From: Vermamoeba vermiformis
Lineage: Eukaryota
Reading direction: 5' to 3'
Assembly: GCA_045837725.1 (NCBI GenBank)
Contig: JBEWZL010000260.1
Coordinates: 496,001 to 560,000 of the forward strand
Length of the DNA: 64,000 bases
Both the position numbers and the translations under genes were made by a program. The notes under the pieces are model-generated. The model ran no database searches. It was not told where the DNA came from and saw nothing but the letters and a program-made list of their open reading frames with translations. This document shows, one piece after another, positions 1 to 64,000 of the stretch; the stretch's first letter is position 1; the number at the start of each line of letters is the position of its first letter.

Positions 1-1508
1 AGAGATTGACGAGGTTGAGGAGAATATTGCTGAGCACTTGTTGCCGCAAGTAGCCGAGATCGACCAGCAGTACTATTCAAGACTTTTACCAGAGATCTGT
101 GACCTGCCATTGGTTAGCGAGGACCAGCAACAACACTTTTACCTCCAGAAGTTTGACGAGTCGAATGCCATCTTTGATCCTCGCTCGAGATCAATGCGCG
201 AACCTATTGGCTACCTAGCTGGAATAGGCAGAGGGTAAGTACAGCTAGTCAGTAATGTATTACAACAAGCTCTAATTCATTGTACAGTGCTGTTGGCTTT
301 ACAACACGCAGCGATCAAATCGGTCCTGTGAGCTGGACCTCAACTGAAGCACCAAAACAACCTGAGCCGAGCGATCTCTTGCTGACCGAGACTACGTATC
401 ACAAGCGTGTCACAACGTCCGTTCACCGAGCGTACACGTTGTTGAAAGGCAGTGATTACGTGAAGATTTTGTTCCAGCTCCTCAAATCGTCCTCGCGCCA
501 TGCAATGTTCTTGACCGAGCTGAGACAGCAAACAGATCACGTGACATTCTGCTTTGTTGCAGGCACACTGTTCATCACGCAGGGTCAATACAAAGAAGCA
601 TTGCGCGCACTCACCAGCGCTGTGGCATCTGTCACCGATGATCCCAAGCTTTGGCGCGCATTGGCTTTTAGACTCGAAGAGTTTGCGCACTTCAAACCAC
701 ACCGCAGTCTCGGTGCGACTAGCGCTCTGAAGACATATCAACAAATTGCTGCCCGCTTGTCGCGTGGTTTGTGGCGCAGACTAGTTGAAGCACGTGCAAA
801 TGAGCCTCACGGATACCGCAACTTGGCACTGGCACTCATCGACCAGTTCAATCAGGATCCACAGGGCAACGAGTACGTGGTTGATGAGGCCGTGAAACAT
901 CTCACCAAGATCACTGCGCACGAGTGGAGCGATAGATTTGCAGCGATGCAAATTGAAGTGAATGCACTCGAAGAATTGAATGCGCTCGTCAATGCCACGC
1001 ACTTCACTCAAAAGGGTCTGGTCAACGCACAACAATGGAGATTGAAGGCTTTGGAACTGAATCCGAGACTGGCTCCGTTGCTCGCTCAAGCACTGCCCTG
1101 CGATTTACGGTAAGTACACTTTAATCTTTTTATTCGAATCATAGCTAACTCGTTCACAGTGTCACAATTGAATGGGACCGAGAAGAAGCAAACGTCGAGT
1201 TACACGTCACCGAGCCCTCGAATGAAGTGTGCTGCCCCATGAACAACAGCACGTCAAGCGGTGCCATGCTCAGTGTGGACTGCACGGGCCTTGGACCAGT
1301 CACATACATGCTGCGTCAGGCAGTCAGTGGCGAGTACACTGTCGCTGTCAAGTTATTCCACGCGATGGACCTCTCACGCCCTGTGCACGTGCGTGTGAAG
1401 ATTCAATGCTTCTTTGCGACACCTCACCTTGAAGTGACTGAAGTGCACACTGTTGCACTCTTCAAGAACAAACAACAGGCCACTGTGTCGCGCATAACAT
1501 TTCATTAA
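1..1508 (+). CDS. TPR-like + C-terminal DUF2135/YfaP-like protein (5' end outside window)
   Basis: Introns 235-287 and 1110-1159 join the ORFs. The C-terminus DLRVTIEWDREEANVELHVTEP...LSVDCTGLGPVTYMLRQAVSGEYTVAVK resembles the bacterial DLRVVLxWD..DxDLxVxxP..S.D...GYGPE....A..G.Y.V domain. A helical TPR-like segment lies upstream. Confidence 0.65.
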
Positions 1509-1575
1509 TTAGCTATTGGTTTGTTTGTAAATAAATTTTATTGACCTGAGAAACAAGTGTTTTGTTGCTCATGTT

Positions 1576-4500
1576 TTAAGCGTCTTCAAGCAAAGGGTCT
1601 TCAGCATCAACAGACAGCTCTTGGGCCAGTTGATTAGCTTCATCTTCAACAGTGTTTACAATGGGGGTTGGTGCAGGGGTAGGGGGAGAGGCCTTTTCAA
1701 CGACGGGTGATGGCACAGGTGAGGCAACGGGTGAGGGGGAAGAGGTCGGACCACCACTCGAAGCCAAGCTTTGAATCTCTTGAATCAAATCACGGTCCAA
1801 ATCATTAGCGAACTTGCTGTATTCGCTGGCCGCGTGATCGGCGAATCGGTCTCGTCGGAAGTATTCTTGTGCTTGCACGGCAAACTTGATGTCAGGGAAC
1901 AAGTTCTCGTACTCCGCGGGGTCAGCCAACGAATCAGCTTGACGAGGATTGCCACGAGCACGAACATCTTCACGCCACAATTTGACGAGCTCACTGACGC
2001 GTGAAGGGACGTATGATCGAGCGAACAACGCTGCTTCAGGAGTGCGACCAGCCTTGACGAGTGTGTCAATGCAGTCATCGAGCTCACCGAGCAAGAACAA
2101 GGCCATGAAAGCCACGTTGTATTGACCCAAAGTCTTGGCCTTGGCAGCTAACTTCTTGTAGCCGTCAGCACCACCGACGGACGAGTACAAGAGCAACAAG
2201 CCGCTCCAGTCCTCAGCGCGCCACAAGCACTTCTCGGCGAGGTCAATGTTGAAGGCGTTGATGGCAAGGTCAGACAACTGCTTCCACTTCTGAGGGTTGT
2301 CGGACTCTTGGGCAATCTCGTGTGCGAGCTCGAGTCTGTTGAGCTGAATGGCCAGCTCGAACTTGTGATCGCTGTCTGTTGACACTTCGAAGGCCAGCTC
2401 TTTGTGGCCTTGTGCCTCCAAGAAGTGAGCAATGCGAGTCTTGTCTTGTTGGGGAATGCGGGGGAAGATCTTCTCGGCGAGCGCCATGTCACCGCGCATG
2501 ACGGCTGTCTCGTACTCAATGACCGAGAGATTGAGCGTGTAAGAGGCAAGGTTCATGGCCTTGTCAATCAACAATACGCGGCTGTACTTGGGCATGTATC
2601 CTAATATGTACAATTTACGGTCCAAGTGGCTGATCGTTTCAGTCTTCGAGCCCACGCAGTATTGCAAGCGGCTTTGTGAGTTAGTGTAAATGAAGCAGTC
2701 GCCGATCCAGCAGCCAGTGCGCACCCTAGTGACACATATTAGTTTGCTGTGGTGCGAGGTATGGATTACAAAGACACGTACTTCTCGTTGAATTCGTGCA
2801 AGACGTCAAAAGCGTCTTCAATGCCGTCATCAGGAATGTCACCGCCGCTCTCGAGGATTGAGTTGACGAGAGCTTTGTTGTATTTGAGCACGTAGAAGCT
2901 CGAGTCTGTGGCGATAACGAGCTGTTCTCCGGTCTCTGACCAGTAAATCTATCGCACAGTTAGCACGTGCTAACTCTTCGATTATCAAAGAGGACTTACG
3001 TTCTTTGGAGTGACGTCGATCTTTCGAATCAAACGCAGCTGTTGCCAGTCGTAGAAACAAATGAAGCTGTCTGATCGAATGCCAATCAAAACACCACCAA
3101 AAATACCCTCAGCATGAAAATCGGGTTTGAATGCCTTGATTTCTTTGAACTCGTCGAACACTTTGATCTTTGAGCCAGGCTCGCGTGTGACGTATCTAAA
3201 CACAGTTAGCACAGTGGCCAATCAGAACAAACAGCGGATAACTTACTGAGCTTTTTGTGAGGCCCAAGCGAAGTCAATGGCGGAGCCGAAAGCTTGATTT
3301 CTCCACTTGAGAGCTGTGTAAATAGTGTACTCGCCTTCACCGCACACAACGACGAAACGGCCGTTGGGACTGTGACGGAGAATTTGAGGGTGAACTTCAA
3401 CGCGACCCAATTCTTTTGTGGGCATTTGCAAAGCATCACCATCAGCAACAGCAGTGCCCTCTGCGCATTGTGGTTATTTGCAGCCCTTTAGAGTACTATA
3501 ATATGATGTCACGTACCGAGAGCAGGGTTGACATTGGCAGTGCTGACTTCATTGTGTCTGCTGTAAATAACTTTGCCGGTTGAGTCCATCGAAGCAGCGG
3601 GGACTTCACGGCCAAGTTTGAGGAGCATGAGACCCTCGTCAAAACCAACGGCCAAGAAGTTAGTGCCTCGTCTGTAGGCCAAGGCCCATGCGCGTTCCCA
3701 GCCGTAGTTGAGTGACTTCTCGAGTCTGTAAGTCTTGGCGTTCCACAGTCTGACACTGCCGTCCTCAGAGCCAGAGACAACTAACGGCAGCTCGGGGTGG
3801 AAGCACACGACTGACACGTTGTTGGTGTGACCTTCGAGCGTGGCTACACAGTTCTTAGTTTGATAGTCCCACACTTTAACCGTCCTATTAAGATGTGTGG
3901 CGTCAGTGATGCGATGAATGAATGCTATTCAATGCTAGCACGTACATGTCATCAGCACCAGAGACCAAGTAAGGCTTGTCTGCACCAAGGTAGTAATCCA
4001 CGTAGTTCACGCCCTTAGTGTGGCCGTCGAGTGTGAAATAAGCTGCGCTCGATGTGATACCCCACACCTTGATCTTGCCGTCGAGCGAGGCCGTGGCGAA
4101 TGTGTTCGGGTCTTTGGGGTTGAATGTGACCATCATCACGTAGTGCGTGTGGCCCTCGAATGTTCTAAACCCACGCCAGTTAGTACAGTTCATACACCAC
4201 GCGTGCGATCGATGCGCAAACGTACCTGATCAAGTTCCAGTTCTGGTCCCAGTCCCACAGTTTGATGGACATATCGTCTGCTGACGTAAGCAAATATGGT
4301 AAAGAAGGGTGCACGGCAATGCATCGGATATAGTCCTGGTGTGCCTCCCACTTGTGCACGCACTCCATTGTGTTGTAATTGAAAATTCGGACCAACATGT
4401 CGTCTGAGCCCACAATAATCCATTGTTTGCGCGGAATGAACTTTGCAATGCGAACTAAAGTATATTTGAGCAAATGGTCGTATGTTAATAGGTTCTTAGT

Positions 4501-4803
4501 ACTTACCAGGCAAATCAGTGATTTCAAATTGCTTTACAACAGCCTGAAGGAAAAATATCGCAAATTAAAAAATTTTTGAGCAAAATTAGACTAATGCCTC
4601 CTTACCTGTGTTTGATAATTATAGATAAATACGTTGCCATTGTACAAGCTGGCCAAAATCCATGGTTCTGTAGGGTGAATATCGATGGATTTGACTCTGT
4701 CTGATCTCGCAGAGAATTTTTTCTATTCATTGAAATATCCGAAATTAATATCGGCAAAAATAATAAGTAATATAGTAATGCTTACCTTCACTTCAAACGA
4801 CAT
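1576..4803 (-). CDS. COPB2: Coatomer subunit beta' (Sec27), multi-exon
   Basis: [16 protein letters not shown] start, WD40 repeats ([27 protein letters not shown]) and alpha-solenoid C-terminus. The GT-AG introns checked splice in frame. Confidence 0.97.
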
Positions 4804-5211
4804 TATGAGACGGACCTTTCGAAAGAAATTTGAAAATCAGTAACAATTCAATAACCTCTTCTTAATAATTTGCGTAGCAACAATTATTGTTAAATATATT
4901 GATGATGCTGTATTATTGTAATTTTAGTTCGCTGATATCAATTTTTGTTGCTGAAGCAAACGAATTGGTTGTTTTTCTAACTTCTCGACAGATCTGCTGC
5001 CCGTAAATTATTAGTAAATAGTTTGATTCTTACCAGAGCTGTAACTAATAGCACAAAATATAAAAATAAACTTTATTGCTTGCGTCAGACACAAATTTGC
5101 ATACCTTGACTTAAGTGCAATAATTAAGTCACGATTGCCCTTGCGAAAACCCGCTCAAATTAAAGTTATCGAGGCAGTCGCTAAACAATACGACCACAAT
5201 ATATATTAAAT

Positions 5212-7526
5212 ATGAGCGATACTGTTGGCTTAAAGCGCAGCTTCGATGACGCTTTTGCCGGCGAAGATCACAGGTGAATAACGGACACAAAACTCAAAAA
5301 AATCAATCGCGAATCGAGTTAATGCTCATTAATCCCATTTAATAGAATATTTTTAGGCATTTATTCGCCCTCAATATTCATAATTTCTTTTATTCAATAA
5401 TTACCGAAAAATGTTTTAATGCTGGTTTTATTAGCGACGAGAATGTCAAGAGAATAAAACTAAGCAGCGATGTCGTTGCAGAATCGAATGATAGTAATGG
5501 TTTAGGTACGTAAAATTCATTTTACAGCTTTCAATCTGGATCTGATCTTGACGAACTTCTTAGTAAACGGAGATTCCAATCAACATGTGCAAAATAATGA
5601 TTCCAATCAACCGTCAACACAAGGTGACAGCTTAACCTCGTCGAAAAAGAGTCTTCCTTTCCGAAAGCGGTATCTGGCAGGACCCGATCAAGATCACACC
5701 ACGAATGACGCAACAGCACCGCAAGATCAAATTATCTCCGAGACTAGCGCACTGTCCGTTGATCGCAGCATGAGTGGCTTTGACGAGCCTTTAATCAGAA
5801 AGGCCCGTTTGGACAACTTGGAGCGCGAGCCTTCCGGGCTGGATCGTTCGAGCGAAGAGAGTTCTGCCGACGACGAAGACGATGACTTTCAAGTGGAGGG
5901 CACCAAGGCTGGCCGAGTAAGTTGTCAACAGTAATGCAGTATTTGTGCAGCACAGTTCTAATCTTGAGGGTCAGTATGACGATGAGGAGGCTGAAGACGA
6001 AGAAGACGACAATTACAGCGACGAGAAGTTGTACTGCATCTGTCGCCAGCCATACAACGAAGAGAAGTTCATGATTGCTTGCGACGAGTGCGATGAATGG
6101 TATCACGGTGATTGTGTCGGTATTTCAGCCCAACAAGGACGTCGGTTGCCGCATTACGTGTGCCCGAGCTGCATGGAGAGTACGTGCAATTCAATGTATA
6201 TTTGTAACACTTACTAATGGCTGTCCTTGATGTAGAAAAGGAAAAAGAGCGACAAGAGCGTGAAGAAATTGAACGGGAACTCGAAAGAATTAGAAGTCTG
6301 AAGAGTGATCACAAGTGTCTGAACAGCGGCTGTAAAGAATTCGCGAGAAAAGGATCAAAATTTTGCAGTCACGAGTGCGGCATTAGTCATGCCATGGAGA
6401 TGATCCAACAAAAAGAACGCGAAGACGAAGCCAATAGAAAACGAGAAATTGAGTCGAAGAAGTTGAAAGAGCACGAGGAGCTTGTGAATGCAATTAAACA
6501 GCAACAAGAACAACTGCGAGTACAACAAGAGACCTTGACTGCTCAAAGCATCACGACATTCACTGTGGCCGATAAAGAAGTACGTATTTATAAAGGGGTA
6601 ATATACTTGGTACTAACATTGCGTAGGACATGAAATTGTTGGAAGAAATTGAAAAAGAACGCGCGGACATTAAAGAACGACAAGCTGAACTCGTTAAAAA
6701 GAAGGCGAAGCTCGATGAGATTATTGAACGAGCCAAGAGCAACATCGTAGAGAACTCACCTGCTGTACGTGATTCACGTGGTCTATGTGTGCCAGTATTA
6801 ACCATTATTGCAGAAAGGAGACAAGAAAGAAAAGAAAGAGAAAGAGCGCAGACATCAAAATCTCGATGTGATGGACTGTGTGACGTGCGGTCAGCCCATT
6901 CCTGCATCTAACTTCTCACATCACCTCGAGAAGTGTTACTCCAAGGTCAGTGACAGTTGTCCAAGTACGACTTTGAACGGTCACTCACACTCATCTTACA
7001 GACTGATGCACACAACCCCTGGTACGGCAATCAGCCAACTACATCTGAAGACGGCTCGAGCATTGTGTACTGCGACTACTTTGATCCCAAGACCAAGCTC
7101 TATTGCAAGAAGTTGCGTGCCTCGTGTGCCTTGCACTCTGTTTTTGTACGTCCAGATCTCGAGCTGACTGTTAACCACGTGCTAACCTGTTTGACTAGAC
7201 TAAGGCCCCCAAGATCTCAGGTCAAGTCTGTGGCTGTCCCACTGATGAGTTCACTTCGGGCTATTGCGAGCGACTGCGAAAGAACTGCATGAAACACACT
7301 AATTGGGAGTGCTTGCGTAAGGCTGAGTTACTGTTAGAAGAGATCAGCTATGTAAGTCTAACTATATTTATCGTTGTTTATAATAGCAAGACTAATATTG
7401 TTGCAGGAACAAGCCTTCAAAGCGTTGATGTTCGAAGAGAAAGAGATCTGCAACAGAATTAACAGACGAAGGAAGATTAATGAAAGTAACGCCAATGCTA
7501 CTCAAGTTATCCTCGAGAAGCATTGA
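5212..7526 (+). CDS. CXXC1: COMPASS PHD-finger subunit (Spp1/CFP1-like)
   Basis: PHD finger LYCICRQPY..MIACDECDEWYHGDCV; CLNSGC...SKFCSHECG; CVTCG...HLEKCY; YCKKLRASC C-terminal Cys clusters. No CXXC DNA-binding domain was seen. Confidence 0.85.
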
Positions 7527-7786
7527 AAACAAAGACCTGTATGTAAATAACATTTCATTAACACTTGCCGTTCTTTCTCATCCCGATGACTCATGGGAAC
7601 TTTCGTGCGCATTCTGCTTGACTTCCGAACTTGTGTGGTCCACATAGTTACTAAGGCTTCGCGCTGACGTAGAATTTAAACAGTTACTCTGTGCGCACAT
7701 GCACGTTCGCGGTTAAATTTAATAAAATCAGGCCAGAAAAAGCAAAACCAACGCGCGTAACGGTATTATAAAGTACATTAGCAAAG

Positions 7787-8369
7787 ATGAGCATAGGAAC
7801 TGTCGAAGAACCATTGGACTTGATTAAATTGTCCATCGCTGAGAGGATTTACGTCAAGTTGAGAGGCGATCGCGAATTGCGAGGTGTTTTGCATGTAAGT
7901 GCCTCTATAAATTACATAATAATTACCATGTAATATAATATGTATAATAACATAATTTAAGCCAGAAAAGTGCAACATTGCTTTCAATAAAATAATTTTG
8001 TTCTATTAACTAATTATCTCAGCCTTTTAACTTGAGTTATGCACCAACAAATAGTGTCAACGTTACGAATAATTATAATATTATTTTGGAATGATATTGA
8101 TTGTATTATGAAAGGCTTACGATCAGCATCTCAATATGGTTCTTGGCGACGTCGAAGAAACACACACTGTCGTTGAGATTGACGAAGAAACATTCGAAGA
8201 AATTATTAAGGTAATCATCTATTAAATAACACCTCAAAGGTAGCTTGATAGATCTAAGAACGCGCATTAATTTTTTATTTATCGATAGCCTGTAAAGAGA
8301 AAAGTTGATATGTTGTTTGTGCGCGGTGATGGTGTTATATTAGTCGCTCCTCCTGTTAGAAGCACATAA
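7787..8369 (+). CDS. LSM3: U6 snRNA-associated Sm-like protein LSm3 (3 exons; absent from ORF track)
   Basis: Spliced: [51 protein letters not shown]...|[15 protein letters not shown]. Confidence 0.95.
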
Positions 8370-8489
8370 AGACGCACTCCTATGTAACATTTGCTATCGA
8401 AAGTAAAATAGAAAAACTCCTGTTTGTAACTCGTGTGGTTTATTGAATATACATTTAGAACGAGTACTTGGGTATATATAATACTAGTC

Positions 8490-9957
8490 TTATTCGCCGA
8501 TATATTTAGGCTCGCGCTTCTCTTTGAATGCAGTCAAGCCTTCAATGCGATCCTTTGTCGGAATGATCTGCGCGTAACAAGCCTCTTCAATCTTGAAACC
8601 TGTAGCGCGATCAGTTTGCATGCCCAAGTCAATCGCTTGCTTGGCCATACGCAGAGCGACAGGACCCTATTTGTAAACAGTTAGCAAGCGGATCAGATCT
8701 GAGTTTAAATATTTCGGTCTGTAATAAACTATTTAATATGAACATCATACCTTAGGTCTGATCTCTCGCGCTACTTCCAAAGCTCGTTCGTAGGCCTTGC
8801 CAGTGGTAGATTCATTGACCAACCCTGAAATGAGAGGTCAGTACACAGTACGGACTGAGATCTCGCTCTCTAATTATATATTATTCGTACCAATCTTCTC
8901 AGCGGCGGGTGCATCGAGTACACGAGCAGTGAAGATCAATTCTTTGGCCTTAGCAATGCCGACAATACGCGGCAGACGTTGAGTGCCACCAGCACTGCAA
9001 TTTAAAAGCCGGTGATTAGATCTGATGATAATAACCCTTATAAATAATGCATACCCAGGAATAATAGCCAATTTAGTCTCAGGCAAGCCTAACTTAGCGT
9101 CTTTGCCTAATTTGGTAATGAGAATCTGTACTCGCTTGAGTTGCAGCTAACACGTACCAGCAACACGCAAGTCACAAGCCAATGCAATTTCAAGACCACC
9201 TCCCAATGCAGCACCATCAACAGCAGCGATAGTAGGCACGGGCAAGTTCTATTTATGGTCATTAGGGGCACTAATTGTGAGAGGAATGTCAGGTACTTGC
9301 CTCGAGCTCTGAAAAAGTGCTTCTTAAAGTCTGAACAAATACTGCAACCTCTTCTTGAGTCATAGTAGCGCGTTCCTAGTATTAAATATTACTACTAATG
9401 TCTAGGGAAAGCTTCTCTGAGATCTTACTTTGAGATCAGCGCCAGCACAAAAGACGCCATCAACCATACTGCGCAATATAACAACGCGAGTGTTCTTTTT
9501 GAACTTAAGCTCTTGAATAGACTCGTGCAATTGCTTCAAGAACAATCGACCGATCGCATTTTTGGATGCAGGTCTGTTCATTGAAATAACGGAGATACCT
9601 GGGTACAACATGAATTAAATCATGAACACGACTATTTTAATATCATACCTTCGTCCCTATCGGAGAGGTGCTCGATTCCGACTTCAGTGACCTTTTATTG
9701 AACAACAAAAAATCAGTAAAATATTTCCAAAATATTCTAAAATAAATTAGCTTACCGAGCCTTCACCAGGGTAAGTATGTACAAATAATGACTGCATGCA
9801 AGGTGCGCTTTTCTTGCTAGCTTGTTTCTGAAATGAAATTGCAACATCTGTCAGACATTTTCCTCGACTGTATTCCTTTTCAATACTTAGGACTTACAAA
9901 TGCAATGCCTTTAGAGGATTGTGAAGCACGCGTAATCAATTTAGCGACACGGAACAT
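8490..9957 (-). CDS. AUH: Mitochondrial methylglutaconyl-CoA hydratase (crotonase family)
   Basis: [53 protein letters not shown]-terminal basic presequence. Confidence 0.9.
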
Positions 9958-10242
9958 TGTGGTTGATTAATGAAGCAAAAATATTTTGTTTTTCATTTTC
10001 ATTCATTCTTACCTCATCGTGTGACACACTGGTTGCTATTTTATATCAAGCAACAAATAATTGCATAATATTTAATATTACCAATTCATTGCAAGACTTG
10101 TAAGTGGCCGTCTCGAGACGATCGATAAAATTATTTTAGTACGAACGCTTAAAATAATTGCTACGGAGCGCCTTTATTACACTAGTGCTATTATTAACTT
10201 TTTGACGATTTTTATTAGCACAGAAATAGATCCAGATCTAAG

Positions 10243-10545
10243 ATGTTGCGAGTATTATGCCAAAGAAGTTTGATTAACAAAGCAACCAAACCAAAAATTG
10301 CTAAATCAATTAATATGAGGAGTTTTACCAAGTCAGCCGTTCTTCGACAACAACAGACGAAGTCAGAGCCTCATCAGAAGTTTGATCCGTCTTGGCTCGA
10401 TTACTTGGCCTGTCCGTTGACTAAGAAGCCACTCACATATGATGCAAAGAATAATGAATTGATTAGTGAGGCCGTTGGCGTCGCTTATCCGATTCGTGAT
10501 GGCATTCCGGTGCTTGTACCGAGCGAGGCACGAAAACTGACTTAA
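10243..10545 (+). CDS. PYURF: Mitochondrial Trm112-like protein (PYURF/UPF0434)
   Basis: LDYLACPLTKKPL...YPIRDGIPVLVPSEAR after an Arg/Lys-rich presequence; intronless. Confidence 0.85.
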   Translation: MLRVLCQRSLINKATKPKIAKSINMRSFTKSAVLRQQQTKSEPHQKFDPSWLDYLACPLTKKPLTYDAKNNELISEAVGVAYPIRDGIPVLVPSEARKLT

Positions 10546-10850
10546 ACTTATTGTAGTGGTCATCAATACTGTAAATATTGTAATTATATATTCATATAAA
10601 CTACTACAAAGGCAGGAATGCATTATCTCGCTCAGCTAATCCAGATTTCAAGCCGAAAAGGATCTCGCGTTCCTGTCAGACTCTTAAACAAGATCATGTT
10701 TGCCATGGTTGTACCTTGTTAGTTATAGATTAGCGTCCGTTAACCGATTTTATCAAGTTTATCTCTGGTCTCCTGATTTCATTGAGAATTTAAGTTATTG
10801 TTCGTGAATTTATCTGAACAACCGAATGCACCACAACTGCTAGTACTATA

Positions 10851-13526
10851 ATGCTGCGGTCATTATTAACGAATACTAAGCTCATATCTCGTCATGTACA
10901 GCGTCGAGCTGTCGTCAAGCCGAGCAATACAAGCAAGACTTTGGTGATCCGTAACTACGCTAACGGGGTAAATTCTGGCAATAGTAATATTTTATTATGA
11001 GGTCGGTATGACTTAATTTTACATAGGATCGCAAAGATTCATCAGCACATCTTGAGCCACTGTTGGTGGAGAAATCTGGAATGTCTTTGATCCACGACCC
11101 TCTTTTTAATAAGGTAAATTATTTACAATATTTATTGAATATAACTACGATAAATATTGCACAATCGTGTCATTTGTAAAATGGCAAAGTTTTTTTTCAT
11201 AATTTTCCACTCCGTAAAATAACGGTCATAAATAATCTGAACAATAATTACGAGATATTCAAGATGACCTTATTGCTTCATATATTACCACCCGTTCATG
11301 AACTTATTTGTATCATTTAGGGAACAGGCTGGCCTCATGAAGAGCGAGATCGACTCGGAATTCGTGGCCTCGTACCGCCAGCTCAATTAACGATTAATGT
11401 ACGTTTTACATGTTATTTTTTCATCATGGAGCTCTCCCGATTCGCTCCGGGGTTGTCACATTTCAGATTATAATCTTGATTTTCTTGAACGGAGACTTAC
11501 CGAGCCATAAATAGGAACAAGTCCACCGTGTATTATCGCGATTTGACAAGATTCAAGATCCACTCGACAAATACGAGTTCCTCAACTCGCTGCAAGACAG
11601 AAATGAAACTTTATTCTACAAAATTTTGATTGAAAATATCGAGCGCATGGGTACGTTTTGAAAATTATTTCTCAGTACGATGAAGGTATATTAACTTGAT
11701 TGCCTATTAGCTCCTGTTGTCTACACACCTACAGTCGGTGCGGCATGCATCAAGTTCAGTTCGTTGTTCCGTCGTGCTCGTGGCATGTACTTTTCAGTGC
11801 AGGACCGCGGACAAATGGCTGCCATGGTGTACAACTGGCCTGGCAAACAAGTACGTCCCATGCATGACTTATTTAACTAGACGGCACTAATAACAACTAT
11901 GACAGGTCGATGTCATTGTCGTCACTGATGGCTCGCGTATTTTGGGTCTCGGAGACTTGGGCTGTCAAGGCATGGGTATCTCCGTACGTACTCGCTCATT
12001 TATGTTCGTTCATGAACAACAGCGTTCTAACCTCGTGCTCAGATCGGCAAATTGTCGCTTTACGTTGCAGCAGGTGGCATTCATCCTCAACGAGTGCTGC
12101 CCATCACCATTGACGCCGGTACAAACAACACCAATCTGCTCAATGACCCGCTGTACATTGGTGTCAGACAGCCGCGTGTCAGAGGGTAAGTTTACAATAC
12201 ATAGTATCGTGCGCGCGATTTCGTCGCAGTTTCGGTCAAAGATAAGTCAAAGTCTCACGCGATTGGTCCACTGTTGTTTGATGAGTTCCATAAAAGGAAA
12301 AAAACTGGCCAAAAAAAATCAATTTTCTTTTTATTCAATCTTTTCGTTTTCCAGTTTATTTTTCTAACAGCCTTTTATCTCCAGCGAGGAATACTTCTCC
12401 CTGATCGATGAATTCATGCGCGCAGTCACCAAGAGATGGCCCCACGTGCTTGTACAATTTGAAGACTTCTCCAACGAGAATGCATTGCCTATTTTGGAAA
12501 AATACAGATACAAATACTTGTGCTTCAACGACGACATTCAAGGCACAGGTGCTGTCGCGCTGTCAGGTGTGTTGTCAGCGCTCAGAATTCGCGGCTCAGA
12601 CGTCAAATCACTCGCGAAAGAACGCATTGTCATTGTCGGTGCTGGCTCAGCTGGTGTTGGTGTCGCGAACAGTTTGGCGTGGACGATGGTCACCGAACTC
12701 GGCATTCGACCTGAGGTACGGCCACAAGGATATTTTTGTCTACCACAATGAGGTATTAACGCTTATTGCCTAATTAGGAAGCATTCGCCAACTTCTGGTT
12801 GATAGACAAGGACGGATTGCTCGGTGCAGGTCGTTCAGGTGTCAGTCCCGCACAAATGCGTTACGTGCGTCACGACACAGCAGACAAATTGTCACTGCTT
12901 GAAGTTGTTCGTCAAGCCAAGCCAACCATCTTGCTGGGTCTCTCGGGTGTCGGAGGAATTTTCACAGAACAAGTCGTCAAAGAGATGTACTCGCAGTGCC
13001 CGCAACCCATCATCTTCCCGCTCAGCAATCCCACCTCCAACGCTGAGTGCACCGCTGGACAAGCGTACGCATGGACTGACGGCAATGCAATTGTAGCTAC
13101 AGGCAGTCCTTTTGACCCTGGTAAGTGTCACACTTTGGCGTTCATGAATGATTTAACTGACACGTGCGCACAGTGGAAGTCAACGGCAAGTGGAAGTTCC
13201 CGTCACAAGGCAACAACATGTACATATTCCCCGGTGTTGGCTTGGCTGCTGTCGCTTGCAAAGTGCGTCGTGTCTCGTACCGCATGTTGAATCGTGCAGG
13301 CATTGCCTTGGCTAAGACACTGACACAAGAAGAGATGACCAAGGGCATTGTCTACCCACACATCTCGCGCATCAGACAAGTCTCGCTTGAAGTCGCTGTG
13401 GCCGTAGCACGCACTGCATTCCTTGAAGGTCTTGCAGGCATCAAAGAACCAGTTGACCTCGAACGATTCTTGTCAGATCATATGTATTCACCCGAATATG
13501 TGCCCATCATCAAGAACCCTGTATAA
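10851..13526 (+). CDS. Malic enzyme, probably mitochondrial NAD-dependent
   Basis: [66 protein letters not shown]; presequence-like exon 1. Confidence 0.95.
12228..12363 (+). repeat. 136-bp duplicated segment, copy 1 (inside malic-enzyme intron 12186-12370)
   Basis: Base-for-base reverse complement of 21334-21469 by manual alignment. Confidence 0.92.
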
Positions 13527-13616
13527 TTCAGTTTGATAAAACAAATCTTTATTTATGTAAAAAGGTGAGAGTGAAGAATGATTTAATGCAGTGAAAATTG
13601 AAATTAGAATGTTGTG

Positions 13617-16600
13617 CTACTTGAATGAAGGAGGTTTGTATGTACGCAACAGCAATGAGAAGATGACCACAGGCACGCTGCTCACAAGAACGAATATAAG
13701 TTATTAATACTAATACATTCATTAAAAATAACACCACTATTATCAACTATATTTCAAGTCAGATATATTACCTGCTCACAAGCTCGCTCAAACCAGCGAA
13801 TGGAGGTGGGATAGTGAATGCGAAGGGCACCCACAAAGCACCAGCTGCTAGCGGGATGAACAAAGTGTTGTACACAAAGGCCCAGATGAGATTCAACTTA
13901 ATGCGGCCGGAAATGCGTTTGGCAAGATCAACGGCTGTCAGCACAGAGATCAGGCTGTCATTCAGAATCACGACACCTGCAGCGTACTGAGCCAAGCTCG
14001 ATGATTTGCCCCCCAGTGCCATGCCAACCGACGCAGCAGCGAGAGCAGGCCCATCGTTCATGCCATCGCCGATCATCACCACTTCACCTTGGTTGCGGAG
14101 CTCTTTGATTTTGTTCTGTTTGTCGCGAGGCAACACTCCACCGAGCACGTGATCTGCGGGGATGTTCAGTTGTGCTGCGATTGCTTTGACAGTCGTAGGG
14201 TGATCACCACTTATGACCCAAATCTCGTGACCACGGCGCGTCAAATAATCCATCGTTGTTTTGGCTGACGGTTTGAGTGTGTCATTCAGCACCAAAACTC
14301 CGCACAGTTGATCATCGAGTGCGAGATAAATCACAGTGCAGCCTTGTTGTTGCCAATCTTCAATTTGTTGAGCATGGCCCTCCAAAGCAGTACGACTTGA
14401 GCTGGAGAGAAAATCGCCGTTGCCCAGCTGAACAGTCATGCCGTTCACCACACCCACTACGCCCAGGCCTGGCTTCACTTGTGGCTTTTTAGGCTCCGTG
14501 GAAGTGATGCTCTGAGACTCGGCAAATGACGCGATAGCACGGGCAATGGGATGATTGCTGCCACGTTCAATGCTAGCAGCGTAGAACAGAACTTCTTTTT
14601 GCGTCATCTCTTTGTCGAGCACAACGACTTCAGCTACTGTGAGTTCACCAGTGGTCAGTGTTCCGGTTTTGTCGAAGCAGAATGTGCGTGCCTTGCTCAG
14701 TGTCTCAATGATTTGACTGCCTTTATAAAGGATGCCTCGCTTGGCTGCGACGCCTGTGCCGACCATCGTAGCAGTAGGAACGGCCAGTCCAACAGCGCAG
14801 GGGCACGAGACGATCAGCACGGCAAGTGCAAAATTGAGCGAGAACGGGAACACTGAGGGATCGGCCACGACCACGCCAGTTGACGCCAATATAATCCAAA
14901 TGAGGAACACGGCTACAGCGGCAGCAACGATGACAGGTACAAATATCTTGGACACCTTGTCGGTCATGTTCTCGATCTTCGCTTTGGTCATTTGTGTCTG
15001 TTCAACGAGCTGATGGATCATGTCTGAAGTCGTCTCGCCAGGGACTTTAGTGCATCTGACGAGTATTAAGGCGTGTCTGTTGATTGTGCCGCCAAAGACC
15101 ACGTCATCCTTTTGCTTAAACTGTGGTCGTGCCTCGCCTGTCAACATTGACTCGTCAACTTCTGTCGTGCCCTCTACAATGACGCCTACGAAAGTTGTCA
15201 AAAGAAAAACTCTTTGGTTTGGGAGTGCTTCTTGTGCTTACCGTCGGTCGGAATTCGTTCGCCAGGCAGCACTTTCAGAATGTCTTTGCGCTGGATCAGT
15301 GAGTTCGAGATCGTACGCGTGTTGGCCTCGGCTGTGTCACCCTCCACTAACAAAGACTCGCCTTTGTGGTGCTTGTTCAGCGAATCCAGAACGGTGTATG
15401 TCTTGGACTTGGCTAGGATTTCCAAATAACGACCCAGCAGAATGAACGTCATGATGAGTGCACTTGTCTCGAAGTACGTGTCACCGTTGACAACTGAAGG
15501 ATCAATCGCCAATATGAGACCCACGATGACGGAGTACAAATAGGCGACAGTAGTGCTAATTGAGATCAACAGATCTACATTTGCAAACTTGGCGTAACGA
15601 ATAGAAGACCACGCGGACTAGACAACATTGTGTCAGAGAACATAAATGCGCACTAACAAGCTGTACTTACCGAGTACAAAGGACCACAGAGCAGCACTTG
15701 AATGGGAGTGACCAGCACCCACTCGATAAAGATCTTCACAGTGAGTCCTACATAATAAATGAGAATCATATTTCAGAGAATCTAAGCGTACCATTGACAA
15801 TAGATGTGTTGATGGCATCATCACTGACTGGACTGATGGGCAACAAGAATGCTGTCACCACCACTGGCACAGTCAAGAACAGACACACTAAAAAGCGCCA
15901 CAAGCTGCTCGTCACTTCGTGCTGCATCTTGTTCTCTTGCTTCATCTCCACTAGTCTTGCGGACTCGACACTCTCTTGCACTTTGGCCTGATAAACAATT
16001 AGCTTCAATCATACAGACCACGATGGACTTACAAGCAAGTCTCTGATGCCAACAGTGGCAGGGTCGTACGAGACCGTCACTGAGTCGGTGGCACTCTGTT
16101 TGGGCATCCAGCACGATTCAGGGGCACTCTCATTGACTACGACAGTGTCAACCCCCTCGACTGTTCTGACGATCTCCGACAGCTCTTGCAAAGTAGTCTC
16201 GATGGCGTCACATGTCATGTTGACACGCAGGGCAGTGGACTCGAGAGTTGCAGTGAATGACAGTGCATTGATTGCGTCGATAATGTCTTGCGGTGTTAGT
16301 CGCTGCTTGTCGTAAAATATCTCAGCCTTCGTAGTGATCAAGCTGATCTTGTACGATTCAATGCCAGGTGTCGCTTTGAGTCTGCGTTCTGCCGTAGCCA
16401 CACAACCAGCACACGTCATTCCTTTGATCGAGAGCACGACTTTTTGAATGTTCGCGTCGTCAGTGTGAATGGTCACTGTGGTCTCTGGCTCGTCCAACAC
16501 ATCGTTATCGCGGCACGAATCAGCACAACATGAATCTGCTTCATTCGCCGGATCATTACAACCCTCCTCATCGCAGCACCCATCCTTGCACGGGTCAAGC

Positions 16601-17913
16601 TTCTTCACTGCACTGATCTGGCGGTTATTGTTGCAACAGTCATCCGCGCACAAGTCCTCTTTGGCCTCTCGACTGTCGCAGCACCCGTCATTCATGCTGT
16701 TTTGTGGCTTTGCGAGCAGAAGTTCTTTTTCTTGAACACCGCCGCAGCAACCACTGGTGCACGCCTTCTCTCCAGGTCCATTGCAGCCGCCACCGGGTTG
16801 ACTATCGCGGAACTTCGCTACTTTAGGTGCCAAGTAAGTGGTTGAATAGTCCTCCGTCGGCTTGCATTGGCAAAAATCTGTGCCACAGCAGATCTTTTCG
16901 CGGCACATTATTACTCGTGGGTTCGGCTCTACAACTTTTGTCGTCACAACAGCTGCTTGTGACACGCGGCTTGGCTTGTTTTGGATTCTCGCAGCATCCA
17001 CTAGTGCAAGCAGTAGTCGTGCGTAGTGGAGTAACTACGGGCATCTTCTTCGAGGGTTTTTCACAATCGCAACACGGTGTCGCTTCTTTGGCGAGTGTGT
17101 TATTTTTATTGCTGAACGCTGTTGTGTTATTCACTGGCTTCTCGCAATCGTAGCAGTCATCACAACATTGCGTCACTTCTGCCTTGCTCGCACTGAGTGT
17201 CACATTACTCGAACTCTTTGGCTTCTCGCAGTCGTAGCAGTCAGCGCAGCATTGTGTCACTTCCTCTGCAAATCCATTGAGTGCCTTGGTATCAGTCATT
17301 GGCCTCTCGCAATCGTAGCAGTCGTCACAACAAGTGTCCCCAATGAACGTGTCATTCAATGGTGTAGTGACAAGCTGAACCTTTCCTCCACAGCACTCAT
17401 CTTCGCAACAAGACTCTGCTGCCGACTCGCACTGGTCTGCGCACTCAGACCCAGCGCAGCACTCGTCTTTGCAACCATCACTCGCGCATTCTGAAGGCTC
17501 AGGGTGCACATCCTGCTGACAACACGCTTGCTTGCAACACGCATCAGAAGAATTGCAACAGACATCAGCATCAATAGCCTCGCTACTGACATTAAGTGGC
17601 TCTTCTTGAGTGCAGCACTCGCGAGGGCAAACACAAATCCGAGGTTTATAAACAATAACCTCGTTACTAATAAAAAATTAGAACTGATTATCACACTAAT
17701 GGTACGGTTATTTGATTAATAGAGCCGGCACGAAATTAAGTAAAATATTTTAATTTTCAAAACGAAGATTCTTGCACTCATGTCAATCACGACACTTGAG
17801 TACTTACCTATCCTGATAGGCCATTATATGAATGAGGTCACGTAAGGCCTGTAGTTGTGTTCGTGGTGTGCAGATCGAATAAAAATATCCGCGAATTTTC
17901 TCCTCCTTACCAT
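13617..17913 (-). CDS. Heavy-metal P1B-type ATPase with long Cys-rich N-terminus (PCA1-like); frame discontinuity near 16880-16930
   Basis: HMA GMTCAGC, TGE, CPC, DKTGT, HP, GDGMND, YN, and last helix FAGLSELVSSVPVV. The spliced start is ATG(17913)|ALRDLIHIMAYQD|SNEVIVYKPRICVCPRECC. Confidence 0.93.
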
Positions 17914-18080
17914 CAACACGCCAATAATAGCCCGTCAATGCAAAACTTTATGGTCCTTCTAAATGCCATTGAGTGATTTTCCTAGTGCGTGCAAAGGAGA
18001 TCGTGATCCACTTTCACGGTGGTTACAGAATCATCATTTTGCACCAACAGCGTGACATCACGAACACAACGCAGTCCCCA

Positions 18081-19528
18081 ATGCTCCGAAATATATTATC
18101 ACAGGCCACCAAATCAAGTATTGGGATTGTGACACGTACTGGTCTCCAGACCACGAAGAGATCCTTGTTTTCTTTGGCGTCAAACCGATCTCGAACCAAT
18201 CAAACGATATTCGCCTCAACAACACATTGTTCCAATACTTTAATATTCAAACGATACAAGCGATTGAACTTCAAGAAGCTGAAAAGATTGGCAGCCGAGG
18301 TAATGAGTTTATTCCAAATATTCATAAAAAAATCAAAATAATTGGTTTAATTATAATAACCCTTAATAGCTGGTTAAATTTGTGATGACAAATAATTCTA
18401 ATGCAATTACAGGAGGAAGAAAAAGCTCCCGAGGTGAAAATGAATGAGGATCTCTCAACTTTTGAAAAATTTCTGCTTATTGGAACAGACAAAAAACCTG
18501 TTGGTGTAATTAGTTACCAAGAAGCCTATGCCATGGCTAAAAAAGAGGGCGTCGATCTTGTGCTCGTTCAGGTACGGTTCTCGGATCTATTTTCGTGCAA
18601 TTGTTAATCACTCGTGCTCGCGCAGGCTAACGCAACACCTCCTGTTGCAAAGTTGCTCGCTCCTACAGACAAGAAATTGCAAAAGATAAAAGCATCGAGA
18701 TCGGTTGGTGTAAAAGAAAAGGTACGTAGAATTGGACTATCACTTTGGTGCAGTCACTCACCTCGTGCGCAGATTAAAGAAGTTCAGTTCAGTGAAGTCA
18801 TTACTGAACACGATATGCAAGTCAAAATCACTAAATTGCGCTCCATGCTCAAGCGCCAGTACCGTGTGCGAGTCCGAATTCAATTCAAGGACCGCAAGAA
18901 CTTCGATCAAGAACTAGCACGTGAGATTATGTTGAACGTAGCTGCACGTGTCAAAGATTTAGCCTTGCGTGACAGTCGTACAGGATTCAAAGTCGAGAGC
19001 TCAGCAGTCTATTCGCTCTTAGTTCCCCGTTCATTGCTACCTGAGGACGCTACTGACGAGCCGAAAGAGCCGGCGAACAAGAAAGACAAAGAAAAAGCAC
19101 CAGCTGACAAAAACAAGCCCGCAGATAGCGCCAAAGCAGCTGCAGCAACAAGTGCCGCAACTGAAGCACTCAAATCAAAGCCACACCCTGCTGAAGCTAT
19201 GCAAGATGAAGACGTTGAAGAGGATTTAGCCGAAGAGATGGAAGAAGAAGAAGGTGAGGGTGATGATCTCGCAGACCTCGCGCCCGAAGAGATTGAAGAG
19301 TTGTTGGCCCAAATTGAAAAAGAAGAAAAGCAAAAGAAACAAAGCCGCGCTCCTGAAGTTGCAGTCCCGAACAAGGGTGAACCGACAAAGAATTCAAATA
19401 ACAATAATAACAAGGGCAAGGACAATAATGCCAACAAACAAGCAGACAACCGATCAAACCAAAAAGATAACAAGAACCAGAACGCTCGAAATAATGACAA
19501 CAAGGGCAACAACAAGCGAAATAGGTAA
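18081..19528 (+). CDS. MTIF3: Mitochondrial translation initiation factor IF-3
   Basis: EAYAMAKKEGVDLVLVQ..PPVAKL; KEVQF...ITEHDMQVK; N-terminal presequence; low-complexity acidic/Asn tail. Confidence 0.85.
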
Positions 19529-20086
19529 AATAATTACCAAGCGCAATAAAAATCTCTTTGAATGAAGATTCGTTTATTATCTTCATGCTTGACAGCAAGA
19601 GCGAGAACAGAATCTATCATTACCTGAAATTGAGACCAGATCAGATCTGCGTTCCAACTTCCGAACGGGTCGTGCACCCTCCACGTGCAAAGAGCTAGGC
19701 AGCTGGCAATACCGTTAATTAATTAGCGATATTTAAAGATAGATCTGCTGATTTATAAATTTCTGACTGTTGGCCGGTGCTGCAGTAGACAGGGCGATAT
19801 CCAGGCTGGAGATACACGGCCTCGCTGTCGAGCTGCTGGTACCCTATTGCAAAAGAAGAAGCAGGTGAGAACAGGCTGTGGTTGCATTTATTAGCAAATA
19901 AATAAATATTGGGGTTATAAAATGGATTCGCGGTTGGTTAGTTGTGTTTTTGTCTTGTGAGGGTTTATAAATAGGGATATTTTGGTTGAGGGTAAATTAT
20001 ATGTACAAGGTTAATTGATTGGGGAGAATGGGTATGAATTTCATTCTCACTCCAGATCGCATAAGATCAGCAATTGTCAGCCAGTC

Positions 20087-21228
20087 TTATTCAGTCAGAG
20101 CGAGAAGACCAAAATCGAAAAGATCATTACTTGACTCGATCAAGCCGGGAGGATAGTCGCCAGTCAAGAACATGCTCGGGTCGCAGCTTTCTTCAAACTT
20201 GGCAGTGGCGTAGTTCTGGCTGTTGCCAAACATCGGCACGGGAACTGAGGGATACATGTTGTACGAAGAGAACACGGAGCCCATCGAGTTCTCGCTTACA
20301 GTCACGTCTACGCGCGGCTGCTGCTGTTGCTGTTGAAGCTTGACCTGAGTCATGACAGGGTTTGGAGTGAAGTACTGGATGCGTGGATCCATTCCCATGG
20401 TCATGCTTTGCTGTTGAGGAGAAACCACAGCAAGCGTGGGCGGACCCGCATCAGCTGTTTGAGAAGTAATATACATCGGACGTTCTCCGTATTCAAAGCG
20501 TTGTCCGGTGCCCATCTGAGCGGGATTGGCAAAAGGTGAAACCTTTCTTGGTCTGCCACGAGGAGCCGATACTTTCTTTTCTACAGACTCAGTAGACAAT
20601 TCGTCTTCATCGGCTGAGTTGGCAAGCTCAGACTTTCTAAAATGAAGAAAAAACGTAATTTAGTTACCGAGATCTCCGCTAGTTCGCACGGCGTTATTCA
20701 CAACATACCTCTTCCGTCCACGGCGTTTGCATTTACCGTCTCTACAAAGCTCTCCCATACCACGGCTGAGGCACCTCTTACAGGGTCGGCCTTCAGAATA
20801 ACCGCATCAGTAATCAAATCATAGTTTGTTTTCACAATTTAATAAATTGAATGTTTACCTTCGTCGCATGACATGTGGCTTCGTTGACAATAAACGCCTA
20901 GAATATTTGATAAATAATTGTCTTACCGAACGTTTCGGATTTTCAATAAAGTAAACCACCGCGCTAAAAACGAAAACAGCCTTGCTTCTTCCGTAAACAT
21001 TGTCGTTATACACAAATAACGGGCATGTTTACGGACAAATCAAGACTGCATAATCGCGCGCTGCGTAGGTAATGCTTACAAGCTCTGCTGACTCGTTTTC
21101 TCGACTTATCCTTCAAGCGAGCATCGTCTTCGTTATCTTGGATCAGTTGAAAATCTTCAATAACTGGTATACCGCGTTAGATAACTCTCGGTACGACGAA
21201 TTATTGGCTTACTTGGACCGTTGGACAT
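20087..21228 (-). CDS. Zn(II)2Cys6 binuclear-cluster transcription factor with AT-hook (possible extra terminal exon to 19719)
   Basis: Spliced small exons give RKRVSRA|CVYCQRSHMSCDE|GRPCKRCLSRGMGELCRDG (C-x2-C-x6-C-x5-C-x2-C-x8-C). PRGRPRK follows downstream. Confidence 0.88.
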
Positions 21229-21333
21229 GTGTGTAGAGAAGAGCGGACAAGGGAAAAGGGAAAGAAGAACTAGAAACAAATACAAAGGCCCGTAATACGA
21301 CCCTTTGCTTCTATTCTCATCGAATGGTGGAAA

Positions 21334-21469
21334 AAAAATAAACTGGAAAACGAAAAGATTGAATAAAAAGAAAATTGATTTTTTTTGGCCAGTTTTTTTC
21401 CTTTTATGGAACTCATCAAACAACAGTGGACCAATCGCGTGAGACTTTGACTTATCTTTGACCGAAACT
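21334..21469 (-). repeat. 136-bp duplicated segment, copy 2 (upstream of Zn-cluster gene / divergent promoter)
   Basis: Reverse complement of 12228-12363. Confidence 0.92.
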
Positions 21470-21857
21470 CCGTCGGGTAATTTCATACCTTTTTAGCTTT
21501 ATATACGAGCTGTACGACGACTTTTCGATCAACCTTTAAATCAAATAATATGTTTAGATGTCCAATAAATTTATCAATTATTATTCGGGTGACATTTGTC
21601 AATTTTTTGTTGGATCGCGGGATGCGGTCAGGTCTTGAAGTCATTTTGTCTTTATCTTTGCATTATGTGTTGCTCAGCAGTTGTTTATTAAATTGCAGTC
21701 GAAAAATAAGGACGAAAAAAGCTCCTCAAGGTTAGGGAGGAAATTCGCGCAACAAAACCCTCGCCCAGCACTATTTTACCCTTTGAAATGAAGACGAGCA
21801 CCTCAGTTCTTTGTTGATCCAAATATAGCTATTTATTTACTTGTGTACTGGGCACCA

Positions 21858-24800
21858 ATGTCGAATAAGCACAAGAAGGCCAACAAGCCTGATCACTCAG
21901 ATGATTCGTCGATGTCTGAATCCTCTTCGTCGTCCGACAAAGGTGAAGAACAAGACGAAAAGTTACGAGAGATCAAGCAAACCTTTAAGAAAAAAGGTCC
22001 TGCAGACTTTGAGCGCATTGCATTGCTTGGACGAGGAGATGTTGGTCGTGTCTACTTGGTTAAAATGAAGGGAACTGATACACTGTTTGCGATGAAAGTT
22101 CTCAAAAAGGCTGACATGATTCAAAGGAATAAGGTAATCATCTTACTAGGCCGGATCTATCGCTGATGAGACTAATCTGCGATCGCATTCGCACTTGTAT
22201 TGTCACCAAACAATTTCATAATACTAATTACTTCTCTTAGGTCAAACGTGTGCTCACTGAACGAGAAATTTTAGCTACAGCAAAACATCCATTCATAGTT
22301 ACGCTGTATTACTCTTTCCAAAGCACAAATCGCATTTACTTTATTATGGATTACTGTGCCGGTGGTGAATTTTATCGTACCATTCAAAGACAGCCGCATA
22401 AATGCCTCACAGGTACGCCGTAATTGTTTTTGATATTTTTCAAAAATTCCATTTCCTCAAGAAATTACTTATTCGGATGTCCGTTTTGTGGAAATGCATC
22501 CCAATGTTATGATATGCTCCAAATTAAGATGCTGTAACTATGTCTGATCGTTCAATCTATTTTCTAGAGGATCAAGCTCGATTTTACGCCGCTGAAGTAT
22601 TAAGCTCCTTGGAGTACCTCCATTTGATGGGTTTCATTTACAGAGGTATTTTACTCGATATTACAATCGTGAATACAAATTAACAATTAACAGATCTCAA
22701 GCCTGAAAACATTCTGCTGCACTCAAGCGGTCACATTATGTTAACAGACTTTGACTTGTCTAAAACCTCTGCCACTCCCGTCACTGTGCGTATTAAGAAG
22801 GGTGGCCCTCAAAGTGCACCAACAGTTGTTGCTGAGCCCGACTTGGTTACAAACAGGTGCGTGACACGTTCGACTTCGATTCAAAGCATTATTAATAGTT
22901 CCTCGAATTTAGTTTTGTCGGTACCGAAGAGTATTTAGCTCCTGAAGTTATTCGCGGCAAAGGCCACTCAGCAGCTGTCGATTGGTGGACATTTGGCATT
23001 TTAATTTTTGAAATGTTGGTGAGTATCCACGAATGCAATCTCTGCATAGTGCAAAGAAAGCTTATTTCGCTTTGTTTAGTACGGCACAACGCCTTTCAGA
23101 GGTGTGACGCGCGAAGAGACTTTTGAAAATATTGCTCGAAACGAATTGAAGTTCCCAGACCACCCACGTTGTGTTGTAAGTAGATATCGCGACTATTTGA
23201 TACAAACAGTAAACTTACTGTCATATTGAGGTGTCGCGCGACTGTAAAAACTTAATTAAGAAACTATTGCACCCCGATCCAAAGAAACGTTTGGGCTCTG
23301 AAGGTGGCGCTGCTGAAGTCAAGAGTATGTGACAGTTATCGTTGGAAGATGCGTACTAATATTTGACTTAGGCCACCCATTCTTCAAGTCTATCAACTGG
23401 GCTCTGATTCGAAATCTCAAGCCTCCAATTATTCCTCACTTAGAGGGTCCGTTGGATACGAGCCACTTCAGAAAGCTCGTTGATGACATGGGCAAGGAAG
23501 AAGAGGAGACTGAGGTTGATTCATCCGAGTTGAGCGAAGACCATCCCTTCAAGAGTTTCAAGCGAGGTATACCACCACCACCAAATCCGCGATAGAATAT
23601 GTCTAACTTCTTATGTAGTTCAACGCGATCAAGAAAGTGAAAAAGAGAGCGCCAAAGAGAGCGCCAAAGAACATAAAGACAAAGACCATAAGGATCACCG
23701 AGAGCCTGAATCTTTGACTTCAACAACTAACAGCGTTCCTGCTATGAGCTTGAGTACGTCCACCAATCAGCTCAAAGTCATGGAAAAAGGCAATGTAATC
23801 AGTGTCAGCAATGGCAGTTCAACAAAAGACGGTGAGCACAAGACACCGAGATATATGATGGTCTCATCGGCTGCTCTCGATGAAAAAGAAGACAAACGTA
23901 AGACCAACGATTCACCTAAAATTAATCGTCGTGACAGATCATTATCTGCTAAATTAGATAAAGACAAAGATCGCCGCGATAGTAATGACAAACATCACGA
24001 CAAAGACAAAGACAAGCACGACAAACACGACAAAAAGCACCATCATCGTGACAGCGATTCAGAGTCATCAGAAGGCAAGAAGGACAAGAAGAAACATCAT
24101 CACCGCACTGAGAGCGCTAAGTCCTCTTTGAGGAATAGTAAGGCTATTAAGGAAGAGCTGGAGAAGCACGATGAACAACAAGTAACTAGTCCACTTCTCG
24201 TGCAACAAGTTAATTTATCAGCCACAACACCTACCGCTACTCACTCACCGCGTACTCACAAGCACAAGCACCGTAGCAGCGAACGACCTCACCACAACCA
24301 TCATCACGATCACGAGCCTCATTCGTTAGCCGCCACCACGGATCTCGACACGCGTCACCGAAAGAAGAGCTCTGGTAGCGACAGTGGTGAAGACACTCGT
24401 TCTCCCGAGCGCAAGCACAAGCATCACCACAACCACAATAAAGACAAGAAAGACAACAAAGACAAGAAGGACAAAGAACACAAGTCTGACAAAGACCACA
24501 ACGACGTCGTAATTACTGTTGTAGCTCCAAAGGACGACCTCTCCGCCAGTGAGAAGCGCAAGAAGGACAACAAGGACAGCGGCGGTCACTCGACTAAGAG
24601 TGCACACAACAGCGATGATGAAGATCACGAGTCTAAAAGTGAGCGTGACAAGAAGCGAGCTAAAGACAACAAGCACGACGACGAGAAGGACAAACATCAC
24701 CGCGACAAGTCAAAGCGACACACTGTGATGTCTGCCTCGCTGGACACGAAGAAAGATGACGAGCGAAAAGAAAAACATCGTAGTCTGCACGAGAGTGACT

Positions 24801-24949
24801 TCACGCACGATCACGAGGACAGTCACAAAGAGAAAGACAAGCACCACAAGGACAAAAATAATAAGGACAAATCTGACCACAGCGACAAGGTTTCTTTGTC
24901 AGTCAGCAACAGTAATATTACTAATAATGGTAGCAATAAGTCGAGCTAA
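21858..24949 (+). CDS. AGC Ser/Thr kinase, Fpk1/Kin82/Nrc-2 (phototropin-kinase-like) type, with long His/Asp/Lys-rich tail
   Basis: [53 protein letters not shown] (DFD variant), [12 protein letters not shown]. Confidence 0.92.
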
Positions 24950-25073
24950 CAATAGGCCCCTTATCGCAACCATGCTCTGATCGAAGCAAATCGATCATTC
25001 CTTGTAAAAAATAAACACTTCTTCCTCATTCAACCAAGTTACGGATGCATGTTCATTTATTTTGTTTTATCTG

Positions 25074-26698
25074 ATGAGTGCCACAAGTGAGAGCGATGTG
25101 AAAGTGGCAATTGTCACTACCTGCAAAGGAGGTGGTGAGACCACTGTTTCATGGATGGCGTATCATTTAGAAGTCGGGTTCGACCACTTATTCATGTTTT
25201 TTGACGATCCTAACGATCCAGCTTTGTCTGACGCGAGAAAATTCGATAAAAATCGGGTAATAATGAATAACATCACCAAGTACATCGACTACTTGTCTTG
25301 CCGAGCACAGAAAATTAATTTGTAAATATCTTATTCAAAGGTGTCAATCCTCGTATCGAATGAAGAAGTTAAAGAGAAGCTAAAGGAAGGACATGCGTAC
25401 AAACATATGGAACAGTATTTAAAAGACGAAGTTCAGGCTAGACAGCAAGTGAATGCTGAGTTAGGTACTTACCTTAGACATTTTTGAACTTTTCACACAC
25501 AACTCTAATTATCATCATGAAGCCCTTCAATTGAGCGCTGAGCGAGGGTATCACTGGCTATTACACATCGACATTGACGAGATATTTTACTCGTTTAATA
25601 AGCCAATCAAGCAGCACTTCAAGTATGACAATAGACCAATTTGATTCGAACAACACCGTTATTGACCTTGTGACACAGAGAGCTGATGAACCAGAACATA
25701 GGCCACTTGACTTACATGAACTACGAGGCAGTGCCAACAACAGTGGACATTGGAGATTATTTTCAAGAGGTCACATTGTTCCGCAGACACTTGTCTTCTG
25801 TCCAGCTGACCGCACCGGCCTATCAGTACGTAACAGTGTTAATTGATGCGTGATATGTTGTGCTAATATACGAACAGGGCATTAGAGTATTGGACGAATA
25901 GAAGAAAGCACGGACAGTTCTTTTTGGCCTATGACAATGGCAAATCTGCAGTGCGCGTGCTGCAAGGTGAGTGACACCTGTCACTATCAAGTAAGATAGT
26001 CATGACTAATGAAGCATTCAGGTGTGACACCGAGCTCAGTGCACGAATGGAAACTTCCAAAGCAGACGAGCGAAGGAGAGCACTTGAAGAGCTGCACGGC
26101 AATCAATGACGCACGTCATTTAGACTTGAATAAGCTGCACAAGTGCGATGTAAGCTGTGTCACTATCGAATTGGAGCTAACTTTTAGCAGGACGTGGTCA
26201 TCTTGCACTTCGTAGTGTGCGGCTGGAAGTGGTATTTGAGCAAGTACAAGATATTGGACGTGTTTCCCAATCACTGGTTTGGCGGAAAATTGAAAATAGC
26301 ACCGTGTTTTCATTTGGACTCACGAGACTTGTACTTGGAGGGTGATATCGAGAGAATGAAGCAATTTTACAGGTAAGGACTAAAGACATTGTCAACAATA
26401 ACTAATGCACAGCAGTGACCAAGTGGTGCTCGATGAATCTCAAATTGAACAACAAATCAATGCAGGATTGGTTGTGCGCATTGATCATGTGTTGAAGACG
26501 CTAGAGCAAGTGCGTGACAAGTACCCGACAGCCAGTGCCGCGTCTGTGTTGCGCCTTGAGGACCTGACAAAAGAAAAGCGTGCGCCAGTCAAAGCGAATG
26601 ATGGCCCGCCGAGCACTGTGAACACATTGCCACTCACCAAGCAGTGGATGATTGCTGCACTCGTTGGTCAGTATTTGAATCCTGACGACAAGCAGTGA
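25074..26698 (+). CDS. GT-A glycosyltransferase-like protein, KOBITO1-like
   Basis: WMAYHLEVGFDHLFMFFDD, RQQVNAE, WLLHIDIDE, NYEAVP...EVTLFR, FFLAYDNGKSAVRV...VHEW. Confidence 0.75.
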
Positions 26699-26741
26699 AC
26701 GCATTGTAAATAGCAATAATAATTAGTAATAAGAGCACAAT

Positions 26742-28870
26742 TTATTTCTTCGCGAATGTCTTCCTCTTGTCACCTTTAAATTCTTTTCGTTTCGGCTTGC
26801 CGAACTTATTCTCCGCATTATTAGTCTTGTTTCCTTTGTCTAATTTAAATGGCTTGTTTGGCTTATTGTGGGCTTGCTTCTTCGTGCCAGTGAAGCTGTG
26901 AAATAATGTGTTAATGGCTGGACCAGTTAGGGAAGTGCGCGACATACCTGCGCTTTGGCTTCTTCGCACTATTAGCAGTGTTGTTGTTAGTGTTATTTCT
27001 GTTGTTGTGCAGCTTGTCTCGGTTGAGTAATCGACGCTTTTGCACGTGGCCGTTGTTCTGTTGTTTGGTTTTCTGTTCGGGTGTCTTGATCTTTGCGCCG
27101 GGCTGTTTAGGTTTCTTTTGCAATGGTTTCTTTGCGCCAAGTGTTGCGAGCACCCATGACAAGTTGATGGTGCCGCTAAAGAATGTCGGCTTCTGTTGCA
27201 ACCAAGGCTCAGTCAGGGCGTGAATGTTCTTCGTTGTTGCCAGGGCAATGGTGACTTGTTCCACTTGTTCACGCTAACCAACTGTTAGCACTGCATTAGC
27301 AATTATGCTTAGGCTTACCAATGCTGTTTGATCGTTGACCGATAATTTCGAAGCATCTACTCGCTTCAGTTCTGACAGACGCGCGGCGAGTTGAGTGGTG
27401 TTAGCTTTTGTAGTCTGCATCAAATAATCCAAGCGTATTTTGAGGTCTGTGCGTCGTTCGGTTAATTTGTCTGCGGGGTCCAAATGTTCCCAAGGCTGAC
27501 CAATCGACGGTGTATTGACATTGACACCTGTCAAATTCTTGAATGACCACGGAGCTTTCGAGCCAATTTGGTGAGTGGCATACAGCACGCACTCAATGTA
27601 GCTGAAGTTGAATTGTGGTGCGTGAATGACTGAAGGACGTGGCACGGCGTCCAGCAGTACAGTGTGCAGAGATGGGAACACTGCGCGTGCAATGGAGCTC
27701 GACACTGAGGGCGATGACTCAGCCACTGCGCGCAACAAGAAGAGTTTGAGCTCAGGGGTCAATTGGGCCAGTTTGGGCAGCAATTCATTGGTGACGTGTT
27801 GCCAGAACACAACCGAACACACTCCGTCCTAGCGAGAGGTTAGTAGTGCCACTGACATTAGTCTACTAGTCGAGTACTTGCCTTGCAGAGTGGTGCAGCG
27901 GCAGCAAAACAGTGAACAAACTTGGCTGTGGCATCAATGTCAGTGACCGAGGGTGATTTGTTGGCCTCTGAGAGCTCTTCTAACAGCTGCACTAATTTAA
28001 CACGGCCTTCACCTTGATACACACGCAGTTTGACGAGCACTCCAATCAGCACTGTGAACTCGTCGTCCGTCACATCTTCGAGCACCTTTGTGACTGCTGT
28101 TAGCACTAGAACGCTGAATATGTCACTGTGTACAGACCTGCTTAATGAGACCAGAGAGGTGTTGTTCGACCTCGTTGTGCGGGTGAATGAGTGCATCGCC
28201 CAAGCGAGGCACATTGGCTTGGATCCAGTTCAGTGAATGACGGCGCACAGAGCCCGATCCGTGCAATATTTGATGAAACAGCGCGCTAAATACCTCTTTA
28301 ATATTCTGGTGCGCTAATGAGTCAAGTGCTTCTTTCACAGTGGTGGATTCAAGTTCTTCCTCTGGATGCGGTGACGTCAGCAAGGTCAGTTGAAGTGGCA
28401 CAACAAGCTCTTACCAGTGGAAAGAAGTTGTATTAAAATATCTGCCATGCGAGAAAGGTTTGTTGGAGAAGCCTTCGTTAGGAGGGGAATTTGCCGAATT
28501 GCGGTGACGCGGATCTATTCGAAAAAGAACGAAAAATTCAAAAAATAAGAATGACTGCATATTAAAATAATTTACCACATATTACTTACGGCTAAATCAT
28601 CTTCTTCGCATAAATCAACTATCGCTTCGGTTGCATCCTCGTGCAACGCAGCGTAGGAACTGAAATACTTTCCTAACAGCTGTGCTGTCAATTTCTTCTC
28701 TTGACCGCCCTTTTTACTGCATTCAATAAGCTCTTTATATAGTTTAATGCCCTAGTGATACCGTTGTTAGCTTGCGTTTCCAGATTCTCAGTTCTTACGT
28801 TTGGATCGTTCGGCTTCTCAATTTTAATGAGCTGGTCATTTAGTGAATATAATTTGTCTGCTAGTGACAT
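26742..28870 (-). CDS. API5: Apoptosis inhibitor 5
   Basis: EKKLTAQLLGKYFS..HEDATEAIVDLCEEDD..IRVTAIRQIP; QFNFSYIECVLYATHQIG. Confidence 0.88.
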
Positions 28871-29006
28871 TGTGCTGTGGTGTTTATAATGACAAGAAAA
28901 TAAAATTGGAGGGATCTGAAAAAACGAACCTTTTTTCTCTCTTTGGTAGTTTTACGCTTTTTTTTTTATTTAGTCGAATTACACTGACAATAGTCCTGTT
29001 TTCACC

Positions 29007-30917
29007 TTAGAAAGCAGGCTCGTTGTCCATAGAACCCATGCCGCCCATAGCACCACCCATGCTAGGCATCTTGGGGCCACCAGCGGGCTTGGCCATGATG
29101 AGCTGATCAATGCCGAGGATGGTGATGGCTGTGTTGGTGGCGAGCTTGATGGCGTAGAACTTGGCCAAGTAGCTGTCAAACACGTGCATGTCAACGGCAG
29201 AGCGGATCTTGTGCTCGTAGACGTCAACACCGTCAAACTTGTCGTTCTTCATGTGGTGGCTGTACAGCGTGGAGATGATCTCGCTAGCATTCATGCCTGC
29301 ATTCTCAGCAATGGTGCGCGGCACGACTTCAAAGCTCTCGGCGTACTTGTTGATGGCGTATTGCTCTTGGCCAGGAGTAGTCTCGGCGTAGGCCTTCAAT
29401 TGCTTGGCGAGCTCAATCTCAGCAGCACCAGCACCGGCGAGCAGTCTGTTGTCCTTGCTCAGGGCCTTGTAGACGTTGACACCGTCTTCAATGGCACGTT
29501 CAATGTCATCCAAAACATTTTGAGTGGCAGCGCGCACAACAATAGTGGCGACACCGCTGTCGTCCTTGTTTTGCTTCAAGACAATTACTTTTTGACTGCC
29601 AATCTCGTCGACGTAGACCTCAGAGCAGTGACCCATCTCTTCAGCGGTGGGGGCACCGAGTCTGACCATAGGAGCAGCACCAACTGTCTTGCACAGACGA
29701 CGAATTTCGAACTTTGAAAGAGTCTTGATGACCATCAATTTGTATTTCTCCAAGAAGTGCATTGCCATCTCGTCAATAGCGCCACCGCTGATCACGACAT
29801 TGACGCCGCTGTCAGCAATCTGTTTGATCAACTTCTCCAAAGCAGCTTCTTCGCCCTTGTTAAAACCCAACAACTCTTCGGCGTTCTTCAACACCAAGGT
29901 GCCCTTGCCTTCTGTTTTGGCAACACCAATGCCGCCAGTAAAGATGGCAATCTTGGCGTCATTAACGCGCTTAATGGTGCCTTCAACATCGCGTGACACG
30001 ATGGCACCCTTGACAGTGAATGAATCACTCACACCACCACCAGGGATTTTAGCGACGCGCACGTTATCTACATTGAAGTTCTTGCTGTTCTTGGGCAGAG
30101 TGCTGATGCAGGCCTCGGCTATGAGACGCGACAAAATGTCCTCGTAGCCGATGTGTTTGGAAGCAACGGCAGCTTTGATAGCGCGGCCCATACCTTCAAG
30201 ATCGTGCAAGTTCTCTGCCTTTTGGGCCACCATATCTAAAATTCATATTAGTACGGAGGAGTAATAGTAACAAGAATAGAGGTGAGGCTTAAGAAATTGA
30301 TTTTTGATTGAGATCGTGATCGTGTTGGCACGTACTTTGCAACAATTCTTCGACTTTCTGTCCAGCCTTTTCGAAACCAGTAATAATATCGCTAGTGTGC
30401 AAGCCAACGCGCAATAATGCTTCAGCTTGTTGTAAAAGCTCTCCTGCGAGAATAATGACAAGATTTGTGTGATCTCCGACCTAAATACGTAGCATAGTTG
30501 GTATAAATCTTGCTAAATGCATGTGAGTATTTTTTGGTACCTCTTCTTCTTGTCTCTTTGAAGCCATGACGATCATCTTGGCAGCAGGATGCACGATCTC
30601 CAATTCCTTAACAATAGTGCCTGCATCGCTGGTGACAATAAGTTTTTCTTGAGCGGTAATGACCATTTTGTTCATGCCTATGCAAATAGATTAGAAAAAC
30701 AGAATATTGCATTATTGGTGGATTAACAAAAATAATTATTTTAAATAATTATAATAACGCTCTAAATGCTATCATAGGTACCATTAGGGCCCAAAGAAGT
30801 TCTAATAATTTTTGCCAACTCTTTGCAGGCCTCAATGTTGCGTAAAACAGCCTCTTCTTGGCCTGAGAGGTGCTTGGTGCCCTCTTTCAACATATCTTGT
30901 GCGCGTGAGACGAGCAT
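29007..30917 (-). CDS. CCT8: T-complex protein 1 subunit theta
   Basis: EEAVLRNIEACKELA..RTSLGPNG, MNKMVI, FNVDNVRVAKIPGG, IDQLIMAKPAGGPK. Confidence 0.97.
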
Positions 30918-31110
30918 TGTGTAATATAGTTATAAATATACTTCGTTGAGGTGTTTACAAGTAGGAGAACAGCAACAATCGAGTTGCAGCAGCCTGACAG
31001 AACAAATTTTTTGGTTAAGTCGCGATCTGCCCAGTTAAGCGAAGAGGTCGGCGTTTATTGGTTATTCGCGACTCTACTGTTAATATATAGAACACATCTT
31101 TTGTATATAA

Positions 31111-31999
31111 ATGTTAGGCAAAGGCCGAGGAGGGCAAAAGAATGAAGTGCCTACACTAAAACGTCTGGCAACCGAGACTATCATAGATAACCTCGATGGT
31201 ATGGGTTTGTAACACCACATATTTCATATTCCCTTGCATATCATAATGTAATGTATACTTCCAGCCTTGAGAGATGTCGGGGATGTCCCTCAAAATTTAT
31301 TGGATGATATACTTGCAGTATGCTCGGTAGAGCAACTCCTACGTATTGAAGCAGAGTCGGTAAGTGTTTTATTTTTAGTTTGGAATTGATAAATTATTTA
31401 AAATTAATTTTGATTCTTGGTACTAAATTTCCTCTATTATCCACAGAATCGACCTGATCTGAACACAGACAAATATTGGCAACTTCATTGTGGTAGAATA
31501 GGTGTTACGAAAGTGCCTGGCGTAAGTGATTGCTGTATTGTAATTTTAGACCGCTTATTGATCCGTTTCTGCGCAGAAAAATTGGAAAGAGTCTTATAAG
31601 GTAAGATATTTGCAGATTAATAGCTATACCGAATGAATGATTAATATCTGGGCAGCATAAACTTGCAGATGATGAAGTCAAGAGACAAAGGGTCGCGCAA
31701 AGAATTCGTGAAATGAGTCAACAAGAAACAAAAGGTAAATTCTCACTTGCGTGACCTCAGTAATAATATAATAATGTACTATTAAAGAGCGCGAGACGAA
31801 GAGAAGTCGCGTGCTTGAAGCACTGCCTGCAAACAAGAAGGCACGCACAGTGAGTTATCCAGGCACCAGAACCACGAACAACTTCAACCAAATCAAAAAT
31901 CGACCCAATCCTGCTGCTATTAAAGTCGCACCTAAAGCGGGCATGAACTTGCTGCAATTGTCCAAGATGCAAGCCAAGAAGAAGAAAGGTCACTTCTGA
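31111..31999 (+). CDS. ELOA: Elongin-A domain protein (short, several micro-exons)
   Basis: Spliced VPTLKRLATETIIDNLDALRDVGDVPQNLLDDILAVCSVEQLLRIEAE..TDKYWQLHC..WKESY (BC-box + Elongin A domain). Confidence 0.8.
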
Positions 32000-32105
32000 A
32001 GCCGCGTTCGTTCAATGTCAGGCCTTGTAAAATTTGTACAAAGTGTTTGTAAAAAGAGTTGATTATTATTTACAATAATATGCGCCAAAGTGACCAAGCA
32101 CTAGA

Positions 32106-33296
32106 TTATTTGACTGCTTTCTTGGCACGCAGCTCTTTAATCTCTTCTTCGAGCTGCACAATCTGTCTGTTGCTTTCTTTGACCTCTTTAGCCAGGCCCT
32201 TAAATGTGTTATTAGTACTCATGCAGTTAACGACACTACTACTTACGAGAATTTTCGAGAGTGTCAAGGCGTAGTATTTGTCGAATTGTGCAATATGTGC
32301 TGGCGGTGTCTCCAACATTCCTGGTATATTGCTAGAACGGTAATCAGTAAATAATATCTTTCGAATATCTATTCGACATAGACGCACTGTAAGGCATCGC
32401 TGAGCTCGCTAAATGGACCAGCACCAACAATGTTTTTATCGTAAGTGGATATCGGGTTGAAATTCAAATAGTCCTCTTGTGAGCTTGAAATCAAATTGAC
32501 GACCTCTAATGCGACAGAATTGACCTCGCTACACTATTGTTAATAACAATAATAGTGTTACTGCACGCGTGAGACGTACCCAAGTGAATTGACTTTGAGT
32601 GCTCGATAATCAAACGAATGCACTGTTTGATCTTCAGTCACGCCTTGACTCAACACAAAGAACAACAGTGGTGGCACTGCACTCTCGAGCGACTGTAACG
32701 TGATTGGTGAGCTATTCAGCAAGTGATAGAGAATAGAGATTTACCCTCGGACTCTTTGGTATGTCTGAACCAAATTGACGGAAATAGAATGGCTCGAGCT
32801 GTCTGTGCACGGCTAATTCTTTCATCGATGGCTTCAGAGGCAAGCCTCGTCTGAATCTGAACCAACCCAAGAAATTCTACCACGAGAAAATAAATACAAC
32901 GAAATTGAAAAATGATCATAATCATACCTGTTTTCTTGATGACAGAACTTGCGCAAGTAAATTCGGATCCACTATACCAGTTGCATCGTAAAAACTATTG
33001 AGTGTCCCCAAGGGTACGTAGCTTTGGATAGCTGCGAAATTAAATTAATTTTCGAAAATATTTTAATAATTTATTACCAATCGTAGTTTTGAACTGCTTG
33101 CTGCCTGCATAATCATCAAATTTCTGCTGTTCGTTTCTATTAATTGTTCCAAAGAGTAAACCTTCCTTTGGAATTGTAAGTCGAGAGAGTAGAAATTGAT
33201 CTAGCTTACAGCATCAGAATTGCAACAAAGAACTTCTCTGAACAAGGCTGATAAGGTAACGCCAGCTACTTTAATATTATCATCTGTGGTTGACAT
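32106..33296 (-). CDS. Abraxas/ABRO1 (FAM175) MPN- pseudo-DUB scaffold
   Basis: IKVAGVTLSALF, EGLLFG, IQSYVP...SFYDATG, FLGWFRFRR...PSMKELAVH; C-terminal coiled coil. Confidence 0.78.
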
Positions 33297-33433
33297 GTTG
33301 ATCGCGTCTTTAGATCTGTTTGTGCTCCGAAGAAAAAGTTGGCTTGAAATTTTTGCCGTCGATTTTCCCGCTCAAATTTTTCAAATAGTCGTTGAAGTTT
33401 GTCGATGGACAGAATCGATAAAATTGGATTAAA

Positions 33434-34721
33434 ATGAGCACCACTGCTAAGCGTATCATAAAAAAGGAGGATGCGGTTCCAAAACCAGCAGCATCCAAAC
33501 AACCGACTGCAATTAAACCCAAAACCTCCGTCACATCCGCAGCACTACCTAAACCAGCACAGCCCAAGATAGTACCTGCTACACCTAGCGCTTCAGAAGC
33601 AGTTACACCAAAATTTGGTTCTAGCCAAAACCACACCAAATCTAAGTCGAGGTATGACGATGCTCCAAATAATAACTCGGTATCGATTGGTAAATATATG
33701 TTAAATTAAATATTATAGGATCGAAAGCATTATGGCGAAAGAAGCAGCACAAAACACGATCGCGCCACTACAGCTCTTACCAACCATTCCAGTTCCCACA
33801 TTACCAACCCTTTCCAGCGCTAAGAAGCCGACTCTATCAAACAGCGGAACTATTTTCAATACTACAGCAATCGATCCAAAGCTTTTGCCGCAACTTTCTT
33901 CGAGCAATAATGCGATCAGAGGCTATTCTGAACTTAAAAAGAGTGAAGCCGCTCTGCAACTCGAATTAACCAAGAAAGAGACTGAGCGAGATTCAGCTGT
34001 TAGACAGGCCGCTGAGCTTGAGCGACGATTAAAGAGCGAAGTCAGCATTCGCGACGCAAAGATTATGGCTTTGGAAAGTCAATTGGACATTGACAATCAG
34101 CAGTGGCGAGGTAAGGAAGAGCAACGCGTTATTATCTCGATAACTAATCATTTCTCAGAGAAACTTTCATTCCTCGAGACATCTGCTAAAGAACAGCTCT
34201 CGAATGCGATTACTTTACATGCCTCGCGATATGACGAGTTGTCTAGCGAGCATTCAGTGCTTAAAACTCGCAGTAAAGATCTAGAAGATCAGTTGGAGCG
34301 TTGTGGTGTTGATCCGAGTAAGTATACAAAGCTGAGCTCGTTCGCACTGAGTTTCTAACATGTGTCGTGCAGTCAGCTTAACACCGTTTGATACCTCTAT
34401 TGGCTTGAAAGAAAGGGAGCAACGACAGCGAGAGATTAAGGTAAGTCAATCGTGCGCATTTTAATCGAGCTGCTCTAAGGGCCTGTTTAATAGGACAAAA
34501 AGGCCGTTCTTAGCGAACAAATCAAAGCTCGTAAAGAAGAGTTGAAGAAGCAAATTGAAAGCATGAAGCAACTCCGCGAACAGCTCGAAAGCATTCAAAT
34601 TGAAAACATTCCCGTGGTAGACGTGGATTCCTTCGCGATGGACTTCAGTGACAAGTCTACCTCGAGTCAAGATATGCTGAACAAAGAGAACGTTGTAAAT
34701 AATGTTCAAGTGGTTGTGTAA
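33434..34721 (+). CDS. Coiled-coil protein of unknown function (basic Pro/Ser-rich N-terminus)
   Basis: Exons join into a low-complexity N-terminus and two coiled coils separated by LERCGVDP. Confidence 0.7.
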
Positions 34722-34822
34722 GCCAATTAATGATACAAGCAGATAAGACTGCGTGTCTCGTTGTAAATAATGATTTATTTTTCTCGTTGAGAAATAAAAG
34801 TGTATTCTTACAAGATTGCCTA

Positions 34823-37201
34823 TTATTTCGTTCGTCTTCGCTTACGATCGCGACTGTCGCTGCTTGAAGACGAAGAAGATGAGCTATCACTGCTGTCACT
34901 GCTGCTGTCACTATCACTATCGCTGTCACTGTCACTGTCGCTCGAACTATCGCTGCTGTCACTGCTGCTGTCGCTACTCGAAGAGCTACTTTCAACCGGT
35001 GCTTGCACGACCTGTTTAGGTGCGTTCTTCAAGAACTCACGCAGATCATCCGTGAGACCACCAAGACCAATGGAAGTAAAGAAGTTGATAGCAAAACGAG
35101 TGTTCTTGGGGTTATCTTTGGGCATGATGTTTCCAAAGTGTTGTCGCAAGTATGGGTCTTGCAATCGTGCGTTCAATTTGACGAGACCCATGTATTCGGC
35201 CAACTCTTGGAACAAAATTTTGATGAAAATACGTGACGAGGATGTTGTCTCTTGCTCGTTCAAGTGCACGGCTTCCAGCACAGACCAAGAGATGGCATCA
35301 GTGTGTAGCAGATGAGAGAACAGCTTGGCCACATTTCTCAACTTGTTTGTCTCCAAGCGGTGAATATTCTCGTACTGGTCAACGAATAGTTTCTGGAACA
35401 GGTCCATGTAAGTAGTTTCGAGCTGGCAGAAACGTTGTGCCAACAGTGCGTAGAAGCGCAAGAAAGTACGCTCTTGAGCACAGCACTCGATGATCATCTG
35501 TGCCAAATGAGGTTCTTGGCCAGGTTTGAGGTCCATCTTCTTCAACTTATGCGCACACTCTTCGAAGTCGAGTGAAGACATAATTGTAAGATAAATGTGA
35601 CGCTTCAAGTTGACAGTTTCCAAGTCCGTGTTGTCTGTAATCACCATCTTGTTCTCATCTGTCTTCTTTTCTTCGCCGTCCTCTTCTTCTGATTCGTCAT
35701 CACTCGATCCCGAGCCTTCAGAGGACTCTTCGTCTGAATCTCCGAGAATTTCTTTGCGCACTTGGTCATACTTCTCTTCATTCTCCAAATAATCGGGGTC
35801 CTCTTGGAAGTAATTGAGGTTCTCTTCAGGGTCACCAGGATTATCAAGTGAGATGCCGTGAGGAATGGCGTCATCTTCTTCTACCAAGTCGAGGGCTTCA
35901 ACCACGGCTGGATACTCTGAGAAACGTGTCTTTCTGACCGCGAACAAATCTTCAATCATGTACTGAGTACGGCGATCAATTGCACCCTCGTGCAGAATGG
36001 ATCTGAACTGCTCGAATATTTCTACAACATGGTTAGTATTTATATTTGAAACACAACCTAGCTCTGCTTACTTTTGAAGCCCGAAGGAGCCAATTCTTCT
36101 AATTTCAAGCCACATTCTTTAATGAACACTACAGCTACTTCGACGGAATCGTCCGAAGGTTTGTTCAACAGTGTCAACAAAATCTGAAGTGGCAAGAGAG
36201 GATCAACGACTTGCTGATTGAGCAAGTGCGCGATGAATTTGACTGTGGGCACTAGAGCGGCCTATGAATCCATTAGTCTCCTGTCAATCGGTGACATGTC
36301 AAGTGTGTTACGTACTCTGTTGTGACGGCGGAAAGACTTGGCGAACTGATCGACCAATCGCTTCAACAACAACTCGCCCACTTCTGGCATCTTCGTGTTA
36401 ATAATTGCCACGAGTGCTGCGTAGACATTGGTGAATGTCGGTGAGGCTGCTTGTGCTTTCATGATAGATCTGCAGAATAGTCCTCGTCCTCTGATCAAAT
36501 TCTCTTGGAAAACTTCAGGAAGAATATTCTTAATGTTGGCGACACTGACCTAGCAATTTAAACAATTTATTAACAACGGCACCACAAATCTGAAAAATTA
36601 TCTTCTGAAAAATTTGAAGAAACCTATAAAAATATTTATAATCATCGCGTATACGTACTTTGTTGATAAGACCGTTCAAACTTTTTCTTAGTGCATCCCA
36701 AGTCAATTTCTGATACTCTTTGCTGCTCTTGTCCTGAATCTCCTTCTGCATCATGGCCAATTTGAATGGTGGGATATAAACGCCTCCTGTCTTAGCGCCG
36801 GCGCCCAATTCAGTTAATTTTTGAACTTGCTCTTCGATAGGGACCTCATCTTTCTTTTTCTTTCGATCCGGACTCTTGCCATTGCTTTTATTGCGACGGT
36901 CTTTGCTTCTGCTTCTGCTTCTACTGCGTCGTTGTCTTTTACGATCTTTGGATCTAGAACGGCTGCGATTACGGCTGCGAGAGCGACGTCTTCGCTCTCT
37001 TGATCTGTTTCTCGATCTGCTACGTGAAGAGCTTCTATCATATCGTCTTCGAGACTTGCGGTCGTCTCTGTCCTCGCTTGAATCTCTTCGTCTTTTTCGC
37101 GAAGATCTGTCAGGAGAGCGATCCTTAATATTCTCGAGCTTTGGTAAATCTGGATCCTCTTCTTTAATGCGAGCAGGAACTGGTGCTTCAACGTCAGTCA
37201 T
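34823..37201 (-). CDS. CWC22: Pre-mRNA splicing factor CWC22
   Basis: RS-rich N-terminus, [14 protein letters not shown]4G and MA3 domains ([38 protein letters not shown]). Confidence 0.97.
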
Positions 37202-37443
37202 GGTTGCTACTCTTTACACAAAATAGACAAATGAACAGTTTTTTCCTTGGTCTGCAGAAGCACAGAAATAGTTGGCGCTTAAGTCACAACGCGGCCTGAC
37301 TTAACCGCGGATCAAAACGCTTATTGTTTCTATCGATCGGGCCACGTGTACTACATAACAGCGATACGTTTGGCACCCATTGTACTTATAATTGATGAAT
37401 ATGAAGTTAGTTTGACATTTTACGAATACCACGATAAGAGATC

Positions 37444-40400
37444 ATGCCGAGCAGAGTCAAAGGACGAATTTATTCAGCACGGGATCTCCCTGTCATGGAT
37501 TTAAAGAGCAATTTAACGGACGCTTATGTTGAAGTAAGTAATATGGAACAAGAGAATCATTTCCAAAAATCGGCCTATTTTGCAATTAATTTCTGATACG
37601 GCCTAATGGCATACAAGTCAGCCAAACATAATTTTAGAGTATGTAATAATTATGATAATAATCTAATATTGCTTTTCAGATCAAATACGCGGATCTGTTC
37701 TCTGAGAAGACAGAGATTGTTTATAAGACGTTAAATCCTGTGTGGAATAAGGATTTTAGAATAGAGATCCCTGACGATGCATTTTTGAAGAAATATCCGC
37801 TCGAATTTAAGTACGTATTTGGATCTCGCACCTTTATTCATTCTAACGCGATTGTAGAGTATACGACTACGATAGAGTATCGTCGAATGATATTATAGGA
37901 ATTGTTCTTATTGACCTATCGAATTTGCTCAATAACGACACGCAATACGAGGTGTCAGGCTGGTTTCCAATCTACGACACCATTCGCGGGGTGCGCGGAG
38001 AATTAAATTTGAGCATTAAACTCGAGTACTTTGGCAACAACAATCCTGCAGACTTGCAAAGCCATGTGGAGTTCTTTTCATGTACGTGCTGCACAATAAT
38101 TTATGTACTTAAGATGCAGCACTAACAATTCATTCAGCACGCACGTTATTTGCCAATATGCGATTGAAAGACATACACGGCTTTGTCGAGGAGTTGATTG
38201 TGGACGATGATCCCGAGTACCACTGGAAGGACAACTTCAGAACATCGCGCAGCTCGAATGAAGCACGGCAGTACTTGCTATACAAACTATCTGGGTATGT
38301 GACATACTAGTGCTGTTAGACAACGGCTAATAATTCCGCAGCAAATTACGACTGAAAATCGGCAACAAAGTGGCGGAGATGGGAGGCAATGCAGTGCTGG
38401 GCTATCAAACCTTCTTTGATTTCGAAGACAACGGCAATATTGTAGCACGTGCTATCGGCACAGCATGCACATTGAAGCGAGTACGTGATGATCAATGTTT
38501 TATTTTAATCAATACTAACAAGGCACAGGTGGATCGAATCAAATCAAAGCCCCTGGGAGGTCCGGGCAGTGAAGATGAGCCTCGCAAGCGCAGATTTGCA
38601 GCCCTCGCACTACCAGCTGATGTGCAGTGCCTCACATTGCATTATGCACCACCGCCCATCGAGATTCGTGTCGGAGGCTTGGTCTCGGTATGTCACAGAG
38701 TACCTTTCGACTCATAAGCAATTATTGACCACTTTTTCAGGCTCGTTCAGTGAAAGTTGTTCGAGCTTCAGCGAATCGAAATCAAAAAATGGAGCAACAA
38801 CACTGGGATCGATGGTGGTCTGAGATCAGACACGAGATCAGAAATCACGCACGGTCATTGAATTGCCAGTTTGTGATTGGCTACAGCGAGACTGTGACAT
38901 TGAACGAAGACATGGCAATTTTGACAGCGAGTGGCACAGCGGTGAATTTGACCGTCAAATCTAAAAGAGACGCACGACCGACTGATAACAACAACACGAA
39001 TGTCGAGGACAAAGAGGGCACAGATGCGTCCATCAGAGAGAGCACGCGTGATTTAACTGAGAGCTCTGCGACTGTACCAAATCTCAATGCTGGCACCGAG
39101 AAAAAGAGTAAGTATTGAGGGCCATACTATTCTGCAAACTAACTAATGTGTCACCAGGACAAAAGCCCTGTTCATTTTGCCACGTGCCGTACAAGCCCAC
39201 TAGTTCACCCTTCCCCATGCAACTAGTGCCGTGTCGCATGTGTCAAGTCAAATTTGTGCCTGAAATCATGATCGCAACAATCGATCCTCCGCCTGGTGTA
39301 AGTGTTAATAGGATTCAATAACATAGCTGACCGATGCAGATTGCAATTATTGGTCGAGGACAACTCATTGAAGCACGTGTGTGCCGCACAAAAAAGAAGG
39401 TAACGTCTCAGCCAATGCTAATATTAATGCACCGTACTAATGGTGCAGCAGACGAGTGGTGAATCAGGAGCAGAACAGGTGTCAGAAATGATTCCATTTT
39501 TGTTGTACGATCTGCACCGTCAACTTTTCTTGAAGATGCGACTATTGGCACACAACGCGTGCTTCGGCTTCACCTCTCAAATCAAAGTCGCTGAGAATTT
39601 CATTGTCGCCGTGGCACAAGCTACATCTGTGCGGCTGGCTGCTCTGCCCGAGCCCTTACCACTGCAGATATCAAACAACTTGCGTACCACTCAGCTGCCC
39701 AATCAATACGAATTCAACGATGAACTGGCTGACAGTTCCTCGCGTGATGACAGTTCGTTCAGTGAAGGGTCTTCAGGCGAGGATAAAAGCGGGGCAGGAC
39801 TGTCCTCTGGCATCAACACCCCTGCAATTGTGGGCAGTCTCAAGACCTCGTCAGTGATCCCAACTGGCTTGGCTGAGCAGAGCGAGAATGCCATCGAGAA
39901 CTTGCTGGTGAAAATGAGCATTCAAAATGTAAGTGTTAGTTATGCAACGAGTTTATTGGCTGACTGTGCAACAGGCCAAAGATATGGAAAACGAACCAAT
40001 CATTGAGGCACCAGGAATTCACTCGCAATCAACGACCGTCAAAGATCCTGTTCACGAAAGCGAGGTATTGATATGACTACCCACTTGACTATCAACTAAC
40101 TAGCTACATTAGGAAATTGAAACTAACTTGCCTCCTGTTGGGTTCAAAGCTGAGGTCCACGACGAAGATGTCAATGAGGACCAGACTAGGTACGTGTCAG
40201 TGTTAGCGAGGCACTTGTGCTCATGTTTGTTGCAGTGTGAAGCCCAAAGAAGAAGATCACCTGTTGAACAGCAAGTCAGTGGTCGTGGAAATGGACGACA
40301 ACATTGACGAGGAGATGATTGCGGTGCTGCTCGAACCTAATTACGTGGAGAACTTTGCCTTGTGCAACACTGAGGTACGCAATGGTGTCGAAAGTACTGC

Positions 40401-41852
40401 TGTTAACATGCGATTAGTTACTGCCGGGTGTCAGTGTGGAAGCGATATCAAATGTACAATATGTCACGATGATTCGTCAATTCGATTGGTCATATGCACG
40501 CAACTCACCTAATGGTCCCAGTGCAAGTAGCAGCGGACTCAACCTCGCTTTTTCATCGCTATTCCGCACCATGTACAACAACGTCGTGTACAAGCTGCAA
40601 GGTCTGCAGTCGTGTAGCTTGAACAACTTGAAGATTGATCTCAAGGCAGTGAATGACGATGAAATTCAGATACTGTTAACGGCGATGGTTGTTATTGAGT
40701 CGAAAAAGATTTCAAAACAACAACAGGACAAGTTGAAGCTCAAAGACCCCGTGCCTTCCACACTGCTCGACGATGTCACGGCAACACCGAGCAAGAAGGA
40801 AGACAAAAACAAAGACAAGGACAAGAGCCGCAAGGACAAGAAAGATAAAGACAAAGACAAAGACAAAGATAAGCGCCGCAAGGACAAAGAGAAGGACAAA
40901 GACCTAGTCGAGACTAAAGACAAGAAAAAGAGCTCGAGAGACAACATTGGACAGAGCTCAACCTACGTGGAGCGTGACATTTTTGACGACGACGTTACAA
41001 TGCCCGAGCCCAAGCCAGAGCCCTCGCCGCAGAAGAAAAAGAGTGACGAATCACCGCGCAACAAACAAAAGCGCACGAAGAGCAACAGCACACTGGGCTC
41101 TACTGTCAACTCTGAACTGACGGACACTAGTGGCAGTCGGAAGCAATCGCAACCCATCAAAATACCGCCCCTGCCCCCCCGTGATGTAAGTACCTCACAG
41201 TAGGTGTTGCCGAGAGATACTAATAGTGTTGCATATATAAGGAATGGTCGTCAACCTCGTCCTCTACAGTCTCATCAACCTCTTCCTCGCCCAACAACAC
41301 ACCGCGCAACAACATGTTGCAGCAGGCAATGCTATGTATGTAACACAGATGTAGTGATAGATTGCGCTGACTTGCATTCTAGCTGGCAATCTCAGTCCCA
41401 GTCGTGCCTCGCCCTTCAACACAAGCATGTCACAGCTCATATCGCGCGACAAACAACAACGCCCGCCCATTGATTGGGCGCATATTCACGTCACGCCTAT
41501 GTCATTCGTGCCCGGCACTCAAGTGATCAAATATCTTGGTCGCGTCGAGCTGCACTTCATCAAAGAGAGTTTTATCATCCGCGAACAAGGTGGTATGAGC
41601 AGCTTCACGCACAGATTTCTGCTCGAAGTGTGTCAGATTGCCAAGTCACACGTGCACTCACTCGGTGGCAATTGTTTGCTGTCATATCGCATCATGAATG
41701 TGATTATTTCAGAGAAAGAGAGCAAGAACCAAGGCTATTGTCTCGTGGAAGTGAGCGGTGATGTGGTGTTTGTTGCACCTGTGCCGACCTCGCACAAACA
41801 GGTGCTCAAAGGATTTAAAAAGCTCGCTGAGCTCAGCAAATCCACCAAGTGA
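37444..41852 (+). CDS. C2CD5: C2 domain-containing protein 5
   Basis: ARDLPVMD..LTDAYVE C2 domain, VSGWFPIYDTIRGVRGEL, GFVEELIVDDDPEYHWKDNFRT, GGNAVLGY and GGNCLLSY YbjQ-like repeats. Confidence 0.93.
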
Positions 41853-41915
41853 TTGTTGTAAGATAAATGTATAGAGATCCGAGGATTGGATCTACTAAGT
41901 ACTACATTGCCACTG

Positions 41916-44652
41916 TTATTTATTACTGCTCTTCTTATCAAACGGCAGGCCGAGTGCCTTGTAGTAAAAGGCGTACTCGAGCGCACACTCACGCAGTCGT
42001 CCAAATCTGCCGCCCTCACCAAAGTGTCCCGAGCTGTCATCTGTCTTCAACAGCAGCATGTGCTCGTTGGTCTTGTAGTGGCGCAGCTTGGCCACAAATT
42101 TGGCAGGGTGCCAGTAGGGCACACGATTGTCTATGGTAGAGGCGGTGAAGAACATGTGCGGATAGGGCTTGCGCGTGATGTTCTGATAGGGATCGTACTG
42201 CAGTTGTGCATCAAACACCTCGCGCAGCTGTGGATTGCCCCACTCATCGTACTCGTGCACTGTGAGCGGCAGTGACGTGTCGTGCATGGTGGTCAGCACG
42301 TCTAAGAACGGCACGCGCAACACCATGGCCTGCACTGCGCTGCGTAACTGATTGGCCATCCAACCTGTTCACGGACACCTGTCAACTCCTGTCAAGTGCT
42401 GTCACGTAGCACTTACCGAGCACCAGTCCGCCAGCACTCGCACACTGCGCCACAGTCAATGAATCGCGTGTCCAGTGCTGCTCTTGCAAGTGCTGCACCA
42501 CAGCTTGAAAGTCGCGCATCGAGTTCAGTTTGTGCACGCCTCGTCCTGCCGCGTACCATGCACCGCCGAGATCTCCGCCACCACGCACATGTGCCAGAGC
42601 TACAATCCAGCCGCGCGACAAGAGTGGCAGTATTTCATCGCGGTAATACAAGTCCACTGAGTGACCATAAGCGCCGTACACCATCAACAACACGGGATTA
42701 CTGCAAATGGGTCAATCCTTGCCGAATAAGGAAGTTGCACTTACTTGCCATCACGTGCTAGATCACGCCGTCTGATCACTGTGACAGGCACACGCGTCGC
42801 ATCGTGGCTCACTGCAGTGTCGCGCTCAACAATGTATTGACGCGTGTCAAAGTCAGGCTTGCCTAATATGGTCTTCTCGCGCAAACACGTCAACTGCCTC
42901 GTGCGCATGTCATAGTCGTAGGTCTTGTCGGGCACGAGGGGATTTGAAAAGGAGAAGCGCAGCACACGCGTGAAGGTGTCCTGTCAGATTGGTCAATGCT
43001 GCATCTAGCAATACGGAGCACACGCACCATGTTGACACCAGGCGCAATGTCACCAATCGAGTGCGGCAGACCAGCGACGAGGTGATGATATTTCTCGTCA
43101 AACAGCTGGCCGTAGTCATTGTGCGCACTCACCGCTGCCACGTCCAGCACGCGGATCTGCGGCAGTCCCTCGTGTCGCTCGTACAGCACAATGAACTCAT
43201 CGAACACGTCGCAGTCTGCAATCTTCACGTGAGGTCGGTGCGGAATAACGCATTGCCACTGCGAACGATCGGCAATCTTGTCGCAGTCGACGAGCATCAC
43301 TTTGTAGTTGACGGCCCCGCCCTCGTTGGTGATGATCAGAAACTTGCCCTGGTAGAGGTGTCAGCTACAGACATTGCTTAATATGGAAGCCCTTACGCGA
43401 TAGTGTTCGATGTAGTGTTCGATGCCCTCGGTGCGCGGAATAATGACAGGTGCCAGTTGATCACGTGTCTGACTCGGATCACGTGACGTGTTCAAAAGCC
43501 GCACCTCAGACGTGGTCTTGGAGTTGATGTTGATAGTGATGTATTTCTAATGACACGTGTCAGTGTATTGCATGACAGATGTCAAAGTGTCACCTTGTCC
43601 TTGGTGCTGATAATGTCCACAAAGAAGCGATCGTCGAGCTCTTCGCACACGAGCTGATCAGTGCTGCTGTCAGTGCCGATCACGTGACACATGACGCGAT
43701 AAGTGCGCTTCAAATGATCGGGCACGGTGTAGTACAGCCACTGCCCAGTCTCGTTCCACTCCATATTCATCACATTGCGCACCTCTTCGCGCACAACACC
43801 AGTGTGGAGGTCTTTGATGTAGAGGTGGTACGTCTCGCTGCCTGTCTTGTCCATCGTGAAGGCCAGGTAGCGGTGATCACGCGACAGTTTCATCGCGTCA
43901 ATGCCAATGTACTCGCCTGGTGCTACGAGTGCGTTCTGATCGAGCACTATCTGCGAGTGCGTCAGTAGTGCACAAGCACCGCGATCAGCAGTCAGATCTG
44001 CGTACCTGTTCAGGGGCTGCGAGAGACTTGTGCTTGCGACAGAAGATGGGAAAGTTCTCGTCGCCAGTGTAGCGTCTGTAATAGTAATACTCGCCGAACA
44101 GCTCGGGCACAGTGCTCTCATCCTCTTGCAGTCTGCTCTTCATCTCGTAGTACAGCTCTTGTTGGAGCTGCAACGTGTCGCGCATCGTCTTGTCGACGTA
44201 GCTGTTCTCCTCGCTCAAATACTGCGAGGTCTGCAGCACTCGTGTGAGTACCAACACTGTGATATATATTCAGCCTCTTACGTGTTTGTCCATGGTGCGC
44301 AGCCATTCAAACTCGTCTGCAAATGTCTTGTCGTGCCACACATGGGTCGATGATTTCTTGCGCGGCACTGGTGGTGCTAATTTGGTGGTGCTATTGCGAG
44401 TCCAGGGCCATTTCCGCGCTGTGGCGAAGGATCTGTCCGAAGAGACACGTTGACCTGTTTTGGTCTCATAAAATTTGTTAGATTTTTACATATTTTTTCA
44501 ACACAACACACATGATGTACTATATATAGCAAGGTGTGTTGATTTAATTTGAATTTTTGACATTAATTTTCTCGCGGTTAAGTGCAGCTTACCAACGAAC
44601 GCTGTAATATCCTCCGCAAACTGTTACTAATGACTGTCTTATATGCGAACAT
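41916..44652 (-). CDS. Oligopeptidase B-like S9A serine peptidase, probably mitochondrial
   Basis: YLSEENSY, YGAYG, AHVRGGG, xSAGG nucleophile, VPFLDV, EYDEWGNP, DNRVP, GH. The spliced N-terminus MFAYKTVISNSLRRILQRSL resembles a presequence. Confidence 0.92.
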
Positions 44653-44752
44653 TACGTGCGTATACTCGTAATATTAATTAGCATGAACTGTGCATGTCAA
44701 AAGATGAGTTGAATTAACTATTTTCTTTCACCTACCTTTTTGACGCAACAAC

Positions 44753-45755
44753 ATGATTCGCATCAAATTAATATTCGATGATAATATCCTCATAGCCGAG
44801 GAATACAGGAAAATATGGTTTCTAATTCCAGACACGGTACACTATGTCTCAGATCTGGTGTATTTAATTAAGACAAAATTTTCACTCAAAAACACAAGTT
44901 CCAAAGGACTCTATTTAGTATTGGATGAATTTACACTGCCATTTACCCAGAATATTCAACTGATCCGCGAAAATGATGTAATAATGTAAGTAATTTATTT
45001 CTGTAATTGGCTCTGATATTTATTTGTCCTGCAGTGTGAAGAACAAAACACCCAAACAGAAGATTCGAGCGAATGTCGAGGCACCGAGCTCATCGTGTAG
45101 TGCGAGTGATGACAGCAGTGCGAGTGAGAGCGCAGAGAGTGTGCAGCACCACGCCACTCACCACGCCCCCACTGCCACTGCACACGCCACTCAGGCCACT
45201 GCGCGCACCAATCACACACGTGCCAGCAGCGTGTCAGCGGAGAGCAGTGACAGCGATGACAGCGAGCACGTGATCAACACACCGAATCAATCACGTGCTA
45301 TCGCTGACACCAACAAGAAACAATCGCAAAGACTAGAGAGTGCCAGTCACGTGCCACCAGTGCCACCACAACGGCGTGGCGAGTCATTGGGCCGTGGTTA
45401 TCGTGCCCCGCAGTGGCCCTGGCTGCCATTCACACTCGCCTCTCACACTGACACCTGTCACTCGTCACAAGCCACCGCACCCTCATCCGTGTCACTCAAT
45501 GCACTGCAGGTAAGTGTTTGACACGTGTCACATGTCACTCACCTGTCACAGCGCGAAGACGTGATTGCCTTCAGAACAATGGAACTCGAGGGCTGGCAGC
45601 CAGTGCTGTCACCTGTCAAACAAGCAACTGTGCGTGCAGTGACACCGCACTCGCTCACAGTACGTCTGTTGACAGGTGTCACAGCTGAGGCAGAAGAAGT
45701 GACACTTGCAGCTGCGGATCTGATCGACTTGACGGTGGTGAATAAACACAGCTGA
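44753..45755 (+). CDS. COIL: Coilin-like protein
   Basis: N-terminal IRIKLIFD...VSDLVYLIKTKF..LYLVLDEFTLP..QLIRENDVI; C-terminal Tudor-like DVIAFRTMEL.GWQPVLS. Confidence 0.75.
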
Positions 45756-45773
45756 ACACTAGCGCTGTGTGTC

Positions 45774-45846
45774 CTAGTCTTGCGATGTATATATATAGAG
45801 CGGCACTAGTCTTGCGATGTATATATATATAGAGTGGCACTAGTCT
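45774..45846. repeat. Tandem duplication (about 32-34 bp unit) between convergent stop codons
   Basis: CTAGTCTTGCGATG(TA)nGAG(C/T)GGCA occurs twice, followed by a partial third unit. Confidence 0.9.
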
Positions 45847-45897
45847 CGAGTATTCACAAGTGTTTAATTACAGTACTGCGCTATATATTACAACTAT

Positions 45898-46815
45898 TTA
45901 CATGGCTTCGAATTTGCGCTTGCCCAGCAGACCACTCGTCCTGTCCATGTCGCACATCGCAGCACACTGTTGCGCGCTCAGGGACCACACTGCGCGGCAC
46001 TCAGCGACATCGGCCTCCAGACCTTGACTCGGCACCAGCCCTGCCACGTGCACTGAGAACAGCGCGATGTTTGCTTGGGCCAGATCTGCTGCTCGGTGAG
46101 TAAATGCAACGCGTGCTATATGCTGCACCACTTACTGCGATTGTACTCGGTGAGGTCCACAATCAGGCGGTGCATTGACGCGGGATCCAGTGTGCGCGGT
46201 GTGCAATGCGGCAACACGGCACGGAGAGCAGCCAATACTGCTGGCGTGTTGAGACAGCGGCGCATTTTAGTCTTGAGTTCGTTGTGCAATTTGGTGCCGA
46301 GTCGTTCAATCAAATAGACGCGCTCTAAATATTGAAAGATGAGCGGCAAGATCCGCATCGATTCTTGATAGGCGAGAAATCCTCTGCTGAATGCCACAAA
46401 CCAATCGACAGGAGGGCACTGTGCATCTGCGAGGTGTATTAATGAGTCGCGGAAATTGTCGAGTACGCTGTTGATTGTGTTCTCTAGGTTAATCCAAAGC
46501 TCTTTTTGGTGGGCTTGGCAGACCTTGTAGATCAGCCTAGAGGGCGATTAGATCGAGGTCAAAAACAACAAGGCGTGCAATTACCGATAACATTCTTCAT
46601 GCGACAGCTTCTGTGGTTGTGGATCTGTCAAAACTTGCAATACGAGGTCCCTTATTTGGGGCCAGAACTTGTTGGCGAATCTGAAATGGAATTAAATTCC
46701 AATAATATATATTTATAATTAGCGGCACTTACTCTTCCCTCGAAATAACATTATTGAAAGAGGATGGAATCCTACAAACAAAATTATCGCCCTTTAGCAA
46801 TTCCACAGAGGCCAT
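45898..46815 (-). CDS. CACUL1: CDK2-associated cullin-domain protein-like (N-terminal cullin repeat only)
   Basis: ISREEFANKFWPQI...LSHEECYRLIYKVC, ILPLIFQYLERVYLIERL; no cullin-homology or neddylation domain. Confidence 0.75.
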
Positions 46816-46987
46816 TTTAATGGATAAATGTCGATAAAAAATGGTATGTGTTGCCGATAGCTTGCTGTGTTTGCTGTCGGTGGTCTGTTCTTAGAATTGA
46901 AAACAAAATCAACAACGGTCAAAAAGAGAGGCGGAGAATTCTCGAAGAACGAATGAAGTTCAAATGTGATGGATTATGTACAAGTGT

Positions 46988-48504
46988 TTATTTGTTATGA
47001 AGTGTGTCTAGAGAGTTCAAATATGTTACAAGCTCTTGCACAGGCACATCTCGTTGCTGCGCGTTGGTCAGATCTTTGACGGAGACCACACCGCGAGCGA
47101 GTTCATCTGGACCGACAAATACTGCCACACTAGCGCCGCGTTTGACTGCGTAGCGAAGTTGCTTGGAGACATCACCGCGCCAGTCCCAAGCGACATCCAC
47201 ACTCACACCTTGTGCGCGCAGCTGTGCGGTCAACTGCGCAGCGAGCACGACATCAGCACCCGGCACTTGAATGAGAGCCACACTGCGCGGGGGTGGTGGC
47301 AGAGGGGCTTGCAACAGCAGCGCCAATCTCTCCACACCTGCAGCCCAGCCCACAGCAGGCAGTGGTGCGTGATGCCCCAACTGTTGTGCCAGTCCATCGT
47401 AGCGCCCCCCAGCCAGCACGGTCAATGCGCTGCTGTCTGTCAGCCACTTGACTTCAAAGCACAGCTCAGAGTAGTAGTCCAAGCCACGCACGAGCCGTGT
47501 GTTCAGTGTGTAGTCGTGTCCGAGGGCAGTCAGGCCCTGGTTGATGTGTTCCATGCGCGCACGTGACTGCGGGGTGAGGGAGTGGATCAGCTCTGGAGCA
47601 CCGCGCACTATCTCTTGATCGCGCTCATCCTGCACAAGATCAGTACATCGATACACTACGGCTATAGCTAGCTGCACTAGTCAACGCACCTTCGAGTCCA
47701 AGATGCGCAGCACTGAACCTCGGGCCAGTCGTGTTTGACTGAGCGGCGACAGATCTGAGGCTCGAGCAGTGAGATACGCGCTCAATATCTCTTTGTACGC
47801 GAGGCGTGATTCAGTGTCACCGAGCGAGTTAATCTCCAGTCTGTAGTGTGTCTTGTTCAGTCCTAAGCGCGCCAAGAACTGCAGGGCCAGATCCACACTC
47901 TCAATATCACTCCACGGGTCACTAGAGCCGATGTATTCGATGCCCACTTGATGAAACTGTCTCAATCGACCGTGTTGTGGTCGTTCATGGCGGAACATTG
48001 GTCCTTCGTAATAGAGCTTGGCGACATTGAGTTGATTGGCGAGCAGATCTGCTTGATGTCCAATCACAGCTCTAACGATACTCGCCGTATTCTCAGGACG
48101 TAAAGTGATCATGGGGGTATCTTTATCGTGCTCGCTGCTCACTTGATACATCTCTTTGAATACGACATCGCTCGTGTCACCGAGGCCTCGTTTGAACAGA
48201 TCTGCGTGCTCCAACACTGGCGTTACTATCTACATATGACTAGTATCAGTAATGGGGGGTTATTATTATGTTATCACGGTTACAATACCTCTTGAAAACC
48301 AAACTTGATGGCAGTGTCTCTGAAGCACCGTGAAATGTGCTTGTGTCGCGCTAATTGTTCGCCATATAAATCGTGTGTGCCGCGCACTGTGTTTTGAATG
48401 CGATCTGATTTGCGATCTGCTTTCGACGACAAGCTGCGCGAAATTTGCATGCCAGCCCGAACTACGCGTGTTGGCAATTTGATCGAGCGCAAATGACCAT
48501 ACAT
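46988..48504 (-). CDS. Histidyl-tRNA synthetase, bacterial-type, probably mitochondrial
   Basis: VRGTHD, KEMY, LRPENTA, FRHERPQHGRLRQFHQVGIE, LVRGLDYY, GGRYDGL, GVERL. Confidence 0.95.
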
Positions 48505-48658
48505 TGAGCACTATAGAGCCGTGGTCGTGGTGCTGATGTGTTGGTAAAATGAAGTCAGATCTATCAGGGCTTCAAGCAGGGCTCGCTTAACCACCAAAAA
48601 TCTTTATGAGGCCCGATACATTATTTTTACTACACACTAACATAACGATACATTCACC

Positions 48659-49441
48659 ATGGCAACTAAATTCGGCGCAAACCCCAAGTGTCCCAGATGC
48701 AGCAAGGCAGTCTATCACGCCGAGAAGGTGTTGGGTGCTGGCAAAGAGTGGCACCGCAGCTGCTTGACTTGCATGGACTGCAACAAGGTACTGCTAATTC
48801 CGTGCATATGCGCACTTGATATAATTATTTGAAGCGATATCTTTATTGACGGTGCATTGTATATTCACAGCGCTTAGACAGCACGACACTGACCGAGCAC
48901 GGCGAGAAGATTTACTGCAAGGCCTGTTATGCGCGCAACTACGGTCCTAAGGTAGGGTGTAACGGAGATATCGCTCGTCGAATGGATCGATTGCTTGCAC
49001 GGCACCGTGTCTATTGGTCAATATATACAGCTTAAATTAACGTGTTATTTACTTGTAGGGTTACGGATTCGCTGGTGGTTCTGCAATGTGAGTATCTTCG
49101 CACGACTATTGAAATTGACTGCTGATACTAAAAAGTTAATTTACTATAGGATGCACACTGGTGGAGGGTAAGTTTAAGAGTGCACTAATCAAGATAAAAT
49201 TCAGTTTCGATAAGTACGCAAATGCAACGGATCTGACTGACACTTTGACAGTTTCTTTCAACCCGAACCCAAGCCTGATATGCCTACTAAGACCAATGGT
49301 ATGTAGTAGTAGTGGTTACCAACGCGTATACAACAGTCATGGCTCATTTATCTCGCAGCTACTTCGTGCCCCAAGTGCGCCAAGGCAACGGATCCCGGTG
49401 CTCGCTTCTGCGCCGGCTGCGGTCATCAGTTGTTGAACTAA
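48659..49441 (+). CDS. CRIP/CRP-type single LIM protein with C-terminal zinc ribbon
   Basis: PKCPRCSKAVYHAEK..WHRSCLTCMDC..IYCKACYARNYGPKGYGFAGG; final exon CPKC..ARFCAGCG. Confidence 0.88.
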
Positions 49442-49531
49442 ATCGGTCGATGAATAGAGCTCTATTCAGTGTTACAATAATAAATGATGTTTGTGTAACC
49501 GCTGTGGTTTAATTATTTACAAGATCCGGAT

Positions 49532-52500
49532 CTACTTCTTATTGTAGACCATAGAGGCGTTGTTCGTGGTGCCTTGACGAGGTAGCAACAAGCGCCAAGT
49601 CCAATGACATATCGAGTTGATGAGGTGACTAATCTGCTCAGTCTCGCTCTCGTTCTTTTTCGCCCGTTGGTTCAGATCGAGCTCTTTGCGACACGCGAAC
49701 ACTTCCAAGAAGGTGCTGTTCTCGCCAAACACCAAGTGCAAGGTGAGCTCGGGCCACTCAGGATTGAGTATGAACAGATGCAGCAGTTGTCCGACACGAT
49801 ACTGGCGCACACGCGGCGAATAGAGCACGGTCAAGTGCGGCACGAGCTCCAGCCACGGCAATGGGGTGCGAATCAGTTCGGTGAGCTGGGGATCGAGCTC
49901 TTCAATGTGGCGACAGTAGATGAGGCGCATCAAGTTGTGGAACTGCGCCTCGGTGAGTCCCTGTTGCGGTGCGGTGAGGGAGGGTGAGCCGATCTGCTGG
50001 CCGAACAACAAGTTCCACATGATGTCGCGCTCACTGTGCATCACTGCCTGTTGAATCACCTCCACCAGCTGTTCTTTGGCCTTGAGCAGTGCTTTCTGCA
50101 TGATGGTCTCATTGAGCTGCAGCTGTGTGCCCGGTGACGTGGCGAGTTCACTCATGATCTGCGAGGTGTGCGCGGCACCTGGATCTGCACTGCTCTTGTT
50201 GGGGTTGAGCGTGGCAGTGTTCGAGAGCAGACTGGAGACCTGTCCGACCGATGAGGCGAGCTGTGGGAATATCGTGTTGGTGTTGGTGCGAATGATGAAC
50301 ACGTCCAAGCAGATCTGTTTCCTCTTCTTGTCGTCACTCGCAGGAGGTGGCACCACGAATGCAATCACCGTGTAAATGAAGGGGTGCTCGTCATTGTTGA
50401 GCTGTGCAGTGAGACTCATGTAGTGCGGCACGAGATTGGGTGTGGTGGCACTGAAGTATATCGCGGGCTTGATGCCGTGCTCGTGCAGATTGGCCACGCC
50501 GTACAGCTCTGCGCGCTCAGCGACGAATGAGAACAGCTCGAGCGGACTGAGCACGGTCAACTCTTGCAGATCAATGGCAAAGCTGTGCTGCAAGATCTGA
50601 TTGCGCGCGTACTTGGGTGGTGCGTGGTGATAGCGCACGAGTGACTGCAGCATGTGCACGAGTTCGAGGGGTGGATAGGGGGCCTTGGAGGGTGCAGCGA
50701 GCAAGAAGTGCTGTATCTGTCGCAAGTGATAGTCGTACACAAACGAGTTCATGTGCAAGTGATCTTTGAGCTTGTTGCACTCGTCCGAGAACATCTTGAG
50801 CTGCCGATACAACTTCTTGGGATTGAGAATCAGCTCGGTCTGCTGCGTGATCAGCGACAGTTCTTTGGCGCCACTCGCACTGGGCTGCGACGAGGTCTCG
50901 AGCTCGAGGTAGAGATTGTACAGCCCTGCAGCACTGGTGCGCAGACTGTGCATAAAGTACAGGTCACACGTCACGAAGAAGTCGCGGAATCCGAGCACGA
51001 CCAGCAACAGTCCACCGCGGAACACGCGCTGCATGTAGACCTTGGGGTACTTGATGTTCTCGGTGCTGGTGAGGGCCGTGTTCTCAGTGACACTCTGCCC
51101 CACCGTGTTGAGTTGATGCACGCCATACGACTCAAGGTACTTCTCGTAGTCGAGCAGGAAGCGGTCCAACAGTCCGCGCTGCCAGTGCGCGAGTTCTGCG
51201 TGTGGCGTGAGGGCGGTGGAGAAGATGGGCTTGACGAGCTGATCCTTGATCTCACTCGCCACGGCACTCTCACCATCGATCGATCGACTCGTGGGCTTGT
51301 GCTCGGTGGGCATGCGTGCCAGCAAGAACGGAATGCGACAGCAGTGCACGAGTCTGCTGAACTTGATCACATTCTCCACCTCCTGTTGTGAGCGCAGCGA
51401 GTGGTGCTGACTCTTGTTAGCGGCGCTGTTCTCTTTGTTCTCGTTTGGTCGCACGGCATTGCGTCGTCCCCAGTTGTTGTAGATCTGTTTGATGGTGTGC
51501 TGGCGCTGTTGTAGCCGTTGCAGGTGCGGCACTATTTGTCGCGCGTGCGTGGTGTGACGCAGCACTGGATCGTGTTCTGCACCAATCACGTGCTGCGGAT
51601 GGTGATATTTCAGCAAGATTTCAAAGGGACACGTGGAGGACTCGGTGGCAGGCGTTGATGACGTCACAGTAGCGACAGGTGTCACATTGACAGGTGTCAC
51701 AGGCACTGTAGGTGGCACTTGGCCAGTCTTCGGTGCATTGGGTTGTGCAGTGCTAGCGAGGTGCGGTGGCTGTTTGAAGCGCGAGAAAGCAGTCTTGGAG
51801 AGGTACGAGTTCTGTGCCACACTGCGCGAGAGTGAACTGGACACGGGCCCTGCAGGACGAGTGGTGTGAATGATCAGCGAGCTCTGATTGGTCGCTGCAC
51901 TGCTCACACTCGGACTGGGTGCTGCGGGTGTGTTTTCACGTGACTTGCGCAGCAGTGCCACCTTGCGACCACGTGATTTGCGCGGAGGGGTGGGATTGGC
52001 CATCAAGAGCTCCACATTCTCATTGGTGAGCTGCACATTGAGGCCCGGCGCAGTGCTCTGTGCAGCAGCGCTCTTGCTCTGTGACTCGAGGGTGGCACGT
52101 GGCACGTGGTAGAAGAGTCCCATCTTCTGATGCAGCACATTGGACAGCAGCTGTGAGCGGAGGTGCGTCCACTCGTTGATGCGCGACAACTGACTCTTCA
52201 ATCGCTCCGCTATCTGCGGATTGATGTTGTACGTGTAGCACTGCAACACGCGACTGTGCTGCACGGTCAGGTAGATGAAGCTGTGGCGGTGCACTGTGAC
52301 CAGCGGCGAGATCTTCACATTGTGATAGTACACCAGATCACGCTGCGTGCTGTAGCGCTGCTCACTGCTCTCACTCTCAGCGTGACTCGGCTCCTCGCTG
52401 TGCACGTGTTGGTTGTGCACCGAGTCGTAGATGGCACTCTGCGGCTTGACGGCGATCAGCACCAGTGTGCCGCGGTCTTTGTGGAACAGGAGCTGCTTGT

Positions 52501-55500
52501 TCTGCTCGCTGTACGTGCGGTGTGCACTCGCTGGCTTGATGCGTGAGATGTCGAGGGGCTGGAAGAGTGCCTGGTCGTCGCGTGCAAACAACACGGCGGT
52601 GACGAGGGGCGGGGCGAGGTCGCGCACAATGTCCAGCACTTCGGGCAGGTAGTAGGGCACTGTCCAGGCGGGCATGGTGAGTTCAGTGCGTATCTCGCGC
52701 ACGCTGGGCACTTGTCTGCTGTGCGCTAGTTGCAGCATGTTCAAGCGCGCACGAGCACGCGCAGACTCGTCGTCAGTGCGCACGACACTCTGCAGCGCGG
52801 TGAGGGGCACGGGTGAGCTCGAGGGCGTGGTCTGTACACTGGACTGGGACACATCTGTCGCTGCCAGGGCCACTGTGTTGACTTTGAAGTAGGTCTCGAG
52901 CGCGTACTCAACCAGGGCCTGATTGGCGCACTCCGTCACGTGATCGATCAGGGCCTGTACCTCGACAGAACCGCGTGCCCAGAGCGAGATGTTGAGTGCG
53001 AGGCGCAGGTGTGGATTGAGCAGGGAGATGGGTGTCGCGCACTCGGTCGTGAAGCACTCGCTCTGCAGCTCTAAGCGCGGCAGGTGCAGCCACTCCTGAT
53101 CACTCACTGGTCCTGCGTGCACCTGATCGGGATCTTCCACCGCTGCGTAGTCGAGGGCAATGCACGCCACACCTTGCCCGAACACTGGTGGTCCAGTGGC
53201 TGTGGCGACGAGTGGTGATGCAGCAGCGAGTGCACCGGTGGCGGGTGTGACGGCAGTGGCAGCAGACTGGGCAATGTTGTTGTAGATGAAGCTGAAGTCT
53301 GCCTCTTTGATGCGTATCACACAGCGGCCATCGCTGTCAGTGTTCACGCAGCCGAGTGAATCGAGATTGGGAGTGTCGTACATGCCGGGGGAGAGCGGTG
53401 AGGCTGATTCAGGGCCCGGAGGTGAACTGAGTGCAGCACTGAGCGGCCCTTGATTGAGCAGTGCGCAGCTGAGTCCAAAGCTGTTGTTCTGATGCAGCAG
53501 CAGCGTTGTCTCGTGACTCGGTGCCGTGGCAAAGTGCATCACGTGCAAGTGCTGCTTGGCGAGGTTCTGCTTCAAGAAGAGCAGGTAGAGATAGGGATCA
53601 GCGAGCAGATGCGTGGGCAGTGCAATGTGGTACTGCCGCTGTGGGGCTCGATCCGCTGGCCGCAAGAAGTTGACGTCAGCAGGCGTGAGCTTCATCTGCG
53701 GATTGCGTCCGAGCAGCGTGGAGATGATGCTGAGGGTGATGGCGTGCAACTTCTTCTCGAGCAGCTTGTGCAGCTGTTCGGTGATCTCGCTGCCCGGGGG
53801 ATCAATGCCGTACACCTTGACGATCAAGTAGCTCTGTTGTGCAGTCGCGGCACTCGTGGCACTGTTCGCAGCAGTCACTGAAGCAGCGCGCACACGACTG
53901 CTCTCCGCAGCAGGGATCGGGATTGGCGTGGTGAGCGGTGTCTCGTGCACGGGTGCGTCGCTGAGGTCCAGGTAGGCACTGTGCTCGTGGTCGCGCAGAT
54001 CCCCCGTGTAGCTGAGCAAGCGCAGATAGAAGGTGTGGCCATCCTGCTGCCGATACACGAACATGTGTCGTCTGTTGGTGACTTGGAAGTGGTGCAGCGT
54101 GGAGTTGATGAGGGCTTTGATCGCTGTGCTCGGCTGCAGGCGTTCATTCAGCGGCAGTGCCATGACGTGCACGATGGGCATGCTGAACTGACCAGGGTAG
54201 TACAGCGTGTGCGTGTACTGCTGATTCTGCAACTGACTCAACTGTCTGCTCTCGTGACTCTGATCGCTCGATTGGCGCGGTGAGCGTGATCCGCGCTTGC
54301 TCTTGGTGCCGTCACTCTCTTCCTCATCGTGCTCGGGCTCCAGCAGCACGGAGCACACCTTGGTGTCGTGCAGTTGGTACAGCAAGAACAGCTGATTCAC
54401 GCGCTTGGCGATCAATCGAATGCGCTGTCTGAGGGCATTCAACACACGCATGCGCAGCGACTGCTTGTGCTCGCCATCCTCGAGCTCCAGCATGCGACGA
54501 TAGGGACTGGCAGGATCGGCAAACAGCTCAGCGCACCACTGAAATCGGACCTTGACCACATCACCTGCATAGCTCAGAATCAGCCAGAACGGCACGCGCA
54601 TGTGCTGCTCCTGATCGCGGTGCACGAACAAGAAGAGATCGTCCAAGCGGTGCAGTGGCAGCAGCGCAGAGTGTTCGAGTTCGTGCGGGAACAGCTTGCG
54701 ACACTCACGCGCATCCACGAAGAGCAGTGGCACGGTGAAGTTGAACAGCACTGGCGGTGAGAGGTGCGTCATGTAGTGCAGCACAATGTCGACGGTGGGA
54801 CGTTGCAGCTGTTGCTGTGCTTCACTCTGCACACGCAGTGCTTGCAACACTTGTTCCGCAAGCAGGGCGTGCACGGACTTGTGCATGTCGCGCAAGAGAT
54901 GTCTGATGTCTGCGGGCAACAGACTCACGGCCTCGTTGATGCTGGCACTGTGCGCATTGTCCTCTTCGTGCACACTGGGCAGTGCACTGCGCTCCTCATC
55001 GAGGCCAGTCTTGCGCAGCTGTTGCGGGGGCAGGGTGATCAGCACGAAGCGCAGCAGTATCTTGTGGCCTGCGTGGTGCTGCAGCTCAGCGACAGTGTGT
55101 GGCGTGGGAATGGTGGTCACTGGCACCACGACGTCACTCTCGCTGTGACTGTGCACGGGATGCAGCACACACTCCAAGCGCATGAACAGCGGCACTGTGT
55201 ACACGGAGGACGAGCCCAGCTTGGTCTTGGCTTGCAACAGATCAGTGCTCGGTGCTGTCAGTGCGCCATTCAAGCTCTTGGTGGGCGTGGAGGGCGAGTC
55301 AGTCTTCTTGCGCGACTCTGAGGCCCAAATGTCTTCAATCTCGGGCACGGGACTGTTGTCTGCGAGGTGATGCGCGTCATCCTCCAGCACAGGGGCATCC
55401 ACCACAAAGTCCTCGCCCGTCAACTCTGCATCCTCTTCTGTGTGCGCGCTGTGCTCGGGACGGAAGTAGAACAGTCCTGCGCCCTCGTGCACGGGCACAA

Positions 55501-58500
55501 AGTATCTGCTGAACATGGCGCTGAACTTGTGCGTCAACTCCTCGCTCGATGCTGCACTCTCGGTCTTGCTCAACAGCCGCGCACACTGCGTGAGATCGAG
55601 TTCGCTGGGATAGGGCCGTGCAGTCCACTGCATGACATCGAGCTCGCTGCTGCCAATGCTCAGGGACTCATCGCGCAGCACGGAGTACAAGGTGCGCACC
55701 AGTCCGCGTCTGTATTCAGCGCGCACTGCACCACCGAACTGTCGCGCACCGAGGGAGAGCAAGCGACGCGTGGAGGCAGTGCTCTGCGTGCTCTGTGCCT
55801 CACCCTCATCATCGCTGGGCACGCGCTCAGTGCTGCTCTGCATGTTGGTGCTGCTCTCGCGCTGTGACAAGTGCTCCAGCCACTCGCGCACTGCTCTGCT
55901 CGCGGTGGGGGGCGTGTGCTCGAGTGCTGTGCGCGAACACTCGCAGAACTCCACCGTGAGATCGTGCTGCAGCGCAGTGAGCAGTGACTCGTCGTCAGGG
56001 GCCGTGCTGAGTGCGTGATCGTCGTCAATGGACACGAGCAGCACCTCTTTCTGCGAGATACCCTTCACAAAGTACTTGGCCACTGTCTCCTCCACGCGGC
56101 CAGGCACAGTGCAGTCTGAATAGATGGCCACAGCGCTGTGCAGCACGTAGGTGAGGGTGTTGCGTATCTCGCGAGTGACGCGCAGCACTTTGTCGTTCTG
56201 CTCGGGCTTGAACATGGGCTTCACCACGGCAAACTTCTCCGTGTGTCGCTTGGACATTTCAATCACCGCATCCACGCTGAACACTGGCCGCACAATCTCC
56301 ACGTCACTGCGCTTGGTGATGTGCAGGTACTTGTCGTCCTCGCGCTCGTCCTCAGCGCTCTTGTCGTCCTCCTTGCTCAGTATCTGCAGCAAGCGATCAA
56401 AGGTGAACAGCGAGGACACGAGCTCGTGATCCACCTGATAGATGAGCTGCTTCAGGCGTCGGAACACCTCGCTCTCGTTCAGCTCGCCCTCTGCGCACTG
56501 CACCACACCGCGCTGAGGCTCCATCCACAGCTCGGTCACAATGAAGCCGCTGCTCGTCACGAACACGACGTACTGCACGATGCACGGCACTGGCTCGCTG
56601 CTGGCACTCACGCGCAAGTAGATCTCTTTGAACAGCGTCACACCGCGGTCACAGTGCGCGATTCTGAAGCCCTCTGAGAGGCGTGTGCGCACCACTGCCT
56701 CGACGATTCCTTCACGCGTGCGCGCAGCATTGACGAGCCAGATCCAGCGATGATGGGCCAAGTAGTGCATCAGCAGCGTGAACACTGGTGCAAGTTGTAT
56801 CAAATCAGAGAGCTGCGCAGTCTTGTTGTCATACAGCGAGGGTGCTGCACTGCTGTGTTCGGTGCTCGAGCTGTGCAGCGAGTGACTGGGACTCGCGTGA
56901 CTGGTGCTGCTGGCCAGCTCGTCCGCGGCATTGAGCAGCGCGTCCTCCTCCTCAGTGGTGGTGCTGTCGTGATCCGTCTCGCTCTCACTCTCGCCTGGCA
57001 CACTCTCGCCATCGCGCTCAGACACCTCTTCTTCCAGGGCACGCATCGAGTCCTCGCTGTGCGGTGTGGTCAGTTGAATGCTGCTGCGTCCACTGCGCGT
57101 CAGTTTGCCAATCTTGACTGTGGTGGCAGTGCTGCTGCGACGATGCATCGCACGCGAGGGCCGTGCAGTGCCACCAAAGTGTTGCTGGGCGTGTGTGGCG
57201 CGCAGTTGATTGAGGTCGTAGCGCACCAGCAGGGGACGCAGCGGCTTCTTGCACACCGCAATGGCCTTGTGACCGTAGCAGTGCGCGTGTTCGAGGGTGT
57301 GACGCAGCTCGTGCATGATGGCAGCGCGGTGCTCGGGTGTGGCTGCAAAGAAGTAGATGTACACCACCATCAAGTTGTCGCTCTCCTTGCTCAGTCGTGC
57401 CACGCAGAAGGACATGGCAGCACCAGTGCTCAGCTCGCTCTCCTCACTGCTCTTGTCGCGCAGGAACTTGACGAACAGCTGTCGCGAGTGATTGACATCG
57501 GACCAGTGCTCGAGACAGTCCAGCAGCGCGGTCAAGCTCTCTTTGAAGGTGAAGGACATGCTGCCCGCACCACTGCTCGCGGAGGTGGTGATCAGTGTCG
57601 TCTTGTCGCTGCTCGCCAAGTTGCTCTGACTCTCAAACGAGCGCACTTTGAACTTGCTCTTGCTGCTGTTCGACACGCTGTTGCTCGCACTCGACGATGA
57701 CGTCATCACGTGACGCGTGCCCTTGCTGAGCGAGGAGTCGTGTATCAGCACGAGTTCTAAGCGCTCCGTCTTGAACCAGCGGTGCCAGGGATTGCTGTCA
57801 GCTGTCAGTCATCAATCACACTTCAGCGCTGCGACTCACCCTCCCAGTATTGACAGTGACTTCCAGAACTTCTTCTGCTGCTCCAAGGCACGTGTCAGAG
57901 TCGGTGTAGCGCTGTTCTTGTTCGCGTCAATGCTGTTGCCGCGCGGTCGAATGAGTGCCAGCTCTTGCGCAGAGGTGATGAGGGCGGGCACGTCAATCGC
58001 CGTGTACAGCGTGCTCAACAGCTGCGCGAGCAAGCGATCAGTCTCCGTCAGCACCGAGAGAAAGGCGTGCAGTTTGCTGGGCTGTGACTTCTCGAGTCCG
58101 GAGGGCGCTTTTTGTAACGAATTGAAGAGCAGCAGGAAGTCGTAGTACGAGAGCACTTCAATCTTGATGTCGATCGGTGTCGAGGTCGTGTCGGTGGATG
58201 TCGGTTTGTGAGCGCGCAGTGAATAGATCACTTTCACTTGTGGTCTCCAGGCCAGCAGAAATTTCACCGAGATATCTGTTTTAAGGTCAGCAACGAGTTT
58301 CAGCATTACGCGTCATCAATTGACACGCGTTGATTCTACGAGTGCTGCAAATATCACGTGTCACTCACCAGTCTCAGAACTCTGCACGGAATTCACTTTG
58401 AAGCCCTCACGGCACCGCGCATCAGCCAGCAGTGTGAATAGTGCCTCGGAGAGGTGTGGTGGCAAAGTGACAGGCTGCGTAGTGGCAGTCGGTGGCGCGG

Positions 58501-60020
58501 GCAGTACGTAGTGTCGTGCGCGCGTGACGAAGAAGGGTGGTGGCGTGGAGACCGCAGTCTGCCAGGGATATGGAGCATCGAGCGAGACATTGGCTGCAGT
58601 GGGTGTGTTGGAATTGGCAATGGACTCGGTGGAGGTCGCGAGTGAGGACATGAGCGCGGTGATGACAGCACTGACAGCAGGGCCCTGCTCATCGTGCGGG
58701 GCCAGCAGTCCACCACTCGCTTCATCCTCGCGCGTGGGAGTGCCGCTCACCACACGTCCGAACAGTGCGCGCGAGAGAGTGGCGAGCACGTAGGGCAGTG
58801 AGCTGTGTTGACGCAGCGGTGCGAGCGGTGTGAAGGACCAGGACGGGGCGTGCGTGGACTGTGCGAGATGTCTGCAGCTGTCGGTGTCAGCGATGTGACC
58901 AAACGGCGAGTAGAACGCATTGGAGCCAATGGTGATCACTGGCGAGGCAATGTCCTCGCGATTGAGCAGCATCAACAAGCTGTCGTACTGGTGTATGTTC
59001 TCGGGCAGTGCCAGCACACCATCTGTGAGCCAGATCATCATGGGTGTGGCGTCACGTGGCAGCAGTTTGAGTGCAAATGCCGCATTCTGCAGCTGATAGG
59101 CACAGTCACCCTCATTGCTGGTGCTCGTGCTCGTGTGAATGATCTTCTCTTCCACGCGGAACATGGACACTTTGATCTGCTCTAAAAATAGCGGCAGTTC
59201 GTCACGCGACAGCAGCGCTCCTTGACACAGCGTTGCAAAGCTCTCGGTGCTATTGCCCTGCGCGATGATGGTCACGTAGACCTCGGGGGAGAGCTGTGAA
59301 ACAATGGTGAGTGACAGGTGTCAACGCGCACTGCAGAGCTAGGTACCTGTATGTTGGAGCGAGGCACGTGAATGGGCTGCGTGATGGTCATCAGCAACAG
59401 ACACAAGTTCTCGTACAGCTCCGAGTACAACACGCGATTCAATTGCGGATCTAAGCTGCCCATCGATGAACTGACGTCTACGCTGATCACCACTCTAGAA
59501 ACACTGTTAGTCATACGAAGATAGGGCGCTGTTGTTTGCGCTACTTGCCGGTACTTGCACGCGTAGATCCGCAGCTTGGTGTCACCAGAGAGGGTGTAGT
59601 GTTGCGTGCCTGTCACGCTGTCAGTACAATGCTCGACACCTCTAGACATGCCACTCATATATATAGTGCGTACCTTGACTGACATCGAAGGACGGTATCG
59701 TGCTCTTGTGCACAATGTTTTCTATCGAAGGCCAATCCGCAGGGAAATTATTGTAAATATTATTTATGGTGCGTTCATCGTCTGAAATTGCTTGCAATAC
59801 ACGAACATTGTCATTGGTGATCTATAATTAATTATTAATTGAGTGAACGTGCGTGTTAGCGCAGCTGGATCAGATCTACCTTCAGATCAACAAAAGGCTT
59901 GTTCAAATTGTCCAAGAACCACGAAAACTGATCATTTCTATTAAATAGCGAATAGTCTTTCACTAGCAATATTAGTTGATCGATTGTTCCTTCACTTTCA
60001 GCAATCTGAACTGAATCCAT
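49532..60020 (-). CDS. SZT2: KICSTOR scaffold SZT2-like giant protein
   Basis: vWA-like VVISVDVSSSM, MIWLTDGV, ARCREGFK, RLSEGF, VTELWMEPQ, RVNQLFLLYQLHDTKVC, LLSNVLHQKMGLF, HMNSFVYDYHLR. Confidence 0.88.
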
Positions 60021-60163
60021 GTCGAAAGTGGTTGCTTAGGTGTATATATAGGGACAAGTTAAACTCGAGTACTGATTGTTGCCATTCGTGTTCTTATAAT
60101 GCTACTCGAGGGTGAAATGGATAAAAGGACCATTCAAGACCGCAATTACATTTCACAGCAACA

Positions 60164-61107
60164 ATGTCGCGCGAAACAACACCCACCAAGCAGTGGGCCG
60201 ATGAACTCGAACAGCCGCGCACCTCATCGCCGAATGACACCACGACCACGCCCAAGATCTCAGCTGGTTGGAAGAGACAGTTGCTGCTACACGCTGAACG
60301 GAGCAAGAAACAAGCTGAAAAAGAGGTAGAAAAACAGAAAAAAATCGAGGAGTGGCGCAGCGAGGAGAAGAAGAAAGTGTTGGATGCTAAGGGTAGGTGT
60401 AATTATCACACTGAAATTTAATAATTATAATATTGCTCGTGTCCCCAGCGAGTCCAGACAGAGCAAGTCCCGCGCCAGTACATTCACCCTTCCACGCTGA
60501 GCAGCGAGGACGAGGCTCGAGTCCTATTGCGCGCACCAGTGATCACGCACCGCGCACTCGCGAACCTCGATCTGACACCCAGCGACCAGACAACAATGCA
60601 CGTTATGAACAACGACATAATAATAACAGACAATACGAACACAAACCGCGTGGTCAGCACAGTGAGCGATCTCCGAGTGACAAATACGCGCCTTCACATC
60701 GTCCCGAAGTTGAATCTGAGCGCTGGTCACGTGGTGGTCATGTACCAGGGCACCGAGGACGCGGATCACGTGGTCGTGGTCGTGACACTGAATGGCGCAA
60801 CACCCGTCATTCTCCTGCGCGTGACCATGAAGAGGAGCACGTGGATGTGGTGTCACGCAGCGAGGCGTCTACCAGGGCCAATGCCCCAACCAGGGCGCGA
60901 GTGCACAACAAAGGTGAAGCACCTCAGCCCTTGCTGGTGGTGAATGTGGAGCTCGAGAATGGTGCGCAGACACAACTGGTGATTCATGAACAGGACGAGC
61001 TGGCACGTGTGGCACGTGATTTTTGCAAAGAACACGTGATAGATAGGCAGCTCGTTGATTTGTTCGTGGAAGAGATTGCAATTCACCTCAAACAAGTGGC
61101 ACTGTAG
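60164..61107 (+). CDS. Hypothetical protein (disordered Arg-rich middle, small folded C-terminal domain)
   Basis: Two exons; C-terminus LLVVNVELENGAQTQLVIHEQDELARVARDFCKEH. Confidence 0.65.
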
Positions 61108-61272
61108 TGTTCTTCATTATGTATTCGAATAATTTGTAAATAGGCGGATCCATTTGTACATTAACAGTTTTATAGCAACGCAATTAGTAATTTTTACAAG
61201 GAGAGGGTGGGATAGGGGAGGGTGGGTTAATTCGTGATTTGGTCAAAAATAATCGAGGGGAGGTGAATACGA

Positions 61273-64000
61273 CTATAAATATAACTTCTGCACATCATCG
61301 GCACCGAATTGCTTGGCACAGCGCGGACACTTGCGATTGCGCACTTTGACGCGCTCGTTGATGCAGTGCTCGCAGAAGGCGTGAAAGCATGCTGGACGCG
61401 CGATGACCACGCTCTTCTCGCGCTCATTGCAGATCGAGCAGCGCACGAGTCGCTGATAGTAGTCGAAGATCTGGTCCTCGGCGTTGCTCGTCTTGCCACT
61501 CGCATAACGTTCCAAACGTCGTCGCATGCCATCGAGTTCGCGCTGCAGTGTCTCGTTGCGCCGTGATTCGCGCGAGTGTGCTTCACTGTGCACTTTGGCC
61601 TTTTCAGAGGACTCGACCAGGTTGTCTTCCATCTTTTTGAGTCTGTTTTTGAGGTCGTTGCAGCCGAGTGTCAGCTCTGTGGTGGCATTCTTCTGCAGCT
61701 CTAACAACTTCTCCAGCGACCGCGTCTCTTCTTGGTATTTGTTCAGCATTTCATTCAGACTCGCTGTAGACTTGTCGTGCTGTTCGAGCACTTGTTTCGA
61801 TTGCGCAACAAAGTTGTTGTTCTCATTCAACTTGTCTTGCAGCACTTCTTTTTCACGTGTCAGAGCCATAATTTGCTGCGTGAATTTGATGCGGTCGTGC
61901 AAGAGCTGCAAATTGGTGTCTTCTTTCTCCGCCAGCAGCGTGGAGAGTGCTTTGTTGGACTGCTCGACGTCTTCAAAGGTCTTGGCTATCGCTTCAATTT
62001 CACCGATCAGTGTTGCTGATTCCTAACGGTACGAATGCAAAGATTAATACCCACTAGACTGTATATATTTGCAGATCATACATCTTTGAGACCACCCAAT
62101 CGCTTGCTTAGCTCTTCTTTGCTCTTCTCTGCTTTACTAAGTTTGATTTGAAGATCACTCTTCTCAGTCTTCAGCTGATTGATCTCTGAGCTGACGTTGC
62201 GGGCCTGATCTCGCGCATTAATTTGTTCGTCGATGCGTTGCAAGAACATATGTCGCTCTTCAGGGCTTGCAAGCTTGGCTGACAGTGAGTCCTTCAGGGT
62301 CAATTCGCGCTCTTGATATTTTCTGCACCAACGCGTCAGTATATAGTGTGGATGTTATTTAATACTACGTACTTTTCTCTGCGCTCGTGCTCAAAGATAG
62401 TGTGTTGCAATTTCTTGACAAGATTGGTCAGATCTTTGCAGCCCGGACAGTTCTTCTCGGGGTCAGCGCGGTACCGTTCCATTTCACCGTTCACATTGTC
62501 CAGATCTGACTTGAGTTGTTGATTTTCAATGCGCAGAGCACTCAACGTCGTCATCAAATCAGAGATCTTCAGATTGGTGATGATTTCCTTAATAGTCTTC
62601 AGTGTCGTCGGGATGTGTTGTTCAAAGAGCTCGCCAAAACTTCCTTTTTTAGCCAATATGCCATCAATAACCTCAGCATCGATCACATTGCCGCGGTGCA
62701 GTTCTAGAGCCATGGCAGCGAGCTTTGTCTTGAGCTGATTGCGCTCTTGCACGAGCTGTTTGAACTCAGTGAGCTGTCCGAGCACGAACTGATTGAGCTT
62801 GTCCTCCATCTTCTTGTCGCGCTGACTCAACTGCACGTCACGCAGCTGCTTCAACTGCTCGCTGTTCGCTAGCTGCTCTTGTTTCAAGCTCTCAATGGTG
62901 TGCGCGTGGTTGGCAATGGTCTGTTCGCACGACTGCACTTGTTGGCGCAGAGACAAGTAATACGCAGTCTTTTGGAACAGGTCGTCAGTCGGATTCGTGA
63001 CTTGCATTAGCAGCTCTTGGTTGGTGTTGCGCAACTGTTGATTCTCTTCTTCGAGCTTCTGAATCATGGCGTCTTTGTCTCGGTTCAACGCCTTGACAGT
63101 GTTGAGCTCCAACTCAATGTCCTGCAGTTGTCCTTGCTCGCCTGTCGCAGGTGTGCCATTGACATGTGTCACAGGCTCGCTGTTCGTCGGACCATTGCTG
63201 TTCTCATTCACCACTGCAGAGCTGGCACCCGACGGCTTCAGTCCATTCAGACGATCGATTTCCAACTCCAATTTAGCCTGAATATTGTTAGCACGCTGCA
63301 GTCTCTTGAGCACGAGGTCATGCTCATCGCGCAGCTGTTGCATCTCAGTGCGCAGGTGTGCCAGATCGCTCTCTTGCGCCGAGTGTGTGCTGCGCTGGGC
63401 CAGGTACTCGCTGCTCGGTGAAGTGCCGCGGCTCTGATACACGTGCACCACTGCGTCTTTCATGCGCTTCAGTTGTGCTTGCAATACTTGGCGCGTGGCT
63501 TGATAGTCGTCGATATTAATGCGCGCGTCGTTGTTGTTGTTGACGTCGCCGTTCTCAGACAGATCATCGTCTAGGTTAGCAAACGAGGGGAAGGCAGCAA
63601 TGTTCGTTTGATCTTTCAGAATAGCCTCCAAAAAATCGTTTGAAGGGCCATTTGAGGCATTTTGCTCTCCTGCCACTGCTGCGATGTCGTCTAGCGTCTA
63701 CAAAAATAATTATTAAAATTTTACTTTTCTTCTATTTTATTCTGGTAATCACACAATTACTCTAAAAATAATTACTCTTATATGTGTGTCATTTGAAAAT
63801 TATTATAAACAATTTTTCCTACCTGCTGCAATAGATGTGCCACGAAATTTAATTGGTCAAAGAAGAATAAGCCCGTTGTTTCTTTTGCTTTGACTAAATT
63901 TCGTAATCTTATTATTTCTTTTTTATTTTCTTGGAATTTAGCAAACAGCTCTCGGTTTTGGGCTTTGAGCAGATTCAGATCGAAGTTCTCTGTCTATTTA
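61273..64000 (-). CDS. BRE1: H2B ubiquitin ligase BRE1 (RNF20/40); 5' end outside window
   Basis: Long coiled coil, EIEAIAKTFEDVEQSN, terminal RING CSIC..CFHAFCEHC..RNRKCPRCAKQFG. Confidence 0.9.

Follow-up and report, generated by a model that had tools for sequence, protein, structure and literature searches.

TALE homeodomain proteins are older than animals and plants, and to our knowledge hardly any of their targets have been described in Amoebozoa or other unicellular lineages. The KNOX/BELL TALE sites of plants and algae have a TGACAG(G/C)T core, with no strict 12-bp palindrome in their descriptions, and a GC centre is preferred by TGIF and some MEIS/PKNOX motifs. Here we analysed one 64-kb stretch of Vermamoeba vermiformis DNA (the window), which contains 11 exact copies of the palindrome TGACA-NN-TGTCA and is the scope of all the evidence below. 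These copies have the half-sites, the inverted orientation and the 2-bp gap of the MEIS/PKNOX(PREP)/TGIF/Homothorax site, with centres that are mostly G/C, and the first eight bases of their recurrent word, TGACAGGTGTCA, match the KNOX/BELL core. Animal MEIS-type sites are degenerate and have been described in promoters and enhancers, whereas the copies in the window are letter-perfect, occur about once per 6 kb and lie within transcription units in 10 of 11 cases. The first-pass annotation of this DNA had identified the motif as the published dimeric site of TALE homeodomains, in agreement with the accessible portions of two papers: PMC5449588 gives TGACAGGTGTCA as the MEIS3 consensus, and PMC5501803 describes TGACA_NN_TGTCA as the palindromic Hth/MEIS dimer motif.

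As in introners, the word recurs in several short introns, beside splice signals and in either orientation (GTGAG-TGACA, TGTCA-CTCAC); unlike introners, the window has no near-identical full-length introns, terminal repeats or target duplications, half of the copies sit in exons, and no more than 12-18 bp are shared. Among bacterial systems, the over-represented uptake and recombination words (DUS/USS, Chi) lack palindromic symmetry, and the Rickettsia palindromic elements are in-frame insertions of 100-150 bp. The copies in the window resemble these sequences in being all-or-none, far above chance and tolerated in coding sequence or unconstrained loops, but they are eukaryotic, and we know of no uptake or RecBCD-like logic for the eukaryotic nucleus. 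A literature search on the exact word found no protist case and no description of the phenomenon; among the papers listed, none contained TGACAG in connection with amoebozoan genera, and none was relevant to introners in amoebae.

Excess of the palindrome at a single spacing

The 11 exact copies compare with 0.30 expected from 100 dinucleotide shuffles (sd 0.58, maximum 3), 0.26 from the counts of TGACA and TGTCA in the window, and 0.18-0.78 from Markov models of orders 1-6 trained on the same window; against an expectation of 0.3 the enrichment is ~37- to 40-fold. Modelling the 5-mer frequencies was the test that the first-pass annotation had named as able to overturn the spacer-2 excess, and the excess survived it. 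When spacers of 0-15 were scanned, all 11 copies fell at spacer 2, every other spacer yielded 0-2 matches (6 in total over 15 spacers), and divergent and direct arrangements of TGACA gave 0-4. With all 1024 5-mers placed at spacers 0-8, TGACA at spacer 2 was the sole outlier, the runner-up reaching 3-4 matches. The word TGACAGGTGTCA or its reverse complement accounts for 6 of the 11 copies, against 0.02-0.46 expected under Markov orders 1-6; the same six had been noticed before.

The excess is sharp. Exact copies number 11 vs 0.3 expected, copies with one mismatch 10 vs ~4.3 (2.3-fold) and copies with two mismatches 47 vs ~45 (1.0-fold, no excess). One perfect 10-base site occurs per 5.8 kb. 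The bases flanking the 12-bp core pair with each other in only 2 of 11 copies; the symmetry thus ends at 12 bp, as would suit a pair of 5-bp protein contacts more than the stem of a hairpin. The outer TGA/TCA is invariant in all 11 copies, and the centre falls into five classes, placing CAGGTG, CACGTG, CATGTG, CAGATG or CATTTG (all CANNTG) in the middle. Both central bases are G or C in 8 of 11 copies, with GG/CC in 6 and GC in none. Read on the sense strand, four of the centres are CC and two are GG, revealing no strand logic.

Copies in short introns and in coding sequence

The exact copies, with the one-mismatch copies and introns that accompany them, are as follows (unstranded where no strand is assigned).

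21590..21601, unstranded: exact copy, TGACATTTGTCA, in AT-rich DNA without a gene model
25972..25983, unstranded: exact copy, TGACACCTGTCA, beginning at base +6 of intron 25967-26021
27522..27533, unstranded: exact copy in an API5 exon (minus-strand gene), read L-T-G-V-N
42365..42416, minus strand: prolyl-oligopeptidase intron, 52 nt, with three TGACAG half-sites and a one-mismatch copy at 42373
43547..43593, minus strand: prolyl-oligopeptidase intron, 47 nt, with exact copies at 43551-43562 and 43573-43584 and one extra half-site
45449..45460, unstranded: exact copy in the middle coilin exon, read T-D-T-C-H
45510..45551, plus strand: coilin intron, 42 nt, with an exact copy at 45519-45530, a one-mismatch copy at 45526 and two extra TGTCA half-sites
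45670..45681, unstranded: exact copy in the final exon of coilin, read L-T-G-V-T
51673..51699, unstranded: one-mismatch copy at 51673 and exact copy at 51688, offset by 15 bases
57795..57839, minus strand: giant-gene intron, 45 nt, with a one-mismatch copy at 57796 (TGTCAGCTGTCA)
59312..59323, unstranded: exact copy within intron 59294-59346 (53 nt, minus strand)
63148..63176, unstranded: 29-base block with an exact copy at 63160-63171, in an exon of a coiled-coil/RING gene (minus strand), read V-T-H-V-N

All ten exact positions reported by the first-pass annotation are correct, and so are its three near-matches (42373, 51673 and 57796), to which seven further one-mismatch copies are added here. 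It had missed the copy at 21590, and its statements that the motif is absent from the first 25 kb and from AT-rich regions are to that extent slightly wrong. Its division between introns and exons agrees with the gene models, by which four short introns hold five copies (25972, 43551, 43573, 45519 and 59312), exons another five (27522, 45449, 45670, 51688 and 63160) and unassigned AT-rich DNA one. The confinement to gene bodies that it had also proposed lacks statistical support: DNA without a gene model makes up 29% of the window and holds 1 of 11 copies (P=0.13, not significant). Ten copies are within transcription units and no copy lies in a recognisable promoter, against the usual picture of transcription factor sites. 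Introns are enriched, since they make up 9.6% of the sequence yet hold 5 of the 11 copies (P=0.0023). The number of TGACA half-sites per kb is 8.3 for introns, compared with 4.0 for exons and 2.6 for the remaining DNA.

Inside introns the position of the motif ranges from +5 to +32, and several copies adjoin splice signals, either a GTGAG donor or CTCAC/CTGAC branch-point-like words. The copy at 25972 overlaps the donor of its 55-nt intron (plus-strand gene) as GTGAG-TGACA. The copy at 59312, in what the gene model makes the first intron of the giant gene, is followed on the sense strand by the branch-point-like word CTCAC. If the 42-nt coilin intron, a multiple of three, were retained, the TGA of the motif would be an in-frame stop. 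The Peptidase_S9 profile runs on across intron 42365-42416, which supports this intron. The intron model is usable but imperfect, since a check against tblastn showed that it misplaces one intron of the CCT-theta gene. Of 280 reads from three RNA runs that carry the same species label, all but 3 were 95-99% alike, which marks a diverged strain; the runs gave almost no coverage of a 20-kb stretch and confirmed a single intron, 48788-48870, which is free of the motif.

Weak copies cluster with strong ones. Seven of the ten one-mismatch copies fall in three genes with exact copies of their own (P=0.0013), and strong and weak copies together concentrate in prolyl oligopeptidase, coilin and the giant gene. 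A metagenome scan with a prolyl-oligopeptidase exon found two distant loci only (60% and 57% identity), both free of the motif.

For the exonic copies, 2000 synonymous-codon shuffles that kept the proteins fixed gave a mean of 0.29 and a maximum of 2 against 5 observed, and codon-order shuffles gave 0.034, so these copies are not a by-product of protein sequence or codon usage: the constraint acts on DNA, not protein. Four of them encode similar peptides, (L/V)-T-x-V-(N/T), and 4 of the 9 peptides of the form [LVM]T.V[NTSKRIM] in the window are spelled with the motif. The exonic copies occupy poorly constrained linkers, all of low complexity apart from API5, where the copy lies in a loop of 29 residues vs 8 in human API5 (~21 longer). 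The pair 51673/51688 sits in a V-T-P-V-x pentapeptide stretch of a 2758-codon open frame (minus strand). A search with the coilin exon found no homologues among longer proteins (308-2000 residues).

A putative site for a TALE dimer

Overall, the palindrome occupies synonymous positions and short introns, clusters in particular genes, and its excess points to an unrecognised DNA-reading system inside genes. Judging from the sequence pattern, we tentatively suggest, with somewhat less than even confidence, that it is a putative site for a dimeric DNA-binding protein, probably of the TALE class. On double-stranded DNA a dimer would bind with one subunit on each TGACA half-site across the fixed 2-bp gap, and the likeliest reader would be a TALE homeodomain protein resembling MEIS, PKNOX or TGIF. 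The copies would be kept letter-perfect by selection on the DNA itself and would persist where coding permits: either within short introns or in codons that belong to unconstrained loops or linkers, with the exonic copies using the two reading frames that escape the motif's own TGA stop. The clustering of strong and weak copies by gene may then be comparable to homotypic clusters of binding sites. Such binding would more plausibly serve a chromatin or transcription-linked role within transcription units than classical promoter control.

A plausible reader is present in the lineage, since a Meis-like protein occurs in Amoebozoa: the available text of PMC3957477 describes Meis and PBC proteins in Acanthamoeba, where the homeodomain of AcMeis closely resembles the animal one. 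In the same text, AcMeis binds DNA weakly as a monomer, and AcMeis with AcPbx formed no dimeric complexes on the probes tried. According to the accessible part of PMC6219170, in which TALEs serve as an amoebozoan outgroup, TALE heterodimers are ancient and found outside animals too. No homeobox domain was found in those open frames of the window that were scanned against Pfam. The CCT-theta encoded in the window is nearest to amoebozoan sequences among named matches.

Further features count against a TALE binding site. The fully symmetric GC centre, absent from all 11 exact copies, would be expected from the preferences of TGIF and some MEIS/PKNOX motifs; transcription factors seldom show one perfect site per 5.8 kb with hardly any graded weaker ones; and the sequence that some copies share beyond the core is no prediction of a pure binding-site model. 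A ~40-fold excess of a MEIS-type dimer site would be a directly testable entry point to the roles of TALE proteins before multicellularity. In a bolder version, which we think unlikely, the palindrome would be a genome-wide intragenic mark of thousands of letter-perfect MEIS-type copies, kept by DNA-level selection or a copying drive and read by a TALE dimer of ancient origin or by a protein that stems from a mobile element, for chromatin, recombination or co-transcriptional processing and not for promoters. If true, this would be a use of TALE sites not known to have been described in any eukaryote.

Alternative readings: possible copying, other readers or RNA signals

A unit of ~12-30 bp that carries the palindrome could instead have spread via templated break repair, ectopic gene conversion or a miniature mobile element, an origin that we regard as doubtful. 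Copies would then be found only at harmless sites, in introns and as in-frame additions to loops, and the perfect ones would be young, not selected. Several observations speak for such spreading. The blocks 51676-51704 and 63148-63176, in two unrelated genes, are identical at 26 of 29 positions and agree both in reading frame and in their choice of synonymous codons. The flank TGTCACAG is common to the copies at 45670, 51688 and 63160, the flank TGTCACTCAC to three or four copies, and GGTGAG-TGACA or TGTCA-CTCACC is seen four times, in introns only. Local tandem duplications occur at the copies (15-bp offset at 51673/51688, 7-bp offset at 45519/45526), the API5 copy lies in the expanded loop and the remaining exonic copies in low-complexity linkers, and the all-or-none mismatch profile has the same bearing.

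On the other hand, the flanks are heterogeneous overall, with a mean identity between copies of 7.6 of 26, equal to background, and the same GGTGAG flank accompanies either centre (CC at 25972, GG at 59312), which a copied unit would not produce. Outside the core neither target-site duplications nor terminal repeats were seen, the copies belong to no repeat family of more than 29 bp in the window, and the extended 29-mer has a single further close copy within the window; the copies also lack the full-length similarity of miniature elements and introners. A relative of API5 with 94% identity retains the motif-coded peptide, suggesting in this protein comparison, silent on the DNA letters, that the API5 copy is not very recent. 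The first-pass annotation had raised the possibility of a mutational process that writes the palindrome. Its general form, template switching that writes palindromes as such, is rejected, as no other 5-mer palindrome is enriched at spacers 0-8; sequence-specific writing or copying is still a candidate, in view of the 26/29 identity of the blocks around 51688 and 63160. If the copies did spread by copying, few self-propagating sequences would be as small, and this one would lengthen proteins by residues and introns by bases; binding site or copied sequence, the biology would be new in both cases.

The reader may also be a dimer outside the TALE class, such as a bHLH pair on a CANNTG E-box with its flanks, a domesticated transposase or nuclease, or a DNA-modifying enzyme. 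We consider this rather unlikely as well. CANNTG is central in every copy, the all-or-none specificity is closer to that of an enzyme's site than of a transcription factor's, and an intragenic position is atypical of TALE targets. However, bHLH proteins read the centre and seldom require three fixed flanking bases, while the invariant bases here are the outer TGACA/TGTCA and the 11 copies show five classes of centre, not a constrained CANNTG core with loose flanks. The word is, moreover, the exact MEIS3 consensus in the available text of PMC5449588.

Alternatively, the palindrome could act in pre-mRNA, as a small hairpin or a protein-bound word for splicing or quality control of short introns, its palindromic form making the signal readable in either orientation. 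The transcription of 10 of 11 copies, the intron enrichment, the peak of half-site density in introns, the abutment on donor or branch-point-like words and the in-frame stop in the coilin intron are all in line with this. Nevertheless, the predicted hairpins have 4-bp stems and tetraloops (-2.8 to -7.5 kcal/mol), 8 of 9 do not go beyond shuffles at z < -2, and there is no covariation, the sequence itself being fixed; the stable covarying stem of a structured RNA was not found among the copies, and the window has no Rfam match. Half of the copies are exonic and distant from splice sites, the position within introns is variable, and the bias to transcribed DNA is not significant. We judge a pre-mRNA signal to be very improbable.

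It is hardly credible that the palindrome has no function and simply follows from composition, codon usage or recurrent peptides: the hexamer GTGACA (Val-Thr) ranks in the 30 commonest, the coilin exons hold 20.6 half-sites per kb, in part from Asp-Ser codons, and four exonic copies encode similar peptides, but the spacer, 5-mer, codon-shuffle and Markov tests all contradict it, and the five intronic copies code for nothing.

Outside the window, a two-copy pattern was found in viral contigs at 48 loci, all of them regular tandem arrays with periods of ~15-40 bp, and these look unrelated to the eukaryotic pattern.

Excess and specificity of the palindrome

The palindrome TGACA-NN-TGTCA (TGACANNTGTCA) occurs 11 times in the window. 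All ten positions listed in the first-pass annotation proved to be true matches, and we found a further copy at 21590 (TGACATTTGTCA); as had been noticed there, six copies are the same word, TGACAGGTGTCA or its complement. Dinucleotide shuffles gave 0.30 copies on average and never more than 3; the expectation is 0.26 from 5-mer counts in the window and 0.18–0.78 from Markov models of orders 1–6, which are biased towards the motif by training on the window. The spacer comparison proposed in that annotation bore out the excess: convergent pairs of half-sites (TGACA and TGTCA) number 11 at spacer 2 and 0–2 at every other spacer from 0 to 15, divergent and direct arrangements gave 0–4 matches, and TGACA at spacer 2 was the sole outlier among all 5-mers at spacers 0–8. 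Exact copies number 11 vs 0.3 expected, one-mismatch copies 10 vs ~4.3 and two-mismatch copies 47 vs ~45.

The symmetry stops at 12 bp, and G or T precedes TGACA in 18 of 22 half-sites. The centre is GG/CC in six copies (in either orientation relative to the transcript, 4 vs 2), CG in two, and GA, TG and TT in one each. A 54-nt intron at 36262–36315 (−) contains the zero-spacer palindrome TGACATGTCA, the window's sole spacer-0 copy, together with another TGACAGG half-site.

Gene models and placement of the copies

The window derives from the nuclear genome of a eukaryote with compact, intron-rich DNA. Pfam profiles match COPA, a P-type ATPase, CCT-theta, API5, prolyl oligopeptidase, coilin, histidyl-tRNA synthetase and other proteins. 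For the CCT-theta exon a single relative is 96% identical, and among named sequences amoebozoans are closest (~50–53%). Because RNA runs came only from a strain 95–99% alike, with a few hundred reads, genes were modelled with a small self-trained finder, and all results cover this one 64-kb window and these models. The 23 genes have 85 introns (median 55 nt); introns make up 9.6% of the window, exons 62% and the remainder 29%. The finder recovered the sole RNA-confirmed intron (48788–48870), and the prolyl-oligopeptidase introns are backed by homology, the Peptidase_S9_N and Peptidase_S9 profiles being continuous across exons. It was wrong on one CCT-theta intron, so the models are a guide, not an annotation. 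The coilin Tudor domain is in frame after the coilin intron, and therefore the in-frame TGA at 45519, within the motif, must be spliced out. The copies are placed as follows.

25972: intron
43551 and 43573: one 47-nt intron
45519: intron
59312: intron
27522, 45449, 45670, 51688 and 63160: exons
21590: AT-rich DNA without a gene model

The models thus place five copies in four introns, and the even intron–exon split first reported for ten copies was reproduced. Introns are enriched in copies (P=0.0023; P=0.011 with the double intron counted once). The proposed restriction to gene bodies lacks statistical support, the shortage of copies outside genes falling short of significance (P=0.13). The reported absence from the first 25 kb is broken by 21590, although the first 21.5 kb is indeed empty, which is mildly unusual (P=0.011).

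Half-sites are enriched as well, their density per kb being 8.3 in introns, 4.0 in exons and 2.6 elsewhere; on the sense strand, some of the intron signal resembles the branch-point words CTGAC and TTGAC. Exact and weaker copies cluster, and seven of the ten one-mismatch copies lie within three genes (P=0.0013): prolyl oligopeptidase (2 exact, 3 one-mismatch), coilin (3 and 2) and the giant gene at 49532–59658 (−) (2 and 2). The kilobase 45.0–46.0 kb holds 18 half-sites.

The small coilin gene, 44753–45755 (+), has an N-terminal Coilin_N (E 2e-13), a coilin Tudor domain encoded by its last exon that stays under the Pfam cut-off (E 4.5e-5), and the window's top half-site density, 20.6 per kb exon. 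The giant gene, modelled as a 2758-codon open frame plus upstream exons (~9.9 kb coding), is the window's most G+C-rich part (~59–60%) with few half-sites, and a Pfam search found no domain in it. Directly past the coilin stop (45774–45846), a 27–34-bp unit with TATATATATAG stands in two tandem copies, 96% alike, and a third unit of this type (72–74% identity) lies where the giant gene is predicted to start (59642–59680); these units may be a promoter or terminator element common to both places. Two kinds of splice donor are common in predicted introns (e.g., 30236–30335, 30678–30781, 59294–59346), GTAAGT and GTACGT/GTACCT, and the frequent GTAC type was seen in 3/3 CCT-theta introns checked against the 96%-identical protein. 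In RNA of the related strain, 6 reads from three runs join opposite strands at 48678–48718, within the 5' portion of the sole well-expressed gene (48659–49441); a strain difference or library artefact may explain this joint.

Exonic copies at the DNA and protein levels

Because the motif starts with TGA on both strands, just two reading frames can carry it. Four exonic copies use xTG-ACA-NNT-GTC-Axx (LTGVN, LTGVT, VTPVN, VTHVN) and the remaining one uses the other frame. When synonymous codons were shuffled within each coding segment with proteins fixed, a mean of 0.29 copies was obtained (≤2 in 2000 trials) vs 5 observed, and codon-order shuffling gave 0.034. Among peptides that the motif could spell, 4/9 use it, with ACA and GTC each making up about a quarter of their own codon family. 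The signal in exons resides at the DNA level, and composition or protein-level artefacts are excluded as the source of the excess. The exonic copies lie where the proteins are under little constraint: in low-complexity linkers (the giant protein and a coiled-coil/RING protein), in the middle region of coilin, and in an API5 loop between two well-aligned helices. This loop has 29 residues vs 8 in human API5, and its motif-coded peptide is kept in a 94%-identical relative.

Candidate readers and alternative origins

A 12-bp palindrome that is fixed in sequence and spacing, indifferent to strand and very steep in its specificity has the properties of a site read by a dimeric sequence-specific DNA-binding protein. 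The likeness to a TALE dimer site pointed out at first reading is upheld by two papers: the word equals the MEIS3 consensus given in PMC5449588, and it fits the palindromic Hth/MEIS dimer motif of PMC5501803. Amoebozoa possess TALE proteins of the Meis and PBC classes (PMC3957477, PMC6219170), and the former study places the Acanthamoeba Meis homeodomain near its animal counterpart. Given this geometry, the MEIS3/Hth match and the amoebozoan proteins, we rank a TALE-type dimer site first as a tentative candidate. However, the copies are intragenic, perfect copies are dense with the graded tail missing, and the GC centre is absent (0/11). Another dimeric reader is possible but rather unlikely.

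A copying or writing process specific to the motif sequence seems about equally improbable. It could account for 51676–51704 and 63148–63176, two blocks from separate genes that match at 26/29 bases, share their reading frame and use the same synonymous codons, and for TGTCACAG, which ends three copies; all four occurrences of GGTGAG-TGACA (or of its complement, TGTCA-CTCACC) are intronic, and two motif loci have small tandem duplications. However, overall flank identity between copies equals background, one flank is combined with both centre orientations, terminal repeats and target duplications are absent around the copies, and within the window the copies belong to no longer repeat family. 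An RNA-level role is less likely still; the motif hairpins are weak.

In a separate search, regular tandem arrays of the 12-bp palindrome were seen at 48 virus-contig loci (L005, L012, L040 and 45 others), with ≤6 copies at a period of ~30–39 bp; the L012 array is within a giant-virus bin. These arrays look like iterons or operator arrays.
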